Shown: piece by piece, positions 1 through 64,000 of the stretch
Position numbering within the stretch: position 1 is the first letter of the stretch
Layout of the letters: every line of letters starts with the position of its first letter
Source of the DNA: a virus
IMG/VR virus record: IMGVR_UViG_3300028920_001037
Span: 1-64,000 of that record
Reading direction: 5' to 3' (one strand)
Length of the DNA: 64,000 bases
Made by a program: the position numbers and the translations under genes
Notes under the pieces: model-generated
The model's database searches: none
Seen by the model: only the letters and a program-made list of their open reading frames with translations
What the model was told of the DNA's origin: nothing

Positions 1-164
1 GATTCGATTAATCCAAGATCTTTTAGTTTGGGATTGGGGCCATAAACTGTTTTCCAACCTTTAGGTGCAACTCCACCTGTAGGTATGTTCAAGTCATGTG
101 CGGCGGCTAAGCCAGCTACGTCTGCCCCCCATTGGCCACCTGAGATTGCTTTTTCGATTTTCAA
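1..164 (-). CDS. SLOG-superfamily protein (cpYpsA / 'putative molybdenum carrier' family), 5' part only, TTG start, runs off the window
   Basis: Not in the ORF track. Manual translation MKIEKAISGGQWGADVAGLAAAHDLNIPTGGVAPKGW matches the family ISGGQxGAD...GG.APKG motif; GGAGG RBS upstream. Confidence 0.75.
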   Translation of the reverse strand, partial: MKIEKAISGGQWGADVAGLAAAHDLNIPTGGVAPKGWKTVYGPNPKLKDLGLIE

Positions 165-175
165 TAATGTACCTC

Positions 176-421
176 CTAAGATTGAACTCTACCACAATCA
201 ATACAAACATAATTCCATTCAGCATATCCCGGTCCACAAATACCATTTGAGCTAAGAGGTCTAGTATCACCACCACACCAACGACATTTAGGTCTCGGTT
301 TTGGTTTATTTATTTCTTTAATAGCTTCACGATGTTGTTCTTGATAAGCTTCAATCATTTCTTTAGGAACAGGTTTTCCTTTATTAAAAAATGTTCTTTG
401 TTCTTCTTCTAAAGGTGTCAT
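176..421 (-). CDS. Hypothetical zinc-ribbon protein
   Basis: CxxC...CxxC; start overlaps the stop of the upstream gene. Confidence 0.6.
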   Translation of the reverse strand: MTPLEEEQRTFFNKGKPVPKEMIEAYQEQHREAIKEINKPKPRPKCRWCGGDTRPLSSNGICGPGYAEWNYVCIDCGRVQS

Positions 422-753
422 TATAACTCCTTAACTTCAATTCCTAATTTTTCTTTAAACCAATTAGCAACTAGATTTCTATGACAGAATTGACCAGACT
501 TTTCAAAACACAATAGAATAGAGTCTTTACCAAGTTCATCATAAACTTCTTGAGGATCTAGTTTATCAAGAATATATTTTTTATATTCTATAACATATTG
601 TTTTGCGTCTCCGGTATACTTATATCTTTCTAGTATGCCAACAGTCGGAGCTAGTTTTGAATATTGTCTACCTTTGAACCAATGAGGTTTAAAACAAGCA
701 ATTGAAACAGCATTCGGATTATCTTTTGATTTACCAAAGTACGATGTGTTCAT
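421..753 (-). CDS. DUF488-like protein
   Basis: TSYF...SIA...LAP...LLCFEK...CHR motif pattern. Confidence 0.7.
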   Translation of the reverse strand: MNTSYFGKSKDNPNAVSIACFKPHWFKGRQYSKLAPTVGILERYKYTGDAKQYVIEYKKYILDKLDPQEVYDELGKDSILLCFEKSGQFCHRNLVANWFKEKLGIEVKEL

Positions 754-1208
754 TTACTATTTCCTTTGCACTTGTTCTTTTTTGCCAAATAATATTTTCT
801 TTTCCATTCATTTCTATGAGCAGGACAAAACTTAGGATAGATATAGATTGATGGATAAAGCATTAATGTATATTCTTCATTACAAGCATCACATCTTCTG
901 TTTATTTCAACTGCTTGAGTATGTTTATGTTTCATTGTAAAATTTGCAGTATTTTCGATAATAGACTTTTTCTTGGCTAAAATCTTATCTCTATCTATTA
1001 TTTTGCGATATTTGGGTTGTCTATGAACTTTACAGAACTTAGCTTTACCAATGCCAAAGAAAACTGTTTTACATCTTTTACCATCTAAATCAACAAACGC
1101 ACAACGCTTCTCATGAAGTCTTTCTCTCTTTTTTCTTTTCTTAGATTCGCTCAAATTAAAACCTCCCGAGAATTGATATAATAGGATGTTCAGCCATGGT
1201 TTCACCAT
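750..1208 (-). CDS. Basic Cys-rich hypothetical protein (true start probably downstream, near 1154)
   Basis: Several Cys/His clusters; 5' end overlaps the patatin gene. Confidence 0.5.
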   Translation of the reverse strand: MVKPWLNILLYQFSGGFNLSESKKRKKRERLHEKRCAFVDLDGKRCKTVFFGIGKAKFCKVHRQPKYRKIIDRDKILAKKKSIIENTANFTMKHKHTQAVEINRRCDACNEEYTLMLYPSIYIYPKFCPAHRNEWKRKYYLAKKNKCKGNSK

Positions 1209-2058
1209 ATTTTTTATATTGTTTCAAATACTTTATTTTATCCATACCATCATATTTTTTATCTATTTCAACATCCCAATAGTTAAAACTAATATTAGAA
1301 AAACTTCTAGCTAGTTTTTTCATCCTTGCTATCTTATCCTCACGACTTTGAGCTCTTGCTAATCCACCCTCAATAGGTTTAATAAAATCATACAGCTGGC
1401 GTATATTGTTTTCTTTGGTTGCTTCTTTGTATGGAATGGTTGAGTTAACAAAACCACTTCCAAATACATCAACTTGAATTTCTTCCTTTGCCCAACCAAG
1501 AAGTATAGCTTCCATTAATGCTTCTTCAAGACTAAGATTGCTAACACCACAACCACCATCAAACCAAACACATTGGTTAACAGGGTCATTGTATTGACCA
1601 AAATAAAATGGAGCTGCAAAAGACTTCATAACTTCAGTCACAAGTCTTTGTTTTCCATCTTTAGTCCATGATTTAAAATAATGGTTACGATCTGTACAAC
1701 GATTAACAGATGTAATAAGAAGTTTAGTTTTACATTGTTTCATCTCAATATCACCAATTAAATCTTTCCAAACACTTTCAAAATACTTTCGTTGATACTT
1801 AGGAAGTTTCCATCTTTGATACCAAGGTCTTTTCTTAAAGACTTTATGAAGCATGGCATCATAAACATTATCCATATCAGCTACAGTAATTCTTCCACTA
1901 GCAGCGGCAGCCACGTTGATACTACCAACTGATGTACCAACCATCAAGTCATAGTATTCATAAAGAGGGCCTACATGTTCTTCTCTTTTTTTAAGAGCGA
2001 CTATTTGGATTCGACCTTTACAGCCCCCTCCACTACATATACATATTTTTTTAGCCAT
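1156..2058 (-). CDS. Patatin-like phospholipase
   Basis: GGGCKG oxyanion motif, GTSVG (GxSxG), DGG. Confidence 0.9.
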   Translation of the reverse strand: MAKKICICSGGGCKGRIQIVALKKREEHVGPLYEYYDLMVGTSVGSINVAAAASGRITVADMDNVYDAMLHKVFKKRPWYQRWKLPKYQRKYFESVWKDLIGDIEMKQCKTKLLITSVNRCTDRNHYFKSWTKDGKQRLVTEVMKSFAAPFYFGQYNDPVNQCVWFDGGCGVSNLSLEEALMEAILLGWAKEEIQVDVFGSGFVNSTIPYKEATKENNIRQLYDFIKPIEGGLARAQSREDKIARMKKLARSFSNISFNYWDVEIDKKYDGMDKIKYLKQYKKYGETMAEHPIISILGRF

Positions 2059-2328
2059 TTATTTTTTATCTCTTTTATTAAATTTTGAGCAATGTCTTCT
2101 TAAATAATGACCACACTCAAAGGCGTGTGTACAATTCCTGCATTGTGAATCATTCCACTTATCTCTGAACTCTTGGCTGTTCTCATTAACCCATTGAAAC
2201 ACATAAGGTTCTCCTGGATCATTTTTAATTTTTTCACCCTGTAACCATTTATCTTTATTAATACATTCACGTTCTGCATGTAAAAATGCAGTAAACTCCT
2301 CCATATCATATAATGCTGATGTAAGCAT
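2059..2328 (-). CDS. Hypothetical protein, DUF4032-like helical domain plus Cys cluster
   Basis: KW.QGEK...DPG....W......FR..W pattern; GGGAGGG RBS. Confidence 0.5.
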   Translation of the reverse strand: MLTSALYDMEEFTAFLHAERECINKDKWLQGEKIKNDPGEPYVFQWVNENSQEFRDKWNDSQCRNCTHAFECGHYLRRHCSKFNKRDKK

Positions 2329-2372
2329 AAAGACCCTCCCTTTCTATCAGGAGGAAGATTTAAAGGATCAAA

Positions 2373-2380
2373 TATTTATA
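2373..2380 (-). promoter_or_regulatory. T4-type late promoter TATAAATA
   Basis: Exact octamer in the intergenic region upstream of 2328. Confidence 0.6.
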
Positions 2381-2423
2381 AAGTTACAATTCCCCATTTA
2401 TGTTTACTATTATTTATGATATT

Positions 2424-2452
2424 AATATAATAAATTTATTTGCAAAAGTCAA
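2424..2452 (-). promoter_or_regulatory. Sigma70-like early promoter
   Basis: TTGACT-N17-TATATT. Confidence 0.75.
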
Positions 2453-2502
2453 TTTAAAAATCATAAATATATTAATGTCAAAGAACAAATACAAAAAATC
2501 AT

Positions 2503-3924
2503 TTACCAATTATGTAAATTTTCATGTCTATCTAATACCGCTTGAAATCCCCAATTCCAGTTAGGTTTAAGATCTTTGGAATGAGAAAGAAAAAGAACTT
2601 TAGCTTTTGGTTTTTTTGGTTCTGGAGCAAACATATCACTAAATATTACAACCCCATCACATTTAGTTTCATCAGCATAATCCAAGACCTCTTGAAAGTC
2701 TGTACCTCCCCTACCACAAATTTTAAAAGTCTTTTTGGCAGTCTTTAATTTAGTTTCTATTTGTTTTATCTCTGTATCAAACAGAACGTATATCAGTTCA
2801 GCATGTTTGATTATCTTATTAATTACAGCAAAGCCTTCAGCTAAATCATCATCACTCATGGAACCAGAAACATCAACTGCAAAAATAATCTTAGTCTTTA
2901 AGAATCTTCTATGACCAGGATAAAGCAGGTCGAATCTTCTATTTGCTTTAAGTCTTGAATTAACTCTTGCATATGTTTCAACGGACTTTTTAAATTTCCT
3001 TATGATTTCTTTATAGGAAATCTTAGGTTCGTTAGCGGCTAGAATTTCAGCAATATAATCTCCTGTATGTTTTCCCCATGCTTTAATTCTATCTTTGTTT
3101 TTATCTACATAGTTTTTAACATCAGCATCAAACATATCATTCTTTCCCCAACCATTATTTGCTGTTCCGTTAGGATCGAAATAGTCTTTGACACCTTCTT
3201 GTGTATTATCATATTCTTTAAAACCGTCTTTATCTTTGTTTTGACCTTTGCCTTGACCTTGACCTTCGCCTTCATCTTCACCATTCTGTTCTTCTTGGTC
3301 TTGACCTTTGCCTTCTCCTTTGTCTTGACCTTTGTCTTCCCCTTCTTGATCTTGACCTTCTCCTTGCCCCTGTTGAGCTTGTTGCTGAGCTTTGTCAATC
3401 ATTTCTTGCTTTTCTTCATCGGTCATTGAATCCCAGATTTGCTTTATCATTTCATTAATTTGTTGTTGTCTATCATAAAGCTGTCTGAAATATTCTTCAA
3501 AACAATCTTTTTCTGGAAGATTGAACTGTTGTGCAGTCGGAATTAAATCTTCTAATGAAGTATCACCCTGAAGAAAAGCCATTGTATTCTGGCGAATAAG
3601 TTCATCAATGGCAATGTTAGAAGACAACGCAGAAATTTGTCTTGGCTCCTTAAGCCTTGTTGTACAATGTCTTAATAAAACCTTAAAAAAAGTATGAACC
3701 ATAACCATCTCCAAATATTCAACTGGCATCATATTAACAAAATTTGGATTGAAAGTTATTACAGGATGACGACCAGTAATATTAATACCAAAAGTTTCTT
3801 GATTGGGATCTGGATTAAAGTTAAACTGTGATGCTATTCCTAATAATATTGCATCACTAGTAAACCAATCCATTAAAACTTTCTGTATTTTCTTTTCAGC
3901 TTTTTTTACTTTGTCTTCATCCAT
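2503..3924 (-). CDS. DUF2201-type metallopeptidase-like domain + VWA domain protein
   Basis: DVSGSM MIDAS, FDT, GRGGTDF, acidic/Gln-rich linker; adjacent to a MoxR-type ATPase. Confidence 0.85.
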   Translation of the reverse strand: MDEDKVKKAEKKIQKVLMDWFTSDAILLGIASQFNFNPDPNQETFGINITGRHPVITFNPNFVNMMPVEYLEMVMVHTFFKVLLRHCTTRLKEPRQISALSSNIAIDELIRQNTMAFLQGDTSLEDLIPTAQQFNLPEKDCFEEYFRQLYDRQQQINEMIKQIWDSMTDEEKQEMIDKAQQQAQQGQGEGQDQEGEDKGQDKGEGKGQDQEEQNGEDEGEGQGQGKGQNKDKDGFKEYDNTQEGVKDYFDPNGTANNGWGKNDMFDADVKNYVDKNKDRIKAWGKHTGDYIAEILAANEPKISYKEIIRKFKKSVETYARVNSRLKANRRFDLLYPGHRRFLKTKIIFAVDVSGSMSDDDLAEGFAVINKIIKHAELIYVLFDTEIKQIETKLKTAKKTFKICGRGGTDFQEVLDYADETKCDGVVIFSDMFAPEPKKPKAKVLFLSHSKDLKPNWNWGFQAVLDRHENLHNW

Positions 3925-5141
3925 TACTTTAACCAGGGTTTATCATTATCATCGTCCGGATAACCATCAAGTCCTAAGTCACTATCGAAATCATTTTGAT
4001 CATTATCGTTCTCATGAATCATTCTTTCAACATCTTTCTCATGCTGGTCTTTACCTCTAACAACATCAACAAAGTAGTTAACAAGTTTGTCAGAATGTTC
4101 TAACAATGTATTCTGCCAAGTTTCTTGGTTGTTAGTTGCCTGATTGATAAGTCCAAAGAAGTGCGCGATAATCTCTTTAGGAACAGTACTAAGGTACTTA
4201 TAAACATTATGTGCATATTCTTCACCTGCTTTTCTTGCGATAAACAGACTATCGATATGCTGTTTAATATAGACTGCAAGTTCATCATTAATATTAATAA
4301 GATCCTGATTAGGTAGACTCTTAATTGTCTTTTCCAAATCCTTATTCCAATTAGTCACAATGAGACCAACATTAATACCCTTCATGTTTTCTTTAACATG
4401 CATACAGAACTTTGAAGCGGCGCCGATACCAACGATTGTGCTGGCAACCAGTTTTAATTTGTAATCTACATCTTGAAGAATTTCGGGATGGTTATTAATA
4501 ATATCAGAAAGTCTTTTCCAAGAACGGCGTGACTGATAGACTTCACCTGTTTTCTTTTTTGTTGGTGGGTCTAAATAGTTTGCGGAGTTCTTTGATATGA
4601 ATCCGATAACATATTTGTTAACCTTATTTTTAAGTGCCCAATCAATCCATTCTTCTTTATCGGGAAGAAAAGGAACTTTGTTAAATCTATCAAGAAGAGT
4701 GACTTCAAGTTCAGTAACATCGTAATCAGTATCATCACCGAAAGGATTGATAGCTGCGATAACTCTTGTTTCGGGTGGAAGTTTCTTTCCACAAAGTTTA
4801 CGGTTGAGAACCATATCTTGTACACATTGGAGAACTTCAGGCTTTGCACGGTTGAGTTCATCAAGAAAGATAACTACTTTCTCTCCTTCTTTCGGCCACC
4901 ACCAAGGTTGACAAAAGATTGTCACCTTAGTATGGTCAATCTCTGCACGGTCTGGCAAACCAATAAGGTCACCGGCATCAGCCATCTGTGAACAGAAAAG
5001 AATAATTACTCGGAATCCTTTTTCTTCCCAGTATTCTTTTACAAATTCTGATTTACCAACGCCGTGAATTGCCTCAAGCATGATTGCTTGGTCAGCAGGA
5101 GTCGTATCAAAGATCAGCTTCATATCTTTAATATTAGCCAT
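3924..5141 (-). CDS. MoxR-like AAA+ ATPase
   Basis: HGVGKS Walker A, DLIGLP, FLDELNRA Walker B, AAINP, LLDRF, SRRSW. Confidence 0.9.
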   Translation of the reverse strand: MANIKDMKLIFDTTPADQAIMLEAIHGVGKSEFVKEYWEEKGFRVIILFCSQMADAGDLIGLPDRAEIDHTKVTIFCQPWWWPKEGEKVVIFLDELNRAKPEVLQCVQDMVLNRKLCGKKLPPETRVIAAINPFGDDTDYDVTELEVTLLDRFNKVPFLPDKEEWIDWALKNKVNKYVIGFISKNSANYLDPPTKKKTGEVYQSRRSWKRLSDIINNHPEILQDVDYKLKLVASTIVGIGAASKFCMHVKENMKGINVGLIVTNWNKDLEKTIKSLPNQDLININDELAVYIKQHIDSLFIARKAGEEYAHNVYKYLSTVPKEIIAHFFGLINQATNNQETWQNTLLEHSDKLVNYFVDVVRGKDQHEKDVERMIHENDNDQNDFDSDLGLDGYPDDDNDKPWLK

Positions 5142-5166
5142 TATAAACTCTCCTTCAATTTTTCAA

Positions 5167-5310
5167 TTAATATTTATTTTCAGTTATAATATCTTGATTC
5201 TCAAATTGCTTTAATGCTTTTTGAATTTTTTTATCTTGGTTTTTTCTTCTTTTAAACTGTGGGTTTTTTCTATATTTGTTTCCGTATTCGCCTTTGTATG
5301 ACTTACCCAT
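5167..5310 (-). CDS. Small basic protein (47 aa)
   Basis: Manual translation MGKSYKGEYGNKYRKNPQFKRRK...; AAGGAG RBS; lies just downstream of promoters. Confidence 0.6.
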   Translation of the reverse strand: MGKSYKGEYGNKYRKNPQFKRRKNQDKKIQKALKQFENQDIITENKY

Positions 5311-5354
5311 AAAATAATACTACTCCTTTGAAAAATGAAACTAGCATCTAGTAT

Positions 5355-5396
5355 TATTTATATACATAATATAATACATCTGCATAGATTTGTCAA
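5355..5396 (-). promoter_or_regulatory. Tandem early (TTGACA-N17-TATATT) and late (TATAAATA) promoters
   Basis: -35 at 5391-5396, -10 at 5368-5373, TATAAATA at 5355-5362. Confidence 0.75.
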
Positions 5397-5406
5397 GTTA
5401 TTTAGT

Positions 5407-5556
5407 TTAGTCAGTCTTTTCTTCTTCTTCATTTTTGTTTTTTTGTTCTACGAATGGAACCCATTTACCGCATTTACAAAGTTTTTCTCTTGGTGCATTA
5501 TCAATTCTCATATCTGGTTCAGCACCGCAATCACACTTGGCTATGAAATAATTCAT
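5407..5556 (-). CDS. Small zinc-ribbon protein (49 aa)
   Basis: Manual translation MNYFIAKCDCG...CKCGKW...; AAAGGA RBS. Confidence 0.55.
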   Translation of the reverse strand: MNYFIAKCDCGAEPDMRIDNAPREKLCKCGKWVPFVEQKNKNEEEEKTD

Positions 5557-5568
5557 AATAAATCCTTT

Positions 5569-5904
5569 CTAAATAACTTGAGGTAGCCAGACTATAAAGG
5601 CCATCCACAATATATGTAATATATTATCAGTAACTATTTGACTCCAAGGAAAACAAACATTAGTTGCAAATATATGTGAACCTTTTTTATCCATGAACCA
5701 CGATACAAAGTTAGTTCTGTCGATAATATAATGTTGAACTGCGATGGCTAGCAATTGCCACCATGCAAGACCACAAAGCAAAAAAGGTATCATATATGTT
5801 ACAACATGGAGAAAGCATTTCCATGAAGACTTCTTTTTGTTTTGTGCAACATCATCCCATTGTATGAGATAGTCACCAATCAAATGTGCATATATCCAAT
5901 GCAT
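5569..5904 (-). CDS. DUF3307 family membrane protein
   Basis: AHLIGDYLIQ...K...H...Y...HYIID...DNILH motif set. Confidence 0.85.
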   Translation of the reverse strand: MHWIYAHLIGDYLIQWDDVAQNKKKSSWKCFLHVVTYMIPFLLCGLAWWQLLAIAVQHYIIDRTNFVSWFMDKKGSHIFATNVCFPWSQIVTDNILHILWMAFIVWLPQVI

Positions 5905-5916
5905 AATTACCTCTTT

Positions 5917-6894
5917 CTAAGTACAACTCCAATATGTTATTTTTCTTTTAATATTACTTTCCATTCTATCTAGTCTTTCCATTAACATTTTAACAGAAAC
6001 ATATTCCGTATCTTGTTTTTGCATATTAGATTCTGAACCGTACCATTGTTCTATACAGTTAGCTAATAGTTTCTGGACTAGTTCTCTCTGTGGTCTTTCA
6101 GGTACAGCTTTACTATTCACAAAGACTGAATCAAGTTCTTTTAATCTTCTTTCAAAGAACTCTTCAAACTTAGTATAACTTCCCCATTCACCTGCACGCA
6201 TGGCTTTACATTCTTCTTTATTTCTTGTAAGGTCTAGATCACCTTCTGTAAGAAGTTGGTGTATAAGGTCAAGCAGTCTAAGAGAATGATAACTCATTTT
6301 AACATCATAACCATGCTTTTCATAAAGTGGTAGTCTGTTTGAGTTGTCGTTCTTATGTTCTGTTTCCCAGCGTACTGCTTCCCTTCTTATTCTCGCAAAT
6401 TGAGAATAAGCATAACCTTTAAATGATTGATACATTTTCTTTGAAAGGAATAACTTTCTTTGATCCCTTATCATCCAACCAATATCATGTGCATATGTAA
6501 CTAAGTTTCTCTTAACGAAAAGAACTTCCGTAAGGTTTGGAGAACCATTAGATACAAGATCAAAGAAATTGGTTAGTGAATGCCAAGCAGCTTCATAAAC
6601 TTTATCATGCTTGCCTTTAGTTATAACAAGTTTTTGGCCTTCACCTTTGCATTCCTTGTTCTTAAACTTAGGCACATTATTGTCATAACCAAGTATAAAT
6701 CCATAAGCCTGTGGATAAAGGCATTTATGTGGATCCATAACAACACCAACTATGTCATAGTCCGAATCCGGATTATTACATTCGTAGGCATGGCTACCCA
6801 TTATACATTCCATTAAAAGGTTATCAACCATCCATTGTTCTTCTGGTTTGAACCTTTGTTCTGCAAAATGTTGTGTTAATTTTTTGTCTTTCAT
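5917..6894 (-). CDS. Nucleotidyltransferase (RlaP/YcgL, T4 NrdC.11-like)
   Basis: GSHAY...DSDYD, GSPN..E.LF, GYAYSQ, GYDVK..YH..RL. Confidence 0.85.
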   Translation of the reverse strand: MKDKKLTQHFAEQRFKPEEQWMVDNLLMECIMGSHAYECNNPDSDYDIVGVVMDPHKCLYPQAYGFILGYDNNVPKFKNKECKGEGQKLVITKGKHDKVYEAAWHSLTNFFDLVSNGSPNLTEVLFVKRNLVTYAHDIGWMIRDQRKLFLSKKMYQSFKGYAYSQFARIRREAVRWETEHKNDNSNRLPLYEKHGYDVKMSYHSLRLLDLIHQLLTEGDLDLTRNKEECKAMRAGEWGSYTKFEEFFERRLKELDSVFVNSKAVPERPQRELVQKLLANCIEQWYGSESNMQKQDTEYVSVKMLMERLDRMESNIKRKITYWSCT

Positions 6895-7244
6895 AATTTT
6901 CCATTTGTAAATTTAGCTTCTGTATCTAAATACTTACCTGTATATAACCATACATCTTCAGCTATTTCTGTATATGATTCTTCATCATAAGGGCCACCAT
7001 GACCGCCCGAATGATATTCTGTTGTTCCAAATAATGCTGTATATTCGCAACCACAATCACTTACAAATTCTGTAAGGAAAACTCTATCTACAACATTATG
7101 TATTTTTCCTTCTCGCAACAATAATGATTTTTCAAAGACATTAAGTTCTTTATATTTCACATCAAATGGTATAAGGCTTTCATCATTAAATACTATAAAG
7201 CTAGATGATGAACTATTACTTACAAATCCTATTCTTACTTTCAT
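6891..7244 (-). CDS. GFVSNSS-motif protein 1
   Basis: N-terminus MKVRIGFVSNSSSSSF. Confidence 0.75.
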   Translation of the reverse strand: MKVRIGFVSNSSSSSFIVFNDESLIPFDVKYKELNVFEKSLLLREGKIHNVVDRVFLTEFVSDCGCEYTALFGTTEYHSGGHGGPYDEESYTEIAEDVWLYTGKYLDTEAKFTNGKL

Positions 7245-7655
7245 TTAAATCTCCACATTAAAAATACCTTGTCTACCCTTGCAAGGTATTGGTTTTTCTA
7301 ATCTTACAACATCTGTTAAGAATAAACCAAATCGTTTTGTGTTAGTACAATCTATCAAAGCATATTTAGAATGTAGTCGGTTTAACCAACCTACATCTTC
7401 AACAAAAGCTGTACATACAATGTGACCACCGAAATATGCGTCCATACTTACAGCTAGAATTTTAATAGGCCTATCTTTTTTGAATAGCCATTTAAATGAT
7501 GACTTATAATCCTTATCAAATTTCTTAGAAGCATGAATAGCTATTCGTTGTCCTTTTAAATTTTTAAATCTATCATGAGTTCTCGTTTCAATGGTTTTAT
7601 AACCATGAGAAATCCAACATGCCCAAGGTTGCCATAAAGTAATTGCTTTCAACAT
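7245..7655 (-). CDS. ASCH domain protein
   Basis: AITLWQPWA...G.KTIETR...IAIHA...PIPCKG.QG. Confidence 0.9.
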   Translation of the reverse strand: MLKAITLWQPWACWISHGYKTIETRTHDRFKNLKGQRIAIHASKKFDKDYKSSFKWLFKKDRPIKILAVSMDAYFGGHIVCTAFVEDVGWLNRLHSKYALIDCTNTKRFGLFLTDVVRLEKPIPCKGRQGIFNVEI

Positions 7656-7975
7656 TCCTCCCAGTCAAAATAAACTTTAGTTTTAGGATCTACTAAACTT
7701 TGAACTATTTCTTTTACTATTCGTTCAACATCTTCTTCAGCACCATATTCAATACTTTGAATTGTAATAATGCGTTTGTCTTTATATTTATCTAGTAACT
7801 CATTCAAACTATTTCTATCATATTCATCGTCTTCTTCATAATATTCGTTGTATTCCAAATACTTTTTCTTATTATATTCTTTCAATAATTTTGGATCGTC
7901 TTGGGCAAAATTATCAATAGAAACAATAAAACTACTACTTGAACTGTTACTTACAAACCCTGTTCTAATTTTCAT
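7649..7975 (-). CDS. GFVSNSS-motif protein 2
   Basis: N-terminus MKIRTGFVSNSSSSSF. Confidence 0.75.
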   Translation of the reverse strand: MKIRTGFVSNSSSSSFIVSIDNFAQDDPKLLKEYNKKKYLEYNEYYEEDDEYDRNSLNELLDKYKDKRIITIQSIEYGAEEDVERIVKEIVQSLVDPKTKVYFDWEEC

Positions 7976-8480
7976 CTTTATCCCCCTTCAGGAATTTTTG
8001 GAATTCTGAATATGATTTAAACTTATTTTTAATCTCCTTAATTGTTTCTTTCTTTGTAGTGTTAAATTTCTTATAAAGATATTTAACTACATCATCATTA
8101 TCAACTTCTTTCATAGAACAGATTGGACAAAACTCTTCTGGAAGACCACAATCTAAAATCCAATCACTAAAGGCCTCTTCAAGTTCTCCTTCTTCCATTC
8201 CCTCTATATCTTTAATTTCTTTTTCTTTATCATCGATATATTTACTTTTGTTGATTCTATCGATGATATATTTCTTTTTATCCAGGCCTATTTCATCATA
8301 ATCTATTTCGCTATAACTGCCTAATTTAGCACATGAGTTATGAAACTCATGACCATTAACACACATTGACATTTCCATATCTGATAAACTCATATCTCGA
8401 CCAGATTCAATCGCTCCACATACTGCACATATAAATGATGTTGTGCTTGAGTTACTTACAAATCCATATCTTTTTTTCAT
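7965..8480 (-). CDS. GFVSNSS-motif protein 3, Cys/His-rich
   Basis: MKKRYGFVSNSSTTSF followed by CxxC, CxxxH, HxxC, CPIC. Confidence 0.75.
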   Translation of the reverse strand: MKKRYGFVSNSSTTSFICAVCGAIESGRDMSLSDMEMSMCVNGHEFHNSCAKLGSYSEIDYDEIGLDKKKYIIDRINKSKYIDDKEKEIKDIEGMEEGELEEAFSDWILDCGLPEEFCPICSMKEVDNDDVVKYLYKKFNTTKKETIKEIKNKFKSYSEFQKFLKGDKDEN

Positions 8481-8481
8481 A

Positions 8482-8799
8482 TTAGTCTCCTATTGTTGCA
8501 TATGAGTCTTTTTGTTTTTTAATTAAATCTACAAATTTATATAATCCATCATAGGCTTCTTCCCAACCATCATCATCAAAACTACAATCATAGAAAAGAT
8601 CCTCAGTACATACTCGTTGAACAGATACTATTTTATTTTCTCCCATAACTTTTTCTTTTTTAAATCTAAACGTATCTTTAATAGCTTCTTGTTCTATTTT
8701 TGATAAGCTCTTCAAAATCTTATTATAAGTTTCTTTGGTTGTTATAACAACAAAAGACGAACTAGAACTATTACTTACAAATCCCATTCTGATTTTCAT
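8482..8799 (-). CDS. GFVSNSS-motif protein 4
   Basis: MKIRMGFVSNSSSSSF. Confidence 0.75.
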   Translation of the reverse strand: MKIRMGFVSNSSSSSFVVITTKETYNKILKSLSKIEQEAIKDTFRFKKEKVMGENKIVSVQRVCTEDLFYDCSFDDDGWEEAYDGLYKFVDLIKKQKDSYATIGD

Positions 8800-8811
8800 T
8801 TGGCCCTTCTT

Positions 8812-9354
8812 TCATATTTGTGAATCCTCTATAACTTTACATATTTTTCTAATCTCAGGTCTTTCAAAACTAAAATGAATAACAATATCTTTTATTATTT
8901 GTGGAATATCATTACATGAATTATGCATAACTGTCCAAGCATTTAAAACAACATTATCAAATTCTTCGGTAACATTTATATTATACATGTTTCCAAGAAT
9001 CCATTTGATTGCTGGAACTAATTCAACTACAAAGTTACCCTCTTCGTTTCCAGATGTATCTATACTGTTAATTGAACTTATTGTTTCTAAATGTTTAAGC
9101 TGGGATTTCATTTCATTTAAGTGTTTCTTATTACGAAAATGAAACTTACCGTTTTTATCTTTCCTTTCAGCTTCCAATCCTTCTTCATATTGTTCAATTC
9201 TTTCTTTCAAGTCTGTATAAAGAAAGTTAATATCAAAGTAATCAAAACCTAAAGCATGATATATTTCATGTATAAATTCTTCTGTGTTCATGTTGAACTT
9301 AACAACATAAGAAGCTGAAGAACTATTACTTACGAATCCAGATCTTATCTTCAT
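8812..9354 (-). CDS. GFVSNSS-motif protein 5 (start reassigned from 9369 to 9354)
   Basis: MKIRSGFVSNSSSASY aligns with the paralogues when started at 9354. Confidence 0.75.
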   Translation of the reverse strand: MKIRSGFVSNSSSASYVVKFNMNTEEFIHEIYHALGFDYFDINFLYTDLKERIEQYEEGLEAERKDKNGKFHFRNKKHLNEMKSQLKHLETISSINSIDTSGNEEGNFVVELVPAIKWILGNMYNINVTEEFDNVVLNAWTVMHNSCNDIPQIIKDIVIHFSFERPEIRKICKVIEDSQI

Positions 9355-9355
9355 T

Positions 9356-9709
9356 CTATCCACACTCATGTAAAATTTCTATATTACCAGAATTATGAAT
9401 CAAATCATTAAGAACATCATCATGATATGAAACTTCAACAAGAGCTAATGTTTTATCAGTATCATCATATTTCTTAATTTTCTCAATAGATTTATCATCA
9501 TCATACCAACTAGCAAGTTCCTTAATAATATCGTCTTTACCTTCAGCAACAACATTGTTATCACTATTGTAATAAGAAGCTTTTTCAATTAGCTGTAAAA
9601 TATTCATATCACTTCTACCACAATGAGGGCACTTGTTTATATTTTTATCAACAGCAATAACAAAAGAACTTGAACTACTGTTACTTACAAAACCTGTACG
9701 AATTTTCAT
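9356..9709 (-). CDS. GFVSNSS-motif protein 6
   Basis: MKIRTGFVSNSSSSSF, CPHC. Confidence 0.75.
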   Translation of the reverse strand: MKIRTGFVSNSSSSSFVIAVDKNINKCPHCGRSDMNILQLIEKASYYNSDNNVVAEGKDDIIKELASWYDDDKSIEKIKKYDDTDKTLALVEVSYHDDVLNDLIHNSGNIEILHECG

Positions 9710-10341
9710 ATCGTCAACCTTTCTGAATCATCTTTAAGATATAAGTTACACATTTTCAACAATTTACATGGTCTACAATAACCACATGCTTTATTTTTCT
9801 CAGTTGGACATTCACAAGTCCAAACATATTTTTCTAGTTTATTATTTCTAATGTCTGCTATTATACTATGTTTATCTTTCCATTTAAGGGGAAAGTTAAT
9901 CCAAATCTTTTTATTTAAAGCTTCTAAAATAGTTTGACCCATACTTTCATATTTAGAACATTGGTGCCAAAAATCATCACCACGGTGAAATCCAAACGAT
10001 ATAGTTGCATTGTCCGGCACAAACCATAATGAGTTTAACATCCAAAATGTTTGTTGTGGTAATAAATTATCAGCATATAATTTACCATAGTCAATTTTAA
10101 TAATATTATCTATTATATTCCAATTTTTCTTTTTAGCAAACTCTATAAACTTCTTTCGGTAACTTAACTCCAAAATTCTTTTTTCTTTACTGATTCCCTT
10201 TAAATCAAAATAAAGGGTATGACAACAACCGTGTTCTTTTAAAATATCATATAAAATTAATGTACTGTCATACCCACCAGACCATACAACCCAATTAGTC
10301 TTGTTTGTTGTTAAACTAGAATTATATATTGCTTTACCCAT
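9706..10341 (-). CDS. QueC-like PP-loop ATP pyrophosphatase
   Basis: SGGYDS PP-loop, PL...K, C-terminal WTC..P....CG.C.PC zinc site. Confidence 0.8.
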   Translation of the reverse strand: MGKAIYNSSLTTNKTNWVVWSGGYDSTLILYDILKEHGCCHTLYFDLKGISKEKRILELSYRKKFIEFAKKKNWNIIDNIIKIDYGKLYADNLLPQQTFWMLNSLWFVPDNATISFGFHRGDDFWHQCSKYESMGQTILEALNKKIWINFPLKWKDKHSIIADIRNNKLEKYVWTCECPTEKNKACGYCRPCKLLKMCNLYLKDDSERLTI

Positions 10342-10352
10342 TATTTAAATTT

Positions 10353-11390
10353 CTAAACATTATATATTGGACAATTCCTATGACAATCTAAAAGAGTCTT
10401 ACGAAACTTATTGACTCTTGGATGATTCCATATATCTCTAACAAAATCTTTGCATTCTAAAACATCAATACCATCAACCCATTCTCCAGAACCTTCGGCA
10501 AACGAACATGGAAAAAATTCAGCATTAACACCAATATACGAACTAAAACAACTTGATTCACAAGGTTCAGCCAACATTGCAAGTTCACCATAATCTTCTC
10601 GACCAGCAACTGCTTTGAGAAACTTATTAGCAGAACAACTGTCAAAACCAATCGGAACCTTTTTCTTAAATGCATAATCAATGAGTTTCTTAAACTCATC
10701 TTCTGTAACTGTATTGTATTTAGTTCCTCTACCCTTCTGTTTAAGTGAAAGGAATACAATAGCATTTAAACCTTTAATTCTTGGTTCATTCTTATAATCA
10801 TCAATAGTTTTAAACGCATCTTCATATGTTTCTTTACTTAACATATAATGAATATTAACCTGTTTCATTCCTCTATCGACTAGTTTCTTAACTGAATCAT
10901 AGCAAATATTATAGTTAGAATATCTTGATACAGCAACTGCTCCACATAGTTTGGCTAGCTTATCTGCTGTATCATCCGAAATATCAGCAACTGTTATATT
11001 AGGAACGATTTTCTTATACCTTGCATACTCCATCATCTTAAATAGTTCTGGATTAGATGTTGCTTGAGCGTCTGCACCAAAAGCTATTTGAGTTAATGTA
11101 TCTGGCATCTTATCCATTATCTTTTTGAATGTATCAAAAGACATATTAATTCCGTTAGGATTATTACTTTTGTAACAGAAAGGGCATAACTTTCCACCGG
11201 GTCCAGCACATTTAGTTGTAACTTCAATATCTAGAATCTCTGCACCGAATTCACAGAAGTCTGGATCTCTTTCCTTTGTACTTCCCCAACGAGCAAATAT
11301 ACCATTCTTCTTATTGAATACATAATTATATTCGGGTGAAGAAAGAATTTTATAAGTTTTATTTTCTTTAATCTCGTAAGTTGTTTCCAT
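10353..11390 (-). CDS. Radical SAM protein with Twitch/SPASM-like C-terminus (probable start 11390)
   Basis: Atypical Cx7CxxC (CAGPGGKLCPFC); C-terminal PCES...YI......PCSF...CP; RBS before METTY. Confidence 0.85.
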   Translation of the reverse strand: METTYEIKENKTYKILSSPEYNYVFNKKNGIFARWGSTKERDPDFCEFGAEILDIEVTTKCAGPGGKLCPFCYKSNNPNGINMSFDTFKKIMDKMPDTLTQIAFGADAQATSNPELFKMMEYARYKKIVPNITVADISDDTADKLAKLCGAVAVSRYSNYNICYDSVKKLVDRGMKQVNIHYMLSKETYEDAFKTIDDYKNEPRIKGLNAIVFLSLKQKGRGTKYNTVTEDEFKKLIDYAFKKKVPIGFDSCSANKFLKAVAGREDYGELAMLAEPCESSCFSSYIGVNAEFFPCSFAEGSGEWVDGIDVLECKDFVRDIWNHPRVNKFRKTLLDCHRNCPIYNV

Positions 11391-11658
11391 ACTTAACTTC
11401 CTCATGTCTTGTATCATAAATTTCAAAATCTAACAGTTTATGTCTTGGTGTAGTAATTAACAGAAATAGACCATCATGGTCACCTTTCCAATTAATATCA
11501 ATGTCTATCCTAAGTAGTCCAAATCCTGTGTGCAATCGAAAACATTTCTTAGTGATAGTTATTTCACATCCGAAATTATAAACCGGATATTCATCCCAAT
11601 TTTTTTCCGAACATATTTCTACATGACAATTTTTACTAACTGGAAAATCAATATTCAT
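11368..11658 (-). CDS. Hypothetical protein
   Basis: ORF translationally coupled to pncB. Confidence 0.5.
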   Translation of the reverse strand: MNIDFPVSKNCHVEICSEKNWDEYPVYNFGCEITITKKCFRLHTGFGLLRIDIDINWKGDHDGLFLLITTPRHKLLDFEIYDTRHEEVKYGNNLRD

Positions 11659-12905
11659 TAATAAACCGTCTCCACATCTGTTTGTTCAGGTTGAAAAATG
11701 CTCTGATACATTTGTATATAAGCTGGAGTTCCTGTTGCTTTCTTAATGTTATCGCTAAGCTTAACTGTTTGTTCTTCATTGACACCAGTTGCTTTAATAA
11801 CTATACTTAATGGTTTAATTCCAACAGAATTTGTAAGATCTGTTCCCCAACCGAAATATACTTTAAACTTATCTTTAAACTCTTCTTGTATTTTAACCAT
11901 CTTATCTACATTCAAACCATCCGAAAAGATAACCTTTTTCGTTTTAGTATCTATTCCGAACTTCTTATAATGTTCAATCATTTTATAACCGAACTTAATT
12001 GGGTCGCCCGAATCTTGTCTAACACCTACACATTTAGTTGCAAGTTCTTCGTCAAAGTCTTTAAGGAAAGCATTAGTTCCAAACGTATCTGTAAGCATGA
12101 TACTTAATGGTTCACCATAATAATCATACCATTCGTTCATAGCTTTCTTTTGGGCATCTAATAAACTCTTAGAATCAGGAAGAGTTAAACAATCTCCTGC
12201 ACTTCTTTCATACTCAATAGCTGCCCTAACCATAAAAAATTCATGAGCTTGTGTTCCTATTGGATTAAGACCAAGTTCTTTAGCCATTAAATAGTTCGAT
12301 GTTCCCAATATATTATTAGGACATTCATCTCTACAAATTTCAAGAATAGCTTTCTGCCAGTTACCCGAATGTCTTCGTCTTGTTCCAAAGTCTATAAACT
12401 TAATATCATGTTTTTTAATTATCTTTATTTTTTCTTGAAGCTTTCCAATAGCATCATTTCTCATTTTATAAATACAAGTATCGGTTAATCCTTCTAATAC
12501 CGATCTAGCAAACAGTTCGTTTATGATACCAAGAATCATTGTTTCATATAAAATCGAACATTGCCAACGATTAGTAAAATGCAAGTTGAGTTTATCATGT
12601 TGTAATTGATATGTAAATTCTGTATCATATTTTTGTCTTGCCAACATATTAATAAAATGGTCTTTATATTCTGGTTGGTTTTTTAAATATGTCAAATCAT
12701 CATAGCTAAAGCGCAGGCTTTTCATATGATTGATTTGTTCAACTAGTTCATCCATGTCAAGAAAATTGGCTAGTTTTATTGACATTGTTCTATTACTAAA
12801 CGAATAAGTAACTTTCTCATTTGGATACAGGTCATTAACAATTTGGCACATTGTTAGTTTATACTTATCCAAATCCAACATGCTATCAATAATAGGTTTA
12901 TCCAT
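11658..12905 (-). CDS. pncB: Nicotinate phosphoribosyltransferase
   Basis: LDLDKYKLTM, DFGTRRR, GTSN, GTQAHE, LTDTFG, GVRQDSGDP, IFSDGL, FGWGT, KLSD. Confidence 0.95.
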   Translation of the reverse strand: MDKPIIDSMLDLDKYKLTMCQIVNDLYPNEKVTYSFSNRTMSIKLANFLDMDELVEQINHMKSLRFSYDDLTYLKNQPEYKDHFINMLARQKYDTEFTYQLQHDKLNLHFTNRWQCSILYETMILGIINELFARSVLEGLTDTCIYKMRNDAIGKLQEKIKIIKKHDIKFIDFGTRRRHSGNWQKAILEICRDECPNNILGTSNYLMAKELGLNPIGTQAHEFFMVRAAIEYERSAGDCLTLPDSKSLLDAQKKAMNEWYDYYGEPLSIMLTDTFGTNAFLKDFDEELATKCVGVRQDSGDPIKFGYKMIEHYKKFGIDTKTKKVIFSDGLNVDKMVKIQEEFKDKFKVYFGWGTDLTNSVGIKPLSIVIKATGVNEEQTVKLSDNIKKATGTPAYIQMYQSIFQPEQTDVETVY

Positions 12906-12926
12906 ATAAAAATCCTTTCATATTAT

Positions 12927-12955
12927 AATATAATACAAAATGGGTTAAATGTCAA
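12927..12955 (-). promoter_or_regulatory. Sigma70-like early promoter (pncB operon)
   Basis: TTGACA-N17-TATATT. Confidence 0.75.
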
Positions 12956-12965
12956 GGTAAATATA

Positions 12966-13163
12966 TTAGTTACTTATTTTATTCTTTAGCCAGTAATCTC
13001 TAAATATAAAAAGCTTATCAGCAGCTTCATGTAGGTCTGCATCGGTAATTCCGTTGCCAACTTCGATTAATGTATCTAATACATCTTCAATAATTAGCCG
13101 GGCATCATCGTCTGTTAAATTCTTAACATCTTTATTTTTTTCTAAATCAAAAAAATATTTCAT
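12966..13163 (-). CDS. Hypothetical protein
   Basis: GGAG RBS; abuts the upstream gene. Confidence 0.55.
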   Translation of the reverse strand: MKYFFDLEKNKDVKNLTDDDARLIIEDVLDTLIEVGNGITDADLHEAADKLFIFRDYWLKNKISN

Positions 13164-13424
13164 TTATTCTCCAATTGAGAGGTCAATTGTTTTATTAGGG
13201 TCATCAATATTAAAATCTTTAATTGGTGGGAACTGAATTAGTTGCAGACTTTCATCTTCAAAAAAGAAGTTTAGCTTTCCACTTCCATCACCATCAACGC
13301 TAATTTTAATATCACGACTAGCTCCCTGTCGGCCAAGACTTTGAATTGCAGAACATACTTTAAAGAATTCTGCAAGTTCAGTCTTACTACCCATTACAAT
13401 CATTTTAGCTTTAAGTACATCCAT
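13164..13424 (-). CDS. Hypothetical protein (probable start MDVLK at 13424)
   Basis: G..GASR.I...VDGDG motif; AGGAG RBS. Confidence 0.55.
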   Translation of the reverse strand: MDVLKAKMIVMGSKTELAEFFKVCSAIQSLGRQGASRDIKISVDGDGSGKLNFFFEDESLQLIQFPPIKDFNIDDPNKTIDLSIGE

Positions 13425-13425
13425 A

Positions 13426-13599
13426 TTATCTCCTAAAATATTTTCTATGTTCTTCTGGCACAAGTACATGAGAAATAGGTTTAACTATTTCCCCTGCTTC
13501 AGTTACTGGTATAGCAACTAATCTTTTAATATTATTAACAATTAAAAGTGTATATAGTTTATCATCCCTAGTATCTTTATATACTTTATATCTTTTCAT
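13426..13599 (-). CDS. Hypothetical protein (probable start MKRYK)
   Basis: Immediately downstream of the promoter at 13606-13634. Confidence 0.45.
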   Translation of the reverse strand: MKRYKVYKDTRDDKLYTLLIVNNIKRLVAIPVTEAGEIVKPISHVLVPEEHRKYFRR

Positions 13600-13605
13600 A
13601 TATAT

Positions 13606-13634
13606 AATATAATACATTATTATTTAAAAGTCAA
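13606..13634 (-). promoter_or_regulatory. Sigma70-like early promoter
   Basis: TTGACT-N17-TATATT. Confidence 0.75.
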
Positions 13635-13643
13635 GTTAAAAAT

Positions 13644-13651
13644 TATAAATA
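13644..13651 (+). promoter_or_regulatory. Late promoter TATAAATA for the endonuclease gene
   Basis: Exact octamer immediately before the structured leader. Confidence 0.7.
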
Positions 13652-13658
13652 TATTAAA

Positions 13659-13740
13659 GTAGGGAGACAGATGGTTGCAACCATTTTCTTTGCCTGAACA
13701 AAGATTATCTCTACATTAACTTCAATCACCTTTCAGGAGG
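13659..13740 (+). ncRNA. Endonuclease-leader RNA motif, copy A (three-way junction + SD-sequestering pseudoknot)
   Basis: GTAGGGA/TCTCTAC, GACAG, ATGGT-TGCA-ACCAT, TTT, CTTTG-[CCTGAA]-CAAAG, ATTA; loop pairs with TTCAGG at 13732-13737 overlapping AGGAGG. Confidence 0.7.
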
Positions 13741-13744
13741 TATT

Positions 13745-14650
13745 ATGTTTTCAACAGCGGATTTTATTAAAAGAGCTAAACTTATTCATGGTAATAAATA
13801 TGATTATTCTAAAACTAATCATATCAATTCAAAAACTAAACTTTGTATTATTTGTCCAAAACATAAAGAATTTTGGACTCTTCCACATAATCATTTAAAA
13901 GGTCAGGGTTGTCCAAATTGTTACAATGAAATTCGAGGAATCAAATCGAAAATATCTAAAAAATTTTTTATTGATTCTTGTAATAAAATTCATAATAACA
14001 AATATAAATATGATATAAATACTTTCAATGGAATGACTAGCCGTATTAAAATTAAATGCCCTATTCATGGTTTATTTTTTAAAATTGCATATGCTCATTT
14101 AACTTCTAAACAGGGTTGCCAAAAATGCTCTTATGAAAGCCAACTAAAACCTTTAAGCAGTTTTATAACCGAATCTAATAAAATTCATAATAATAAATAT
14201 AAATATAACAATTTTATTTATTTAGGAGCATTTAAAAAAAGTTATATAACATGTTATATACATGGCGATTTTTTACAAGATCCGCATTCACATTTAAAAG
14301 GCCATGGTTGCCCAAAATGTAATTCATCTAAAGGTGAATTAGTTGTTGAACAATATTTAAAAGAACATAATATTAAATTTAAACGTCAATATAAATTTAA
14401 AGATTGTAAAGATAAAAAACCTTTACCTTTTGATTTTTATTTGCCTAATTTTAATATATGTATCGAATATGATGGTGAACAACATTTTGGTAAATGGTTT
14501 ACAAAAATAAAAATAGATTTTAATATTATAAAATTACATGATAATATAAAAAACGAATATTGTAAAAATAATAATATTAAACTAATAAGAATACCTTATA
14601 CTAAAATAAATAAAATTAATACTATATTATCTAATATAATGAACTATTAA
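13745..14650 (+). CDS. Free-standing homing endonuclease (DUF723-like zinc repeats + Vsr-like PD-(D/E)XK domain)
   Basis: Three H.NKY.Y...C..H..F.....HL..GC.KC repeats, SKGE, PFDFYLP...IEYDGEQH, LIRIPY; opposite strand to its neighbours. Confidence 0.85.
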   Translation: MFSTADFIKRAKLIHGNKYDYSKTNHINSKTKLCIICPKHKEFWTLPHNHLKGQGCPNCYNEIRGIKSKISKKFFIDSCNKIHNNKYKYDINTFNGMTSRIKIKCPIHGLFFKIAYAHLTSKQGCQKCSYESQLKPLSSFITESNKIHNNKYKYNNFIYLGAFKKSYITCYIHGDFLQDPHSHLKGHGCPKCNSSKGELVVEQYLKEHNIKFKRQYKFKDCKDKKPLPFDFYLPNFNICIEYDGEQHFGKWFTKIKIDFNIIKLHDNIKNEYCKNNNIKLIRIPYTKINKINTILSNIMNY

Positions 14651-15107
14651 AAGCTTTATAAAATATATTAATAGCTTTTTGTTTTAACATATCATCAACA
14701 GTATCAAAATACCAACTTACCATATTACATATAAAAGGATGCTTTTTATATAGTTCATTATCGCTTATAAGAATAATAGGTTTCCTAAATTCATACGCAA
14801 AAGCTATTTCCATGATAGTTCCTAACATAGGTCTTTCAACACCAAAGTTTTCCATATAAGCTATAAACAAATCACATGTTTTAATAGCTATATAATCTTT
14901 ATCTAATATAGCTTTAGTTGGTACATTAGATGTTAATCCATCTGGTGATACATTATCTTCACCATTCAAAGGGTTTAAAAAACAAAGGTCACCATAATTT
15001 TTACCTGTATTTTTCCAGTTAGTATAATGTTTAATTACTTTATGGCGCCACTCTCTACATTTTTCAATATTTTTTCCATCGATTATACCCGCAAGATAAA
15101 CTTTCAT
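14631..15107 (-). CDS. Nucleoside 2-deoxyribosyltransferase-like protein
   Basis: VYLAG, NPL, D..AI..CD, GT.MEIAFA...KP. Confidence 0.8.
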   Translation of the reverse strand: MKVYLAGIIDGKNIEKCREWRHKVIKHYTNWKNTGKNYGDLCFLNPLNGEDNVSPDGLTSNVPTKAILDKDYIAIKTCDLFIAYMENFGVERPMLGTIMEIAFAYEFRKPIILISDNELYKKHPFICNMVSWYFDTVDDMLKQKAINIFYKAFNSSLY

Positions 15108-15109
15108 AA

Positions 15110-15634
15110 TTAAAACCTCCTTATATTAACATCGGCTCTTTCAATTGAAGCCTTTACTGTATCTTCTAATGTATTATGAATCTTTGGTATACTTACTTTA
15201 CCAAAACCTTTATCCAACCAAACAGCTTCCCACATAATATCTGAATAACTAATTCTATATGCATTATCAGGTCTACCATAAACAACCTTATATAGTTCTC
15301 TACCAATCCAATATCCCAGTTCCCAATTAGTTGTAAGTCCAATTAATTCTCTCGTTCTTGGAATCCAAAACAAAATACAATTGGCTCTTTTCAATCCATT
15401 AAACTCCCAAAGTGGAATCCAAGATTTGTTTTTATCTGATTCAGTTTTACTTACAAACTCGGGAACAACTAATGAACCGGTGAATCCTTGTCTTTCAAAC
15501 TCTTCAATAGCAGCGAATCTCCACGAAGTTAAATGGGTTTGGTTACCTCTAACAGTCGGCCCTGCCAAAAAAATAACCGGACCTTTTACATTTTTAACCT
15601 GTTCTTTTGATTGTTCATACCTGAATACATTCAT
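15110..15634 (-). CDS. Nucleoside 2-deoxyribosyltransferase-like (type 2) protein
   Basis: IFLAGP...SWR...PE...WE..GL..A..ILFW.PR...TTN.ELG. Confidence 0.8.
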   Translation of the reverse strand: MNVFRYEQSKEQVKNVKGPVIFLAGPTVRGNQTHLTSWRFAAIEEFERQGFTGSLVVPEFVSKTESDKNKSWIPLWEFNGLKRANCILFWIPRTRELIGLTTNWELGYWIGRELYKVVYGRPDNAYRISYSDIMWEAVWLDKGFGKVSIPKIHNTLEDTVKASIERADVNIRRF

Positions 15635-16743
15635 TATAACCTCACTCTTGTTTTACTTTCTTCCCAACCCTGATTAGTTATTTCAACAAATTTTACTTTC
15701 TTTCTAAACTCTTCCCAGTTTCTACAACCAGCATAATATGAAACAGCAGATTGTAAATTGCCAATAATGTTATTAACAATTTCTTTTGTTTCACCTGTAT
15801 ATGGGATTTGACCTGATTCACCTTCAATTGAAATCGCAGTCTTTTCACTTTTAAGTTTACTTGAAGCTTCCTTACTTGCCATTCCACTATATGAAACCCA
15901 TCTAATTTCTTTTGGATTCTCTGTTAAATCACCAGCTTCATCTAACTTATCTCCGTTAGAAAGACTAGTTGAGGCCAGCATCTTTCCCAACATACACATA
16001 TCTGCACCGGCAGCTATTGCTTTGCATATATCTCCCGGTGTTTCTATTCCACCATCGGCAATTAGATATGCTGTATCTTTAACTTTTGCACAATCAAAAA
16101 CAGAAGTCAATGTAGGTAATCCAAAACCAGTATTAGTTCTTGTTGTACAAATACTGCCACCACCAATACCAACTCTTATAAAGTTAGCACCAGCATCCTG
16201 TAGTCTTGCATATCCACTCCTTGTAGCAACATTTCCGGCCATGATATTTGTTGTTACCCAATTTGGACTGTTTTTTGAAATAAACTTAATAGTTTCAATG
16301 CTTGCTTTGGTATCTCCATTTGCAACATCAACAACAAATCCAAAATTATATCTATTGGCATTTTTATATTCTAATAATCTTTCAATCCATTTTCTCCATT
16401 TAGCAACTATTCCAACAGCCAAAAAAACTGTAGGTTGTTGTTCTTCTTTAAATTCACAATCTTCATAGAATTGGATTTGTTCATTAACATTTGCAAAACA
16501 TCTATCAATAGTTACTGGTAAATTAAATTCATGTGATAGACATTTAATCATTTTAACACTACAAACTTTATCCATTGGTGAATTAATAATTGGCGCCTTT
16601 ACTATAAAAGATTCACAGTTAGCTGGTAAGAAATCAGAACCATATTTATAGCTTATATCAGCATCCGTTAGATGATCTAAATTAGAATTTCTAGGAACCA
16701 ACAACACATCATTGTACGACAATACTCTACGAATGTCATTCAT
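15634..16743 (-). CDS. IMP dehydrogenase / GMP reductase family protein (no CBS domains)
   Basis: YNDVLLVP, SPMD, DVANG, AGNVAT, VGIGGGSICTTR, IADGG, GMAS, EG. Confidence 0.9.
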   Translation of the reverse strand: MNDIRRVLSYNDVLLVPRNSNLDHLTDADISYKYGSDFLPANCESFIVKAPIINSPMDKVCSVKMIKCLSHEFNLPVTIDRCFANVNEQIQFYEDCEFKEEQQPTVFLAVGIVAKWRKWIERLLEYKNANRYNFGFVVDVANGDTKASIETIKFISKNSPNWVTTNIMAGNVATRSGYARLQDAGANFIRVGIGGGSICTTRTNTGFGLPTLTSVFDCAKVKDTAYLIADGGIETPGDICKAIAAGADMCMLGKMLASTSLSNGDKLDEAGDLTENPKEIRWVSYSGMASKEASSKLKSEKTAISIEGESGQIPYTGETKEIVNNIIGNLQSAVSYYAGCRNWEEFRKKVKFVEITNQGWEESKTRVRL

Positions 16744-16745
16744 TT

Positions 16746-16940
16746 TTAATACCCCAATTCTCTTTCCGATATAAGTGTACGTGCATCATCAAACATTACA
16801 GCTAAACTATCATAAACTTCATAATCTTCATCAGAACAATCGTTCATAATTTCATGAACTTCATTTCTTTTATTTAAAAGATAACTTTGAACTTCCTGTT
16901 TAATTTTTTCAGCGTTTGTCATACTTTTATTTAAATCCAT
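16746..16940 (-). CDS. Hypothetical protein (probable start 16940)
   Basis: AGGAG RBS before MDLNK. Confidence 0.5.
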   Translation of the reverse strand: MDLNKSMTNAEKIKQEVQSYLLNKRNEVHEIMNDCSDEDYEVYDSLAVMFDDARTLISERELGY

Positions 16941-17250
16941 GTTTAATAACTCCTTCACCATGACAACATTTACAAGTATCATATCCATCAATATCATATG
17001 ATGATAACACACAATCCGTTGATGTTATTATTATTGTACCTAATGTGCAGTCTGAATTTCCAACATTGATAATTTCAAGTTCGCACCAACATATCCCACA
17101 ACCTTTAAGTTTAAGTAAAACAGATTCATCTATAAAACTACCTTTACCAGATTTTATTGAGTGTGAATATAACTTCCTATATTGTTTTGGTTTTATATTA
17201 TTACCATAACATATAGACGATACTTTAAGGTGTTGGTTCATTTCATTCAT
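16927..17250 (-). CDS. Hypothetical Cys-containing protein
   Basis: C-terminal CKCCHGEG. Confidence 0.45.
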   Translation of the reverse strand: MNEMNQHLKVSSICYGNNIKPKQYRKLYSHSIKSGKGSFIDESVLLKLKGCGICWCELEIINVGNSDCTLGTIIITSTDCVLSSYDIDGYDTCKCCHGEGVIKHGFK

Positions 17251-17252
17251 AA

Positions 17253-17657
17253 CTAACCTTTCTCATATGGAAAAACCACCCATTTTGTATTCATCTTAGC
17301 ATAGAAGTCCGGTTCAATTGGACTATCTTTATGTTTAAAAATGGTAGCTAACTTACATTTAGTCTTATCAAAGTTAAGTGAATTAATTGTTTCACCTGTA
17401 TCACAAATGTCATCGACTATCAACATATTATTACATAACCTACAGTTAAGAATCTCTACAAATTCTATACCTAATTGATGTGATATGATAGTTGCTGGAA
17501 ATAAACCTCCACGGGGTATGCCATATACGCAATCAAACTTACTTTTAGATTGTTTGATTTTCTTTATCAATCTATTAATATAATATATATATTCGTCCCA
17601 GTCAAGTAAAAATTTACCTTTACCTCGACTTAGACTTCTTTGTCTGGCATTTTTCAT
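17253..17657 (-). CDS. Type I phosphoribosyltransferase (xanthine/guanine PRT-like)
   Basis: GIPRGG, LIVDDICDTGET PRPP-binding loop, WVVFPYE. Confidence 0.9.
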   Translation of the reverse strand: MKNARQRSLSRGKGKFLLDWDEYIYYINRLIKKIKQSKSKFDCVYGIPRGGLFPATIISHQLGIEFVEILNCRLCNNMLIVDDICDTGETINSLNFDKTKCKLATIFKHKDSPIEPDFYAKMNTKWVVFPYEKG

Positions 17658-18393
17658 TTTGAACCTTTAAATTCAATATTTCATCAAAACTATCAGACCA
17701 ATTCTTTTTACAATAATCAGTTGTTACAAACCATTTAAGCCATCTACGATTAATTTCAGAAGTTTCAACACGAATATATTTAGGATTACGTTCTAATGTA
17801 TGTCCAACAAAACCATCTTTGTTTTCGTATTTCTTTCCATTTTTAAACATAAAATATTTCTGATGATTATTATATTCTTTTTTGGTTAGAAAATCTTCAT
17901 CAGTCCATTCACCATAAGTCTTTAAAAACTTTTTGCCGATATTAATTAACAATTCTTCATAAGTTCTACCATTAGCATCAACACCGTGATACAATTGCCA
18001 TTCTCTTATGTCATGATATTTTGATAAGTCTTTACCATGAAAAACTACAAAAGACATTTCGCCCCAGTATTCAACATGGTCAAACTTCCATTTCTCACCA
18101 TAAATAACTTCATAAGGAACATCAGCATATATTAATGCAGAGAAATCCTTTTCACCTGATTCTTTTAGTTCCTTATCAAAGTATTTTTTATACTTAGCAT
18201 AATTCTTTTTATTATAAGGAATATGAATTCCATCCTTACCAGCCCAATGTGAATAACCATGTTTACAAACTTCTTGTAGACTATGCCACAATAATTGCTC
18301 AACTGTATAAACAAGTGAACATGAAGTTGCTGGGTGCTGATTAAGCTTCGACAATATGTTATTATATTTTTTACATATCTTTCTAGTAATCAT
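17620..18393 (-). CDS. Hypothetical protein
   Basis: 257-aa ORF within the operon. Confidence 0.6.
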   Translation of the reverse strand: MITRKICKKYNNILSKLNQHPATSCSLVYTVEQLLWHSLQEVCKHGYSHWAGKDGIHIPYNKKNYAKYKKYFDKELKESGEKDFSALIYADVPYEVIYGEKWKFDHVEYWGEMSFVVFHGKDLSKYHDIREWQLYHGVDANGRTYEELLINIGKKFLKTYGEWTDEDFLTKKEYNNHQKYFMFKNGKKYENKDGFVGHTLERNPKYIRVETSEINRRWLKWFVTTDYCKKNWSDSFDEILNLKVQNEKCQTKKSKSR

Positions 18394-18656
18394 ATTACAT
18401 CACCATTTTCCTTTATTTTTAGATCCTCATAATGTGCAAGTATTCTACGTTCAATTTCATTTGCACATTGTCTTAGTTCTCCAATGAAATTTTTATAGTT
18501 ATTATAACTTGGTTCAACAGTATCTTGACAGAATTTATATAGAACATAGTTAAGTTTACCATCAGGTTTGACACCAGTATGTATCATATTACGAACAACC
18601 ATATTCATTGTTGGTCTATCTTCTTTTTTAATATATGGCATATTAACTCCTTTCAA
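18390..18656 (-). CDS. DUF6899-like protein
   Basis: MPYIK..R...G.LNY...Y......IG.L.....E..RR....YED.KI.ENGDV. Confidence 0.7.
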   Translation of the reverse strand: MKGVNMPYIKKEDRPTMNMVVRNMIHTGVKPDGKLNYVLYKFCQDTVEPSYNNYKNFIGELRQCANEIERRILAHYEDLKIKENGDVI

Positions 18657-18660
18657 TTAT

Positions 18661-18689
18661 AATATAATATATTTCAATAGAAATGTCAA
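18661..18689 (-). promoter_or_regulatory. Sigma70-like early promoter
   Basis: TTGACA-N17-TATATT. Confidence 0.75.
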
Positions 18690-19243
18690 GTGATATGATT
18701 TGTTCTAGCAAAATATTTCATTATCAATAATGCTTTAGCACCAAATTTTTTATCTTTTTGTAATAGTAATTCTTTAACTTCTCCTTGATTCAATAAGAAT
18801 TGTTCTATGTCTTCTGAAGCTTCTAAATTATTTATAGACAATTCTCCATTTGCTTTTACAAAAGCTATAGCAATACTTTCATCTGTAATACCAGGAGAAT
18901 TAAAAACAAATGGAGTTACCTCATAAATTAACTCAAGGTCTAATCCAGTTTCTTCTTTTAGTTCTCTCCTAATACAATCTTCAACGGGCTCGTTTTCATC
19001 AATGAGTCCAGCAGGGAATCCCCATTCATAATCTTTAATGGAAACCCTAAACTCTTTTATGATACATATCTTATTATTATCAGTTTCAGATTCAACAATA
19101 GGAATAATCATAACTGCTTTAATATTATTGGGTCTACTAACCCAACTCCATTCTTTATGATTACCTTCATTATCTTCATATTGAGTTGAATGAAGCTGAA
19201 GATATTTAGATACATTTCTGCAATCGTCTTTCCAAATTTTCAT
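18686..19243 (-). CDS. Nudix hydrolase, ADP-ribose pyrophosphatase-like
   Basis: FPAGLID.NE......RRELKEETG Nudix box, SPG.TDE. Confidence 0.9.
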   Translation of the reverse strand: MKIWKDDCRNVSKYLQLHSTQYEDNEGNHKEWSWVSRPNNIKAVMIIPIVESETDNNKICIIKEFRVSIKDYEWGFPAGLIDENEPVEDCIRRELKEETGLDLELIYEVTPFVFNSPGITDESIAIAFVKANGELSINNLEASEDIEQFLLNQGEVKELLLQKDKKFGAKALLIMKYFARTNHIT

Positions 19244-19830
19244 CGGTATAATCCATTCTGTTTAATATATTTTATAACATTTTTATACATAATTTTTTGT
19301 TGTAAGTCATTATCATTGTTAGCAATAGCTTCTCTTGCTTGTGTGGATGAATAATCTTTTTTGTGTTTTTTAAATACAACAGTAGATGGATCCCATTTCA
19401 ATTCTTCATCATTATAACCTTCACGTTGAAAAACTATAAAAGGAACAGTCTTTAAAAGATCTTCCCACTTATACCATTTATCAATTTCAATTGCACAATC
19501 CATTCCAATAATTACATAAAAGTTTATATGCTTATAAGATTCCATTAAACTTCTTATTGTATTATAAAATTTACCATCAGACTTCTTTTGAATTTCATGT
19601 AAACAAACCAACATATTATCTTTATGTTTTATTGAACGATAAATCATTTCTATCCTATGAAAAGAATCAGTAGATATTTTTCCAAGGTTATGAGAGAAAC
19701 ATGGCATAAACCAAACTTGATCAACCAAATCATATGATAAAACTGTTTCTGCAACTTCAACATGACTCTTAGTACAAGGGTTAAAAGATCCACCAAAAAT
19801 ACCTACACGTATCTTTTGTTTATTCTTCAT
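19240..19830 (-). CDS. nadD: Nicotinate-nucleotide adenylyltransferase
   Basis: GIFGGSFNP.T..H, IIGMD, W..W, SST..R. Confidence 0.9.
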   Translation of the reverse strand: MKNKQKIRVGIFGGSFNPCTKSHVEVAETVLSYDLVDQVWFMPCFSHNLGKISTDSFHRIEMIYRSIKHKDNMLVCLHEIQKKSDGKFYNTIRSLMESYKHINFYVIIGMDCAIEIDKWYKWEDLLKTVPFIVFQREGYNDEELKWDPSTVVFKKHKKDYSSTQAREAIANNDNDLQQKIMYKNVIKYIKQNGLYR

Positions 19831-20713
19831 TGAAAATATCTTTCCTATTAATTACAATAGGCCAGTTTCTTTTAAAATGTGTTGCTTTATATCTTTTGAT
19901 AACTGGATGATTACTATATAGTTCTCTAAAATTAACAAAGCTTTCATAGTCTTCAAGTCTATTCTTATACTTCAACCAATCATCCCAAGTAAAACTATCT
20001 TGGTCTTTTGTTAACCAAGTTTTTAAAAGCAGATCAACTTCTTCATATGATTTTGCACCAAGTTGATCTAAATCTGAATTAGAAACACCAAGACCGTCTG
20101 TTGGATTTGCTTCAACACAAATTCCTAAAGATGTTATTTTGTCTTGATCTTTTAAACAACTATATTCATTAACAACAATCCATCTTGCAACTTCATATAC
20201 CTCTGTTTTCCAAAGCTGTTGAATCATTCCATAATCTCCAACATCACCACAAAGCGTCCAGAAACCTAAATAATATTCAGTTAAGTTATCAGTTGAAAGA
20301 ACTATTCCTTTTTTTACTTGTGCAAGATTATAAAGATAAATCATTCTTAATCTGGCTTTAATGTTACCTCTTCTTATCTTGTCGGCTTTAGAATCCCACT
20401 CGACACAATCATGTAAATCATCTGTCAATTGATAATAAGAATGTATAAGACTTTGATCTTCCAAGAAATCGTGACAAAAGGATTCTCCAACTAATTTTGC
20501 TCTTTCAATTTCGTCTTGTTTGTTTGACTCAATTGGAAGACTTCTACCAATAAGAGGAATATCCAATTCATCACAAACAGGTCTTGCTAATGCACAACAT
20601 AAAGCTGAATCAATTCCACCAGAAACTCCAATGACTAAAGATTTTATATCATATTTAATAATATAATCCTTTAATTCTTTTTGGATATTTTTAACAACCA
20701 GTTCACAATTCAT
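19820..20713 (-). CDS. nadE: NH3-dependent NAD+ synthetase
   Basis: GVSGGIDS, GNIKARLRM, TDN.TE...GFWT..GD, KTEVY, PTDGL. Confidence 0.95.
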   Translation of the reverse strand: MNCELVVKNIQKELKDYIIKYDIKSLVIGVSGGIDSALCCALARPVCDELDIPLIGRSLPIESNKQDEIERAKLVGESFCHDFLEDQSLIHSYYQLTDDLHDCVEWDSKADKIRRGNIKARLRMIYLYNLAQVKKGIVLSTDNLTEYYLGFWTLCGDVGDYGMIQQLWKTEVYEVARWIVVNEYSCLKDQDKITSLGICVEANPTDGLGVSNSDLDQLGAKSYEEVDLLLKTWLTKDQDSFTWDDWLKYKNRLEDYESFVNFRELYSNHPVIKRYKATHFKRNWPIVINRKDIFNEE

Positions 20714-20722
20714 ATTAATTTC

Positions 20723-20926
20723 TTACCAATCTTCTGAATGTGTTAAATCAAATTCTTCACCACAAGCACACTTAATAGTTTTAATACAACCAAGTCCTGT
20801 GGGTGTAAAACAATATGTAAATCTTCCACCAATTGCTCCCTGTTTCATTGGGTCTGCAAACGGGCAAGTTTTATTATGTTCTTCTTTCCAATCTTGCAGT
20901 TCTTTATTATCCATCCGAAATTGCAT
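20723..20926 (-). CDS. Hypothetical phage protein
   Basis: GAIGG..TY.FTPTGLG.....C.CG....LT motif. Confidence 0.65.
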   Translation of the reverse strand: MQFRMDNKELQDWKEEHNKTCPFADPMKQGAIGGRFTYCFTPTGLGCIKTIKCACGEEFDLTHSEDW

Positions 20927-20935
20927 ATTAGTTCC

Positions 20936-21247
20936 TTATGGCAATATGATTCCACTATCGGTTTTCTTTGCAGCTATTGGTGGTTGACCACCCTGAATAA
21001 CCTGAACTACTTGCTGTACATTATGATGAAGAACATTCATATTATTTGCAATGACATTAACCATCTGAGCTAATCCACCCATATCATTACCAATGAAATC
21101 AATTGCCTCAAGCAATTCACCTTTAGTAACAGTTTCATCGGGATTCTCACTAAGCTTCTTATGGAAAGCTTCATATGCTTTTTTATGTTCTTCCATTGCT
21201 TTTTTCATTTCTTCTTCAGTCATCTGTTTCTGTTCTTGTTTACTCAT
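20936..21247 (-). CDS. Hypothetical helical protein
   Basis: AGGAG RBS; coupled to the upstream gene. Confidence 0.6.
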   Translation of the reverse strand: MSKQEQKQMTEEEMKKAMEEHKKAYEAFHKKLSENPDETVTKGELLEAIDFIGNDMGGLAQMVNVIANNMNVLHHNVQQVVQVIQGGQPPIAAKKTDSGIILP

Positions 21248-21765
21248 AGTTTGCTCCTAACTAGATTAAAATTATCTGGTAATGTATTCATTTTATCTTT
21301 TACTTGTTCCCAAGAATATGGGTAAAAATTATTAGTATCTACTCCACAATCAAAACTTTTACCCCAAGGTTCTAACATTCCATGCGAGTGGCCATAAAGC
21401 GAAAAAGCATTATAATGAGATTTGTGCCATATCCTCATAGAACAATGAGATAAAGTTATATTTATTCCTTCTATTTTGGTATTTAATAATTGATTATATG
21501 AAGCAAATAAATGTTTACAGTTTTTAGTATTTTTATCATGAGAACCTAATATTAAATGAATATTGCCATTTAATCTTCTTAAATGTTTTTGAACGTCACC
21601 AAAAGCAAAATCACCTAAATGATATACTATATCATTTTTTCTGACTACAGAATTCCAATTTGTAATAATAACCTCATCGTGTTCTTCTATAGAACTAAAC
21701 GGTCTATTACAATATTTAATTATATTTCGGTGTGAAAAGTGCGTATCGGCTGTAAAATATATCAT
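21244..21765 (-). CDS. Calcineurin-like metallophosphoesterase (start reassigned to 21765)
   Basis: DTHF.H, LGDF, GSHD, SH, GHSH; ATGA overlap with the GIY-YIG gene stop. Confidence 0.9.
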   Translation of the reverse strand: MIYFTADTHFSHRNIIKYCNRPFSSIEEHDEVIITNWNSVVRKNDIVYHLGDFAFGDVQKHLRRLNGNIHLILGSHDKNTKNCKHLFASYNQLLNTKIEGINITLSHCSMRIWHKSHYNAFSLYGHSHGMLEPWGKSFDCGVDTNNFYPYSWEQVKDKMNTLPDNFNLVRSKL

Positions 21766-22379
21766 AATTGTTTTCTCAATTTCCACAGGCTAATATTTAA
21801 TTTTCTACTGGCTTCTCTTAGCGATCCATATTCTATACCGTTTATAACTATTTGTATTGATTTTGGGTGTTCTTTTCCGGGTTTAAATGACGTTTTTAAT
21901 TTTTTTCCATATAAATAATGTTCTTTTCCTCTATGATAATATCTATTAGCTATTTTCTTTTTTGAATCTTTTGAATGATGTTTTCCATAAAAGGGATTAT
22001 TTTTTCCTAAAATATTTGGTCTTGGCCCCTTTAAGTTTTCAATATGTTTTTTTGATTTTGGTTTCCCTAATAAAGCCATTTTAATTTTTTGTTTATGAGT
22101 TTCTGATAAACTATCAACTCCATAACTTCCCAATCTCAAATTATAACCAATATTTGGATTAATAGATTTTAATTTTTTAATCCAATAAATTTCTCTTTCA
22201 TCAACTCCAGATATACAATGTTCAAGTATCTCTCTTTTAAAATTTTCTTTACCATATTTTTTAATATCTTCATTCAATTTAGATCCAGAACCTAAATATC
22301 CATCATCTGCACTACTATAATGTTTACCTACATAAATCTTTCCATTAACTAGATTTGTTGTTTTGTAAATAATACTCAT
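21762..22379 (-). CDS. GIY-YIG homing endonuclease with NUMOD3-like repeats (Seg-like)
   Basis: IYKTTN.VNGKIYVGK, YLGSG, ERE..WI, GYN, NPFYGK.H. Confidence 0.9.
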   Translation of the reverse strand: MSIIYKTTNLVNGKIYVGKHYSSADDGYLGSGSKLNEDIKKYGKENFKREILEHCISGVDEREIYWIKKLKSINPNIGYNLRLGSYGVDSLSETHKQKIKMALLGKPKSKKHIENLKGPRPNILGKNNPFYGKHHSKDSKKKIANRYYHRGKEHYLYGKKLKTSFKPGKEHPKSIQIVINGIEYGSLREASRKLNISLWKLRKQL

Positions 22380-22468
22380 AAGATACCCCCGATTAAGGTT
22401 TAAGTTGGAGATACCGGATAATCCTAAATCGGATAGGAAAGGTGATCAAACCCTGTCTCCAAGTATCC
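22380..22468 (-). ncRNA. Endonuclease-leader RNA motif, copy B
   Basis: GGATAC(T)TGGA/TCCGGTATCT, GACAG, GGT-TTGATC-ACC, TTT, CCTA-[TCCGATT]-TAGG, ATTA; loop pairs with AATCGG overlapping the GGGGG SD; AATAAATA upstream at 22475-22482. Confidence 0.7.
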
Positions 22469-22485
22469 TATAAGTATTTATTATT

Positions 22486-22779
22486 TTAAACCAATCCGAA
22501 GTGAACCAATAATTCATCATCAATCTTTCTATCTGGATTTCTATCTTTAATTATTTTAAAACTGGAAAATTCTGCTTCTTTTAATTCATGTGTTATATAT
22601 TTATCACATATATGTAACAGTCGAGTACTAATTCTACCTGGTCGTGAATTATAAAGATCTGATGGACATACAAAAATTAATTCTTCATCGTTTTCACGAG
22701 CTTCTTCTCTTAATTTATATAAAGCTAAATCAAAATCTTTTACTAAAATATTTTTTAAATCATCCCAAGTGACTATCAT
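22486..22779 (-). CDS. Hypothetical protein
   Basis: ORF within the operon. Confidence 0.55.
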   Translation of the reverse strand: MIVTWDDLKNILVKDFDLALYKLREEARENDEELIFVCPSDLYNSRPGRISTRLLHICDKYITHELKEAEFSSFKIIKDRNPDRKIDDELLVHFGLV

Positions 22780-22780
22780 A

Positions 22781-23074
22781 TTAACGACAACGACATATAC
22801 TATAACATTTACTAGAAGTTTCCCAACCTAAATATCTACACCCATTACTATAAGTATGAATAAAAGCCGAGTCACCAATACCAACATCAACTAAAGTATA
22901 TAGTATAAAAAATCTCTTATCAGTCTTAATCTGCATTTTAACAGGCTCATTCCATGAAGTCGGAACAACACTAGCATCTTTTATTATTCCAACATATTCC
23001 TTATTAACCATTATGGGTTGTTCAGAACAACCAATCAAAAACAATGCTACAACTAACAATATCAATTTCTTCAT
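22781..23074 (-). CDS. Putative lipoprotein
   Basis: MKK + hydrophobic stretch + LIGC lipobox. Confidence 0.7.
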   Translation of the reverse strand: MKKLILLVVALFLIGCSEQPIMVNKEYVGIIKDASVVPTSWNEPVKMQIKTDKRFFILYTLVDVGIGDSAFIHTYSNGCRYLGWETSSKCYSICRCR

Positions 23075-23076
23075 AA

Positions 23077-23544
23077 TTACCTCAATCCATAGAAATAGAG
23101 TAAAGCCGCCCAGCCAGAGGGCAACATATTTGGAGCTTCTTTTAATTCTTTACCATATTTAATTGCCATTTCTAACATAAACTTTGCATGAAAGAAAGCT
23201 TCCAACAAAGGTCTTGTATTCTTTTCCCAATGTTTGCCATGAGAAAGATGCTTATGGTTGGTTCCGTTTTTAAATATTTCCATAAAGGTTTCATTAAACT
23301 TTGTATCTTTAGGAGCTAAAGATTTTAACACATCAACAATCTTAATAGTTAGGTTTTGAATGTAATAGACCTTAGCTGAATAATGATAAAACCTATAGAT
23401 ACTATCTTCATAATTCCAATGACTGTTAATATCATCCCATAAATTATCTAAATCAGATAATCTATTTTGGATATTAGTTAACAGTTCTTGATTGCGTTTG
23501 GCTAATTCTTCAAAGTAGTTATTGTTCATTATTAAAAAACACAT
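23077..23544 (-). CDS. Hypothetical protein
   Basis: ORF within the operon. Confidence 0.6.
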   Translation of the reverse strand: MCFLIMNNNYFEELAKRNQELLTNIQNRLSDLDNLWDDINSHWNYEDSIYRFYHYSAKVYYIQNLTIKIVDVLKSLAPKDTKFNETFMEIFKNGTNHKHLSHGKHWEKNTRPLLEAFFHAKFMLEMAIKYGKELKEAPNMLPSGWAALLYFYGLR

Positions 23545-24086
23545 TTAACAAAGTGGCAACCGGCATCTTTCATTTCTTGAATAGATGTTTCTGTATTTTT
23601 TTCATCAACACCAGCGATGGCATTCTCAAAAATATATACATCAATATTTCTTTTACGGAGTCCAAGTGCCGCGGCCTTAATACATACATCTGCGGCTACT
23701 CCTGCCAGCCATACTTCTGTAACCTTCTTATCTTTCAACCACTTATCAATATCTTTGTTGCCAAGTTTTCCATCGAATACATCATAAGTTTTCTTATCAA
23801 AGTAAACAGCCTTTTTAGTTTTAGTCTTAGCTTCTGGAATAAGTTCAGCGCCTGGCGTATCTGTGATACAATGAGGTGGAAATGTTTTAAATTCGGGGTC
23901 AGAACTATCATGTTGGTCTTGTGTAAAGAAAATATCACATTTGCGCTGTACTGCAAAACTAACAAGGTTCTTTATATTTTTCTTAATGCTTGTCGCATTA
24001 GGAACATATAAATTTCCATTTTCATTCATAAAGTCATTCTGCACGTCTATGAAACCAAACACTCTGTTCATACGAACCCCTTTCAA
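23532..24086 (-). CDS. pncA: Nicotinamidase (isochorismatase family)
   Basis: IDVQNDF...G.L.V, T.D.H, FPPHC, K, GVAADVCI catalytic Cys. Confidence 0.9.
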   Translation of the reverse strand: MKGVRMNRVFGFIDVQNDFMNENGNLYVPNATSIKKNIKNLVSFAVQRKCDIFFTQDQHDSSDPEFKTFPPHCITDTPGAELIPEAKTKTKKAVYFDKKTYDVFDGKLGNKDIDKWLKDKKVTEVWLAGVAADVCIKAAALGLRKRNIDVYIFENAIAGVDEKNTETSIQEMKDAGCHFVKCVF

Positions 24087-24106
24087 ATTGTTATATTTCT
24101 ATATAT

Positions 24107-24135
24107 AATATAATTCTTTTTAAACGAAAAGTCAA
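24107..24135 (-). promoter_or_regulatory. Sigma70-like early promoter (pncA ... nadE, nadD, Nudix operon)
   Basis: TTGACT-N17-TATATT. Confidence 0.75.
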
Positions 24136-24149
24136 GTCTTTTAGTTTAG

Positions 24150-24530
24150 TTATATTTTTAGATCATCAATTATCTTTTGTTGTTTTTCCATTTCAATTTC
24201 TGTTCTCTCTCTAGCCTGTTCGTTTCTCATATTTTCATATCTTGTTTCTAATTCTTGTAGCTTTGCTGTAGCTATTGCCATTTTAAAGATATTAGCTAAG
24301 ATAGCCATCGATTCTTTCTGCTTAACATTTTGTAGTAAATATAATAACATATCAAAAAACTTTACATATGTTAGTCTTTTACTTTTAAGCGATACAATTA
24401 TATTTGCAACTATTCTTTTTTGAACCGTTGCAAACCTTAAATTAACCTCAAGTTTCAAAAGATATTCTAAGAAGTCTTTTATATGTTCTTCTTTTGGTTT
24501 TAATGTTCTTGATACTCTTGGTATTTGCAT
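24150..24530 (-). CDS. Hypothetical helical protein
   Basis: ORF follows the ligase C-terminal half. Confidence 0.55.
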   Translation of the reverse strand: MQIPRVSRTLKPKEEHIKDFLEYLLKLEVNLRFATVQKRIVANIIVSLKSKRLTYVKFFDMLLYLLQNVKQKESMAILANIFKMAIATAKLQELETRYENMRNEQARERTEIEMEKQQKIIDDLKI

Positions 24531-24533
24531 TTA

Positions 24534-25373
24534 TTACATTCCTATCATTTTAAAGAAATCTTCCTCACTAATGATTCTAATTCCTAGTTGATTTGCTTTC
24601 TTAGTCTTTGAAGATGTTGAACTAGGATCTGCTTGAATTAATCCAGATACACCCTTCTTAACCGTCTTTTCACAAGAACCACCGTTCTCATAAACCAATT
24701 CCTGCAACATGTTTCTTGTGTACCTGTTTCCGTTTTCATCGATTCTCTGAACTGCACCAGTAAATACAAAAACTTCTCCATCCAATTGACTTGAACTCAC
24801 TTCAACCTCCTTAGGTTTTTCAACACCTTTTATTGTGATAACTTCCAATAATTTTTTAATTGTAGTTTTCTTTTTGGACAATCCATAAACAATTTCTTCT
24901 GCAACTCTATCACCAATTCCTTTAATACGGACAAGTTCTTCCTCACCTATATTTAACATTTTATCCAGAGTATCAATTCCATTTTCAATCAATAATTCTG
25001 CTCTAGACTTTGAAAAATTAGGAATGTTTAATCCATCAATGAAGGTTGCTAAATCTATTTCTTTCTTGTCATTAAAGTTCTTAATAATCTTCTTAGCTGA
25101 CTTAGTTCCCATGCCCTGAAGATTTGCTATTCTGTTTTCATCAAGTCGATAGAAATCTGAAGGGTCATAGACTATTTCAGCATTTTCAAACAATTCAATA
25201 GTCTTTATACTTATTGCATCAATGTCAAGTGCATCAACCCATTTCTGAAGATTGCCTATCCTTAATCCTTTACATTCAGTATTTTCACACATTAAATAAG
25301 TTCCGTCGTTATTTAATTCTTCATTACACATTGGACACCATAAAGGCGGTTTGAAATATTTTTTATTCTCCAT
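24534..25373 (-). CDS. ligA: NAD-dependent DNA ligase, C-terminal half (Zn finger, HhH, BRCT)
   Basis: PP.WCP.C...C....C, HhH GMG.KSA and KGIG, BRCT FVFTG...SSK..KA..LGI.II.E. Confidence 0.85.
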   Translation of the reverse strand: MENKKYFKPPLWCPMCNEELNNDGTYLMCENTECKGLRIGNLQKWVDALDIDAISIKTIELFENAEIVYDPSDFYRLDENRIANLQGMGTKSAKKIIKNFNDKKEIDLATFIDGLNIPNFSKSRAELLIENGIDTLDKMLNIGEEELVRIKGIGDRVAEEIVYGLSKKKTTIKKLLEVITIKGVEKPKEVEVSSSQLDGEVFVFTGAVQRIDENGNRYTRNMLQELVYENGGSCEKTVKKGVSGLIQADPSSTSSKTKKANQLGIRIISEEDFFKMIGM

Positions 25374-25390
25374 AAACTATTCCCTTCTTT

Positions 25391-25522
25391 TCAAATATAA
25401 TTTAAACTCTTTTTCTGTTTTTCCTTTTTTACTAAACTAATTTTATGTTTTTTAAGATGCGCGTTAATTATTTGTTTAAATTTTTGACCACAAATTTTAC
25501 ATCTAACAAAATTTTGATTCAT
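25391..25522 (-). pseudogene. Internally deleted homing-endonuclease remnant
   Basis: MNQNFVRCKICGQKFKQIINAHLKKH C2H2-like finger then a stop after 43 aa; carries the same leader RNA as the intact endonucleases. Confidence 0.6.
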
Positions 25523-25611
25523 AAAACCTCCACATTAGGTTAATAGCAGGAAGCATAAAGTAATCCTTATGTGGAAAGGAAACGGAATGATCGCTAGTCC
25601 TTTATACTCCC
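25523..25611 (-). ncRNA. Endonuclease-leader RNA motif, copy C
   Basis: GGGAGTATAAAG/CTTTATGCTTCC, GACTAG, short P2, TTT, CCTT-[TCCACAT]-AAGG, ATTA; loop pairs with ATGTGGA overlapping GGAGG; TATAAATA at 25615-25622. Confidence 0.7.
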
Positions 25612-25625
25612 TATTATTTATAATT

Positions 25626-26753
25626 TTACTCAATAATTTTTTCAATTTGTGGTATAACATCTCCACGTCTAGAAATTAAAACTTTTGCATTTTTATAAGG
25701 TTTAAGTTCATTAAAAACTTTTAAATTATGTAATGATGCTTTTGTTACTACTACACCACCAACTTTAACGGGTTTAAGTATAGCAACTGGTGTAATTCTA
25801 CCACTAGATCCAGTCTGCCATTCTATATTTTCTAAAATAGTTTCAGCCTTCATTGCACCGAATTTCCAGGCTATATGTGCCTTTGGATTTCCATTAAGTT
25901 CACCCAAAATTTTTTGTAATTTAACATTATTGCATTTTACTACGAGACCATCTATATCATATTTAGTTTGTGCCCTTAAATGGTCTTCATAATCATTATA
26001 AACATTAACAGCATCATTAACTGTTACTTTTTTATAATAACATGTTTTAATATTATTATCTTTTAACCATTGTAGTTTTTGTTCTTCAGTTTCCCAATCA
26101 CCTGTAATATCATAATACAATACTGTAAGGTATTCTGAATTAGTTCCATCATATCGTTTTGATATACCACTAGCTGCATTTCTTGGATTCTTCATTTCTT
26201 TTTCACATCGTTCCATCAAAATGAAGTTTAGTTTCTCAAAATCAGAAACAAGCATTATAATTTCTCCACGAAGGGAACCTGTAAAATTTTTAATGTTACC
26301 CAACACATTCTTCATTTTCCTAACATTGTTGAGTATATTTTCACCTTCAATTCCATCTCCACGGGTAATTGCCTTAACTAATTTGCCGTTTTCATACTCA
26401 AGGTCAACGCTAATTCCATCCAATTTATCCATGATTATATAGTGCGAATCTCCGATGGTATCAGACCATTTGATAAATTCTTCTTGCGTATTTACCTTAT
26501 TTAGGGAACACATGGGGATTTTATGGGTAGCCTTCTCCCATTCTGTGACACCAACTTTAGCTCCGATGCGATTAACGAAATCATCTGTGGGAAATCTTTC
26601 AGCATATATTTTAGTAGCTTCGTCAAACTCTTGGTCTGACATGGTTGGTTCTGATTTGTTATAATAGTGGTCGCTAGCTTCAAGTAGCATTTTTTTGAGG
26701 TCTTCTTGTTTCATATGTCTAAACACATCATATAAATTTATTACCGACATCAT
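25626..26753 (-). CDS. ligA: NAD-dependent DNA ligase, N-terminal half (Ia, adenylation and OB domains)
   Basis: YY.....MSD.EFD, PM.SL, KLDG, TRGDG..GE, RGE, NPRN.ASG, DGLVVK, AWKF, GRITPVA, ASLHN, RGDVIP. Confidence 0.9.
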   Translation of the reverse strand: MMSVINLYDVFRHMKQEDLKKMLLEASDHYYNKSEPTMSDQEFDEATKIYAERFPTDDFVNRIGAKVGVTEWEKATHKIPMCSLNKVNTQEEFIKWSDTIGDSHYIIMDKLDGISVDLEYENGKLVKAITRGDGIEGENILNNVRKMKNVLGNIKNFTGSLRGEIIMLVSDFEKLNFILMERCEKEMKNPRNAASGISKRYDGTNSEYLTVLYYDITGDWETEEQKLQWLKDNNIKTCYYKKVTVNDAVNVYNDYEDHLRAQTKYDIDGLVVKCNNVKLQKILGELNGNPKAHIAWKFGAMKAETILENIEWQTGSSGRITPVAILKPVKVGGVVVTKASLHNLKVFNELKPYKNAKVLISRRGDVIPQIEKIIE

Positions 26754-26854
26754 CTACAACTCCTTAATTTTTACAGTTATAATATTCCTATGTGTGCCAT
26801 ATTCCTAATCAGTAATATTGCCCATATAGGAATATAGAATATTGACCATATAAT

Positions 26855-26883
26855 AATATAATAGTTTATTGTTGAAATGTCAA
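26855..26883 (-). promoter_or_regulatory. Sigma70-like early promoter (ligase)
   Basis: TTGACA-N17-TATATT. Confidence 0.75.
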
Positions 26884-26885
26884 GG

Positions 26886-26931
26886 GAAAAATAAAGAAGG
26901 ATGTAACCCTCTCGTGAGTTAGGTTACATCC
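26886..26931 (-). terminator. Intrinsic terminator
   Basis: GGATGTAACC...GGTTACATCC stem with inner CTC/GAG, followed by TTCTTTATTTTT on the minus strand. Confidence 0.75.
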
Positions 26932-26976
26932 CATCTATGAATAACGCTCCGATGTCTATTACTCGTTGCGTAGTTC

Positions 26977-27369
26977 TTATCTTATCTCCATCGTTTTTGG
27001 TGATGCTGAAAGACTAAAACTAAAATTTTGGTCTAAGGTTAAGAAAGGTTTCTCACAGGGTCCACCTTTTCCCCCAAATTCTACATGATTACATCTATGA
27101 GCAGTTATCTGAGCTTTAGCTTTGGGTCCTATTAAACTTTTAATTGCATTAAATACTGCACTAGTATTGTTTTCATCCTCGTAAACTGCATCAATATAAA
27201 CTCCTGTTGATACTTCTTTTATTTTATTACTACCAAGAACTTGTGTTTTCAATGCTGGTTTAGATTGTTTAGTATCAGTTACAATATCAGTTGATGTATT
27301 CAAAATATTTTCAAGTTGAGAAAGTTTATTTTCTCCTTCAACATATCCTGTTATTCTTATTACTGCCAT
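26977..27369 (-). CDS. Hypothetical protein
   Basis: Last gene of a late operon. Confidence 0.6.
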   Translation of the reverse strand: MAVIRITGYVEGENKLSQLENILNTSTDIVTDTKQSKPALKTQVLGSNKIKEVSTGVYIDAVYEDENNTSAVFNAIKSLIGPKAKAQITAHRCNHVEFGGKGGPCEKPFLTLDQNFSFSLSASPKTMEIR

Positions 27370-27371
27370 TT

Positions 27372-27575
27372 TTATTTTTCTTCGGAAATTACTTTATTAA
27401 TACTACTTAATATGGTATTTTTAACAGCGCTTGTACTTTCAATTCTGATGTCATTATCTTCGTTGGGAAGATATTTCATATTTGCCGCTACCTCACTAAC
27501 AACATCTTCTATATCTTGGTTATCGCGGTGGCTGATTGTCATTTTGATTTCAACATTGGATGTGGTAAGTTTCAT
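27372..27575 (-). CDS. Hypothetical protein
   Basis: ORF within the operon. Confidence 0.55.
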   Translation of the reverse strand: MKLTTSNVEIKMTISHRDNQDIEDVVSEVAANMKYLPNEDNDIRIESTSAVKNTILSSINKVISEEK

Positions 27576-27576
27576 A

Positions 27577-27951
27577 TTAATACATCTCTGAAGCTGGTGT
27601 TCCGTAGTCTTCGTCTGTTCCGTAACCTGCTGAAGCTAATGTATCGGCATCTGCTTCTACATCGCTCATATCAACAGGCTCATCATATTCTTCCTCTGCG
27701 CTAGATTCAATATAGCTTTTAAGAGCTGAAAGAATATTATAGTCATCATCAAAGACTTGTGGGTTAGCTGATTTCATATCACTAACAAAATCTGCTATAA
27801 TACTTTTAACATCACCCATCATTTCTTCAAGAGTGTTTTTCTTTTCTGTTTCCTTAGAGAGGTCTACGACTTCTTCAGGACCATCTTTTAAATTGAGATT
27901 AAGGTTTTCTTCTTGCGATAAACCTTCTTTTAAATATTTTTCGAAACTCAT
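27577..27951 (-). CDS. Acidic protein with capsid-targeting-like N-terminus
   Basis: MSFEKYLKE. Confidence 0.65.
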   Translation of the reverse strand: MSFEKYLKEGLSQEENLNLNLKDGPEEVVDLSKETEKKNTLEEMMGDVKSIIADFVSDMKSANPQVFDDDYNILSALKSYIESSAEEEYDEPVDMSDVEADADTLASAGYGTDEDYGTPASEMY

Positions 27952-27952
27952 A

Positions 27953-28246
27953 TTAAATATCCTCTATTTCATATGCATTTAAATCCCAAATAAATTCTTT
28001 AATAGTTAAACCATGCTGTTCTAAAATTTTATTAATATCTTTTCTCATATTTATCATAAAAGCTTTTTGTTCTGGAGTTGGTTTATAATTTTTCATCGTT
28101 TGTCCAGTAACGCCGCGACCCATAAAAGCTTTTGTAAACCTATGTTCTTTTGGTCTAATTCGCATGGTAATATCATATTCTGCCACTTCTTCATTTGGAT
28201 TTATATCTGAGTATATATTTTCTTTTAAATATTTTTCGAAACTCAT
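27953..28246 (-). CDS. Protein with capsid-targeting-like N-terminus
   Basis: MSFEKYLKE. Confidence 0.65.
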   Translation of the reverse strand: MSFEKYLKENIYSDINPNEEVAEYDITMRIRPKEHRFTKAFMGRGVTGQTMKNYKPTPEQKAFMINMRKDINKILEQHGLTIKEFIWDLNAYEIEDI

Positions 28247-28247
28247 A

Positions 28248-28892
28248 TTAATAGCCCCCTTCTTTATCTAGCTTATCACTTTTCTGATAAGTCATATGGT
28301 CTGGATTAGTTTTAATATCTTCTGGTTTTTCATAGACATCAAAAGTTTCTTCGTTGTCATTAAGTTTTGTATAGGCCATTTCCATTGAGGTCTGGTCTTC
28401 TTTGAGTTCTTCTCTTGTGAAGATAAATCTGTTATAAATCTTTTCTTCGCCTTCATCATTTGAAACATCATAGTTCTTATCTCTATCTTCAGTTATAGCA
28501 GATTCGTCTATAAAATTATAATCTTTAATTTTCTTCGCTAACGCTTTAGCAATATTATTATAGGCAGGATATTTTTCGGATGCTCTCCAGTAGAACTTAG
28601 TTGGGTTTTTAAGTTCAACCCATTCTGAAAGAGCCTCAACAAAAGCATTTTCAACTTCTTTTGTTTCTTCTATGGTTTCGGTATTGCCTAACCATTTCTT
28701 ACGGAGTTGAAGTTTCCATGCACCGTCATCATATTCTGTACCTTCTGATTCAGCTATACATGAATATGTTGTTCCACCAACTTTAAAATAAATTTCGAAC
28801 CCACCTTTCGCTCTATCAAACCAGACATTACATCTGCCCATTCTCATGTTTGGTGATTCTAATTCTTCTGTAAGATACTTTTGAAAACTCAT
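28248..28892 (-). CDS. Protein with capsid-targeting-like N-terminus
   Basis: MSFQKYLTE; AAGGAG RBS. Confidence 0.65.
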   Translation of the reverse strand: MSFQKYLTEELESPNMRMGRCNVWFDRAKGGFEIYFKVGGTTYSCIAESEGTEYDDGAWKLQLRKKWLGNTETIEETKEVENAFVEALSEWVELKNPTKFYWRASEKYPAYNNIAKALAKKIKDYNFIDESAITEDRDKNYDVSNDEGEEKIYNRFIFTREELKEDQTSMEMAYTKLNDNEETFDVYEKPEDIKTNPDHMTYQKSDKLDKEGGY

Positions 28893-28935
28893 GTTGACTC
28901 CTTTAAAAATTAAAAGCTTATAACACTCTTTATTA

Positions 28936-28943
28936 TATTTATA
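28936..28943 (-). promoter_or_regulatory. Late promoter TATAAATA
   Basis: Exact intergenic octamer. Confidence 0.7.
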
Positions 28944-28946
28944 ATA

Positions 28947-30131
28947 TTATATTTCAAGAAAATCAGCTAATCCCTTTTTTTGTCCGGTTTTTACAGGTTC
29001 TTTTTCAGGTTCATCCTCATGGAAACCAAACATATCTTTAACGTAATCAGCTGGTAACCTATTTTTATCCTTAGATTTAAGGCTTTTAAACACATCTGGA
29101 TCTTTATCAATTGCCATTCTCATTATATCAATATCAGGATCTTCTATATAAGTAACTGCATATGGATCAGCCTTAACAGCGGCTTGTTGAACTTCTCTTG
29201 GTGGATCTTTAATATTTTTAATTCCTAATGGCGATTTAGTAACTGCTCTAAGCATATCTTCTATTTCGACTTTTGCTCTTTCACTTTCAGCAGTTTTACC
29301 ATAAACATCTTTAACATAAGCTGCCCAAGGACCTCTTAAATCTTGACTAATTCTAGTAAGACCTTTATATGGATTATCAAAATAAAATGACATTGGATTA
29401 CTAATATATCTTTTATCATCTAGTATTTTTTTAATCCTAAATGAATCCAACTCTTTATTCTTTGTAAATATTGAACCTGTATTATGTTCTAAATCAAATA
29501 CATAATCCAAATATTCAAACTGTTTACGCTGGTTTACATTAGGAACATCTAATGCTTGAATAGCTGATTCCGCTATATTCTTCCACGCACTTCCACCATA
29601 TTGATCGCTTATCCAACCACTTCCATCTGCAAATGCAAACTTAGCAAACTCAAATAAATCAAAAGGTCTATATCCATATTTCTTCATAAATTCTTTTGTC
29701 ATTTCATAAACATCTTTATAACCTTGTGCATAACTTACTTTATGTGGTTCCAATATAAGTTTATCCGATGATGTTCTCTTGTCTGGGTCTGCAAAATATT
29801 TAACATAATCCAAGAAAAATTTCTTTACTCTATCTCCACCTTTTAACCATTTTGGTGGCTCACCTTCTAATGCTGATGGTTTTCTAAAATGTAAATAGTG
29901 CGCGATTTCAGCTGATATTGCTAATTTTAAATTATATAAAAGTTCTTTATACCAATAATCTATAATGGTTTTTTGTGCATCCTTTAAAGCATAAGCTAGA
30001 TCTTCATCTCTTAAAGAATCTGGATTTATAACAGACAATGCATAAAAATCATACATGGCAGAATAAAAGTCTTCTGGTTTATAATGCCAGTTAGAAAAAA
30101 GTTCTTTAAGATAATAATCTTTAAATCTCAT
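28947..30131 (-). CDS. Protein with capsid-targeting-like N-terminus and C-terminal DUF4116-like repeats
   Basis: MRFKDYYLKE; three AV...P..I..I.DP repeats. Confidence 0.65.
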   Translation of the reverse strand: MRFKDYYLKELFSNWHYKPEDFYSAMYDFYALSVINPDSLRDEDLAYALKDAQKTIIDYWYKELLYNLKLAISAEIAHYLHFRKPSALEGEPPKWLKGGDRVKKFFLDYVKYFADPDKRTSSDKLILEPHKVSYAQGYKDVYEMTKEFMKKYGYRPFDLFEFAKFAFADGSGWISDQYGGSAWKNIAESAIQALDVPNVNQRKQFEYLDYVFDLEHNTGSIFTKNKELDSFRIKKILDDKRYISNPMSFYFDNPYKGLTRISQDLRGPWAAYVKDVYGKTAESERAKVEIEDMLRAVTKSPLGIKNIKDPPREVQQAAVKADPYAVTYIEDPDIDIMRMAIDKDPDVFKSLKSKDKNRLPADYVKDMFGFHEDEPEKEPVKTGQKKGLADFLEI

Positions 30132-30388
30132 TTTTTATTCTCCATATATTTTTTATCTGTTCTTCTAACTATTTTATAACCTTTTGTATATAAATAATTT
30201 ATTATATTGCAAGATTCTTTAAATGCTGGATCTTGATTGTTAACTGCATATAACAAATCAACTTCGGCATTTTTAATAGCATCTATCATTATATTTCTAG
30301 TTTCTTCTATAATTTGAAGATCTATATCATCACTTTTACTTTCAAGTATTTCATTTTCTTTCAGTTGTAAAAAATCTTTAAATCTCAT
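30128..30388 (-). CDS. Protein with capsid-targeting-like N-terminus
   Basis: MRFKDFLQLKE. Confidence 0.6.
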   Translation of the reverse strand: MRFKDFLQLKENEILESKSDDIDLQIIEETRNIMIDAIKNAEVDLLYAVNNQDPAFKESCNIINYLYTKGYKIVRRTDKKYMENKK

Positions 30389-30648
30389 TTTTTATTCTCC
30401 ATTCTCTTTTGACCTACTTTACCAAAATAACTTATTCCGTTTGCTAATGAATAAAGAACTATAACACTTTGTGGAATAGTTTGTATTGCTCCTTTACTTA
30501 AACACAATCCCGTCCAAACTCCCCAGAAACAAAGATTAGAAAGTACAACACAAGTTAAGAAACCAAACCTTACAGATGACCAATGTTCTCCACCATTCTT
30601 AAACATTGATGATAGTCTATGCAATAATGTATCGATAAATTGTTTCAT
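30385..30648 (-). CDS. Two-TM membrane protein, possibly holin-like (probable start 30648)
   Basis: SSVRFG followed by two hydrophobic segments and a basic C-terminus. Confidence 0.5.
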   Translation of the reverse strand: MKQFIDTLLHRLSSMFKNGGEHWSSVRFGFLTCVVLSNLCFWGVWTGLCLSKGAIQTIPQSVIVLYSLANGISYFGKVGQKRMENKK

Positions 30649-30659
30649 ATTTATATCCT

Positions 30660-30836
30660 TTACATAAATAAGTCTTTTATTTTTGACCAATTTGTTTTTG
30701 GTTGTTGTGGTGTTGATTTAGCTTTTTTAACTTTTGTTTGTAAAGTTTTTATAGTATCAACAGAATCGGATTTGATTTCCATTGAGTACGAAATACTTAA
30801 AAAAATTAAAGTAATTATAAGTATTATTTTTTTCAT
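30660..30836 (-). CDS. Small secreted protein (58 aa)
   Basis: Manual translation MKKIILIITLIFLSISYSMEIKSD...; signal-peptide-like; ATGA overlap with the upstream gene. Confidence 0.55.
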   Translation of the reverse strand: MKKIILIITLIFLSISYSMEIKSDSVDTIKTLQTKVKKAKSTPQQPKTNWSKIKDLFM

Positions 30837-31132
30837 TTTGTAAATTTTCCTTTTAATTTTTTAGCTTCTTCTAGTGCTATTTTATATTCTTCATTTGTTG
30901 GAAACCTTTCGGTTAATCTTTTAATAGCATTTACAATCATCTTTTTATTTTCTTCATCTAGAAAACCACGACCAATCATAGTATAATAAAAACCATTTAA
31001 GATTTCATCAGAAGATAAATTACTATTATTAACTTCATCTAATTCTTTATCGGTTGGATCTCTGTATATAGTTTCATTAAATATACTAGGTTTGCTATTA
31101 ATGTTTTCTTTTAAATATTGTTTAAAGCTCAT
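30833..31132 (-). CDS. Protein with capsid-targeting-like N-terminus (start MSFKQ)
   Basis: MSFKQYLKE; ATGA overlap with the cca stop. Confidence 0.6.
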   Translation of the reverse strand: MSFKQYLKENINSKPSIFNETIYRDPTDKELDEVNNSNLSSDEILNGFYYTMIGRGFLDEENKKMIVNAIKRLTERFPTNEEYKIALEEAKKLKGKFTK

Positions 31133-32580
31133 GATTCTTTCCAATCCTTAACTAGTTGTTCTATAGTTTCCATATCGTCTAATGGTATTTCATTATCCAT
31201 AACATAATCAGTTACGTCTTTAATAATGTCGCCCATTTTCGGTCCTGGTTTTATATCCGGGCGGATCCGCATAATCAATTTACCATTGATAACTTTTCTA
31301 ACAGCATCAACTGCGTCTTTACCTTTTGACCATTCTTTAATCTTATTTATCTTTTCTTGTATTTCATTCCACTCTTTCTGGTCATATAAACTTCCTCTTG
31401 CTTTAGTATCTGCCAATGCAACTTGTTGTAACACATCAAAATATGGAGATTTCAATAATTGTGCAATGGTCGAGTTACTCATCTTTGGAATATTAAAATA
31501 GTTCATATGATTACTAGCCGCAAAAATTAAAGCGTCTTTCATCTTATTTTGTAGTTTAAGTCTGTCTGCAATTTTTTCCAATATGCGTTTTGACTCTCCT
31601 TCATGACCATGATATGTATGAGTTCCTTTTTCTGTATCAAACTTATATGTTTCTGGTTTACCAACATCATGTAAAAGTATAGCCATATTAACTGTTGGGT
31701 CATTTCCTTTGTAAGTTCTAAGAGCTGCAATTGTGTGTTGAATGACGTTGCCTTCTGGATGGTGAGCAGGTGTATGCTGAAACCCTTCCATAACATCAAT
31801 CTCTGGAAGAATGTATTGTAATAGTCCAACATCTTTCATCATTAAGATGGCATCAGCAAATTTAGTTCCCGGTTCTTTAGCCATCTTTAAAACTTCTTTC
31901 ATTATTCTTTCGGCGGCTTGACCCTTAATTTTATCAGACTGTGATTGAATTGCTTTAAAAGTTTCTGGCTCTACATTAAATCCCATACGAGAGGCAAAAC
32001 GAATTGCTCTAAGCATTCTAATATAATCTTCTGTAAATCTTTCTTCTGGATTACCAACAGTTCTAAGAACTTTATCTTTAATATCTTTCTTACCATCAAA
32101 ATAGTCTAGAATATTTCCATCTCTATCTATTGCCATTGCATTAATTGTAAAATCTCTACGAGCAGCGTCATCTTTAAAGTCTGGAACTATTGTTACTTTA
32201 TCCGGATGTCTGCCATCAGTATACGTTCCATCTGAACGAAAATTAGAAATTTCAAAATTATAACCTTTATATTCTACAACCACAATACCAAATTCTTTAT
32301 TTCTTCCGATGTCATGTGATGGAAATAATCTATCGACAGTTTCCATAGGAACATTGGTTGCTATATCAACATCATCGAAATCTTTTCCTAATATAATATC
32401 TCTGACTGCACCACCAACGATATAGTTCTTTGAATCTGGTTTAGCTTTCTTTAGTTTATCTAATATTTCAACACCTGCTTTAAGTGGTGGAGTTTTTTCA
32501 ACGTATTCTTCCCAGTCACCAAAGCGATCTTCGTCTTCAATATAGCCTTCTTTAAAAATATAAAATTCTTTAAATCTCAT
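31129..32580 (-). CDS. cca: Class II CCA-adding tRNA nucleotidyltransferase with HD domain
   Basis: VGGAVRD, DVDIAT, RRDFTINA, ED..RMLRA.RF, LLHDVGK; extra N-terminal MRFKEFYIFKE. Confidence 0.9.
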   Translation of the reverse strand: MRFKEFYIFKEGYIEDEDRFGDWEEYVEKTPPLKAGVEILDKLKKAKPDSKNYIVGGAVRDIILGKDFDDVDIATNVPMETVDRLFPSHDIGRNKEFGIVVVEYKGYNFEISNFRSDGTYTDGRHPDKVTIVPDFKDDAARRDFTINAMAIDRDGNILDYFDGKKDIKDKVLRTVGNPEERFTEDYIRMLRAIRFASRMGFNVEPETFKAIQSQSDKIKGQAAERIMKEVLKMAKEPGTKFADAILMMKDVGLLQYILPEIDVMEGFQHTPAHHPEGNVIQHTIAALRTYKGNDPTVNMAILLHDVGKPETYKFDTEKGTHTYHGHEGESKRILEKIADRLKLQNKMKDALIFAASNHMNYFNIPKMSNSTIAQLLKSPYFDVLQQVALADTKARGSLYDQKEWNEIQEKINKIKEWSKGKDAVDAVRKVINGKLIMRIRPDIKPGPKMGDIIKDVTDYVMDNEIPLDDMETIEQLVKDWKES

Positions 32581-32589
32581 TTTTATTCC

Positions 32590-33216
32590 TTAAAAAATAA
32601 ATTTATTTACTAGTGTATATCTAATATTAAAGATACCAAACAATATTTGAATCTCTTTAAGACATTCATTCATTCCACCACCACATAAAAGACAGTTATT
32701 AAAATCTCTTTTTAGTTCAGCTATATTTATATCTGGATTCCATATTGTTATACCTTCATCTTCTATAGCTTCAAATCCATTATTATAATCTTCTTCTGAT
32801 AATATATTCTTCCATTGATCTAAAGGTACATCTCTACTATCAGTAATTTTATTATTATACATATATCTTAAAGTTTGTTTAACTCCATTTTCACTAATAC
32901 CATGATCTAAAAAGTCACGAAAGAATGAATAACCTTTATCATAAAAATCAACATTATTCCAATCCCAATCAGTATAAAGACTTTCATTGTATTCTGCAAG
33001 CCAGCTTCTAATAACATCAGGTGAATCCTCACTTGCTATTGTTTCGGGGCCATTATAGAAATATAATATATTTTTCTTGATACTAGTTAAAAAATCTCCA
33101 AATTCTGTTAGGTCAAACTTAATATTATCTTTATATAAAGGTTGCACATCAACAACGACTAGGCTACGAAATGTGCTTCCCATACGTTCATTTAGATAAT
33201 ATTCTTTGAATCTCAT
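32590..33216 (-). CDS. Isochorismatase-like fold protein with capsid-targeting-like N-terminus
   Basis: MRFKEYYLNE; VVVDVQP...K...LCGG...ECL. Confidence 0.55.
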   Translation of the reverse strand: MRFKEYYLNERMGSTFRSLVVVDVQPLYKDNIKFDLTEFGDFLTSIKKNILYFYNGPETIASEDSPDVIRSWLAEYNESLYTDWDWNNVDFYDKGYSFFRDFLDHGISENGVKQTLRYMYNNKITDSRDVPLDQWKNILSEEDYNNGFEAIEDEGITIWNPDINIAELKRDFNNCLLCGGGMNECLKEIQILFGIFNIRYTLVNKFIF

Positions 33217-33959
33217 TATTTACCGCGTCTCTTTTCTAACCAGTTAGAATACGACATATAGTCTTTTAAAAGTGTTATAACATCATTATATGTTTTAAGT
33301 TCGTTTAAATCTTTTATCTTTGCATATTTGCTTCTTTTGGTAAGGAAAAGTATTTGTTTAGGTAAAACCATCCAGTATCTTTGTATATCAAATATTATTT
33401 CTTCTTCACCACCAACAGGCGGAAGTTCATTATTATATTCCTTATATGTTTGATGAATCTTATCAAGAACATCGTTATATTCTTCTTCATTCTCAATATC
33501 TTTTATAGGTGTAGTTAAATCTCCCATATTTAATTCTTTTGGGCTTTTATCCGATAAGATTGCAATATCATTTGTAATTGGTGATACAAAAGACTTAAAT
33601 GGTTTAATTGGAACCATAATTCCTGGATTTCCAAAAACAGAAAAGGTATGTAATTTGTAAGTTGCAAATGCTGGTTTTCTAATTCCTAACTTTCTTCTCA
33701 CCATATCGGCTGCTAATTGATTTCGACCAACTAAAAAACTACCACGAAATACAACATCACCATCGACTTCTTTCCTATCATTAATAACTTCTACAGCAGG
33801 CCACGGCCCTCTATTTACAGAAAAGGATCTCCACACAATATCCTTATTTGATAAATCAAGACTATTAATATCATTAATTATCAATGGCAAACTATCGGTC
33901 AGCTTGCCTCGTTCTGGATAGACTATATCTTCTGATAAATAATAATCTTTAAATCTCAT
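33216..33959 (-). CDS. Protein with capsid-targeting-like N-terminus
   Basis: MRFKDYYLSE; first gene after a late promoter. Confidence 0.65.
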   Translation of the reverse strand: MRFKDYYLSEDIVYPERGKLTDSLPLIINDINSLDLSNKDIVWRSFSVNRGPWPAVEVINDRKEVDGDVVFRGSFLVGRNQLAADMVRRKLGIRKPAFATYKLHTFSVFGNPGIMVPIKPFKSFVSPITNDIAILSDKSPKELNMGDLTTPIKDIENEEEYNDVLDKIHQTYKEYNNELPPVGGEEEIIFDIQRYWMVLPKQILFLTKRSKYAKIKDLNELKTYNDVITLLKDYMSYSNWLEKRRGK

Positions 33960-33977
33960 ATACTTATACCTCTTATA

Positions 33978-33985
33978 TATTTATA
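33978..33985 (-). promoter_or_regulatory. Late promoter TATAAATA
   Basis: Exact octamer upstream of a GAGG RBS. Confidence 0.7.
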
Positions 33986-33989
33986 TTTA

Positions 33990-36900
33990 TTAGTTTAACA
34001 TCATAACACGATTATTTAAGGATACTACAGCACCTGAACTAGAACTTGATTCAGAAGACTCTGAACTGCTAGATTCAGATGAACTACTAGACTCTGAACT
34101 TGAGCTTTCAGATGATGAGCTAGATTCACTAGAACTAGATGATGAACTTGACTCGGATGATGATGAGCTAGATTCTGATGATGAACTTTCAGATGAACTG
34201 CTTGATTCGGAAGAAGATTCTTGTGCCAGTTCTAAATAAAGTTTACTTATATAAAATTCATGAAACTGACTTCCAGTAGATTCATGATCTATTCTTAATA
34301 TAATATCTCCAGCACTTAAATAATCAGAAGAATCTAAAAGACTAAATGCTGAAGTGTATGGAGAACTAGCATCTGGAAAATCTGTAGTTGCACTTGTTAC
34401 ATCATCCCATTGTGATAGAGTATAATTCCATTGTTTCAATTTTACATTATGTGATGGGCTTCCATCATAATATCCAGTAAAGTTTAAAATAATATCAGTA
34501 GATGGTACATCATCATATTCACCATATTTAAAATCATATACAAAACCTGGAGTACCACTAGTTTCACCCAATACTAAATTATTACTGCTACTTTCTTTAT
34601 ATACGTCTGATAATTGACCAGCCAGTATACTACCAACTACAACATTTAAGGATGAAGGATTCCACCAATTATCAGCCTCACTACTACTAGATTCAGAACT
34701 TGAGCTCGACTCACTAGAACTTGACTCTGAACTTGAACTTGATTCAGATGATGAGCTTTCTGACGAACTTGATGATTCTGAACTTGAACTTTCCGATGAT
34801 GAGCTAGATTCACTAGAGCTACTAGACTCCGAACTTGAACTTTCAGATGATGAGCTAGATTCACTAGAGCTAGATTCTGATGAACTGCTTGACTCACTTG
34901 AACTTGATTCAGATGAAGAACTTGACTCACTAGAACTCGACTCAGACGAACTTGACGATTCAGAACTACTTGATTCCGAACTAGAACTCTCTGATGAACT
35001 TGACGACTCAGAACTAGAAGATTCAGACGATGAACTAGACTCTGATGAACTAGAACTTGACTCAGATGAAGAACTTGACTCAGATGAACTAGATGATTCA
35101 GAACTAGAACTTTCCGATGAAGAACTTGATTCACTTGAACTGCTACTAGATTCGGAACTTGAACTTGACTCAGATGAGCTACTCGACTCAGATGAGCTAC
35201 TACTTGATTCACTTGAACTAGATGACTCAGATGAGCTACTACTTGATTCACTTGAACTAGATGACTCAGATGAGCTACTTGATTCAGATGAACTAGAAGA
35301 AGAACTTTCAGAACTAGAACTTGAAGATTCACTACTACTACTTGACTCAGACGAACTACTACTTGATGACTCTGAACTTGAGCTAGACTCTGAACTTGAG
35401 CTACTAGATTCCGATGAAGAACTAGATTCCGATGAAGAACTAGAACTAGATTCGCTTGAGCTACTTGACTCCGATGATGAACTAGACTCAGAGGAGCTAG
35501 AACTAGATTCACTTGAGCTAGATGATTCTGATGATGAGCTTGACTCAGAGGAACTAGAACTTGATTCTGAACTACTACTTGACTCACTTGAACTGCTAGA
35601 TTCAGATGAGGAACTAGATGATTCAGAACTAGAACTTGACTCACTAGAACTACTTGATTCTGAACTTGAGCTACTAGATTCACTAGAACTACTTGATTCA
35701 CTTGAACTAGATGACGAACTTTCAGAACTAGAACTAGACTCACTTGAGCTACTGCTTGATTCTGAACTGCTACTTGATTCAGAGGAACTAGAACTTGATG
35801 ATTCTGAACTACTACTTGACTCAGAACTAGAACTAGAACTTTCTGATGAACTACTTGACTCAGATGATGAACTTGACTCAGAGCTAGAACTCGATGATTC
35901 TGAACTGCTACTCGACTCACTTGAACTTGATGATGAACTTTCTGAACTTGAGCTTGATTCACTTGAGCTACTGCTTGACTCGGAAGAACTTGACGATTCA
36001 GAACTACTGCTTGACTCAGAACTGGAACTAGAACTTTCCGAACTGCTAGAAGATTCTGATGAACTTGATGATGAACTTTCTGAACTTGAGCTTGATTCAC
36101 TTGAGCTACTGCTTGACTCAGAAGAACTTGACGATTCAGAAGAGCTAGAAGATTCACTACTTGAACTTGATTCAGAGGAACTACTGCTAGATTCCGATGA
36201 AGAACTAGATTCCGATGAAGAACTAGAACTAGATTCTGATGAACTACTAGATTCACTTGAACTGCTACTAGATTCTGATGAACTGCTTGATTCGGATGAA
36301 GAACTAGATTCTGATGAACTTGAGCTTGACTCTGATGATGAACTTGACTCACTAGAGCTAGATGATGAACTCTCCGATGATGAGCTTGACTCAGATGAAC
36401 TAGAACTCGATTCACTAGAACTGCTTGATTCTGAACTTGAGCTAGATGACTCAGATGATGAACTTGATTCTGATGAAGAACTTGATTCACTTGAACTAGA
36501 ACTTGACTCCGATGATGAACTAGACTCACTCGAGCTACTACTTGATGATTCAGAACTACTACTAGACTCACTTGAGCTACTACTTGATTCCGATGAACTT
36601 GATGACTCAGATGAAGAACTAGAACTCGACTCACTTGAGCTAGATGATTCTGATGAACTAGATGATGAACTTTCCGAACTAGAGCTAGATTCTGAACTTG
36701 AACTAGAAGATTCCGAACTACTACTAGACTCACTTGAGCTACTGCTTGATGATTCACTGGAGCTACTTGATTCGCTAGAACTAGAACTTGATTCAGAACT
36801 ACTGCTAGATTCTGAACTAGAACTTGACTCTGAACTTGAACTACTAGATTCAGATGATGAACTTGACTCAGAACTAGAACTACTACTTGATTCAGATGAA

Positions 36901-39074
36901 GAACTAGACTCACTTGAGCTACTACTTGATTCACTAGAGCTAGACGATTCTGATGAAGAGCTTGAGCTAGACTCAGAAGAACTAGAAGATTCCGAACTAC
37001 TACTAGATGATTCACTTGAGCTAGATGACTCTGATGATGAACTAGAACTTGATTCAGAAGAACTAGAAGATTCAGATGAGGAACTAGATGATTCAGAACT
37101 AGAACTTGACTCACTAGAACTACTTGATTCTGAACTTGAACTTGATGACTCAGAAGAACTACTAGACTCCGATGAGCTTGATGATGAACTTTCTGAACTT
37201 GAGCTTGACTCAGAACTAGAACTACTTGACTCACTTGAGCTAGATGACTCTGATGATGAACTAGAACTTGACTCACTAGAACTACTTGACTCAGAGCTAG
37301 AACTTGAAGATTCCGATGAACTACTTGATTCAGAACTACTACTTGACTCTGATGAAGAACTTGATGATTCAGAACTACTACTTGATTCAGATGAACTAGA
37401 ACTTGACGACTCAGAAGAACTACTTGACTCCGATGAGCTAGAACTCGATTCTGATGAAGAACTTGATTCAGAACTACTACTTGACTCAGAAGAACTAGAA
37501 CTTGACTCGCTAGAGCTACTAGATTCACTAGAACTTGATGATGAACTTTCAGAACTAGAACTAGACTCAGAAGAACTAGAACTTGATTCAGAACTACTAC
37601 TTGACTCACTAGAACTACTTGACTCAGAACTTGAGCTACTTGATTCTGATGAGCTAGATGATTCTGATGAAGAACTAGAACTTGATTCACTTGAGCTAGA
37701 TGATTCTGATGAACTAGAACTCGATTCTGATGAACTACTTGACTCTGATGAACTAGAAGATTCACTACTTGAACTTGATGATTCAGAACTAGAGCTTGAC
37801 TCGGAAGAACTAGATGACGAACTTTCAGAACTAGAACTAGACTCACTTGAGCTACTGCTTGATTCTGAACTGCTACTTGATTCTGAACTTGAACTTGATT
37901 CTGATGAGCTACTGCTTGACTCAGATGAGCTACTTGATTCAGATGAACTAGAAGAAGAACTTTCAGAACTAGAGCTTGACTCAGAACTAGAGCTACTCGA
38001 TTGACTAGAACTTGATGACTCAGAGGAACTACTAGATTCAGACGAGCTAGAACTTGATTCTGATGAAGAACTAGATTCCGAACTGCTACTTGACTCAGAA
38101 GAACTAGAACTTGACTCGGAACTACTGCTAGATTCACTAGAACTAGATGAAGATGATTCGGAACTAGAACTTGATTCAGAACTACTGCTTGAACTTGACT
38201 CACTAGAACTGCTTGACTCCGATGACGAGCTTGATGACTCAGAAGAGCTACTTGATTCTGATGAAGAACTCGATGAACTCGATTCACTCGAACTTGACTC
38301 GCTTGAACTTGATTCAGATGAAGAACTTGACGAACTTGACTCGCTTGAACTTGATTCAGATGAAGAACTTGACGAACTCGATTCAGAACTTGAAGAATCT
38401 GCTGAAGCAATTTCAGGTCCTCCCTCGCTTACAAATGTCGGGCCACCACCAGCAGTAAAATTACCACCACTACCCATATTAGTGGTTCCCTGCGCTTCAA
38501 TATAAACAATAGGGGAATAACCACTTCCTGCGGTTGCAGGGGCTTTACCACTTAAATAGAAAAGGTCTCTGTTTGAAGATTGGGAAAGGTCAATATATGT
38601 ACCATGTATCTCCCATATTTCAGAAAGAGAACCTTTGAAGTCCTTTGTTACATTCGGAGCAGTACCAATGGAGTAGTTAATATATTTAAGGTCAATGGTA
38701 TCATTTGTATATGTGATGACGTTTAGCTCATCAACACCATCAACATACAGATGCCGTTTGCTTGTGTCAGACATATCCACTGAAAACATGAAGTGATGCC
38801 ATGCAGTATCAGTAAATGTGGATGTGCTTTTTAATTGAAGAATAGTACTACCAGAGGAATTTTTACCTATAATCTCTATTTTATCATCTGTTTGAAGTGA
38901 TACAATTCCTCTTGCATTGTTACCGCATAGACGTGCCAAAACACCATGATTACCATCACGCTTAAACCACAAAGATACAGTCCACAGCTTACTATCAGCA
39001 TCACCTGTAAGAGTACCACCCCTTACATACCTATCATTTACACCATCGTAATATACTGTATCTTTGAAAGCCAT
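33990..39074 (-). CDS. Giant serine-rich repeat protein: N-terminal LamG/ConA-like domain, about 1240-aa (Ser)nGlu tract, C-terminal beta-rich domain
   Basis: WTVSLWFK...WHH....D......LYVDG...IG......GSLSE LamG-like signature; uninterrupted 1694-codon frame. Confidence 0.85.
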   Translation of the reverse strand: MAFKDTVYYDGVNDRYVRGGTLTGDADSKLWTVSLWFKRDGNHGVLARLCGNNARGIVSLQTDDKIEIIGKNSSGSTILQLKSTSTFTDTAWHHFMFSVDMSDTSKRHLYVDGVDELNVITYTNDTIDLKYINYSIGTAPNVTKDFKGSLSEIWEIHGTYIDLSQSSNRDLFYLSGKAPATAGSGYSPIVYIEAQGTTNMGSGGNFTAGGGPTFVSEGGPEIASADSSSSESSSSSSSSESSSSESSSSSSSSESSSSESSSSESSSSSSSSESSSSSESSSSSSESSSSSESSSSSSSESSSSSESSSSSSSESSSSSESSSSSSESSSSSESSSSSESSSSSSESSSSSESSSSSQSSSSSSESSSSSESSSSSSSESSSSSESSSSSSESSSSSESSSSSESSSSSSESSSSSESSSSSSSESSSSSESSSSSSESSSSSESSSSSESSSSSSESSSSSESSSSSSSESSSSSESSSSSSESSSSSESSSSSESSSSSSESSSSSESSSSSSSESSSSSESSSSSSESSSSSESSSSSESSSSSSESSSSSESSSSSSSESSSSSESSSSSSESSSSSESSSSSESSSSSSESSSSSESSSSSSSESSSSSESSSSSSESSSSSESSSSSSSESSSSSESSSSSSESSSSSESSSSSESSSSSSESSSSSESSSSSSSESSSSSESSSSSSESSSSSESSSSSSSESSSSSESSSSSSESSSSSESSSSSSSESSSSSESSSSSSESSSSSESSSSSESSSSSSESSSSSESSSSSSSESSSSSESSSSSSESSSSSESSSSSSSESSSSSESSSSSSSESSSSSESSSSSSESSSSSESSSSSSSESSSSSESSSSSSESSSSSESSSSSESSSSSSESSSSSESSSSSSESSSSSESSSSSSSESSSSSESSSSSSESSSSSESSSSSESSSSSSESSSSSESSSSSSSESSSSSESSSSSSESSSSSESSSSSESSSSSESSSSSSESSSSSESSSSSSSESSSSSESSSSSSESSSSSESSSSSESSSSSSESSSSSESSSSSSSESSSSSESSSSSSESSSSSESSSSSESSSSSSESSSSSESSSSSSSESSSSSESSSSSSESSSSSESSSSSSSESSSSSESSSSSSESSSSSESSSSSESSSSSSESSSSSESSSSSESSSSSSESSSSSESSSSSESSSSSSESSSSSESSSSSESSSSSSSESSSSSESSSSSSESSSSSESSSSSSSESSSSSESSSSSSESSSSSSSESSSSSESSSSSESSSSSSESSSSSESSSSSSESSSSSESSSSSESSSSSSESSSSSESSSSESSSSSESSSSSESSSSSSESSSSSESSSSESSSSSESSSSESSSSESSSSSESSSSESSSSSESSSSESSSSSESSSSESSSSSESSSSESSSSSESSSSSESSSSESSSSSESSSSESSSSSESSSSESSSSSESSSSEADNWWNPSSLNVVVGSILAGQLSDVYKESSSNNLVLGETSGTPGFVYDFKYGEYDDVPSTDIILNFTGYYDGSPSHNVKLKQWNYTLSQWDDVTSATTDFPDASSPYTSAFSLLDSSDYLSAGDIILRIDHESTGSQFHEFYISKLYLELAQESSSESSSSSESSSSESSSSSSESSSSSSSSESSSSSESSSSESSSSSESSSSESSESSSSSGAVVSLNNRVMMLN
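34677..38396 (-). repeat. Codon-degenerate (Ser)nGlu coding repeat, 3720 nt
   Basis: TCN/AGY/GAR codons apart from a single Gln; a shorter tract lies at about 34035-34220. Confidence 0.95.
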
Positions 39075-39127
39075 AGAATCTATCCTATATAAGAATAGTT
39101 TTAATTAAATAATAATTTACTTGACTG

Positions 39128-40186
39128 TTACTTTGTAAATGTTAAAGTTACAGCAAGTCCATTTGGAGGAGTTACGTTGACAGAATCTACATCAATATAC
39201 AGTTGGTCTCCAGTATTAACATCATCATTAGAAGTATCTATTACTCCATCTCTAGCAAAATATTCACCATTTGATAATGTAATAGGAGTGGATAACATAT
39301 CTACATCAGAACCACTTCTTTTTCTACGAATTTGTATATCTGTAGTACTTCCACCAGAACCCGCATCATATACAGTTGCTACTGCATCTGTCAATTTCCA
39401 CCCATTAATTTCTAATGGAACTCCGAATGCAATAGTACCATTTCCAGTTGAAATAGCCTGTGTAGACTCAAAAGGAGTTATACAAACAGATTTTGTATGA
39501 GTATGGTCGTCTAATGTATCAAAAGATTTTTGAATAGTATTATCGGCCGATGTAAGAATATCATCAAAATTATTTGTATCTACACTAGCTGATTTTGCTC
39601 TACTAGTTATTAATCTAATGGTATCATTTTCACCAAGACCGCCACCAAGAAATCCACTTTTAACGGTCATCAAATTCTGTTCAATAAAACTTAAAAATTC
39701 TCTTTTAAGGTCTTCATTTCCAGATAATAACTTCAGAAAACTTTCAACCGTCATTTTACCGGCTTTACCAGTCTTACCAGGTTTTCCATTCTTACCATCT
39801 TTACCCGGTGGTCCTGGTGGGCCTTGTGGGCCTTGTGGGCCTTCGGTTACTAAACCATCTTTACCCGGTGGTCCTGGTGGGCCTTGTGGGCCTGTTATAG
39901 AAAGTCCATCTTTACCAGGCGGACCTTGTTCTCCCTTAATTTTTTGTATAAAATCTTCGTGAGTATTAAGAAATTCTATAATAAAGTTTAAATCATTCTC
40001 TGTAAGAAGTGTTTTGCCTTTTAAATCTTCTCGGCCCTCTTTTATAAGAAAATAATCTAAAATGTCTTTTCTTACATTTTTAATTAATAATTCTTCTAGT
40101 GGAACACTTTCAAGAGATGATATTTCTTTTTTGCGGAGAAACTTTATTATTTGATCTCTCTCAAATTTTGGTATTCTTTTTTTCAT
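39128..40186 (-). CDS. Collagen-like (Gly-X-Y) virion fibre-type protein
   Basis: [13 protein letters not shown] repeats; beta-rich C-terminal domain. Confidence 0.75.
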
Positions 40187-40195
40187 AATGCAAAA

Positions 40196-40501
40196 TTAGA
40201 CCATTTGTTGAAGTCTTGTAAGTGCTTCTTCTGACTCAAGATACTGATTACCCTTCTCTGTAATTTCTTTCTCTTTAAGATATTCAAAAGCATTAAGCTC
40301 TTCAATGGCTTCTGCATATTTTTGCTCATCAAGATTTTCACCATTTGCCTTAACAACCAAGGCTACAAGTGCATTATCACTAAGCTCGCTTCTTAATAAA
40401 ACATGCTTTTTAATAATGTTTTTAAGCTCTGGATTCTCTTGAAGAATATTAACTTTGGGTGTATCTTTTGTGGCTCTGAAATTTTTAAAATTAGTTTTCA
40501 T
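40196..40501 (-). CDS. Hypothetical protein
   Basis: GGAGGAG RBS; follows a late promoter. Confidence 0.65.
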   Translation of the reverse strand: MKTNFKNFRATKDTPKVNILQENPELKNIIKKHVLLRSELSDNALVALVVKANGENLDEQKYAEAIEELNAFEYLKEKEITEKGNQYLESEEALTRLQQMV

Positions 40502-40555
40502 TGAAACTCCTCCAGAATTTGTTATAAATTAAATACTTATATAGTACCTCTATTA

Positions 40556-40563
40556 TATTTATA
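40556..40563 (-). promoter_or_regulatory. Late promoter TATAAATA
   Basis: Exact intergenic octamer heading the collagen/serine-rich genes. Confidence 0.7.
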
Positions 40564-40567
40564 ATTT

Positions 40568-40915
40568 TTAATCTAACCTTCCACCAACAGTTCTTCTTAT
40601 AATATCAGGACCTTCCATAGATACCCAGTAAATCTCATAAACAACTGAATCTTTATTAGCCTTAAATTTGTGTATAAGTTTTGGTGGAACAGTTGATTGG
40701 TCAAAAGCCTTCAAGACTGTAGTTTCATTAATGCCGTTTTCCTGGAATATAGTAACTTCTATTTCACCACTCTCTACAAAGAATTGATTATACTTATAGT
40801 CATGGAAATGTTCACTACAATATCCACCTTTATCTATTTCTATTCGGTGGATTTCTACATTGTTAAGTTCAAATATTTTACTTGTTATTCCCCAAATTTT
40901 TGATTGTTTAACCAT
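40568..40915 (-). CDS. Cupin domain protein
   Basis: K.WG, CS.H.H..K...F.V.SG, P....H.F, E. Confidence 0.8.
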   Translation of the reverse strand: MVKQSKIWGITSKIFELNNVEIHRIEIDKGGYCSEHFHDYKYNQFFVESGEIEVTIFQENGINETTVLKAFDQSTVPPKLIHKFKANKDSVVYEIYWVSMEGPDIIRRTVGGRLD

Positions 40916-41781
40916 TATAAACTCCTTTTTTCCAATATTCTGGTAACTTTAATAGCAGTATCAACATTTGATAAATATTTATTATCTAATAAATCTTTAA
41001 AATATTCCATCGAATTTTTAAGGTTATTTTTTTCATCATACATCAAACCCTTTTTATCAGTTATTAAATCTTCTGAAAGATCCTTATACGTTTTATCATA
41101 CCAAGTTATCATCAATGGTATATCATCTAATGGATTATATCTAGCAAAAGCTTTAGTTCCATAAAAATTAATATTGAAATCCTTTTTATAATAATCTAAA
41201 CTTACATTTATTTTTACAGTTACTTTTTTATTTTTACAGGTAATAGACCCTGTTGTACAAATATTATTATTAAACATATAATCATCAAACTTATATTCAA
41301 ATGAATTCAAATCAAAAAACATATCCAATACGGATAAATGATGTGAAGCCAGTAACCAATAAACATCAAACTCCATAAATCTGCCAAGATGTTTAGTTGA
41401 CATTTCAATATATTTAATCTGACCAATATCATATTTTGAAAATTCTAATAAACACTTTGAAAACATTTGTGTATATTCAACTGCCAACTTCAATTGTTTT
41501 TCTTTAGCTATTTCTTTAAGCTCTATAGCTTCGTTTAAATGTAAACTAATAGGTTTCTCAACATAAACATTTTTTCCGTTTAATAAAGCTTCTTTAGTTA
41601 ATTTATAATGTGTATCTATTGGTGTTGCTATAATGACAGATTCAACTTCATTATCTTTCCATATTTGATTAAGATCAAATTTAGAATTAGCTATATACTT
41701 AACATCAAAAGATACATACATATAATTTAATATTTTACTGCCCCAATATCCACATCCAATTAAGGCTATTTTACTTTTCAT
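40915..41781 (-). CDS. Gfo/Idh/MocA family NAD(P)-dependent oxidoreductase
   Basis: IGCGYWG, IATP...H, VEKP. Confidence 0.9.
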   Translation of the reverse strand: MKSKIALIGCGYWGSKILNYMYVSFDVKYIANSKFDLNQIWKDNEVESVIIATPIDTHYKLTKEALLNGKNVYVEKPISLHLNEAIELKEIAKEKQLKLAVEYTQMFSKCLLEFSKYDIGQIKYIEMSTKHLGRFMEFDVYWLLASHHLSVLDMFFDLNSFEYKFDDYMFNNNICTTGSITCKNKKVTVKINVSLDYYKKDFNINFYGTKAFARYNPLDDIPLMITWYDKTYKDLSEDLITDKKGLMYDEKNNLKNSMEYFKDLLDNKYLSNVDTAIKVTRILEKRSL

Positions 41782-42704
41782 AATTCTTCTATTATCCTTT
41801 TAAACTGTTCAAACCTATGATACTCTGTATGATTTTCTAAAACAAACTTTTTACCATTCTCTCTTATATGTTCATAATCTTCTGGATGATTTATAATATC
41901 TTTAATTGTTTTTTCAAGATTTTCCTCATTAACTTCTACATAATTGACTGATGGTATAAACCCAAGTTTCTTCATGTCTTCACATGTATCTGATAATAAA
42001 ATAGAACCTGTGGATGGTATTTCAAAGTTTTTTCTAACCGTATATTTATAAATTGAACAAGACGATAAACAACACAAATATTTATGTAAATGACTTACAT
42101 AATCATATTTAATTAATGGTTTTTTGGTAAACTTAGGAGTTTTTAAAATATCAATTAAATTGTCTTTACTTAAATATTTTGAAGCAAAGAATCTTAAAGG
42201 ATAATATTTTTTTCTTATTGCTCCAGATATAAGACATTTATTTATTGGATTTATATTCTCTGGCATTTTTTTTACAAAATCTGAAAGACTTAAAAATTGT
42301 GGTATCCACTCAGCCTTTTCAATAAATTGCGGCCATCTGTTTTTAAAAGCTTCATCATATGTATATACTATTTTATCACATCTTTCCATTAACTTAGAAA
42401 ATCGTTTTCTCCTTGTTTTTGTTGACGCTGTTCTATGCATATCTACAAAATATCCAATAACTTTAATATTTTTAGGAAGATTAAAAACAATATCTTCACT
42501 CTGAAAAACTTTAAGATGACTAGGAAATCTAAAAGTTATAACAACATCATAATCATATAATTTTTTAAAACTATCAGCATCTTGCCATATAATTCTTTCA
42601 AATCCTAAATTTTTCTCTATTAATTCAAATAATGGAACATATGCTCCATATCCACAATATCCACTGCCACCACGCAAATTAGGAATAAATATACAACCTT
42701 TCAT
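41778..42704 (-). CDS. GT-B glycosyltransferase (CgeB-like)
   Basis: YPLR, K.FEIP.TG..LL, GF....NYV, I..NG..FV...HT. Confidence 0.8.
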   Translation of the reverse strand: MKGCIFIPNLRGGSGYCGYGAYVPLFELIEKNLGFERIIWQDADSFKKLYDYDVVITFRFPSHLKVFQSEDIVFNLPKNIKVIGYFVDMHRTASTKTRRKRFSKLMERCDKIVYTYDEAFKNRWPQFIEKAEWIPQFLSLSDFVKKMPENINPINKCLISGAIRKKYYPLRFFASKYLSKDNLIDILKTPKFTKKPLIKYDYVSHLHKYLCCLSSCSIYKYTVRKNFEIPSTGSILLSDTCEDMKKLGFIPSVNYVEVNEENLEKTIKDIINHPEDYEHIRENGKKFVLENHTEYHRFEQFKRIIEEL

Positions 42705-42720
42705 TTATTAATCTCTCCTT

Positions 42721-43443
42721 TTATCTTTGCATATTAATATTAAATTCTTTATCAATAATTCTATAATGTTCAATATGAATAACTGCTGATAAATCAAAAA
42801 CAAGTTTTCTTTCTCCAATTCTATTTCTAAATCTTTTATCACTTCTAGTTCCCATAAATCCCATTGGTTTATCTCCATAATAATCTGGTCTTACATAAAA
42901 ACCTTTACCTTTATCAAGTATAACTTTTTTTCTAACTAATTGAGCACCTCCATTAGGAACTTTTCTCTTATATACTTTAGTAATACCAAACGATTTTGCA
43001 ACATCATAAGCGGAATCAATATACATTTTAAAACAATCAAAAAATTCATTAGCATTCTTTAATTTAGTATGAGCAGTTAAAGGAAAACCGATTACTCCTT
43101 GAAACTTAGGATCAAGATAATTTTTCATTCCTTTTAAAAAATATGGATCATATATAAGATCACTATCATTAAAAAATAACCATTCTTCTGTTGAATTTTT
43201 TACTTGTATATTTCTAATTAAACCTCTTGTTTTTAATTCTTCATCATAAGGTGTAAGTTTAAACTTCAATCCTTTTTGTTCATAAAATTTTACTATAGTT
43301 TCTATATCTGGACTTCCAATACCTTTAACATAAGCTACATTAATTATAAAATCTGGTGGGTCTATTTGTTGAACTAAAGATGAAAGTTGCATAACCCATC
43401 TTCTTTGAAAATTAGTACATACTGTACATATTTCAATTGTCAT
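42721..43443 (-). CDS. GT-A glycosyltransferase (GT2-like)
   Basis: RG..RN, WLFFNDSD, C-terminal H. Confidence 0.75.
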   Translation of the reverse strand: MTIEICTVCTNFQRRWVMQLSSLVQQIDPPDFIINVAYVKGIGSPDIETIVKFYEQKGLKFKLTPYDEELKTRGLIRNIQVKNSTEEWLFFNDSDLIYDPYFLKGMKNYLDPKFQGVIGFPLTAHTKLKNANEFFDCFKMYIDSAYDVAKSFGITKVYKRKVPNGGAQLVRKKVILDKGKGFYVRPDYYGDKPMGFMGTRSDKRFRNRIGERKLVFDLSAVIHIEHYRIIDKEFNINMQR

Positions 43444-44404
43444 TTTGCTCTTTTCCTTTTTGCAACAAATCAGTTAATATTTTATCATAAAAATTTAAAA
43501 ATTTTTCTGGGTTACTTCTTATTTCACCTTTCCAAGCATGATAATGAGCAGATTTATTATCTACCCAAACATTTTTTCTATGAATATCTTTATAATATTT
43601 TTCTGTATTAATAATATTTCTATCCATCAATCTTAAATCAAGTTCTTCTGCATGTTCAGGAAATTTTTTTCTTATTGTTTGTATAAATTTAGAATCTGCA
43701 TGTGGAAGTCTCCAAAAATTTTCATACCAAAGAGGAAGATAAATTTCTCTATATTTTTTCATATTAAAAACAACTAGCCCAACACTTACATTAGAATCAT
43801 CATAATAATTTGTTAGACAAAAAGTTTCTGTATTTTTATTAATTTCTTCTTGAATATAATCTGTACATTCGTTTGTACAAACTGTATCTATATCAGACAT
43901 TATTGCATATGGAGTCCTAACATAATTTAAACCATGATATTTTGCACGATAACCAAGTCCAAGCATAGAAACAGTTGGATTAACAGATAAACCACTTCTG
44001 TGCAAAGAAACATATTTATTACTTAAATAATTATAACTATTACTTACATGATCAATTTTAAGTTTAATCGGTTCTGGTACTTTTAAAAAATCTAAATTAA
44101 AATCTTCAAATAAATTTAAAAGATATTTTGGAAAAAGTTGAAATTTTCTTTCTGGATCTCTTCTAATAGAACGAGTATCTGTTGGAACATCCCATCCACA
44201 AATAATTTTTGGAACAGTTTTTTCATTAATAATAATACTTGACATTAAAGCTGCACCTTGAGCCTGTAAATCTTCAAAATCTGTTCGTCCTTTAATAATA
44301 CCAAAAGTCCAAGAAAGATTATTATTTATTGGTTTATCCAGTTGATTTGCAATCTTCCAAATCTCTTTTATCTTTTCATTAAAGTTTTCTGAAATAATTC
44401 CCAT
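43433..44404 (-). CDS. GT-A glycosyltransferase (GT8-like)
   Basis: K, SDIDT DxD, GLVVFN, D, HYH. Confidence 0.6.
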   Translation of the reverse strand: MGIISENFNEKIKEIWKIANQLDKPINNNLSWTFGIIKGRTDFEDLQAQGAALMSSIIINEKTVPKIICGWDVPTDTRSIRRDPERKFQLFPKYLLNLFEDFNLDFLKVPEPIKLKIDHVSNSYNYLSNKYVSLHRSGLSVNPTVSMLGLGYRAKYHGLNYVRTPYAIMSDIDTVCTNECTDYIQEEINKNTETFCLTNYYDDSNVSVGLVVFNMKKYREIYLPLWYENFWRLPHADSKFIQTIRKKFPEHAEELDLRLMDRNIINTEKYYKDIHRKNVWVDNKSAHYHAWKGEIRSNPEKFLNFYDKILTDLLQKGKEQNDN

Positions 44405-45796
44405 TTAATTTCCTTTTATATTGTTTAATGCTTTTTTCCAACTCTCACTAATTTCTTCAACATTAGTTGTATGTTTGCTTTTACAATTACTATGACCACA
44501 ATATTTACATATGCTTTGTATTTGTTTTAATAAATTTTCTGATGTTATATCTTCAAATTTTTTAACTGCAATATCCATTTGAAATATTTTTGCTAATGAA
44601 GCTCCAGCACCACAAACAAAATATCCATTTGGCGTTAGGGCTATTCCACAACGCCAAGGAATTGAACAAGCCTTTATTTCTGTTTCACCATTATCTATCG
44701 GAGCAGAATTATAAGAATCAAAAGATTGTTCCTTACTTTTTTTATTAGAATTTCTTATACTAACCCAATTAGGTATTTCTTTTAACTTTTCAGTAACATA
44801 TTTACCTAATCCATTTGTACTAAATCTAATTTTACATTTTGGATTCCAATTCTTATATACTTTTATTATATCAAACATTTCTTTGAAATGTGGATAGTAA
44901 GTTGGTTCTCCACCTATAATATCTATACGCGACCATTTCTTACAGCTTTTGATTGATTTATCTACAAACTCTTCTATTTTATCTAATGGAATATATGATT
45001 TGTCTTTATATATTCCACAGTTCCTATCACAATTAAAACATCCCAATTGACAAAAAGATGTAACTTCAAGTTGTATATTATCAAGTAAATGGTCTCTTAA
45101 ATATTTATTATTACTATCAGCTGTAGCACAAACTCCTTCTCTTATTGCTTTCCATTTTCCAGAATGACCAACTCCACGCTTTCTAATATTTTTAGATCCC
45201 CAACTTCTATCAGTCATCCTATCTGCAAAATACCACAGAACAGTATCGTGACTCGGAACAGGAAGTCTATCTCCAAATTTGTTAGCTAATGTCTTTACAA
45301 ATTCGGTTTTATGAAGGCAACATATACTCTGTATTCTTTTTTCTGTATATCGTTTTCCATAATTACCTGTATCTTTACCTGTATAATATTTATCAAGTTG
45401 ATTTATCCAGTATCCAGGTTTCGTATATCCCCATCTATGAGAAACAACATCATGTCTAAAATCTTTCTTTACAAATACATCTTCAGCATTTGTAAAATAT
45501 GTATCAGCATCAATTTTAACAAAGTAATCAGTCTTAATATATTTAGCTGAACCTAATATAAAAGATGATAGCATTAGTTCTCTAACATTATCATATTCGG
45601 GCATATCCCAATTAATAAATTCTACATCAAAATGATCTTTAACAAAATTAAGGGGTTGTAAATTATCAAATCCATGGTGAAACAGAATTATTTTCTTATC
45701 TCTAAATTGTGGTTTAATATTCCAAGAAGGTAAACTCCATTTAAGTTTATCTATATAATTTGGTGTGCAGGCTGTTACTATTGTAAAATTCTTCAT
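44405..45796 (-). CDS. Glycosyltransferase-like (DxD) + radical SAM fusion
   Basis: N-terminal KIDADT; C-terminal CQLGCFNC, GGEPT, TNG, SPASM-like Cys. Confidence 0.8.
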   Translation of the reverse strand: MKNFTIVTACTPNYIDKLKWSLPSWNIKPQFRDKKIILFHHGFDNLQPLNFVKDHFDVEFINWDMPEYDNVRELMLSSFILGSAKYIKTDYFVKIDADTYFTNAEDVFVKKDFRHDVVSHRWGYTKPGYWINQLDKYYTGKDTGNYGKRYTEKRIQSICCLHKTEFVKTLANKFGDRLPVPSHDTVLWYFADRMTDRSWGSKNIRKRGVGHSGKWKAIREGVCATADSNNKYLRDHLLDNIQLEVTSFCQLGCFNCDRNCGIYKDKSYIPLDKIEEFVDKSIKSCKKWSRIDIIGGEPTYYPHFKEMFDIIKVYKNWNPKCKIRFSTNGLGKYVTEKLKEIPNWVSIRNSNKKSKEQSFDSYNSAPIDNGETEIKACSIPWRCGIALTPNGYFVCGAGASLAKIFQMDIAVKKFEDITSENLLKQIQSICKYCGHSNCKSKHTTNVEEISESWKKALNNIKGN

Positions 45797-47499
45797 TTAT
45801 CCCTCTTTGGTAAATATTTTCTCAATTGTCTATCAAATTCAATATTATCCTTAATAAAATCTAATTCTTTAATCTTATCAAACTCTGCATACCATTTGTC
45901 ACTATTAAATATGTATTTTCCATCTTTATCTAATCTACAATGTTTTCTGCCATGAAAGTGAAGAATCTTTGTCTTTTTGGTAACTTTATCATATTTACAA
46001 CTTGTATTATAATCATTTGATACTATACTGTTTTTATATTTAGGTAATAGTAAATGACATGATTGTTCATCAGGTATAAACATATCTGTGCCATGCTTGG
46101 CATAGTCAAACCAATGTTTCATTAGTTCGCTGTCTTTTTTAAAGGCATATACACCAACATTAATTGAGGCTCTTGGTTCAAGAGCTTCATCCATCATATC
46201 TGGAAATATTTCTCTAAACTCAAGAATTCTTTTCTTTATTACACTTCTTTGGTTCGTCCAATCAGAAAACTGTGTTACGACAAACTCATTCTTATCAGCA
46301 GCGTCATGAAGTTCATCAAAACTTTTTAAAACGATTGTATCAGAATCTATGAATATTGTATTCTCATATGGTGTGTATGTATGTGCTAAACATTTATTTA
46401 AAAGGATTTCTTTACGATTAAGTTTCTCTAAATCAATGATTTTTATATTAACTCCAAAATGTTTCGCTATTTTTTTACATTCATCATATCCACCATAATC
46501 TGATAGTATTGTTATTTTTTCTTTGGGGTAATGGTTTACACAAGTTGATAGAGAAACTGCAAGTCTAACCAATGCACCCTTACCAACATTATAATAAATT
46601 AATCCACATGAACCTTTAATGGGTTTTTCTGATTTTTTAATTTTTTCAATCTTGACTTTTATATCTTTATCTTTTTTATTTTGTTTTTTATCATTTTTCT
46701 CGGCGTCAAATCTATCGTACATTCCCTCAACCTTTTCTGTTTTTATATCTGGAAAATTCTTTAAAGATAATTTAATAGCTTCATCAAAATCTATAAAAGG
46801 AAAAACTTTAAGCTCTGAATCGGGATTGCAATTGTAAACATGAAAATCATTTTTTTCAAAAATGGGCTGAAGCTGAATATATCTTTCATTCATTTTATTA
46901 TATGAATTGTTATTTTGTTTAATCGAACCTGTACTTCTTGTCTGATTCCAAGAATAATTTGCTTGACCACCTTTCATCTTGAAATCACAACCAAGAAGAA
47001 AGACATTTTTAAAACCAAGTACATAACACATTTTAAGAACTGCCATCATTATACTACGACCACCACCATATTTTTTATGGTTTCCCCAATTAATAGTCTT
47101 TTCAGTTAAATATGTATCTTTATTGAAGTGTTCATTTCTATGATAGTAAATTACATTAGGGCAATCCATAACTCTTAATTCTGTTTTTTTCCAATTAAAA
47201 TTATCAAATAAAGTGGTATCAGATTTAGTTATAGGAACAAACTTAGTAATATTAGGGTCTTTCCAAACACTAATCATAAACCTTGATGGATGGTCAACAC
47301 ATGACCACAAATTAGGTCTAAAGGTTTTTGCAGAATTATTTACACCAAATGTTATTATACCGGGTTGTTTAAGTTTATTCAGGTCATGATTATTTAATGA
47401 AGGTCCAGATAAAACCAAGAAGCATGATTTATTTTTATAATGGTTTTCAATTGGAATTGGTTTCTTGTCAAATGTACTAAAGGTCAACTCATCACTCAT
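45793..47499 (-). CDS. Maf/DUF115-like domain + GT8-like glycosyltransferase fusion
   Basis: SGPSL, GVN, P..W..VD, LGFKNVFLLGCD, VYNC; second half IDSDT, NVGV, DEQ, HFHG. Confidence 0.75.
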   Translation of the reverse strand: MSDELTFSTFDKKPIPIENHYKNKSCFLVLSGPSLNNHDLNKLKQPGIITFGVNNSAKTFRPNLWSCVDHPSRFMISVWKDPNITKFVPITKSDTTLFDNFNWKKTELRVMDCPNVIYYHRNEHFNKDTYLTEKTINWGNHKKYGGGRSIMMAVLKMCYVLGFKNVFLLGCDFKMKGGQANYSWNQTRSTGSIKQNNNSYNKMNERYIQLQPIFEKNDFHVYNCNPDSELKVFPFIDFDEAIKLSLKNFPDIKTEKVEGMYDRFDAEKNDKKQNKKDKDIKVKIEKIKKSEKPIKGSCGLIYYNVGKGALVRLAVSLSTCVNHYPKEKITILSDYGGYDECKKIAKHFGVNIKIIDLEKLNRKEILLNKCLAHTYTPYENTIFIDSDTIVLKSFDELHDAADKNEFVVTQFSDWTNQRSVIKKRILEFREIFPDMMDEALEPRASINVGVYAFKKDSELMKHWFDYAKHGTDMFIPDEQSCHLLLPKYKNSIVSNDYNTSCKYDKVTKKTKILHFHGRKHCRLDKDGKYIFNSDKWYAEFDKIKELDFIKDNIEFDRQLRKYLPKRDK

Positions 47500-47522
47500 A
47501 TAAACTCCTATCTATTTCAAGA

Positions 47523-47558
47523 TATTTATAATATAATATATTATTCGTAAAAAGTCAA
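47523..47558 (-). promoter_or_regulatory. Overlapping early (TTGACT-N17-TATATT) and late (TATAAATA) promoters of glycosylation cluster 1
   Basis: -35 at 47553-47558, -10 at 47530-47535, TATAAATA at 47523-47530. Confidence 0.75.
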
Positions 47559-47585
47559 CTTATGTTTGAAACTTAAATAATATAT

Positions 47586-48197
47586 TTACCTATTGTCAAA
47601 TCTTTCATCCTGTTCGGTTTCAACCGGAATTGCATTTATCAAATTATAAATAATATCTTTTTGTTCATCTGTAAACTTCCATCTTTTATTTACATTTTTA
47701 TCAGCCCAGTCTTTAACTGAAGAGCCTTTTTCTTCTGACATTGCTAACCAATCAGCCATCATCTCAGCAACATATATATCAGGCATTTTAGTTGCATCGA
47801 CTAATTGATCTGGTACGGCATCTCTATCTTTTGTATTAATGTTTGCTGTATCTCCAGCCCAACATTCCGGATGATGTTTATTAACCTTAACATGATGTAA
47901 AGTTGCCTCATTACATTTATCCTTAACTCCATCTGGCATTGTATAGTCTTTACCCAAGTCTTTACAATGATAATCCCATGAGATGAAGATATAAGGAATT
48001 TTCTCTACATCATCTTCAAGTTTACTTTTATCATGTTCTTCAGTTTGTTTTGATAAACCTTCATATCGTTTATCATAGTCTTCAATTTTCTTTGCATATT
48101 TTTGAACTCGACCAATGTGTTTTTTAGTTCTTTGTTCAAACCAGTCTTTCATTTCATCAGTATAATTCATACTTTCATAAAAACTTTTAAATGTCAT
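47586..48197 (-). CDS. HD-like (DUF5662-type) protein
   Basis: H...V, HDKSK, HH...NKHHPE, MP.....EM.ADW; N-terminus MTFKSFYE. Confidence 0.75.
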   Translation of the reverse strand: MTFKSFYESMNYTDEMKDWFEQRTKKHIGRVQKYAKKIEDYDKRYEGLSKQTEEHDKSKLEDDVEKIPYIFISWDYHCKDLGKDYTMPDGVKDKCNEATLHHVKVNKHHPECWAGDTANINTKDRDAVPDQLVDATKMPDIYVAEMMADWLAMSEEKGSSVKDWADKNVNKRWKFTDEQKDIIYNLINAIPVETEQDERFDNR

Positions 48198-48207
48198 ACT
48201 AACTCCT

Positions 48208-48831
48208 TTATTTTTCTCCTACTTTAGATGATCCTCCACCCATTTTCCATGCATGTTTTGTCCAACCTGTTTGAGGGCTTCCACTCTTTTTTTCTTCACC
48301 TTCTTCTGGTGAGGTAGCTGCCATTATTTTTTCGTCATCTGAATCTGTTTCGGATTTTCCTATATTAGTTTTATCAAGTAAAAGTTTCATAACTAAGTAT
48401 ACAACATCACCATCAGTTTCTGTATTTTTACTTAAAATTTTATTAAGTTTATAATATCCACCTATACTCGGTTCTGTTTCTAAAAATATTTCAAATTTAG
48501 CAACTTCTGGTTTAATAAAACTTTCAATTGCTTCTTTAACATCATCAACATTTGAGTTAACTTTTTCTGCTAAATTTGAAAGATTAATTTTTTGTATAAG
48601 TTTAATAGAATTTCCTTGTTTACCATCAAACATATAACCATCTATTTCTGGTTTTTGGAATTCTTCATCTTCTTTACCCCATAAATTTAATGCATGAGAA
48701 TCGTCTACTTTAATTAATGTAAAGTCTTTTTGCCCCTCTTGTTGTGGTGCTAAATATGGTTTAAGTTGATCTTTAACATCTTCAAAAAAAGTATTAAGTT
48801 TATTATACAAAAATTGTTTATGTTCCCTCAT
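48208..48831 (-). CDS. Hypothetical acidic protein
   Basis: GGAGG RBS. Confidence 0.6.
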   Translation of the reverse strand: MREHKQFLYNKLNTFFEDVKDQLKPYLAPQQEGQKDFTLIKVDDSHALNLWGKEDEEFQKPEIDGYMFDGKQGNSIKLIQKINLSNLAEKVNSNVDDVKEAIESFIKPEVAKFEIFLETEPSIGGYYKLNKILSKNTETDGDVVYLVMKLLLDKTNIGKSETDSDDEKIMAATSPEEGEEKKSGSPQTGWTKHAWKMGGGSSKVGEK

Positions 48832-48988
48832 TATTTCCTCCCAAGTTTTCTAAAAATGATAATTGTTTATCTACATACCAGTTATATTCTAAATAATTAT
48901 TAAATTGTTTATCTCTAGCATTAACATCTTCATTAATACTTTTATCGTCATTCATTTTTTCATTTAAATATTTATCAAAGTTTTCCAT
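48818..48988 (-). CDS. Small protein (56 aa) with capsid-targeting-like N-terminus
   Basis: Manual translation MENFDKYLNEK...; fills the gap between two genes. Confidence 0.55.
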   Translation of the reverse strand: MENFDKYLNEKMNDDKSINEDVNARDKQFNNYLEYNWYVDKQLSFLENLGGNNEGT

Positions 48989-48989
48989 A

Positions 48990-49964
48990 TTAAACCGATA
49001 CCTTTTCTTTTTCTTTAGATGTTACAAATTGTTTTCTAGATTCTCTTATTTTATTTATAAAACCTCTCAAAATATCTTCTAGATTATCTTTTTTAATTTC
49101 ATATACTATTGATGTATTTGTTTCGGGATCTGTAAACTGTGCCATATTAATATAACTATAACCAGGAGGAATATCCCAGAAACCATCAAACTTTAATCCT
49201 GTTTTATCAGCTAAGTATTTAGCTATCTGAACAATACTTGTATCAATTTTTTCAATTCCATTTTCTTCTGTAAGCAATCTAATACTATTATTTTTACTAT
49301 AAAAAGATAACATTTTTTCAGTTATATATTTTTCATAATTATTTACAGACTCTTCCTTTTCTTCTTCATCTTGTAATTCAGGTTCAAGTTTATCTTTATA
49401 AGGATAAAGGTCTATTTTAAAGAAGTCTGTATCTTCAAATTTAATGAATTCAGCTTTTTGGTCTTTATCTTCAATCTCTATTTTTTTCCAATCACCTTCT
49501 TCGTCCATATATTCTTTAACTGCATCTATAGGAACATTGGCAACAAACACAATGCTAACTTCTTCATCTTCTTCCATATCAGCAGCTTTAGAAGGTTCTA
49601 ATGTTGCCATAACATATTTACCTTCTTCAAAGTCTTTGTATTTCTCTTTATCTTTAACACCATAGTAGAAATCAAAAAGTTCACCTTCAATAGCCTTTTC
49701 TGGTTCTGGTTGAGCAGCTGGTGCTCCCATACCAGGCATATTTTTTCTTTTCTTTGCCTTATCATATTTACTAGTTTTCTTTTTCTTTCTAGCCAAGTCG
49801 ATTGGTTTATATTTCATTTGTTCTTCAGGTGCCAAAGACTTAATCTTAACATAATGCATTTCACCTGATTTGGTTCTGTGCCAAACTCTTCTTTCGCGCC
49901 ATGCGATTGAAGGTGGTTTATAGTCTTTTGAATACTCGTTTAATAAATGATCTAATATACTCAT
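48990..49964 (-). CDS. Hypothetical protein with basic N-terminus and acidic core
   Basis: MSILDHLLNE; internal YEKYITE. Confidence 0.6.
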   Translation of the reverse strand: MSILDHLLNEYSKDYKPPSIAWRERRVWHRTKSGEMHYVKIKSLAPEEQMKYKPIDLARKKKKTSKYDKAKKRKNMPGMGAPAAQPEPEKAIEGELFDFYYGVKDKEKYKDFEEGKYVMATLEPSKAADMEEDEEVSIVFVANVPIDAVKEYMDEEGDWKKIEIEDKDQKAEFIKFEDTDFFKIDLYPYKDKLEPELQDEEEKEESVNNYEKYITEKMLSFYSKNNSIRLLTEENGIEKIDTSIVQIAKYLADKTGLKFDGFWDIPPGYSYINMAQFTDPETNTSIVYEIKKDNLEDILRGFINKIRESRKQFVTSKEKEKVSV

Positions 49965-49975
49965 TTGTTATCCTT

Positions 49976-51337
49976 TTATAATTCGAATTCGTTTATATCT
50001 GTAATATCAGCTTCTACTTGGAAAAATTTTAAAAAGTAACCCAATCCTTTCTTAATAATTTGAACTATGGCGTTGTAAATTCTTTTCATAAAATTAACAA
50101 CTACAGTACCATACTTTTTAATTTTATCCATAAAACCTTCATTAAGATCTTCTGTAATTAAATCACAATCTATTCCTAATGATTCGGCATATTCAAATAA
50201 TTTACAAACATTTATTTCAGTTGTTTCTTTCTTTACAGGCACTTCTTGAACATCAAGAATAGTTGAAGAACCGCTGTTACCACTAGTCTTCCAATTAACC
50301 AAAATCTTAACTTGATTAGCTAATTTTTTAATTTTACTACTAATAATTGCAAACTCAATTACTGATGCATCACTATTAAATTTTAAAAAGTAGTTTGCCT
50401 TTGGTGGTTGTTCAATGAATTTTAAATCTCCGGTAACGGCCTCTTTAATAAATTCTTGTTTAAATCGACTATTGTTTGCTACAATATTATTTAAAATTCT
50501 TTCAAACTCTTTGTGGTTTAATCCTATTTTTGTTTTAGCTTCTAAATCTTTTACATTTCTTCCTAATAAAGCTTCTTCACTAGATTCTGGTTTAACCCAT
50601 TTATCTACGGTTTTAATAAATTCATCACCAACATTTGCCTTATTTAAAGCATTATAGATGAGAGCTTGACCTTCACCATGTATTACCTGTGGTGATGCTA
50701 AACGAATTCGACCAGTTTTACTCATTAACTTTAATGACATTCTATATGCTTCACTAATTAAAACGTCAGTTTTTGGCGTTCTATCTGGTGATCTTTTTGA
50801 ATTTACCAATGATACATATTGTCTACTCAATTGATAATTTTTATTGGCTCCTATATTAATAGCTGGTTGATTAGTTTTAATTTGTTTATCAATATAATCA
50901 GCTATTTTTTTACCAACAGTATTATCCATTGATGTTGGTTCTTTAACTTTGAATTCCTTAATATGTTTTTTATTCCAAGCATTAGTTATAGCAGCTTCAT
51001 ATGTTGTACCTTTTTCTAAAGATCTTGATACGAATTCCTTTGTCTTAACTATATGTGCTAATCTATATTTTTCACCATCACTACCTATAAATAAAATATT
51101 TTTAATATTCTCATCTCTATCTTTTAACATTTTAATTGCTTTTGAATTTAAATTTACAGGGAAAGTAATTTCTTTAGTTTCACCTTTTTTTCTTATGGCA
51201 AATTTCGATTCATCTTTAATCTTTTTTAAAAATGTATCGACTCTACCAGGTCTATTAAATAAACTTACATAACTAAAAGTACCACGACCAGCATGTTTGT
51301 CTTCGGACTCAGTAAAATAATGTTCTCTAAATCTCAT
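49976..51337 (-). CDS. PD-(D/E)XK-like nuclease-fold protein with capsid-targeting-like N-terminus
   Basis: MRFREHYFTE; E...PKTD.......SLK; EA.TG..KF. Confidence 0.55.
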   Translation of the reverse strand: MRFREHYFTESEDKHAGRGTFSYVSLFNRPGRVDTFLKKIKDESKFAIRKKGETKEITFPVNLNSKAIKMLKDRDENIKNILFIGSDGEKYRLAHIVKTKEFVSRSLEKGTTYEAAITNAWNKKHIKEFKVKEPTSMDNTVGKKIADYIDKQIKTNQPAINIGANKNYQLSRQYVSLVNSKRSPDRTPKTDVLISEAYRMSLKLMSKTGRIRLASPQVIHGEGQALIYNALNKANVGDEFIKTVDKWVKPESSEEALLGRNVKDLEAKTKIGLNHKEFERILNNIVANNSRFKQEFIKEAVTGDLKFIEQPPKANYFLKFNSDASVIEFAIISSKIKKLANQVKILVNWKTSGNSGSSTILDVQEVPVKKETTEINVCKLFEYAESLGIDCDLITEDLNEGFMDKIKKYGTVVVNFMKRIYNAIVQIIKKGLGYFLKFFQVEADITDINEFEL

Positions 51338-51346
51338 TGTTACTCC

Positions 51347-52435
51347 TTATAAATCTGTAAAATCAATAGGTTCAGCTTCTATTACTGGAATTATTCCCCA
51401 AAAATTACAAAAATCGTCAAAACCTTTTTTAAGCATGTTTATTAATTTATTAAAAATATTCTTAAAAAAGTCCCATATTTTTTGTAATACTCCTTGTTCT
51501 TCTTCATTTAACAAAGATAATTCTTTATCTAGATATTTATATTCCTGTACAAGAAAATCATTCCAACATGTTGCTTCCTTAGTTGGGTCTTTTGCTTCAT
51601 ATCTATGTGATGTTCTATAATATAAATTGGATGGGTCATGTTTATCCTTATCCGTTTTATATGAAATTCTAAACTTAGATTTCTGCATTACCTTATCTAT
51701 AAAATTATCATCTGTTAAAATATCATAATATCCTATTTTCTTAGCATCATTTGTAAAAGAAAGCATTTTATAGGCCGCGGCTTTTGGTTCTGTTGATGAA
51801 AATTTAATTTGTCCTGACAAAGCTTCCTTAACAATATCCCTATTAAATTCCTCATTTTGAAATATATCTTTTAACATAACCTGTATTTTATCATCAAGTT
51901 CTTTTGTTTTATCTGCTATTTCTTTTTTACGACTTGCCGGTGCCTTAAATCTATCCATAAATCCTTGTTCCATAGTTCTATTTAATTCTACAACTTGGTT
52001 CTGTAATCCTTGATATAGTTCCTTTTTGCTGTTCATAACTGCAAAAAACAATGCCATAGATTCTGTTTTGGCTCCACTTGAGAGTGTTGACTTCTCACCC
52101 TTTGCACCAGCTTTAAGTGATAGATTAATCTGTTTAGGACTGTTAACTACTATGTCGGATTTTGATTTTGATTTACCAGCAGGATATTCAGTTCCTGTTT
52201 CTGGATCAACAAATGCAAATGCTTTACTTACTTGAAATGGTACCGGACCTATAGCTTCGGATTCTACATCTCCAGTTATATTTTCTCTTTTAAAAAAGTC
52301 TTCACAAACTTTTTTAGTCGCTTCTGCAAGTTCTGGAAATGATTCAACACGACCAGTATTTAAATATTCATTGACAGTAACTTCAAATTGATCACCAATA
52401 GTTGCTTCTGTTAAATAAAATTCCTTAAATCTCAT
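51347..52435 (-). CDS. PD-(D/E)XK-like nuclease-fold protein (paralogue of 49976-51337)
   Basis: MRFKEFYLTE; FE...KSD........LSLK; EALSG..KF. Confidence 0.55.
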   Translation of the reverse strand: MRFKEFYLTEATIGDQFEVTVNEYLNTGRVESFPELAEATKKVCEDFFKRENITGDVESEAIGPVPFQVSKAFAFVDPETGTEYPAGKSKSKSDIVVNSPKQINLSLKAGAKGEKSTLSSGAKTESMALFFAVMNSKKELYQGLQNQVVELNRTMEQGFMDRFKAPASRKKEIADKTKELDDKIQVMLKDIFQNEEFNRDIVKEALSGQIKFSSTEPKAAAYKMLSFTNDAKKIGYYDILTDDNFIDKVMQKSKFRISYKTDKDKHDPSNLYYRTSHRYEAKDPTKEATCWNDFLVQEYKYLDKELSLLNEEEQGVLQKIWDFFKNIFNKLINMLKKGFDDFCNFWGIIPVIEAEPIDFTDL

Positions 52436-52439
52436 CGGA

Positions 52440-53912
52440 TTAACCTTTCTTTGCCATTGCCCATCTATGTGCTAAAGCTTTACTTGTTTTTATCTTCTCA
52501 CCCTTCTCAGCGGCTTCTTTTGCTTTCTCAAGTGTTGCTTTTAGTTTTGACCACTTATCAATACCTGATTGCTTTCCCTTACCAGCTGTAACAGCAGCCA
52601 CAGCCGCTTCCATATTCTTTTCAAACTTTCCTGTAAGAGAATCAATCGATCTTGCTATACCAAGTTTCGATGCTTCGGCTTCTCCACCAGCTTGATATTC
52701 TTTTCCATAAGTTTCTAAATCCTTAATGAAGTTTGCAACATCCAATTTTCCAGAAACTAACTTTACAAATAAGTCTATTCTATCTTTTCTGATAGGAACA
52801 AGATGCATTAATTCTTGACCCAATTCCTTATCTTGATAAACAATCTTATATAAAGATTCTGCCTTTTCAGGAACAGTTTGGTCTGAATTGACTATATTCA
52901 CAAACTCAGGGTTATTTACAACAGAACTAATAATCTTCTCGACTCTATTATCATACTTTGTTCCTGCACCATGAATAGGAAGAAAGATATGTTTCTTTTC
53001 TTTCTTCTTACAATAGTTACACTTTCTACAGTCACCTATACAATGACGAGCAATTGTAACTGGTGAACCATAATACTCTTGACCTTTAATAGTTTTGTCT
53101 TTAATCTTCTTCATTATGTCAATGAATTCATCATACTCGACTGCTATAAATGCATTATCTAACATATACTGTGAACCATTAACACATACATTAGGTCCTA
53201 AATCTCCAACATCTAAATCGGTTCTATGTGTATATGTGTATATTTGTAAAGGTGAACCTATGTTATTTAGTTCTGCTCCGACTTGTGCAAGTTTTTTAAC
53301 ATCATCTGCTGTTCCTATTTTTGCTTTCATCTCATCAGGAACTTTTGCTAGAAGTGCAGGGTCAGTTGGAATATTTCTAAATTCACCTGCTTCATTGACT
53401 CTTACATACTTAATCTTCTTTAAAGCCTTTGCAATCTCATCTAATCCTTTTGCAATACCAGCTGGAGTCAAACATGCCCATTGTTTTTCATGTCTTATAT
53501 TCTTTGCTAATGGTGATCCTGGTTTATCCCCCCATCTCTTTTCTGGAGCCAATGCATAACAATTACCATCAGCGGCTAGTTTACACAAACCAATCTTGGC
53601 AGACATACAATCCGTTGCTGTTGACATATTCATTAAAATAGTATCGCCACCTATTTTAATATTACCTTTACCAACTTCAAAGTGTCTTTCTTCTCCTGTG
53701 TCCGGGTCTTTATAAGTTATTGACGGAGATTTATACTTATCATCTTTTTCTTCTGTAAGAGTTATTTCCTTTAATGCCCCTTCTTTAATAAGAGTTGGAA
53801 AATATTTGTCAGGAATTCCAATGTGCAACTTTCCACTTTCATCAAAATAACAAAGTTCAAAATGAATAGGAATGTTAAGTTCAGGCTGATTATAATGTTC
53901 TGTAAATCTCAT
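52440..53912 (-). CDS. GP88-like (radical-SAM-related Fe-S) protein
   Basis: C.......C.......CYA, R.NEAGEF, YTYT, C...C..C..C. Confidence 0.65.
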   Translation of the reverse strand: MRFTEHYNQPELNIPIHFELCYFDESGKLHIGIPDKYFPTLIKEGALKEITLTEEKDDKYKSPSITYKDPDTGEERHFEVGKGNIKIGGDTILMNMSTATDCMSAKIGLCKLAADGNCYALAPEKRWGDKPGSPLAKNIRHEKQWACLTPAGIAKGLDEIAKALKKIKYVRVNEAGEFRNIPTDPALLAKVPDEMKAKIGTADDVKKLAQVGAELNNIGSPLQIYTYTHRTDLDVGDLGPNVCVNGSQYMLDNAFIAVEYDEFIDIMKKIKDKTIKGQEYYGSPVTIARHCIGDCRKCNYCKKKEKKHIFLPIHGAGTKYDNRVEKIISSVVNNPEFVNIVNSDQTVPEKAESLYKIVYQDKELGQELMHLVPIRKDRIDLFVKLVSGKLDVANFIKDLETYGKEYQAGGEAEASKLGIARSIDSLTGKFEKNMEAAVAAVTAGKGKQSGIDKWSKLKATLEKAKEAAEKGEKIKTSKALAHRWAMAKKG

Positions 53913-54403
53913 ATAAGTTCGAATCCTTCCTCTTTTATTTTTGATTTGGTTTCTTCAAACTTCTTTTGCATTTTATCTATAATATGGTCAGGTACATCTG
54001 ATCTATCTTTACCTGCTTCAATATCTTTTCTAATTCTTCTTTTCGATTCTTCTGGGTCAATTTCAAAAATTTTTGCCTTAAGTTTAATATCTTTTGGCAT
54101 TTGTTTAATTAGACTTCTTCTTTTTTCTGTATCAACATTGGTTGCATCATATATTACAGAATCTCCACCTTCCAAGAATCTCTTGGTTGCTTCTTCTGCC
54201 ATTTGAAAGACTTGAGCATTCATTGACTGGTCTGAAATATCGTCTGCCATTTCGCGTCTTATTTCATCAGGTGAAACAATTTTATATTTATTACCTTTAT
54301 TGAATTCCTTTATCCAAGTAGACTTACCGGATCCAGGAATTCCAATCGGAAGAACTAGTTCCGGTTTATCATCTTCAGTATAAAATTCTTTAAATCTATT
54401 CAT
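53909..54403 (-). CDS. Polynucleotide kinase-like P-loop kinase (AAA_33)
   Basis: GIPGSGKST, SPDEIR, DATN...RR, R...R...VP; N-terminus MNRFKEFYTE. Confidence 0.85.
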   Translation of the reverse strand: MNRFKEFYTEDDKPELVLPIGIPGSGKSTWIKEFNKGNKYKIVSPDEIRREMADDISDQSMNAQVFQMAEEATKRFLEGGDSVIYDATNVDTEKRRSLIKQMPKDIKLKAKIFEIDPEESKRRIRKDIEAGKDRSDVPDHIIDKMQKKFEETKSKIKEEGFELI

Positions 54404-54408
54404 AAATA

Positions 54409-54416
54409 TATTTATA
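54409..54416 (-). promoter_or_regulatory. Late promoter TATAAATA (leaderless-type spacing to the ATG)
   Basis: Octamer 5 nt upstream of the start codon at 54403. Confidence 0.65.
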
Positions 54417-54422
54417 ATTTAA

Positions 54423-54689
54423 TTAATGTGATAGATATAAGTCTATAGTTTTCTTATCAAAACCAATATCTATTAAATATTTCTCTTGTGCTTCCGATAA
54501 TCTTTTAACTGCCACAAACATATTTTCATTATTATTATTTAAATGTGTAACTTTTACCCATCCTTTTTGTTCTAACTCTTGTTCTGTAAATCCAATTTTT
54601 TCTGAAAACTTAACATGTTCACCATAACCACAAGGATAAAAATTGCCATCTCTATCTATCCACCCTGTTGTTGGTGTTGTTTCTTTCAT
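54423..54689 (-). CDS. Hypothetical phage protein
   Basis: GWI..DG.F..C....H...GWVK motif. Confidence 0.65.
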   Translation of the reverse strand: MKETTPTTGWIDRDGNFYPCGYGEHVKFSEKIGFTEQELEQKGWVKVTHLNNNNENMFVAVKRLSEAQEKYLIDIGFDKKTIDLYLSH

Positions 54690-55191
54690 ATTTGTCTAGC
54701 TCCTTAATTGTATCATTAGTTGATTTGTGTAGTAATCCAATACCTCCAGCTTTTTCCCACCTGTCTATATTCCCTTTCATATCATCAACTAATATACTTT
54801 TATTATCAGCATATTTTTCTTTATTTCTGTCTATTATATATTCAACATCATTTCCTAACTCTCTTTTAATCCAATCTATTTTACCTTTCTTTACAATATC
54901 AATATTTTGAGTGCCTGGAGATGATAGTATTATTGGATTAAATTGTTTCAAAAAATCCCACAGTTCTTTTCCATCTTTAGTCCAGGGAAGATTTGCCCAC
55001 CAATCTGAACCTGCATCATGAATTAATTTCCACGCTTCAACATCTTTACCTTCAGCTTCCCATTCATCCATAGTTTTACCTGGACTTAATTTATCAAACC
55101 CATCAACCCAACTTACAATAACACTATCCATGTCAACATATAACTTATAGTTTTTTAAATCTTCTGTAAAATAAAATAGCTTAAAACGCAT
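54652..55191 (-). CDS. HAD-family 5'(3')-deoxyribonucleotidase-like protein
   Basis: VDMDSV, W..LPW, ILSS, K..W, K......LVDD...N...W...GG; N-terminus MRFKLFYFTE. Confidence 0.85.
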   Translation of the reverse strand: MRFKLFYFTEDLKNYKLYVDMDSVIVSWVDGFDKLSPGKTMDEWEAEGKDVEAWKLIHDAGSDWWANLPWTKDGKELWDFLKQFNPIILSSPGTQNIDIVKKGKIDWIKRELGNDVEYIIDRNKEKYADNKSILVDDMKGNIDRWEKAGGIGLLHKSTNDTIKELDKYERNNTNNRVDR

Positions 55192-55222
55192 GTATCTAAT
55201 CCTTTATATAATATGCTATATA

Positions 55223-55230
55223 TATTTATA
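55223..55230 (-). promoter_or_regulatory. Late promoter TATAAATA
   Basis: Exact intergenic octamer. Confidence 0.65.
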
Positions 55231-55249
55231 ATAATATTGAAAGGATGTT

Positions 55250-55537
55250 ATGTACTATTGTGAATTGTGTGACTATAAAACCGAGAACAGGAACAATATT
55301 GAGTATCATCATATAGTTCCTAAGGAGTTAGAAGGTTCTGATAAATTGTTTAATCGTGTATATCTATGCCCCAACCATCATAAAATGGTCTACATAGAAG
55401 ATAGTAAGGCAGGAATTCACTCGATTAGGAACAGCGACTCTATCATTATAAGGGGTTGGTTTAAGTCAACTACAGGTGATGTTCTACTAACAGAAGCGCA
55501 AGGCATTGAAAAATATATAGACCGAAAGAATTTGTAA
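55250..55537 (+). CDS. Small HNH endonuclease
   Basis: CELC...HHIVP....GSD...N...LCPNHH. Confidence 0.85.
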   Translation: MYYCELCDYKTENRNNIEYHHIVPKELEGSDKLFNRVYLCPNHHKMVYIEDSKAGIHSIRNSDSIIIRGWFKSTTGDVLLTEAQGIEKYIDRKNL

Positions 55538-55584
55538 CTATAATTTTTTTCTTCTTTTGTTTTTAATTTTTTTAATTAGTTTAA

Positions 55585-55623
55585 TAAATCCCCTAATCTG
55601 TTTAGGCAGAGTTAAGGGATTTA
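55585..55623. terminator. Stem-loop between convergent genes
   Basis: TAAATCCC.TAA...TTA.GGGATTTA inverted repeat; no clean U-tract. Confidence 0.45.
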
Positions 55624-55653
55624 TACTAATTGTAATTTTTTCTACAGGTAATT

Positions 55654-55983
55654 TCATTTCTTTTTAAATAAGCCTATGATTTTTGAGAAGTTAATGAGAA
55701 GGTCGAGAGAATATTCTACAATTTGTTCTACTTTGTCATCTTGTAAATCTATTTCTTCCTTTACCATATTACAAAGATCGGCTCTCTCATCGTCTGTAAG
55801 ATCCATAAACTCTTCAGGAACTTCCTGTATTCCGTTAACTGCCTTGATTGCTTTAGGTAAAAGCTTGGTAACTTTTGGAAGAATAGTAAGAATGTTTAAT
55901 TTCTTGCCCTTAAGTTCATCAACCATTTTTCCGGTAGCTGCTAAAAAAACTACTACATCTTTTGTTTCATCAATACCCTTCAT
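55654..55983 (-). CDS. Hypothetical helical protein
   Basis: AGGAGG RBS; late promoter upstream. Confidence 0.65.
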   Translation of the reverse strand: MKGIDETKDVVVFLAATGKMVDELKGKKLNILTILPKVTKLLPKAIKAVNGIQEVPEEFMDLTDDERADLCNMVKEEIDLQDDKVEQIVEYSLDLLINFSKIIGLFKKK

Positions 55984-56010
55984 AGAATCCTCCTTAGTTT
56001 GATTCTTATA

Positions 56011-56018
56011 TATTTATA
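56011..56018 (-). promoter_or_regulatory. Late promoter TATAAATA
   Basis: Exact intergenic octamer. Confidence 0.65.
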
Positions 56019-56022
56019 TTTT

Positions 56023-56649
56023 TTATTTAGTTGCATCTTTAAATTTCTTATTCAATAATTTAATAGCTTCTTCTATATTATCTGGTAAGGAAACATTTTC
56101 TAATAACATAAGTTTACAAAAAGCTCCACTAAATAAAAAATCAAAATCTTCCATTTTTAAACTATTGTCTAACAAATCACCAAATATATCTATAACATCT
56201 TCTTTTGTTAAATCCCATTTTGGATAATTAGTTGGAATACAAGTTATGTTTTGTCTTGTATATAATCTTGTTTTTACAGTTTCTATTGGGTTTCTAATTT
56301 TAATTCTTCTTATAGGACTTCCAGCATAAACGGAATCTTTATTTAATTTACCAGAAACCACACTAGACATTCCTATTAAACACCTTCTTTCAATAGTTGT
56401 TCCCGGTACAATAGAAACTCCATATCCTATCCACACATCTTTCTCTATATTAGTTTTTAATCTTTCAATTGATATTCCATTTATTGGGCAATGTGTTGCA
56501 ACAAAGGATCCTCCACCTAAAGTTGAATAATCTCCAATACTTACACATTTAAAATGTTGGTCTATTGTACCCCATATTCGGGCTCCTTTACCTATTTTGA
56601 AACCCATTTTTCTATATGATTCGTTTGTGTTGTGTGTTAGTGATGCCAT
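56023..56649 (-). CDS. Left-handed beta-helix acyltransferase
   Basis: Hexapeptide repeats, DVWIG, AGSP. Confidence 0.85.
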   Translation of the reverse strand: MASLTHNTNESYRKMGFKIGKGARIWGTIDQHFKCVSIGDYSTLGGGSFVATHCPINGISIERLKTNIEKDVWIGYGVSIVPGTTIERRCLIGMSSVVSGKLNKDSVYAGSPIRRIKIRNPIETVKTRLYTRQNITCIPTNYPKWDLTKEDVIDIFGDLLDNSLKMEDFDFLFSGAFCKLMLLENVSLPDNIEEAIKLLNKKFKDATK

Positions 56650-57791
56650 TATTTACCCTTCTTATAATATGTTTCATTTATTTCTAAACCCATTCGATTA
56701 CATCTTAATCCTTTATCAAAACACATTTTTTTACAATCCCAATTTGGATTATAATTATCCATAATCATTTTATTAAATTCGTCTAAATCATAAGTTACCT
56801 TACCAATTCTACATTGTTTTCCGGTTGGTGTTGCAACTGTACTACATTTATATACATATCCATCTGCACCAATTGTAATCTGATAATATCCATAAATACA
56901 TTGTTTAAAATTAAACCTATCTACATCTGTAAATTCGGGTCCGGTATAAAATATATATGGTTTTTCATTTTGGTTTTTTGATAAATATGGTTCTAATCTA
57001 TTATAATAATTATCATTATCCGGAAGCTCTCTATTATATTTATACTCTCTTACCTTATCAAATGTTTGATTATAATTTGCAAAAGGAATGGAAAACCTTA
57101 AACTGTCGGCTCCTATTCTTTTAGCGTGTTCTACAATTGCTTTAAAGTTTTCATCATTATCACTATCATGAGATATAAGATAACACATTCTTATAGCATG
57201 ACTTGGTTTACCAACTTTATCACGAATACTAGCAGCCATTTCAAGACCCTTAATAATTTCATCATTAAATATATAACTCTTTTTTGTTCCTTTAGTCTTA
57301 GCCCAAGACTCAGACAATCCAGCATCAATACTCACAGAAAGATAATCAACATCATCTGTTGAAATTCTATTCAACTCGGTCAAGAACCCTATACTATTTT
57401 CAAGTGTTGCTAAAAGACTTCCATTAGTGTGAATTCCAAAATGATTTCCATAATACTTAGTTGTTGCAAGATAAGCCATATAATATGGATTCATCATGGG
57501 TTCTGTATATGCACCGCCGTAAATATGGAAAGGAATTGCACCTTTAAGTTTGTGTAACAAATCTAGCCCTTCAATTTCCCAATTTCCTAAAGATTTATCA
57601 AATAATTTTCCAGCGCAATGAGGACAATGAAGATTACAAGATCTTTTATGATCGGCTGGTAAATGTATTTCAAACTGTCTTGGATACACTAATTTACCAT
57701 TAAAAAATACATCTTCATTATTGTTAAGATGTTTCATTAGCTGTTTATAATAATGATAAACTTCTGGTCTTGTATCTTTCATTTTATTCAT
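56649..57791 (-). CDS. Radical SAM/SPASM protein
   Basis: CNLHCPHC, EP, TNG, C....Q.TI.ADG.VY.C. Confidence 0.85.
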   Translation of the reverse strand: MNKMKDTRPEVYHYYKQLMKHLNNNEDVFFNGKLVYPRQFEIHLPADHKRSCNLHCPHCAGKLFDKSLGNWEIEGLDLLHKLKGAIPFHIYGGAYTEPMMNPYYMAYLATTKYYGNHFGIHTNGSLLATLENSIGFLTELNRISTDDVDYLSVSIDAGLSESWAKTKGTKKSYIFNDEIIKGLEMAASIRDKVGKPSHAIRMCYLISHDSDNDENFKAIVEHAKRIGADSLRFSIPFANYNQTFDKVREYKYNRELPDNDNYYNRLEPYLSKNQNEKPYIFYTGPEFTDVDRFNFKQCIYGYYQITIGADGYVYKCSTVATPTGKQCRIGKVTYDLDEFNKMIMDNYNPNWDCKKMCFDKGLRCNRMGLEINETYYKKGK

Positions 57792-59448
57792 CCTTTAAAA
57801 AATTGTTCATATAATTTAGAAAATTAACTAGTTCATCTTTCTTGCATTTATAAACTTTCTCAAAAAAATCATCCCATATTGGTTGAGTTTTTTTCCAACT
57901 AAAATTTTCTTCAACATAATTACGGTTTCTTATTCCAACTTCTTTTCTTTTTCTATGATTTTTAAACAAATAATTTAATCTTTCATTTACCTGTTTAACT
58001 ACTTTTTCTTCTGGGTTTACATCAACTATCCATTCCTTACCAAGAAGCATACTTATACAACCAACATTAGTTGCAATGACTGGTAATCCCATTGACATTG
58101 CTTCTAATATAACTCTAGGCATACATTCAGTGTTACTAAGTAAAATTAAAACATCAATAGATTTATAAAATTCTTTCATATGGTCTTGTGTTTTCTTAGT
58201 CCAAAATTTACTTCCCCAATCACATTTTTTAATAACAGGAAAATCTAATCTTGAAAATAAATGTATTCTTTTCAAAGGAACTGTACTTCCAGCATATCCA
58301 ACATTAAATCTTTTTTTATCAAAAATTACATCAGAAGAAAAATAATTTGTATCAATTGATTCGGGTAAAAATACTATCGGTTTTTTATAATTCTTCTTTG
58401 CAAAATCATATGTTTCTGGTGATATTGTTGCTATAACATCGGCATATGGATATGTAGAATTAACCATTCCACCATAACCACCAACAATGGGAATACCCCT
58501 ATCCCTGCAGTTTTGTATCAATACATCTGTAGTCTTAGGATGCATATCAGGGCCATGAAAATACATTACATCTATATTATCTAAATTGACTGTTACTTCA
58601 TTATATTTTTGTAAAATAATATTATGTTTTGTATATCTTTGCTGTTCTATACCAATATAATAATAAGCCCAACCCCATTGGTCTATAATTTTAACTATGT
58701 TTAATTTTTTTGGTCTTTCATTCATAAATGTCTTTATTTTTATAAATTCATCTTTTTTACCATCAACATAGCTTTTTTCTTCATTGTCTATATCTTTTTT
58801 AATAATACTAGTATATGCACCAAGTAGTGCATATAAATTTTTTTTAGATGGATTTTTCTGTAAAATTCTTAACAGTTTATTAGGTATATTAGCTAACCAA
58901 CTATATTCATATTTTTTATATTTTTCCATCAAATTATAATATCTTTCAAATATATTATCATCTGTCCACTTAGGACTATGATCTCCCAACACTATTTCTT
59001 TAGTTATAAATTTATAACCACGACTTTTCATTCTATTAGTCTGTTCAACCTCACACGAAAGACACGATAAGTTATATGGAAAATTTTTAAATATTTTATG
59101 TTTATATATTTTGACTCCATCTATAATAAAATCTAAATGAATATCTTTAAGTTTAAAACATATCATTGCTTCTTTTTTATCAGAATTGATTATAGCATTA
59201 TACATAGTTTCAATAGAATTAGGATACATAATCATATCATCATCAACCTGAATATAATATGGCGTTTTACAATTATCAATCATTTTTTGAAATGCTCTAG
59301 ACATTGGATAAAAATTTCTAATAACAACAATATTAAATATTGAATTTTGACTTTTTAAAGCCTCGATACAATCATTATAATTAACACTTCTATCAGTTGT
59401 AATAACAAAAACTGTTAACTCGTTTGTCAAATCAATACTAGACATCAA
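57784..59448 (-). CDS. GT2-like + GT4-like glycosyltransferase fusion
   Basis: QVDDD in the N-terminal half; E..P..ILEAM..GLPVIATNVG in the C-terminal half. Confidence 0.85.
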   Translation of the reverse strand: MMSSIDLTNELTVFVITTDRSVNYNDCIEALKSQNSIFNIVVIRNFYPMSRAFQKMIDNCKTPYYIQVDDDMIMYPNSIETMYNAIINSDKKEAMICFKLKDIHLDFIIDGVKIYKHKIFKNFPYNLSCLSCEVEQTNRMKSRGYKFITKEIVLGDHSPKWTDDNIFERYYNLMEKYKKYEYSWLANIPNKLLRILQKNPSKKNLYALLGAYTSIIKKDIDNEEKSYVDGKKDEFIKIKTFMNERPKKLNIVKIIDQWGWAYYYIGIEQQRYTKHNIILQKYNEVTVNLDNIDVMYFHGPDMHPKTTDVLIQNCRDRGIPIVGGYGGMVNSTYPYADVIATISPETYDFAKKNYKKPIVFLPESIDTNYFSSDVIFDKKRFNVGYAGSTVPLKRIHLFSRLDFPVIKKCDWGSKFWTKKTQDHMKEFYKSIDVLILLSNTECMPRVILEAMSMGLPVIATNVGCISMLLGKEWIVDVNPEEKVVKQVNERLNYLFKNHRKRKEVGIRNRNYVEENFSWKKTQPIWDDFFEKVYKCKKDELVNFLNYMNNFLKDE

Positions 59449-59464
59449 ATTATCCTTTAAAAAA

Positions 59465-60451
59465 CTATAACCATTTTTCTTTTACCGCATTCAAAACTTT
59501 TAATACTCTTTGTTTTGTGGTATGATTTTCAGCAATTAATTGTTTACCATTCCAAGCAATTAATTCAGCTTTTGGATTATTAAGCCAATTAAACTGACTA
59601 TTAAAATTATCATAATTAATAGGTATATAATTTTCATATTCTATTAAACCTAATTCATTAAAGTCTTTTGTTTTTTCTAAGAATCCCAAACAACCCATTC
59701 CTAACGATTCATAAACCTTTTTTAATGTATAATCCAATGGATGTTTAATCTTTGGGTCATATCCAGGACTTCCACCAGAAGCCGTTGTAGCTATCATTCC
59801 TTTAAATGTAGCTATATATTCAAGAAAATTCTTTCCATGATATTTGTGTAAATACTTACCATTATTATAATCTTCTTTTCTACCAGTATTATAACCGCTA
59901 TGCGGTAAAATTTCAAGTAAGGAATGGGGTGATGCTTTAATTATTTGTCTTAATTTATAAAACTTACTATCAGCACCTGAAAATAAAATATTGTGTTTTT
60001 TTTGATTCCATTGAATATTAAAATCTATCATTCTTTCGGGTAACCACCAGAACAAAGAAACAAATTTATTTTTAAATTCTTTAAAAACATCATATGCTAT
60101 AGTAGTTCTATAATACGGCGTGAAAATTAAGTCATGTTCTTTAAATAATTTTAATCTCATTTGTAACTGTGATAAATACCACCAATGTATATCTGTAATT
60201 AATATAGCTTTTTTAATTGATTTAGAATTATCATTTAAACCATTACCCCAGTAATTTAAAATTCCATCAACTTGTACTCCAGATTTAATTAATTCTTTTG
60301 ATGATACATTTTCATGATATACAATATCAATACCCATTGTATTAGCTAAATCATTATATTTTCTTAAACCTTCAAATAAATCTGTAACATTTAAAGATAA
60401 ATCATTTATAAAGCTATTAAAATTCAATACGTGTAATTTAAACATTATCAT
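59465..60451 (-). CDS. GT-B glycosyltransferase (CgeB-like)
   Basis: Y.LR, K.YE....GCL, LG....ENYI, IA.NG......HT. Confidence 0.75.
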   Translation of the reverse strand: MIMFKLHVLNFNSFINDLSLNVTDLFEGLRKYNDLANTMGIDIVYHENVSSKELIKSGVQVDGILNYWGNGLNDNSKSIKKAILITDIHWWYLSQLQMRLKLFKEHDLIFTPYYRTTIAYDVFKEFKNKFVSLFWWLPERMIDFNIQWNQKKHNILFSGADSKFYKLRQIIKASPHSLLEILPHSGYNTGRKEDYNNGKYLHKYHGKNFLEYIATFKGMIATTASGGSPGYDPKIKHPLDYTLKKVYESLGMGCLGFLEKTKDFNELGLIEYENYIPINYDNFNSQFNWLNNPKAELIAWNGKQLIAENHTTKQRVLKVLNAVKEKWL

Positions 60452-60876
60452 TTTCCTTTAAACTGTTTCATGTGTTCAATAAACTTTTGATGCCTTTTTA
60501 AATCTTTTGAATTTTCGTTTAATTTTCTAACAATTCTTGGTGGATTTCCAACAACTAATGACCAATCTGGAATTGAATGAGCTTTAGTAACAACCGTTCT
60601 TGCTCCTACAACACAATTGTTTCCTATAACAGAACCCGGTAATATTAAAGCATTCCAGCCAATATAACAATTATCACCAATCATAATTGAATTCCATTCA
60701 CTAGAATAACCATGACATAATAAATAAGCCTGTGAAGCTATTAAACAACCAGAACCAATTGTAATAAGTTCAGGTTTATCTAAATCCAATATTCCAAATA
60801 TTAAAGTACCATCACCTATTTTTGCTCCTCTTGATCTGGCTTCACTAGCTTTAATTATTGGGTTATTATTTGACAT
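60448..60876 (-). CDS. Left-handed beta-helix acyltransferase
   Basis: IGDNCYIG..A.ILPG..IG...VVGA, GNP. Confidence 0.9.
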   Translation of the reverse strand: MSNNNPIIKASEARSRGAKIGDGTLIFGILDLDKPELITIGSGCLIASQAYLLCHGYSSEWNSIMIGDNCYIGWNALILPGSVIGNNCVVGARTVVTKAHSIPDWSLVVGNPPRIVRKLNENSKDLKRHQKFIEHMKQFKGK

Positions 60877-60878
60877 TT

Positions 60879-61463
60879 TTATTCCTTATAATAATTAAAA
60901 TCATCCTTATATATATCTTTTATAACTTTCTTCATTTCTTCATCATATAAAGACATATAATCTTTTTTATTTTTAGTTGCGTTTAAATGTGGTAATTGTT
61001 GATCAACTTTTAATAAATTAGTTAGTTTTTTCCAATCTTCTTGTAAATTTTCATATTTACCTATAAAATCTAATTTATATTGGTCATGATTTATAAAATA
61101 ATTTAAAGGTAAAATATGATAAAATTGTTTGGATAATTCATATTTTATTTTATAATCAATTTTTTCAGGTAAAAATTTATATAAATTTAAAACAAAATCT
61201 TTAAATGTTTTACTTTCTGAAAACATTTTTTTCTGCACATAAGTTTGAATCTTTGTTCCATAATATGCTGATGCTATTCTAGTATATGGATTTCTTATGA
61301 ATGCCCATTTTATAAAATTAGGATTAAAATTACTTTCTTTAGATATATTATAAAAATTAATATGGCCGTTTCCACCTACAAAATACAAATGTTCCATCGA
61401 TGATCCAGCACATTTAGGTATGTGTATAAACATATTTTTATATTCAACATTAATAAAAGACAT
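60879..61463 (-). CDS. Sulfotransferase family 2 protein
   Basis: FIHIPKCAGSS, RNPY.R..SAY, GKYENL..D, Y..DF. Confidence 0.9.
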   Translation of the reverse strand: MSFINVEYKNMFIHIPKCAGSSMEHLYFVGGNGHINFYNISKESNFNPNFIKWAFIRNPYTRIASAYYGTKIQTYVQKKMFSESKTFKDFVLNLYKFLPEKIDYKIKYELSKQFYHILPLNYFINHDQYKLDFIGKYENLQEDWKKLTNLLKVDQQLPHLNATKNKKDYMSLYDEEMKKVIKDIYKDDFNYYKE

Positions 61464-62158
61464 TATCCACCTTTATAAAATTCTTTATGTTTAATTTTTA
61501 ACTGTTCTTTAATTTCATTAACATGAAGATGAGAAACAGAATCGATCATAGTTTCGTTTGTTCTTCTATATAGTAAATGTGTTTTTTCACATTTTTTAAA
61601 ATTAAATCCTAATTTAGCTGCTCTTAACCAAAAATCATAATCTTCAGAACCATATATAAAAGATTCATCATATCCACCAACTTTTTCCCATACTTCTCGT
61701 CTATACATAGCAGCACAATGAATAAAATTATTTTGCCTTAATATTTCTATATTAAAATTAGGCCAATTAAATCGTTTATTTATTGTACCAAAACATTGTG
61801 AATCTGAATATGAAATGTCTACTCCATTATCTATAATTTTAATATTCTCTTGAATATAATTATCGGGAATTAAATCATCGGCATCTAAACATATTATATA
61901 ATTACCATTTGAATTTTTAATACCTTTGTTTCTTGTATAAGGAAGTTTTTTATTAATATCATTTTTAATAACCTTACAAAAATTAAAAGTCTGTTCTAAT
62001 TTTTTAGCTATCTCAAAAGAGTTATCTGTACTTGCATCATCAACTATAATTATCTCAATATCCAAATCAGTTACATTATTAATTACTGATTTAACACATT
62101 CTTCAAGATACTTACCATAATTATAACAGGGTATTATTATTGACATTAAATTGTTCAT
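61463..62158 (-). CDS. GT2 glycosyltransferase
   Basis: IIPCYN, VDDASTD, RN.GI, LDADD, EDYDFW. Confidence 0.92.
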   Translation of the reverse strand: MNNLMSIIIPCYNYGKYLEECVKSVINNVTDLDIEIIIVDDASTDNSFEIAKKLEQTFNFCKVIKNDINKKLPYTRNKGIKNSNGNYIICLDADDLIPDNYIQENIKIIDNGVDISYSDSQCFGTINKRFNWPNFNIEILRQNNFIHCAAMYRREVWEKVGGYDESFIYGSEDYDFWLRAAKLGFNFKKCEKTHLLYRRTNETMIDSVSHLHVNEIKEQLKIKHKEFYKGG

Positions 62159-62877
62159 TAATGACTTCCACTATAATAATATAAAGGCGCATCTATGACT
62201 ACATGAGATTTAAGATAGTATAATGCTTCCATATTAAACTCATAATCTTCTGTTTTTGTTCTTGGATGTGGCGCAAAAAGCAATTCATTTGGACCTTTCC
62301 ATTTTATTTTTTGTAAAACTTCTTTTCTAATAGATACTATACCAGCATGTACCGGAAAATTAAAACCGCCACCAAAAGCTCCGGTATATTTTAAACAATC
62401 TGTTAACTTATTTTCTGGAAAATAACGATTATAAAGTTCATTAGAATATACTTCTTTAATTTTATCAAAATTATTATTAATTTTTTCATTATTAAGTACA
62501 AAAGAATGATTTAATAATAAAATTTTAGAATCATTTTCAAAATATTTTTTAACTATTTCAACTCTTCTTTTATGTGGCAAATCATCATCATCTTGATATA
62601 AAATAATATCACCGCTACATAAATTAGCAGCCATTTGTCTATTTGGCCCGGCATATAATCTTTCTTTTATTAAATTTAACATTACTTTATCATGATATTT
62701 ATTTACAAAATTATTAATAATTATAGGATCTATTTGTTGAAACATAGACAAATTAACAATAATTTCATCTGGTTTAATAGTTCCGTTTAAATAAATATCA
62801 ACAATGTTAAAAACATTATTAAAATTTTTAGGAATACTTGGTATAAAAATTGATGTTTTCACATTTTCTCTTTTCAT
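62158..62877 (-). CDS. GT2-like glycosyltransferase
   Basis: PDEII, NR, YQDDDD, ED..F. Confidence 0.8.
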   Translation of the reverse strand: MKRENVKTSIFIPSIPKNFNNVFNIVDIYLNGTIKPDEIIVNLSMFQQIDPIIINNFVNKYHDKVMLNLIKERLYAGPNRQMAANLCSGDIILYQDDDDLPHKRRVEIVKKYFENDSKILLLNHSFVLNNEKINNNFDKIKEVYSNELYNRYFPENKLTDCLKYTGAFGGGFNFPVHAGIVSIRKEVLQKIKWKGPNELLFAPHPRTKTEDYEFNMEALYYLKSHVVIDAPLYYYSGSH

Positions 62878-63983
62878 TTTGTTTTGTAATTATTTAGAAC
62901 CTTTATTAGTTGGTCTATATCATCGTCCATAAAAGGGTGTATTGGTAAACTTATGGCATGGTCACAATAAAAATTTGTTCTTTTATTTTCATATGGTGTT
63001 AAAAACATCTTCATTTTTTCAATTGGGATTGGATAATGAATATTTGATTGTACATCATTTTCATTCAAATAATTTTGAAAGTGTTCTCTGCTTTCTACTG
63101 TTACAAATAACACATGGTAAACATTATTTGTGCAATAATGTGGAGTTTTCATAAATGTTAAGTTTGAATTAACAGTCTCTGTAATTATTCTTTTCGCAAA
63201 TTCAGTTCTTCTTTTATTCCATTCATCAAGATATTTTAATTTTTCATCTAGTATTATTGCTTGTATCGTATCCAGTCTGTGATTATGCCCTAGTGTTACA
63301 TGATTAAATTTTTCTATAAAACCAATATTTCTTTTTTTTAAAATTATATTATAAAATTTATCACTATTAGTAGTTATAACACCAGCGTCTCCAAATGCTC
63401 CTAGGTTCTTTCCTGGATAACAAGAGAATCCATTTACAACACCAATATTACCAACCTTTATATTATTACACTCAGCACCATGAGCTTGTGAACAATCTTC
63501 TACAATGAAAGCATTATACTTTTTAGCAATTTTCGATAACGAATCTATATCACATGCCATACCAAACATATGTACAGGAGTAATAATACAATCATCCCAA
63601 TTATTTCTGTTTTCTTTTAATATTTGTTCAAGAGCTTTACAATCCATCTCATAATATTCATCAACATCACAAAAAATTATATCAGCATTTGGATAAGAGT
63701 ATTTCGCAGCCATAGCAGTCGCCACATATGTATTTGCTTGAATTATAATACCAACTTTACCTTGAAGTTCTAAACTCTCATAACATAATTTTAAAGCATC
63801 AGTACCATTTGATACACCAATAGCATATTTTGTTCCTATAAATTTTGCAAAGTTTTCTTCAAATATCTTAACATCAGGTCCCAAAATATAAGAACTCGTT
63901 ACAAACAAATTTTCAAGGCGCTTATTAGCTGATTCTTTTATATAATTCCATTGTTTATTTAAGTCATTAAATCTTATCATCAT
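62874..63983 (-). CDS. DegT/DnrJ/EryC1/StrS PLP-dependent sugar aminotransferase (FdtB/WbpE-like)
   Basis: NGTDAL, PVH.FG, EDCSQAHGA, FS.YPGKNLGAFGDAG, N.RLD. Confidence 0.95.
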   Translation of the reverse strand: MMIRFNDLNKQWNYIKESANKRLENLFVTSSYILGPDVKIFEENFAKFIGTKYAIGVSNGTDALKLCYESLELQGKVGIIIQANTYVATAMAAKYSYPNADIIFCDVDEYYEMDCKALEQILKENRNNWDDCIITPVHMFGMACDIDSLSKIAKKYNAFIVEDCSQAHGAECNNIKVGNIGVVNGFSCYPGKNLGAFGDAGVITTNSDKFYNIILKKRNIGFIEKFNHVTLGHNHRLDTIQAIILDEKLKYLDEWNKRRTEFAKRIITETVNSNLTFMKTPHYCTNNVYHVLFVTVESREHFQNYLNENDVQSNIHYPIPIEKMKMFLTPYENKRTNFYCDHAISLPIHPFMDDDIDQLIKVLNNYKTK

Positions 63984-64000
63984 GCCTCCAATATTTGTGT

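Follow-up and report, generated by a model that had tools for sequence, protein, structure and literature searches.

A near-invariant N-terminal cassette on unrelated phage proteins is linked to a Twitch/SPASM radical-SAM enzyme and points to a protein-modification system

The window analyzed here, a 64,000-nucleotide stretch of the genome of an uncultured T4-like phage, harbors six minus-strand ORFs whose products open with MK.R.GFVSNSS[ST][STA]S[FY] (Table 1). An earlier note on this DNA had singled out six ORFs with a common N-terminal tag; all six are confirmed, on the minus strand, and a search of the window and of the 75-kb record revealed no further copies. The coordinates also bear out the gene order given there, namely radical SAM, QueC-like, five tagged genes, ASCH, the sixth tagged gene, and nucleotidyltransferase. 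The maximal radical-SAM ORF begins with TTG, and the ATG at 11390 is its probable start; for tagged protein 2, the ATG at 9354 (MKIRSGF...) is the likeliest start, in preference to 9369. Conservation was looked for in a 96-aa ORF upstream of the enzyme gene and none was found. The six bodies that follow the tags fall into six different BLAST clusters. Orthologues of tagged protein 1 share 31-65% identity, and tagged protein 4 is a member of the largest body family, in which an alignment shows C18, C40, C118, and C121 to be invariant.

Table 1. Coordinates of the tagged genes, the radical-SAM gene, and the intervening genes in the window
Feature	Coordinates	Strand	Description
Nucleotidyltransferase gene	5917-6894		
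Tagged protein 6, 117 aa	6891..7244	-	N terminus MKVRIGFVSNSSSSSF
ASCH gene	7245-7655		
Tagged protein 5, 108 aa	7649..7975	-	N terminus MKIRTGFVSNSSSSSF; body very acidic
Tagged protein 4, 171 aa	7965..8480	-	N terminus MKKRYGFVSNSSTTSF, then body with two CxxC motifs
Tagged protein 3, 105 aa	8482..8799	-	N terminus MKIRMGFVSNSSSSSF
Tagged protein 2, 180 aa from ATG 9354	8812..9354	-	N terminus MKIRSGFVSNSSSASY; singleton body cluster
Tagged protein 1, 117 aa	9356..9709	-	N terminus MKIRTGFVSNSSSSSF, then CPHC motif and small alpha/beta body
QueC-like gene	9706-10341		Pfam 38.8 bits vs cut-off 22; SGGYDS motif
Radical-SAM enzyme, Twitch/SPASM peptide-maturase type	10353..11426	-	phrog_7293, E 9e-126

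The first 16 residues of the six copies are 82.5% identical at the protein level, while the same codon is used at only 60% of the identical tag residues, and serine codons alternate between AGY and TCN at tag positions from copy to copy. Indeed, both codon classes are present at every tag serine position among 400 distinct tagged proteins, which upholds the view, already taken from the window copies, that this switching reflects selection on the amino acid; by this codon evidence, the tag is under protein-level selection. The tag is located at the true N terminus, with a start codon in 395 of the 400 proteins, and in the clients it forms a near-invariant cassette, M-K-x-R-x-G-F-V-[S/T]-N-S-S-S-S-S-F. 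Residue 9 takes one state per locus in 164 of 168 multi-copy loci, a mixture of Ser and Thr was never seen, and the phage records with Thr at this position (T9) contain a separate enzyme clade. In one genome all four tag copies contain S6 together with A9, encoded by differing codons. A small number of proteins have Ala or Gly as residue 9, so a hydroxyl at this position is dispensable. A literature search found no paper describing the tag.

When proteins are clustered at 50% identity, ~26,000 clusters match the tagged-protein profile, and the bodies behind the tag are as unalignable as the earlier note had stated. BLAST separates 388 bodies into 113 clusters, and among the 17 largest of these, hhalign gave a probability above 90% for 1 of 136 profile-profile pairs (median probability 0.2%). 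Client length ranges from ~70 to 390 aa, with a median of 131 aa, and the bodies are strongly acidic (median pI 4.5). Pfam searches of 124 sampled clients returned a single match, to an unrelated DUF, and no sulfatase (0/124). In an AF2 model of tagged protein 1, the one client modeled (pLDDT 78), residues 13-21 (SSSFVIAV) form strand 1, and tag residues 1-11, with pLDDT below 50, are unpacked and unstructured. The earlier note had offered as an alternative that the tag might be a modified catalytic strand. Such a strand would belong to a single enzyme family, and neither the lack of relationship among the bodies nor the unpacked state of residues 1-11 in this one model supports that reading, which was set aside.

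The unusual Cx7CxxC arrangement noticed previously in the radical-SAM enzyme is real (C73-x7-C81-x2-C84). Across 21 enzyme homologues C73 and C84 never vary, C81 occurs in at least 90%, and the loop ahead of the CxxC differs in length; the bacterial enzyme relatives harbor the canonical Cx3Cx2C. The window enzyme matches Pfam Radical_SAM at 3e-4 and scores 21.4 bits against PF04055, under the 29.5 cut-off, compared with 60.9 bits for a bacterial relative; the corresponding values for Pfam SPASM are 0.14 and 2.9e-8. Its Twitch/SPASM assignment, also proposed previously, is supported by four invariant C-terminal cysteines (C264, C289, C307, and C352), enough for one auxiliary cluster, by profile matches to the BtrN twitch region (E 1.4e-4) and SkfB (7e-3), and by its structural neighbors. 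The AF2 model (pLDDT 91.9) contains a partial TIM-barrel core, and Foldseek returned 328 PDB matches at E≤1e-3, with radical-SAM enzymes accounting for all among the matches listed. By VIA-align, SuiB (Z 23.9) and SkfB (Z 22.3) are the closest solved structures, with CteB, anSME, and PqqE also among the nearest. A PqqD-like RiPP recognition element was looked for in the enzyme and beside it; the N-terminal region of the enzyme is modeled as a small beta-sheet domain of four strands (residues 18-47) and no helices, and the VIA-align superposition (model range 20..356) lays this region over the N-terminal parts of SuiB and SkfB. As modeled, the enzyme has a peptide-maturase fold. A glycyl-radical enzyme/activase pair, in which a large barrel enzyme bears an R-V-x-G-[FY] loop close to its C terminus and the activase lacks a SPASM domain, was also considered and rejected, as R4 and G6 of the tag are one residue closer together and the tag is N-terminal and carried by small proteins; PFL-AE gave a Z of 13.0 versus 23.9 for SuiB, far below the SPASM enzymes.

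The tag and the enzyme travel together. Of 49 IMG/VR records that bear the tag, 36 contain the enzyme, and the 13 without it are each at most 40% complete; it was found in all 9 records at least 90% complete and all 12 at least 85% complete, and a tag lacking this enzyme clade, the case that by the earlier note would refute the link, was absent from the near-complete genomes, although such counts include related phages and are phylogenetically non-independent. When loci were chosen by enzyme homology alone, 63 of 80 contained tag ORFs within 8 kb, and a relaxed tag pattern made 5 additional loci positive. In these enzyme-picked loci tag ORFs lie downstream in 54 and on the opposite strand in none, and in 16 the first begins <100 nt after the enzyme. 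Gene maps of 21 diverse loci, in which the enzymes are 30-58% identical, place tag genes a short distance (a few genes) 3′ of the enzyme in 18, and no other conserved neighbor, including any conserved protease or exporter, was found in the 21 mapped loci. Among 50,697 cultured-phage records, 172 contain the enzyme and 175 a tagged protein, and the genus counts of the two sets almost coincide; the pair is present in Klebsiella, Enterobacter, Cronobacter, and Escherichia phages (Slopekvirus and relatives), and in Slopekvirus-type phages ~19 kb separates the tag genes from the enzyme. In GTDB species-representative genomes the enzyme lies within 8 kb of 39 of 80 tag loci. Together these comparisons of gene content strongly support a tag-enzyme link.

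The coupling of tag and radical-SAM gene held up, and that of the other neighboring genes did not. Among tag-bearing records, a QueC-like gene accompanies the tag in 2/49, an ASCH gene in 1/49, and a nucleotidyltransferase gene in 11/49, against 36/49 for the enzyme, and all three were rejected as system parts; the QueC-like gene is placed outside the tag system because it accompanies the tag in only those two records. The late promoter TATAAATA is absent between 5362 and 16643 on the strand of the module, which in the window phage apparently belongs to an early-type operon.

The module also occurs in bacteria of several phyla. A bacterial form sits inside STAND (Avs2-like) operons, and there one tagged protein gene lies immediately upstream of the enzyme gene and overlaps its start. 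Of 21 loci with bacterial relatives, 14 encode a large protein (845-984 aa where complete) that matches PADLOC Avs2 (7.5e-16) and Pfam NACHT (7e-6) and bears an N-terminal Trypsin_2 or SMEK_N domain; an MBL protein of these loci matches LmuA/Avs1a. By gene make-up, these loci resemble the KpAvs2-Avap1-Avap2 anti-phage operon of Klebsiella pneumoniae, in which a STAND sensor is encoded together with a radical-SAM protein whose role is unexplained and a small protein, Avap2, constitutively bound to the sensor (Bechon et al. 2024, PMC11564622). The small partner protein was assigned to DUF6375 (PF19902) with HHpred (PMC11564622); HMMER searches with PF19902 to E 10 gave no matches to a tagged 137-aa protein or a neighboring 140-aa protein. 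In contrast to the KpAvs2 operon, no STAND gene adjoins the module in the window. Because its relatives sit in STAND operons, the module likely has a biological role in phage-host conflict.

Collectively, the comparative picture points to a previously undescribed protein-modification system. Our preferred reading, held with slightly better than even confidence and grounded in comparative sequence data, is a two-component module in which the Twitch/SPASM radical-SAM enzyme acts on tagged clients and the tag is covalently changed; that the enzyme itself makes this change is what we infer. In phages, 1-9 client genes arrayed on the same strand follow the enzyme gene. Each client would insert its basic, unattached N-terminal segment (approximately residues 1-12) into the enzyme active site, where the 5′-deoxyadenosyl radical would take a hydrogen from a residue within F7-S12, and the covalent change left behind would be an intramolecular cross-link or an oxidation (-2 Da). 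One candidate site is the C-beta of residue 9, and a cyclophane joining aromatic residue 7 to C-beta of residue 9 and a carbonyl would be the top-ranked outcomes.

Such a module has partial counterparts among known radical-SAM systems. The enzymes SuiB (SuiA/streptide, 5v1t), SkfB (SkfA, 6efn), CteB, and PqqE share the fold class and the auxiliary-cluster domain (VIA Z 23.9, 22.3, 18.7, and 18.3), and, as for RiPP maturases, a single enzyme gene adjoins one or several substrate genes with a conserved short peptide. However, RiPP precursors are short peptides, while the clients here are 70-390 aa with unrelated bodies; the conserved piece is the extreme N terminus, probably the reactive part itself; the tag contains no Cys and no Lys-Trp or Glu-Tyr pair, unlike RiPP radical-SAM substrates; and the module is phage-encoded and comes with no leader protease or exporter. 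A RiPP system in the sense of a short leader-core precursor released by a protease was therefore rejected, given folded clients of median 131 aa and no conserved protease. With anSME/AtsB (4k36-4k39; Z 18.3), the module shares the use of one SPASM enzyme for many whole-protein clients bearing a short N-terminal serine motif. The anSME analogy drawn in the earlier note nonetheless fails on the substrate motif, as C/S-x-P/A-x-R is missing from the tag consensus MKxRxGFVSNSSSSSF; moreover, sulfatases are mutually homologous and have the motif as their active site, tagged bodies by comparison are unrelated, and in contrast to anSME only four C-terminal cysteines, enough for one auxiliary cluster, are conserved here. 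The three-residue cyclophane motif is aromatic-x-x, and F7-V8-[S/T]9 of the tag has this form. In VMAP ternary conflict systems, FxSxx peptides accompany radical-SAM/SPASM genes (Kaur et al. 2020, PMC7159879), and such an enzyme is likewise coupled to conserved-motif peptides in an NTPase-based conflict setting. However, the VMAP and cyclophane motifs are C-terminal, on peptides that are protease-processed, and the tag is N-terminal.

The strongest competitor, in our judgment unlikely, is that the tag is chemically unchanged and serves as a handle for the radical-SAM enzyme or a shared third partner, the tagged proteins being adaptors or regulators that aim the enzyme elsewhere or are under its control. 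The co-occurrence and synteny data are also compatible with such a handle, the N-terminal beta-sheet domain of the enzyme (18-47) could take the peptide by strand addition, and the constitutive binding of Avap2 to the STAND sensor in the KpAvs2 operon (PMC11564622) offers a parallel. However, 14 consecutive near-invariant residues exceed the usual need of a docking strand, and the overlap of tagged gene and enzyme start in bacteria is a classic precursor-maturase arrangement. In addition, we know of no radical-SAM enzyme that uses exchangeable adaptor subunits. Alternatively, the tag could act without regard to the enzyme, by controlling degradation or stability, by directing localization, or by marking proteins for assembly into a common complex, with the enzyme linked by co-regulation or shared ancestry. 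The ~19-kb separation in Slopekvirus-type phages would fit, and the common acidity of the bodies hints at one destination or target class. We consider this improbable, as the linkage survives 30-58% enzyme identity in phages and several bacterial phyla while other neighbors change, the state of the tag varies in concert with the enzyme clade, and both components are present in 12/12 records at least 85% complete.

Still less probable is a single fast-evolving paralogue family whose N terminus is simply its best-conserved, unmodified structural strand. Residues 13-21 do form strand 1 in one model, and by eye many bodies contain a further strand with an acidic or SD-x-x-G loop after it. Nevertheless, only 1 of 136 body-cluster pairs is related among bodies that range in size from ~70 to 390 aa and fall into 113 clusters per 388, residues 1-11 are invariant though unpacked in that model, and the enzyme linkage is left unexplained. 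T4 provides the precedent for unrelated proteins of one phage with a common short N-terminal peptide, and the window phage is T4-like; yet that the tag is a capsid-targeting sequence loading head cargo for injection, like the ~10 N-terminal residues up to a Glu cleavage site on T4 internal proteins, is barely credible, given that a separate T4-CTS-like family (MRFK[DE][YF]..xE and MSF[EQK]KYLxE) is encoded at 27577-33959, and that the serine tag has no Glu and no such cleavage site, is enzyme-linked, lies in an apparent early operon with no late promoter on its strand from 5362 to 16643, heads acidic bodies where T4 internal proteins are basic, and also occurs beside STAND genes in bacterial chromosomes.

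Modification of the tag by the enzyme could be part of a broader picture, which we advance as a speculative and rather doubtful proposal from gene context: tag and enzyme would be a common currency of phage-host conflict, with bacterial STAND operons using a radical-SAM-matured tagged protein for licensing or sensing, and large phages bearing their own copy of the enzyme together with arrays of acidic effectors or decoys that need the same maturation and perhaps disrupt the immune module. In that case a radical cross-link or oxidation of a new kind would be installed on whole proteins as their maturation, through a portable 16-residue N-terminal cassette. As phages in culture, Slopekvirus and relatives, contain the pair, direct bench testing is possible. 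If the enzyme modifies the tag, the ~26,000 clusters would constitute a very large unannotated protein-maturation system, in which a portable cassette takes RiPP-type logic to whole folded proteins and could become a handle for protein engineering. In addition, the occurrence of the module in Avs2-like operons may account for the radical-SAM accessory gene of a published defense system.

Comparison of the tag-bearing IMG/VR records revealed that the tag, an N-terminal Ser-rich cassette of 16 residues, occurs together with the enzyme, the Twitch/SPASM-type radical-SAM protein of the window and its homologues, as the earlier note had proposed. An enzyme homologue is present in 36 of the 49 records, including each of the nine with a completeness of 90% or more and all 12 with 85% or more, and each of the 13 records without it is at most 40% complete. 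In the reverse analysis, of 80 IMG/VR loci chosen by enzyme homology alone, tag ORFs were observed within 8 kb of the enzyme at 63 loci, with none on the opposite strand. They lie downstream of the enzyme at 54 of the 80, and at 16 the first begins within 100 nt of the enzyme end. A relaxed tag pattern, with only M1, K/R2, R/K4 and N10-S/T11-S/T12 fixed, adds five positive loci. The tag array is located a few genes downstream of the enzyme at 18 of 21 mapped loci, with enzyme identities of 30 to 58%. Among 50,697 cultured-phage records, 172 contain the enzyme and 175 a tagged protein, with nearly equal counts by genus (Klebsiella, Enterobacter, Cronobacter, Citrobacter, Escherichia, and others). 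Slopekvirus-type cultured phages carry two tagged genes ~19 kb away from the enzyme, which has been annotated in Slopekvirus as "peptide-modifying radical SAM" (PMC9960720).

No conserved gene family besides the enzyme and the tag was found across the 21 mapped loci. The QueC-like, nucleotidyltransferase and ASCH genes that neighbor the tag genes in the window did not pass the co-occurrence analysis, being present in 2/49, 11/49, and 1/49 tag-bearing records, respectively (47 of 49 other tag-bearing records lack a QueC-like gene). The QueC-like PP-loop protein of the window, whose gene separates that of the enzyme from the tag array, harbors an SGGYDS motif and a C-terminal Cys cluster. A 96-aa ORF upstream of the enzyme was ruled out as a conserved third partner, as no homologue was found in 98 related loci.

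Searching IMG/VR with a degenerate nucleotide version of the tag identified >120 stretches among the matches listed, often as tandem arrays of two to six genes. In 400 distinct tagged proteins, gathered from all fetched loci, the tag position is the true protein start in 395, and K2 (98%), R4 (99.8%), F7 (99%), and V8 (96%) are conserved; the search pattern itself prescribed or limited the residues at G6, N10, S11, and S12. The relaxed pattern yielded 599 proteins, with G6 in 95%, F7 in 98%, and V8 in 96%; residue 9 is Ser in 90%, Thr in 8%, and Ala in 1.5%. A profile built from 124 diverse tagged members matched 25,998 of 1.84 billion cluster representatives (50% identity) at E ≤ 1e-3. Full-text searches with the motif string and for a phage radical-SAM/tag combination found no published description of the tag. 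Two proteins have His at tag position 7, and some database proteins (P0030-P0038) contain two tags, one of them internal; these look like two adjacent tagged genes in a single ORF and may represent genuine fusions, loss of a stop codon, or stop-codon recoding.

The window derives from a 75-kb IMG/VR record of a low-GC, uncultured T4-like phage (CheckV completeness 29%); the DNA sequencing runs that contain window DNA are marine-sediment metagenomes, with no RNA run listed, and cultured phages gave no megablast match to the region. All six tagged ORFs described earlier were found, on the minus strand, and the whole 75-kb record contains no further copy of the tag; the most likely start of the fifth gene is at 9354 rather than 9369. 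None of the six proteins matches Pfam or NCBIfam. Over their first 16 codons the copies share 82.5% protein identity, with the same codon used at only 60% of the identical residues, and the reported switching of Ser codons between AGY and TCN is present. Likewise, every Ser position of the tag uses both Ser codon classes among the 400 distinct proteins. Because identical residues are often encoded by differing codons, the sequences indicate that selection on the tag acts at the peptide rather than the DNA level.

Features of the window discussed in the text
Feature	Position	Strand	Remarks
Tagged ORF	6891-7244	-	Start MK[IVK]R.GFVSNSS[ST][STA]S[FY]
Tagged ORF	7649-7975	-	Same start
Tagged ORF	7965-8480	-	Same start
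Tagged ORF	8482-8799	-	Same start
Tagged ORF, fifth	8812-9354	-	Same start; 9354 most likely start
Tagged ORF	9356-9709	-	Same start
QueC-like PP-loop protein	9706-10341	-	
Enzyme	10353-11426	-	
ORF upstream of enzyme	11368-11658		96 aa
sigma-70-like site	12955-12927	-	
473-aa protein and adjoining 405-aa protein	2503-5141	-	
Second N-terminal tag family	27577-33959	-	T4 capsid-targeting-sequence-like
Second-family bearer	31129-32580		483 aa

The classification of the enzyme as a Twitch/SPASM type with an unusual Cx7CxxC is borne out. The triad of the window enzyme is C73-x7-C81-x2-C84, and the length of the loop preceding CxxC differs among homologues. Four further cysteines, C264, C289, C307, and C352, are invariant in the homologues and are enough for one auxiliary cluster. 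A phmmer search against PDB sequences gave no match; a profile of 21 homologues matched the BtrN twitch region (E 1.4e-4) and the SkfB core (E 7e-3), and PPR matches in the same search were discarded as repeat artefacts. The AF2 model (pLDDT 91.9) contains a small four-stranded sheet at the N terminus. In structural comparisons (Foldseek, VIA-align), the peptide maturases SuiB (Z 23.9) and SkfB (Z 22.3) ranked at the top, followed by CteB, anSMEcpe, and PqqE at ~Z 18. The enzyme gene is in two pieces in Cronobacter phage vB_CsaM_leB and in Klebsiella phage Kpn35c1; in the latter, the break is reported to lie in a region that shows a further difference, a GIY-YIG homing-endonuclease gene (PMC9960720).

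Of 168 multi-copy loci, 164 show a single state at residue 9 of the tag, and Ser and Thr never occur together. Phage records with Thr at this position (T9) carry an enzyme clade of their own. The enzyme tree splits the window clade (phage clade I) from clade II with 100/100 support, and clade II comprises the T9 phage group and a bacterial group linked to STAND NTPases. At one locus (L195) all four copies have S6 and A9, with differing codons. The concert between residue 9 and enzyme clade involves few clades and is supporting rather than statistically independent evidence. Such rare variants change in all copies of a genome together, as also at L210, where residue 6 is F/Y; L201 is mixed.

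In the AF2 model of the client encoded at 9356-9709 (117 aa; pLDDT 78, 16 sequences used), residues 1 to 11 score below 50, and a small alpha/beta body begins with a strand at residues 13 to 21; Foldseek gave no match for the model in the PDB at E ≤ 1e-3. In this one client model the invariant tag segment is predicted to lie outside the packed fold, which fits a recognition or substrate peptide. We infer that the tagged proteins are clients of the enzyme and that their free N-terminal segment would be its substrate. Hydrogen abstraction would most likely occur somewhere in the F7-S12 stretch, and the product would likely be a cross-link or a two-electron oxidation. Docking of the tag on the enzyme without modification fits less of the evidence, as does a tag role independent of the enzyme.

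Capsid targeting by the tag also fits less of the evidence: the window already has a separate tag family resembling T4 capsid-targeting sequences, no late promoter was found on the tag-gene strand between 5362 and 16643, and that strand carries a sigma-70-like site. In the second family, five proteins (86-483 aa) carry MRFK[DE][YF]..xE and four carry MSF[EQK]KYLxE, and its members are candidates for head-packaged, injected proteins; the 483-aa bearer resembles an HD-domain nucleotidyltransferase of the CCA-adding or poly(A)-polymerase type. Elsewhere in the window, judged by eye from the translation, the 473-aa protein has a Gly/Glu/Gln-rich linker and a vWA-like C terminus, and its 405-aa neighbor resembles a MoxR-type AAA ATPase.

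That the tagged proteins form a single paralogue family fits less of the evidence, as their bodies are unrelated by profile-profile comparison (1 of 136 pairs significant among the 17 largest body clusters). The 388 client bodies fall into 113 BLAST clusters. The idea that a second common motif (a strand followed by SD-x-x-G) unites the bodies in one domain found no support in hhalign or in alignment A4. The 124 tagged members matched no Pfam family, save a single unrelated DUF match, and phrog_7397 is the only PHROGs family that recurs among tagged proteins. The bodies are acidic, with a median pI of 4.5 (84% below 5), compared with 7.7 (19% below 5) for neighboring ORFs.

The tag pattern was also found in 93 stretches of species-representative bacterial and archaeal genomes, and the enzyme is present in 39 of 80 tag-bearing 8-kb loci from such genomes. 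A core gene order is common to 14 of 21 mapped bacterial loci, with a flanking MBL-fold gene and a downstream protein in some; the order is MBL-fold, a large STAND NTPase (complete copies have 845-984 aa), a protein of 140 aa, a single conserved tagged protein of 137 aa, the enzyme, and a 300-aa protein, whose C terminus is PF21648-like. Loci bearing the operon (L221, L254, L262, L277, L284, L249, L276, and L283) come from several phyla. STAND-linked loci include the isolates Acetatifactor muris, Lachnobacterium bovis, and Veillonella parvula and MAGs of Verrucomicrobia, Terriglobales, and Sulfuricurvum; the Veillonella tagged gene overlaps the 5' end of that for the enzyme. The STAND protein matches PADLOC Avs2 (7.5e-16) and Pfam NACHT, with a trypsin-like or SMEK domain at its N terminus, and the MBL protein matches LmuA/Avs1a. 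The small proteins of the module did not match PF19902 (DUF6375), the family associated with the Avap2 protein described below, and a sample of 400 scored genomes from the same class as the MAG with locus L263 (G055, titled Gammaproteobacteria) yielded no PF19902 match either. Radical-SAM/SPASM modification of FxSxx peptides has been predicted in other NTPase conflict systems (Kaur et al. 2020; PMC7159879). In the KpAvs2 operon, Avap1 is a radical SAM protein whose role is not established and Avap2 is a small protein that binds Avs2 (Bechon et al. 2024; PMC11564622). The bacterial module resembles KpAvs2-Avap1-Avap2 in gene content, both combining a STAND protein, a radical SAM protein, and a small protein, and its operon is a candidate Avs-type defense system with a radical-SAM-matured component.

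Follow-up and report, generated by a model that had tools for sequence, protein, structure and literature searches.

A three-armed, folded RNA leader heads three loci of homing-endonuclease type in an uncultured marine-sediment phage, and it represents a well-supported new RNA family. We consider it rather probable that this element is a cis-acting translational lock, carried within a self-contained cassette of promoter, leader and nuclease gene. The window analyzed here is a stretch of 64,000 nucleotides (positions 1 to 64,000) of the IMG/VR record IMGVR_UViG_3300028920_001037.

Architecture of the three leaders

The leader occupies positions 13659-13741 on the plus strand (c1), 22462-22385 on the minus strand (c2) and 25611-25526 on the minus strand (c3), and a descriptor scan of the entire 75-kb record returned these three copies only. 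A single architecture shared by three loci had been claimed in the first-pass annotation, and all three copies were indeed found where it had placed them. The common layout is P1 - GAC(U) - P2 - U - P3 - AUUA - P1'; a linker poor in G comes next, and then a stretch that is the complement of the P3 loop (L3). A covariance model, R2, trained on 17 relatives plus c1, with c2 and c3 left out, scored 62.7 bits on c1 (a training member) and recovered the two unseen copies, c2 with 44 bits (E 2e-9) and c3 with 30 bits (E 2e-5); the minimum-energy fold reproduced the three-way junction in c1 and c3. The pairings listed in the annotation were all correct, namely the long-range CCTGAA/TTCAGG, CCGATT/AATCGG and (T)CCACAT/ATGTGG(A), and the P3 stems CTTTG/CAAAG, CCTA/TAGG and CCTT/AAGG. 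The ‘AG’ and two residues of the ‘TTT’ that it had assigned to the junction are the first two pairs of P2, an A-U followed by an invariant G.U. The downstream partner of L3, formerly read as a free strand, is the loop of a hairpin of 3-5 bp, P4, the stem of which holds the AGG of the Shine-Dalgarno sequence; what had been called a pseudoknot is a loop-loop kiss, in which the P3 loop CCNNNN pairs with the P4 loop NNNNGG. The Shine-Dalgarno-holding hairpin P4 (ACCU/AGGU) was absent from the earlier description. The features of the three loci are as follows.

13644..13651, plus: c1 late-promoter-type box TATAAATA, assigned by sequence; predicted start ~13657, two nucleotides before P1; putatively active
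13659..13714, plus: c1 three-way junction (minimum-energy fold, R2, covariation)
13659-65/13708-14, plus: c1 P1; GAC 13666-68; P2 13669-86; U 13687
13688-92/13699-703, plus: c1 P3; loop L3 CCTGAA 13693-98; AUUA 13704-07
13715..13727, plus: c1 G-free linker ATTAACTTCAATC; linkers contain 1.6% G across the family
13728..13741, plus: c1 P4 hairpin; ACCT 13728-31, L4 TTCAGG 13732-37 (pairs with L3), AGGT 13738-41 (covariation)
13736-40, plus: c1 Shine-Dalgarno GGAGG
13745..14650, plus: c1 gene, homing-endonuclease-type protein of 301 aa; DUF4379 treble-clef, DUF723, weak PvuRts1I-like nuclease domain; phrog_559
22475..22482, minus: c2 box AATAAATA, 7/8 match to TATAAATA; predicted late start ~22469
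22463..22478, minus: c2 outer helix P0, 5' arm AATACTTATAGGATAC, overlapping the last 4 nt of the promoter box (complement search)
22414..22462, minus: c2 three-way junction (R2 44 bits, outside the training set)
22462-58/22418-14, minus: c2 P1; GAC 22457-55; P2 22454-39; U 22438
22437-34/22426-23, minus: c2 P3; L3 TCCGATT 22433-27; AUUA 22422-19
22385..22399, minus: c2 P4 hairpin; ACCT 22399-96, L4 TAATCGG 22395-89, GGGT 22388-85; AATCGG of L4 pairs with CCGATT of L3
22371..22386, minus: c2 P0, 3' arm GTATCTTATGAGTATT, covering the spacer, AUG (22379-77) and codons 2-4; shares 2 nt with the 3' strand of P4
21762..22379, minus: c2 gene, GIY-YIG + NUMOD3 homing endonuclease of 205 aa
25615..25622, minus: c3 box TATAAATA, 5 nt after the stop codon of the N-terminal half of a ligase; predicted start ~25609
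25549..25611, minus: c3 three-way junction (minimum-energy fold; R2 30 bits, outside the training set)
25611-00/25560-49, minus: c3 P1 (12 bp); GACU 25599-96; P2 25595-81; U 25580
25579-76/25568-65, minus: c3 P3; L3 TCCACAT 25575-69; AUUA 25564-61
25526..25540, minus: c3 P4 hairpin; ACCT 25540-37, L4 AATGTGG 25536-30, AGGT 25529-26; ATGTGG of L4 pairs with CCACAT (minimum-energy fold)
25391..25522, minus: c3 gene, remnant ORF of 43 aa with a Cys/His-rich start and without a nuclease domain, lying between the halves of an NAD-dependent DNA ligase

Relatives, covariation and genes served

At least 47 distinct relatives were collected from viral and metagenome contigs; their hosts are phages of 47 to 264 kb and very different G+C content, and one complete T4-type phage of 254 kb alone carries 14 copies. 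Among the matches listed for the first collection pattern, 2 of 118 were true loci. A single-sequence model, R1, was too weak for c3 and for the relative L069, and MAFFT alignments of the copies were out of register; model-guided alignments were used. No leader fold was found in any of the 12 pattern matches among GTDB genome contigs, a BLAST search of the cultured-phage collection, a poor test for a structured RNA, gave no real match, and a search for relatives of the ligase half flanking c3 found none.

In 24 distinct sequences, standard pairs filled 94.6% of the pair cells, whereas shuffles gave 68.3% and slid partners 57% or less, and both sides varied in 26 of the 29 pairs. Pairing was uniformly high, at 95% for P1, 96% for P2, 97% for P3, 91% for L3:L4 and 93% for P4, and the observed covariation values were reached in none of 500 shuffles. 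Covariation, which the annotation had proposed from three copies, thus extends to all helices of the enlarged set, far beyond chance, and these results document that all five helices (P1, P2, P3, L3:L4 and P4) are supported by it. The kissing helix is not fitted to the model, because the covariance model does not encode L3:L4. Thirty-one different L3 loops were seen, with an exact complement of 5-7 nt in 46 of 47 copies, while mismatched combinations of loop and target reached 6 nt in only 1.6% of cases.

While the surrounding helices change, about 12 nucleotides at the junction (GAC, A-U/G.U, U, AUUA) are invariant, an invariance partly imposed by the search, since part of the family was gathered with patterns that fixed GAGACAG, TTTC, CC and GATTATC. 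The same junction is nonetheless kept in by-catch copies and in those found through protein similarity (L069, L071, L293b, L297, L302, L305a and most copies of phage G004). The apex of P2 was also checked for a palindromic or conserved sequence; none was general across the copies, and the apex is free to vary. Owing to the invariant G.U and the other G.U pairs, the fold is possible on the sense strand only, and this strand limitation, read from the sequences, points to RNA rather than DNA.

Every intact ORF downstream is of homing-endonuclease type, whether GIY-YIG/NUMOD3, HNH, EndoVII-like or DUF723/DUF4379, so that the leader is common to at least four nuclease families. Together with the covariation, this bears out the earlier proposal of a cis-acting RNA class that precedes unrelated nuclease genes. 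The leader was present at only 2 of 160 loci of homologues of the two window nucleases, and so it does not go with those protein families as such. The related idea of a mobile promoter-RNA cassette also gained ground: the start of the c2 ORF and that of the relative L241b share about 90% DNA identity, but the two leaders belong to different subtypes, and thus the leader recombines as a module apart from the coding region.

The first-pass annotation did not recognize the element as a known family, and Rfam gave nothing beyond chance at any threshold. Rfam 15 gave no match in the 64 kb at gathering thresholds, and at E<=10 the individual copies gave only chance-level matches (snoRNA, CRISPR repeat, algC and IS128; <=16 bits). 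The model RF02996 int-alpA (gathering threshold 35.8 bits) found none of the 3 copies of the present phage (G000) and none of the 17 in G004, G007 and G001, even at E<=10, and was also absent from the low-threshold scans of individual copies. Our literature search found no paper on a kissing-loop or three-way-junction leader of homing endonucleases, and the text of the IMG/VR survey (PMC10690425) contains no discussion of such a leader.

A probable translational lock and its alternatives

In 44 of 47 distinct members, the end of a NATAAATA box precedes GAC by 10-17 nt, and in the 47-kb phages that are not of T4 type a TATGAT or TATAAT box occupies the equivalent position. Considering this constrained spacing, the 5' end of the late transcript is expected at the base of P1; promoter activity and start point are both predictions from sequence. 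The whole structure had been placed downstream of the late promoter in the earlier annotation, which is true of c1 and c3 but not of c2, where an outer helix of 16 bp, P0 (22478-22463 with 22386-22371), takes in both the start codon and the final 4 nt of the box. The read-through transcript of c2 folds at -37.1 kcal/mol (z -3.9) and the late-start transcript at -25.0 (z -0.6); in these models a late start would truncate P0, as in the T-even arrangement. Other members of the c2 subtype have a P0 of 10-18 bp with matching insertions and deletions on both arms, whereas a search for P0 in c1 and c3 gave nothing above chance.

At the other end of the leader, the five nucleotides across the end of the kiss read GGAGG in 35 of 46 copies, and the start codon follows them by 7-9 nt in 43 of 46. 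Within GGAGG, the L3:L4 kiss takes up the GG and the stem of P4 the AGG, and both helices covary. On the translational lock that we favor, the late-type promoter next to the leader would set the transcript start at the foot of P1, and the three-way junction would fold first, at the 5' end of the mRNA. The emerging ribosome-binding region would then form P4, with the AGG of GGAGG inside its stem, and the 6-7 nt P4 loop (NNNNGG) would be captured by the P3 loop (CCNNNN) in a kiss of 5-7 bp. The entire Shine-Dalgarno sequence would thereby be double-stranded 7-9 nt before the start codon, such that the 30S subunit binds poorly and the yield of nuclease is low. Homing endonucleases cut DNA and must therefore be expressed sparingly; lowered translation is the presumed consequence of the fold, and low expression the effect presumably selected. 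The lock should act alike on transcripts that read through from upstream and on the one started within the cassette, and since it is kept on the latter, it would not provide the early/late discrimination of T-even phages, except through P0. In the c2 subtype, this additional helix of 10-18 bp would link the promoter region to the start codon in read-through transcripts only, and a late start would leave out the greater part of its 5' arm, which corresponds to the classical bypass of T-even phages. The general lack of early/late discrimination counts against the lock. In addition, P3 and P4 would suffice for it, and the conserved junction and the need for P1 and P2 are left unexplained; P4, moreover, has only 3-5 bp.

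The invariant junction leaves room for an unsought regulator. It could be an aptamer or a protein operator, such that a metabolite, or a phage or host protein, stabilizes or releases the L3:L4 kiss and couples translation of the nuclease to a signal, e.g., the stage of infection. The roughly 12 invariant nucleotides, including the G.U, amid changing helices would suit such a sensor, as would the variable apex of P2, which is expected of a peripheral aptamer arm; moreover, with the lock also on the late transcript, something may need to open it. In SAM-II, preQ1-II and preQ1-III riboswitches, a ligand-stabilized pseudoknot occludes the Shine-Dalgarno sequence. However, neither a mutually exclusive alternative helix nor a second (decoy) complement of L3 was found, the G-free linker cannot compete for the C-rich loop, and folding gave one architecture throughout, with P0 in c2 as the only addition. 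Rfam riboswitches gave no match even at E<=10, and a common ligand or autoregulator is hard to name for selfish nucleases of unrelated families in phages that differ in size and G+C. We therefore regard regulation of this kind as a tentative proposal and on balance unlikely. If it were true, unrelated homing endonucleases of large marine and freshwater phages would share one signal-responsive translational switch.

In a weaker form of the sensor reading, the junction may form a knot at the 5' end by which the mRNA is protected against 5'-dependent decay. Taken as the main function, the junction and its long-range loop contact would form a 5'-terminal cap that blocks entry or scanning by RNase E, or RNase J, much as the exonuclease-resistant RNAs (xrRNAs) of flaviviruses do, and occlusion of the ribosome-binding site would be secondary. 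The tight promoter-to-GAC spacing (10-17 nt), which places the expected transcript start at the foot of P1, is consistent with this, and the topology equals that of class 1 xrRNAs. Nonetheless, the strand paired downstream is in every case the Shine-Dalgarno region, whose distance to the start codon is constant, and this argues for translation; no Rfam xrRNA family matched, and a ring-closing pseudoknot at the 5' end is not evident, which makes a protective cap distinctly improbable.

Even less credible is a reading in which the leader acts as a self-cleaving ribozyme, or as a site of RNase processing, and so cuts read-through transcripts down to a defined mRNA for the nuclease. Phage genomes often contain small ribozymes, and the junction is conserved, but its strands (GAC, U, AUUA) are unlike the hammerhead core, the dedicated promoter already fixes the 5' end, and models of the hammerhead, twister, twister-sister, pistol, hatchet and HDV-like ribozymes were unmatched at E<=10 in stretches of ~130 nt. 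Finally, repeated DNA without RNA function, such as recombination scars of endonuclease cassettes, would account for modular recombination of the leaders and for the copies beside decayed genes (c3, L309, L294 and L321), but is contradicted by compensatory changes in five helices, one of them long-range, by strand-specific G.U pairs and by the fixed geometry to the Shine-Dalgarno sequence and AUG, and we give it almost no credence.

Overall, the RNA family is worth curating into Rfam, and the leader can serve as a marker by which to find nuclease cassettes, and what is left of decayed ones, in phage metagenomes. As a translational lock it would be naturally programmable through its loop-loop contact, with 31 loop pairs seen, and could be borrowed for synthetic control.

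Comparison with known systems

Like the flavivirus xrRNAs, the leader has a three-way junction and a P3 loop that pairs with a strand downstream of P1; it differs in that this strand is the ribosome-binding site, and there is no match in sequence or model. Like RF02996 int-alpA, it is a small RNA candidate associated with phage-type or mobile DNA; that model found none of the 20 copies in the four records scanned. With the riboswitches SAM-II, preQ1-II and preQ1-III, it shares a 5'-domain loop that pairs with the Shine-Dalgarno region and a conserved junction beside covarying helices. In the leader, however, the kiss is made with a hairpin loop rather than in an H-type pseudoknot, selfish nucleases are served rather than a metabolic pathway, and Rfam gives no match.

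The PeSL cassettes of T4-type phages consist of an early promoter and a simple terminator-like stem-loop between variable genes (PMC2839356, PMC4122927). They are likewise short modules of promoter and RNA structure that occur many times per genome and accompany gene shuffling, whereas the leader has a late-type box (TATAAATA-type, 44/47) and five helices, overlaps the ribosome-binding site, and is tied to nucleases.

A comparable setting is that of the T-even homing endonucleases, for which hairpins that sequester the ribosome-binding site are an established means of control, with an embedded late promoter in I-TevI, I-TevII, I-TevIII, segB and mobE of Aeh1 (PMC2988022). Common to both are a homing-endonuclease leader, a Shine-Dalgarno sequence buried in a helix, a TATAAATA late promoter directly upstream and, in the c2 subtype, the placement of the predicted promoter within the upstream strand of a long helix reaching across the start codon. 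The T-even hairpins, however, are single and unrelated, each gene having its own, whereas the leader is a homologous multi-helix RNA of ~85 nt with an invariant junction, one portable module that serves at least four nuclease families in phages of 47 to 264 kb, and its Shine-Dalgarno lock (P3, P4) lies downstream of the promoter and is thus kept on late transcripts.

Leader architecture and associated genes

The source record of the window is linear (75,062 bp, 30% G+C, estimated 29% complete), and the public sequencing runs that contain it are marine sediment metagenomes. The first-pass annotation had described one leader architecture at three places, and the sequence at all three was indeed found to be as described. 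These copies, here named c1, c2 and c3, were the only ones with the full helix set in a descriptor scan of the entire 75,062-bp record. The leaders and the genes around them are as follows.

13659-13741, plus strand: leader c1
13745-14650, plus strand: c1 gene, 301-aa DUF4379/DUF723 protein with a weak PvuRts1I-like nuclease domain (phrog_559)
22462-22385, minus strand: leader c2
Minus strand: c2 gene, 205-aa GIY-YIG + NUMOD3 protein
25611-25526, minus strand: leader c3
Minus strand: c3 gene, 43-aa remnant between the two halves of an NAD-dependent DNA ligase
25626-26753, minus strand: ligase N-terminal half, adenylation and OB domains
24534-25373, minus strand: ligase C-terminal half, HhH and BRCT domains

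From 5' to 3', each copy comprises a TATAAATA-type box, the junction helix P1, GAC (GACU in c3) and the hairpin P2, which opens in every copy with an A-U pair followed by G.U. P2 is followed by a single U, the hairpin P3, AUUA, the 3' strand of P1 and a G-free linker (1.6% G in the family parse), and each copy ends with an exact complement of the P3 loop that continues into the Shine-Dalgarno sequence. The P3 loop pairs with another hairpin loop, that of the short P4, which had been missed in the first-pass annotation; P3 and P4 thus meet in a loop-loop kiss. The usual P4 stem, ACCU/AGGU, covaries to UCCU/AGGA, GCCU/AGGC, CCA/UGG and CUC/GAG. As a result of P4 and the kiss together, the entire GGAGG is paired, the GG within the kiss and the AGG within the P4 stem. 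Of 46 copies, 35 have GGAGG as the 5-mer across the end of the kiss, and in 43 the start codon lies 7-9 nt past the kiss.

The c1 nuclease gene is opposite in strand to both of its neighbors, 13426-13617 and 14631-15107 (minus), and its 3' end overlaps the latter by 20 nt; its interior contains three further plus-strand TATAAATA boxes, at 14003, 14014 and 14198. The 14631-15107 ORF encodes 158 aa with a nucleoside 2-deoxyribosyltransferase-like domain (Pfam PF05014, E 5e-7). Elsewhere in the window, a 483-aa ORF (31129-32580, minus) matches the phage tRNA nucleotidyltransferase (CCA-adding type) family, phrog_2244 (E 9e-79), and a 473-aa ORF (2503-3924, minus) matches phrog_1314 ('HNH endonuclease', E 3e-40). 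Neither the descriptor nor R2, a covariance model built here, detected a leader before the 473-aa ORF, and hence the element is not found on every nuclease-like gene of this phage. Around c3, the ligase (24534-26753, minus) is divided into two ORFs by a 250-bp insert that holds a late box, an intact leader and the 43-aa remnant ORF; the C-terminal half is preceded by an AAGGGA ribosome-binding site of its own, located 17 nt past the stop codon of the remnant.

Relatives and covariation

Relatives were collected by fixed-pattern scans and by covariance-model search of fetched loci. Of 160 loci with a homologue of either intact nuclease of the window, only two (L069 and L071) had the leader, which is thus not characteristic of these protein families. 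The L069 copy (1374-1500) is atypical, with a P3 of 8 bp, a kiss partner AGTCGG 17 nt upstream of the start codon, and a TATAAAT box between the kiss partner and the AUG but none upstream of P1. A specific DNA pattern retrieved 17 stretches among viral contigs and 75 among metagenome contigs, 38 of the latter with the full fold; all 12 matches in GTDB genomes were due to chance. R2, trained on 17 relatives and c1, detected the two copies left out of its training (c2, 44 bits; c3, 30 bits). It also found 14 copies in G004 (IMGVR_UViG_3300017917_002466; 253,664 bp, complete, with terminal repeats) and one each in the complete phage records G005 (264 kb) and G007 (47 kb). A T4 gp23-type capsid protein is encoded by G004 and G005 (E about 1e-87) but not by G007. 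One G004 copy (27166-27112, minus; locus L311, G004:25612-28666) immediately follows the gene for the gp23-type capsid protein (28415-27387); its three-way junction is retained, but P4, the partner strand of the kiss and the ORF are gone. In G007 and its relatives (L263, L301, L308, L340 and L343), HNH genes are preceded by a G+C-rich form of the leader (57% G+C; loop CCGATA with TATCGG, P4 CCA/UGG).

When the core was aligned with the model as guide, the paired fraction of cells was 95.6% (69.8% after shuffling), and both sides changed in 13 of 16 pairs. For the full length, a model from c1 alone (R3) was used to align 24 distinct relatives, and the long-range pairing was added by hand. Here, 94.6% were paired (68.3% when shuffled, 37-57% in slid controls), 26 of 29 pairs changed on both sides, and none of 500 shuffles matched any observed measure. 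Since the long-range helix lay outside the model, its pairing (90.8%; two-sided changes in 5 of 6 pairs) was not fitted by it. A separate parse of 47 distinct copies revealed 31 different P3 loops, with an exact downstream complement of 5-7 nt in 46 copies; the complement reached 6 nt in 70% of true loop-target combinations and in 1.6% of mismatched ones. Because the helices include G.U pairs, one of which is invariant, the sense strand alone can fold, which points to RNA rather than DNA.

The element, which the first-pass annotation had not recognized as a known family, is not a known RNA: Rfam 15 gave no match across the window at gathering thresholds, and only chance-level matches of at most 16 bits at E<=10 (13.5 kb, and each 130-nt copy alone). 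Kinship to RF02996 (int-alpA) was rejected, as that model matched none of the three copies here and none of 17 in three related records at E<=10. No paper found by full-text search described a leader of this type.

Putative promoter, outer helix and cassette behavior

Of 47 copies, 44 have a NATAAATA box that ends 10-17 nt upstream of GAC, most often at 12 or 17 nt. T4 late promoters start transcription about 6 nt past the box, which would place the predicted 5' end of the transcript at P1 or slightly within it. In the G+C-rich copies, those of the 47-kb phages, a sigma-70-like -10 box (TATGAT or TATAAT) takes the place of TATAAATA. In the window, TATAAATA occurs 27 times against 16.4 expected, a modest over-representation. 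The putative promoter function is thus suggested by the conserved position of the box across the family.

The c2 subtype, i.e., leaders of GIY-YIG genes beginning MSI, has an additional outer helix, P0, of 10-18 bp, also missed earlier. Its arms in c2 are:

22478-22463, minus strand: 5' arm, last 4 nt of the box and the next 12 nt
22386-22371, minus strand: 3' arm, spacer, AUG and codons 2-4

The read-through c2 RNA folds at -37.1 kcal/mol (z -3.9), a stability reached by none of 200 shuffles, whereas -25.0 (z -0.6) was obtained for the RNA beginning 6 nt past the box, whose AUG appears unpaired in the modeled fold. Relatives preserve P0 through matching insertions and deletions in both arms; c1 and c3 had nothing above chance resembling such a helix.

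All intact ORFs behind the leader are of homing-endonuclease types, from at least four families. Truncated ORFs follow c3 (43 aa) and the leaders of L309 (15 aa), L294 (23 aa) and L321 (43 aa), while L311 and L319 are junction-only copies. The c2 gene and that of locus L241b are about 90% identical in DNA at the ORF start, and their proteins are 49% identical over 148 aa; nonetheless, their leaders are of different subtypes, that of c2 resembling L241a. The leader is thus a module that recombines separately from the coding region.

A proposed translational lock

The best-supported reading is that the leader acts as a translational lock on the ribosome-binding site. The 5' domain would fold before the ribosome-binding region, and the P3 loop would capture the P4 loop as soon as the latter is made, leaving the ribosome-binding site double-stranded. 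The lock does not account for the invariant junction or for the need for P1 and P2, and for this reason other roles were considered. The junction could be a sensor or operator, which we consider unlikely: its invariance would fit such a role, but no alternative fold or decoy site that would mark a switch was found. The P2 apex is not conserved. The first-pass interpretation was supported in part, its RNA class in front of different nuclease genes being borne out. A protective knot at the 5' end, with an xrRNA-like topology, would also give the junction a purpose but seems quite improbable, and a processing element is hardly credible.

Overall, the leaders make up a new RNA family, widespread and well supported, whose functional kind is already known. 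The proposed lock matches the known logic of homing-endonuclease control in T-even phages (PMC2988022), and the late-promoter bypass of that control would be kept in the c2 subtype, via P0. What differs is the architecture, which is new, and the lock itself, which remains on the predicted late transcript.

Follow-up and report, generated by a model that had tools for sequence, protein, structure and literature searches.

The 64,000-nt window analyzed here, part of a 75,062-bp contig from a giant, T4-like, uncultured phage (IMG/VR record IMGVR_UViG_3300028920_001037), carries between positions 27577 and 55191 a set of 17 minus-strand genes whose products begin with variants of one short peptide, M-[RS]-F-x-x-[YFH]-[YL]...[KTN]-E, hereafter called the tag. 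Three more genes of this kind lie outside the window on the same contig, giving 20 in total (Table 1). The 16 N-termini quoted in a first-pass annotation were all found at the starts of minus-strand open reading frames (ORFs), its count being slightly low, and a Shine-Dalgarno-like sequence stands 5 to 10 nt upstream of most of these 16. We scanned the 112 ORFs of the whole contig with the strict pattern ^M.{0,2}[RSTI]F..[YFH][YLF].{0,3}E and obtained 16 matches, where composition predicts 0.018; none was found at the 460 internal Met positions of the contig ORFs. The set of 20 comprises the strict matches, an alternative ATG in 30833-31132, and the looser cases at 48818, 48990, and 71861. Counted from Met1, the tags are 8 to 12 residues long (n = 20 ORFs), with the consensus M-[RS]-F-[KE]-[ED]-[FYH]-Y-[LF]-[KTN]-E.

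Table 1. Tagged genes and late promoters of the contig (positions in nt)
Position	Strand	Feature	N-terminus	Remarks
27577-27951	-	124 aa	MSFEKYLKE	acidic
27953-28246	-	97 aa	MSFEKYLKE
28248-28892	-	214 aa	MSFQKYLTE
28936-28943	-	internal late promoter TATAAATA		51 nt upstream of 28248-28892
28947-30131	-	394 aa	MRFKDYYLKE	weak matches to PHROGs of unknown function
30128-30388	-	86 aa	MRFKDFLQLKE
30833-31132	-	99 aa from ATG	MSFKQYLKE	103 aa from a TTG four codons upstream
31129-32580	-	CCA-adding tRNA nucleotidyltransferase with HD domain (predicted), 483 aa	MRFKEFYIFKE
32590-33216	-	208 aa	MRFKEYYLNE	orthologues in G006 and G019 also tagged
33216-33959	-	247 aa	MRFKDYYLSE	heads first tag cluster
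33978-33985	-	T4-type late promoter TATAAATA		heads cluster 1; 26 nt upstream of 33216-33959
47586-48197	-	DUF5662 protein, 203 aa	MTFKSFYE
48818-48988	-	56 aa	MENFDKYLNE	looser tag form
48990-49964	-	324 aa	MSILDHLLNE	loose tag; G019 orthologue begins MDFLEHYILTE
49976-51337	-	453 aa	MRFREHYFTE	basic; family found in viruses only
51347-52435	-	362 aa	MRFKEFYLTE	weak paralogue of 49976-51337
52440-53912	-	490 aa	MRFTEHYNQPE	G019 orthologue tagged; GP88-like, a language-model lead only
53909-54403	-	P-loop kinase (AAA_33, Zeta-toxin/PNK-like; predicted), 164 aa	MNRFKEFYTE
54409-54416	-	internal late promoter TATAAATA		13 nt upstream of kinase gene 53909-54403
54652-55191	-	179 aa	MRFKLFYFTE	heads second tag cluster
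55223-55230	-	T4-type late promoter TATAAATA		heads cluster 2; 39 nt upstream of 54652-55191
71861		tagged gene		outside window; looser case
72201-72803		tagged gene		outside window
73680-74939		RNA-ligase-like protein (predicted), 419 aa		outside window

We then looked into the transcription context of the tagged genes, with promoters read from sequence. Tagged genes occur solely in units under TATAAATA or NATAAATA. Where TATAAATA-type late promoters are the only ones heading a unit (late-only units), the tag is found on 20 of the 32 ORFs, whereas none of the 74 other ORFs has it (Fisher p about 1e-13). Of the 21 minus-oriented TATAAATA copies, 9 fall in intergenic DNA, which makes up 3.2% of the contig, and five of the nine genes with a TATAAATA at most 100 nt upstream of their start are tagged. 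Early-type TTGAC(A/T)-N17-TATTATATT promoters precede untagged genes only. The tag is thus restricted to predicted late transcription units, in agreement with the earlier claims that tagged genes lie in runs behind late promoters and that none is found among the early or glycosylation genes.

We then compared the tagged proteins with one another and with their homologues. Once the first 14 residues are removed, their bodies are unrelated, save for one weak pair (49976/51347, 24% identity): the tag is portable and has been added onto unrelated proteins. The proposal that it sits on diverse enzymes stands for the diversity of the carriers; only about 5 of the 20 are assignable as enzymes. Among these, the product of 31129-32580 has the domains PF01743 (6e-33), PF12627 (4.5e-12), and HD (4e-7) and matches the Bacillus CCA enzyme 1MIV at 1e-47; with both the PolyA_pol head and the RNA-binding domains present, it is predicted to be a class II CCA-adding enzyme. 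The alignment with 1MIV begins only at residue 31, leaving about 28 extra N-terminal residues, which bears out the expectation that cellular homologues lack the extension, and the CCA enzymes of cultured phages align only from about residue 53. A tag is present on 71 of the 120 homologues from uncultured sources that are closest to it.

The predicted cores of the kinase, a nucleotidyltransferase, and the ligase-like protein begin 4 to 6 residues past the Glu of the tag (6 in the kinase). The ligase-like protein has no sequence match in Pfam or PDB, and its best fold matches are Trl1, Rnl1, and Rnl2; in VIA, its top 35 matches are RNA/tRNA ligases, with middling Z scores (8.0 to 4.9) over about 190 aligned residues. 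The stretch K-T-D-G-Q, containing what would be the KxDG lysine of motif I, is invariant in 18 homologues. The AlphaFold (AF2) model of this protein is disordered over residues 1 to 23 (pLDDT below 50) and has a mean pLDDT of 83 in the body. As judged from the alignments and this model, the tag is an add-on outside the predicted enzyme cores. The identified cargo (CCA-adding enzyme, RNA-ligase-like protein, P-loop kinase, and nucleotidyltransferase) resembles a tRNA/RNA-repair kit.

The contig represents about 29% of a genome, and no gp21 (PF03420), scaffold, or capsid gene was found on its 75 kb, so the link to a prohead protease rests on relatives. The first-pass annotation had suggested correlating the motif with late promoters and a gp21 homologue; the former correlation holds on the contig, and the latter gene is present in relatives. 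G019, a relative whose 264-kb genome is complete and bears terminal repeats, has 36 orthologues and local synteny in common with the contig. Its head module contains a portal, a gp67-like protein, a PF03420 (S77) protease, a scaffold, and a major capsid protein, and four tagged small ORFs sit within this module. About 24 of its genes are tagged, including orthologues of five tagged genes of our contig. PF03420 is also found in four of the five records with MRFKEFY-type tags, the fifth being a 7-kb scrap, and in all six records at least 90% complete that have a phage-type CCA enzyme. Tag carriers among the relatives thus encode a predicted T4-type S77 prohead protease and scaffold. The protease does not, in turn, predict tags, since some protease-bearing T4-like relatives have none near the CCA gene.

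Comparison across copies and relatives bears on whether the peptide itself matters. It could be a functionless by-product of gene shuffling or translation optimization, either as a recombination-promoting 5' cassette, in the manner of the mobile regulatory cassettes known from T4-type phages, or as an unstructured, AT-rich start boosting initiation. The tag codons are indeed extremely AT-rich, and, following Repoila et al. 1994 (cited in PMC9026906), the internal-protein loci of T-even phages are hot spots of recombination. However, when the tagged genes were compared, no conservation was seen in the DNA 5' of their start codons, ribosome-binding regions included, and the tag codons differ synonymously between copies (AGA/CGT, TTA/CTT/CTA), which places the conservation at the peptide level. 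Moreover, G019 retains the peptide pattern at 43% GC, the aromatic and Glu positions are kept in orthologues of 35 to 57% identity, and the tag persists among CCA-enzyme homologues just 45 to 65% identical. We consider a functionless tag extremely improbable.

The orthologues also retain the hydrophobic-x-Glu ending while other tag positions drift, as a protease site would predict. Cleavage there could serve zymogen-like activation, and the tag, being short, N-terminal, and disordered, with basic and aromatic residues, could act as a stability or timing signal, such as an N-terminal degron for host Clp/Lon or a phage protease, by which late proteins in the cell that makes them would be kept short-lived or be activated with a delay. 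The motif is not known to fit any of the N-terminal classes described for ClpX recognition. Why about 20 unrelated proteins should carry one degron, and in T4-like phages only, is not obvious, and the retained ending also counts against this role. We regard this role as very unlikely.

[quoted passage not shown] The T4 sequence cited by the first-pass annotation, MKTYQEFIAE, was confirmed in the T4 genome (ipII and ipIII) and in PMC8442874. When our tags are aligned on their Glu, P1 is Glu in 20/20, a residue that formed part of the tag definition; Leu occupies P3 in 12 of the 20 tags and Phe in 5, Tyr or Phe occupies P4 in 15, and P2 is polar. The resulting end, aromatic-[L/F]-x-Glu, fits the gp21 rule (L/I)-x-E, and T4 Alt (MELITELFDE) likewise has a Phe three positions from the cut, at P3. 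As a control, the pattern of hydrophobic P7, P4, and P3 with Glu at P1 picks ipII, ipIII, gp24, and Alt in T4, all known 10-residue gp21-cleaved propeptides (PMC9026906, PMC5694885). MSFEKYLKE reproduces the IPIII spacing exactly (aromatic P7 and P4, aliphatic P3, Glu P1), and these positions were mapped in T4 as targeting and processing determinants (PMC9026906). The MRF-type tags carry their aromatics at P8, P5, and P4, versus P7 and P4 in the MSF type, and agree at the level of pattern only. A PSSM built from the 20 tags placed ipII and ipIII no higher than background among T4 N-termini; only gp61.1 (MKTFKEFIKE) reached a score of 7.3, which is inside the null range. The likeness to the CTS is therefore one of pattern, short of demonstrated homology. 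The helical hydrophobic moment of the tags was not above that of shuffled tags.

The two systems thus have in common a portable N-terminal peptide of similar length on unrelated late proteins, in which a Glu at P1 is preceded by hydrophobic or aromatic residues at P3, P4, and P7/P8. Both occur in a T4-type lineage; the S77 protease and scaffold core of T4 have their counterparts in the relatives of our contig. They differ in scale, with 3 to 5 carriers in T4 versus about 20 here, where a third of a genome is covered, and about 24 in the complete relative, and in cargo, which is small, basic, and DNA associated in T4 and here includes sizeable enzymes such as the CCA-adding enzyme, the RNA-ligase-like protein, and the kinase. 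The tag also has its own residue dialect, often with Phe at P3.

We propose, with a probability of roughly 60%, that the tag is a lineage-specific version of the T4 CTS. We infer that the tagged proteins would be synthesized late and tethered by the tag to the scaffold core as the prohead assembles, that a gp21-type (S77) protease would cleave the aromatic-[L/F]-x-E site behind its Glu, and that the mature proteins would remain in the head and reach the next host with the DNA before any phage transcription. There, the tRNA/RNA-repair kit could forestall anticodon nucleases of the host and other defenses of that sort. The support for this reading is partial and circumstantial: what the sequences show is the motif, the confinement of tagged genes to late units, the tag being an add-on, and T4-type head genes that occur together with it in relatives. 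As the tag resembles the T4 head-loading signal, the tagged proteins are probably injected with the DNA, by analogy with T4. The absence of head genes from the contig, the PSSM and helical-moment results, and the protease-bearing relatives without tags near the CCA gene count against this reading. So do two features of the cargo: most of the tagged proteins of the contig are acidic, whereas T4 internal proteins are basic, and a load of 20 to 30 cargo species of up to 54 kDa would go far beyond that known for T4.

The tag could instead be an address or docking peptide unrelated to the capsid, gathering its carriers into a cytoplasmic multienzyme complex for RNA repair, for example, or onto a chaperone or assembly factory, with no packaging or injection. 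Several tagged proteins could plausibly cooperate on RNA ends, and the pattern-level nature of the CTS similarity leaves room for such a role. Docking would leave unexplained, however, the invariant terminal Glu with Leu or Phe at P3, the exclusively late expression predicted for repair enzymes, the tagged small ORFs in the G019 head module, and the finding of carriers only among phages that have T4-type head genes; besides, most tagged proteins are small, acidic, and unrelated and do not obviously form one complex. We therefore find docking unlikely and retain capsid loading as the preferred reading. More tentatively, and with less than even confidence, an uncultured clade of 200- to 260-kb T4-like phages may possess a general cargo system of 20 to 30 proteins per virion, including an injected tRNA-repair kit that would neutralize anticodon-nuclease-type abortive-infection defenses before transcription. 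If so, a complete kit of CCA-adding enzyme, RNA ligase, kinase, and nucleotidyltransferase would act before the first phage transcript, and the T4 capsid-targeting principle would have been expanded across a whole clade of uncultured phages.

We found no paper in the literature that describes such tag sets, and three known systems besides the T4 CTS are comparable in part. In the giant phages phiKZ, 201phi2-1, and SPN3US, many proteins are loaded into the head, enzymes such as the virion RNA polymerase among them, and a T4-related prohead protease trims them after a Glu (PMC5694885, PMC10052503). The ejection proteins of these phages carry propeptides cut at S/A/G-x-E that are mostly 80 to 130 residues long, with no common short tag and a small P3, in contrast to the uniform 9 to 12 residues and L/F at P3 seen here. 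In T4, Rnl1 and Pnk counter the anticodon nuclease PrrC, and our contig likewise encodes together a kinase and a predicted RNA-ligase-type enzyme, here accompanied by a CCA-adding enzyme. The T4 pair is early, cytoplasmic, and not packaged, whereas the genes described here are predicted to be late and are tagged, and the ligase-like protein belongs to an uncharacterized family. Lastly, the polyvalent proteins of phages and conjugative elements, predicted to be packaged (Iyer et al. 2017, PMC5512222), similarly combine several counterdefense or repair domains with predicted delivery alongside DNA, but in one multidomain chain, whereas the tag here is found on each of several separate genes. Relatives of our contig fuse nucleotidyltransferase, ligase-like, and HD modules into multidomain proteins of 800 to 1,200 aa, a kind for which packaging is predicted, and this counts in favor of capsid loading; on the contig itself, these modules are encoded individually, and every one is tagged.

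All 16 N-termini that the first-pass annotation had listed as capsid-targeting-like leaders are genuine starts of minus-strand open reading frames (ORFs), and most have a Shine-Dalgarno-like sequence just 5' of the start codon. A strict version of this tag pattern occurs in 16 of the 112 ORFs of the source contig, compared with 0.018 expected from composition, and at 0 of its 460 internal Met positions. With one alternative ATG and three looser cases added, the contig has 20 tagged ORFs, 17 of them within the window. When the 20 tags are aligned on their terminal Glu (P1, with P2 to P8 counted back toward Met), P4 is Tyr or Phe in 15, P3 is Leu or Phe in 17, and P2 is Lys, Thr, Asn, or Ser in 18. 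Two sub-dialects are apparent, MSF-x-x-Y-L-[KT]-E on small acidic proteins and MRF-[KT]-[ED]-[FYH]-Y-...-E on larger ones. With the first 14 residues removed, just one pair of protein bodies is related, and weakly. The DNA 5' of the tagged starts is not conserved and synonymous codons vary between tags, showing that the conserved unit is the peptide and not a nucleotide cassette. An untagged 207-aa ORF within the second tag cluster (48208-48831) starts with MREHKQFLYNKLNTFFED, perhaps a longer form of the tag or a degenerate one, with F-F-E at residues 15 to 17.

The source contig is a linear record of 75,062 bp (GC content of ∼30%), the window being its first 64 kb, with almost all genes on the minus strand and a gene content of the large lytic phage type. 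It encodes an NAD salvage set, a GMP reductase/IMPDH-type enzyme, a split NAD-dependent DNA ligase, a CobS/CobT-like AAA plus VWA pair, RlaP, a patatin, GIY-YIG homing endonucleases, a collagen-like protein, and a repetitive protein of 1694 aa, and it has two clusters of glycosyltransferase and radical-SAM genes. We found 21 minus-oriented copies of TATAAATA, 9 of which lie within the 3.2% of the DNA that is intergenic, compared with 1 of 12 in the opposite orientation. Reading of the intergenic regions revealed a second promoter type, TTGAC(A/T)-N17-TATTATATT, which is found ahead of the units for NAD salvage, ligase, and glycosylation and in no case immediately 5' of a tagged gene. With late and early assigned from these promoters as read from the sequence, tagged ORFs account for 20 of the 32 ORFs in units predicted to be late only and for 0 of the 74 elsewhere (Fisher P of ∼1e-13), in agreement with the initial claim that early proteins lack the tag. 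At two places (47500-47585 and 5142-5568), an early-type promoter and TATAAATA stand in tandem and nearly overlap. A small basic ORF (5167-5310) follows one of these pairs and the glycosylation operon follows the other, and both units are apparently transcribed in the early as well as in the late phase.

Tag clusters, tagged proteins with a functional lead, and one further tagged ORF (coordinates marked "contig" lie beyond the window)
Feature	Coordinates	Strand	Remarks
Tag cluster 1	33959 down to 27577	-	Headed only by TATAAATA or CATAAATA
Tag cluster 2	55191 down to 47586	-	Headed only by TATAAATA or CATAAATA
Tag cluster 3	contig 74939 down to 71861	-	Headed only by TATAAATA or CATAAATA
Class II CCA-adding enzyme	31129-32580		With HD domain
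DUF5662 protein	47586-48197
GP88-like protein	52440-53912		Language-model lead only
P-loop kinase	53909-54403		AAA_33, Zeta/PNK-like
Tagged ORF	contig 71861-72199
Nucleotidyltransferase	contig 72201-72803		Tagged; cytidylyltransferase-like
RNA-ligase-like protein	contig 73680-74939		Tagged; large uncharacterized viral family (at least 415 matches)

We then compared the tagged proteins with their homologues. A cellular homologue lacks the extension: the alignment with the Bacillus CCA enzyme 1MIV begins only at residue 31 of the tagged CCA enzyme, and those with cultured-phage CCA enzymes begin at about residue 53. Of the 120 nearest uncultured homologues, many of which come from contigs of 150 to 430 kb, 71 start with a tag of the same kind (e.g., MRFKQFYLIE, MKFKRYLNE, and MRLQRYINE). 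The conserved cores of the tagged kinase, nucleotidyltransferase, and RNA-ligase-like protein begin 4 to 6 residues past the tag Glu. As judged from these alignments and from a structure model of the RNA-ligase-like protein, the tag is an addition to the protein bodies.

The proposal that the tagged set consists of enzymes holds for about five proteins; for ∼13 no function could be assigned, and PHROGs and Pfam searches of the tagged proteins gave nothing useful for 12. A tagged 208-aa protein was considered as a paralogue of the early nicotinamidase, which BLASTP did not support. The RNA-ligase-like family has an invariant K-T-D-G-Q motif, and the AlphaFold model of its tagged member has a mean pLDDT of 83, with residues 1 to 23 below 50. 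Among the top 35 fold matches, RNA/tRNA ligases are best, almost exclusively, with middling Z scores (Trl1, 8.0; T4 Rnl1, 7.0; Rnl2, 6.9); the family profile gave no match to PDB sequences, the pointer to RNA ligases coming from fold comparison only. Together, the five or so tagged enzymes look like an RNA-end repair set.

In other T4-like contigs, nucleotidyltransferase, ligase-like, and HD modules are joined in single proteins of 800 to 1,200 residues, an architecture of the "polyvalent protein" kind, for which Iyer et al. predicted packaging (PMC5512222). On the source contig, in contrast, the nucleotidyltransferase and ligase-like modules are separate genes with a tag each, and a GIY-YIG/HTH homing-endonuclease gene (contig 72800-73690) lies between them. 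Many relatives have these two modules fused, and the region here (contig 72201-74939) resembles a gene that a mobile endonuclease has split, each half bearing a tag, as expected if every polypeptide needs its own address. The core of the ligase-like family, GG-A-[YA]-GH-x-x-HP, is directly preceded by [LIV]-x-E in 52 of the 59 members with the strict core motif, fused forms included, and a few members have Met in place of this Glu. The [LIV]-x-E may be a second protease site that would expose an N-terminal Gly-Gly, or it may be part of the fold. Homologues starting with M-GGAYGH were considered as natural leaderless forms and rejected as ambiguous, because Met replaces Glu inside a longer ORF in some homologues and the short forms may be gene-calling truncations.

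The T4 CTS (capsid-targeting sequence) loads only a handful of small proteins. We applied to T4, with the same ORF caller, a generic pattern that requires Glu at P1 and hydrophobic residues at P7, P4, and P3, all inside the N-terminal 16 residues. Ten ORFs matched, four of which, ipII, ipIII (MKTYQEFIAE), gp24 (MAKINELLRE), and Alt (MELITELFDE), carry known short propeptides cleaved by gp21 (PMC9026906, PMC5694885). The passages of PMC9026906 on the mutational mapping by Mullaney and Black assign targeting to CTS residues 4 and 7 and processing to residues 8 and 10. The tag MSFEKYLKE has an aromatic residue, an aromatic residue, Leu, and Glu at these 4/7/8/10 spacings, and the F-L-T-E after which the T4 capsid protein is cut resembles the tag endings Y-L-T-E and Y-F-T-E. 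With a position-specific scoring matrix built from the 20 tags, the T4 internal proteins did not stand out from background, and the idea that the tags form amphipathic helices was rejected, their hydrophobic moment not exceeding that of shuffled tags. The tags therefore resemble the T4 CTS in pattern and context, without demonstrated homology. A 54-aa hypothetical protein from the early primase region of T4, gp61.1 (AF158101.6, 18966-19130), starts with MKTFKEFIKE, which is nearer to the CTS of the internal proteins (MKTYQEFIAE) than are the propeptides of Alt and gp24. We know of no report that gp61.1 is packaged.

No capsid, portal, or protease gene was found on the 75 kb of the source contig, also with the profile of the gp21-type S77 protease (PF03420), the contig being ∼29% complete according to CheckV, which implies a full genome of roughly 250 kb. 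We therefore examined relatives. The DNA of the tag cluster had no match among 50,697 phage records, and a locus search with a single 453-aa tagged protein returned no relatives; when IMG/VR was scanned for DNA encoding MRFK-x-[FY]-Y, records bearing more than one of these tags were obtained. Four of the five tested records contain the PF03420 protease, the fifth being a 7-kb scrap. One tag-bearing relative, G006 (92 kb, 28% GC), has portal, small core proteins, protease, scaffold, and capsid protein in the T4 order, plus about a dozen tags. Among 18 long records with a phage-type CCA enzyme, the protease is present in 11, including 6 of the 6 that are at least 90% complete. A generic tag is carried by 321 of the 2,401 ORFs around the CCA genes of these records, compared with ∼1% for the same motif class at internal Met positions of a comparable locus set.

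Among the relatives, G019 (264,037 bp with terminal repeats, 100% complete) was the most informative: it shares 36 orthologues with the source contig, at 26 to 76% identity, including those of the glycosylation operon, of the NAD genes, and of the tag cluster, whose order is kept. A few kilobases downstream of its glycosylation operon is a head module that encodes the portal, a gp67-like protein, a gp21 homologue (191372-192025), a scaffold, and the major capsid protein. About 24 genes are tagged, among them orthologues of those at 32590, 48990, 52440, 53909, and 54652 and four small MSF-/MDF-tagged ORFs between the capsid and neck genes, and the tag clusters fall within late units headed by TATAAATA. 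By inference from this relative, the phage behind the window almost certainly has the same head machinery. Other lineages have their own dialects, such as MIKLKDLLNE, MIRLKxLLxE, and MKHIQTFESFLNE, the last heading 14 ORFs within a 17-kb stretch of a single contig. In KVP40, a cultured 245-kb T4 relative, tag matches are at background level (8/517 ORFs), so that the expansion is not general to large T4-like phages and is specific to certain uncultured lineages.

We propose, with a probability of about 0.6, that the tag is a lineage-specific signal with two roles: it would direct some 20 to 30 late proteins, including the RNA-repair set, into the head, and it would be a propeptide removed by the prohead protease. 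A docking peptide for a non-capsid partner, a degron or timing signal, and a by-product of recombination or translation would each account less well for a tag that ends invariably in hydrophobic-x-Glu, stands in late-only units, and is restricted to phages of the T4 type. For T-even phages, both the principle of the CTS and the ease with which it can be moved between proteins are textbook knowledge (PMC3012670, PMC9026906). We found no description of an expanded CTS repertoire or of packaged tRNA-repair enzymes in the literature covered, which excludes most subscription journals; what would be new is the extent of the tagging, its enzyme cargo, and its spread across uncultured giant T4-like phages. 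If the tags act like a CTS, virions of a large uncultured phage clade would carry dozens of enzymes as a ready-made counter-defense arsenal, with RNA repair among the functions acting ahead of phage transcription. The tags would then offer a simple sequence rule by which the injected proteins of an uncultured T4-like phage could be predicted from its genome alone, would make many proteins without assigned function candidate anti-defense effectors, and would supply new short loading peptides for engineered phage-capsid protein-delivery vehicles.

Other shared N-termini and rearrangements were observed. Six ORFs at 6891-9709, in a unit read as early and adjoining a radical-SAM gene and a QueC-like gene, begin with MKIR-x-GFVSNSSSSSF, which is unrelated to the tag described above, and at least five neighboring paralogues in the T4-like relative G001 (119023-126541) begin with another family-wide sequence, MKNILAENM[LI]RFGTKNLSE. 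In G006 (10850-21111), a ∼4.7-kb block of four ORFs, apparently including portal-region genes, occurs twice in tandem with identical N-termini, as either a real duplication or an assembly artifact. The split DNA ligase of the window (24534-26753) has its adenylation and OB domains at 25626-26753 and its HhH and BRCT domains at 24534-25373, and the ∼250 bp between the halves contain a TATAAATA and a small ORF that resembles a zinc finger; in G019, the ligase is encoded by a single 649-aa gene.
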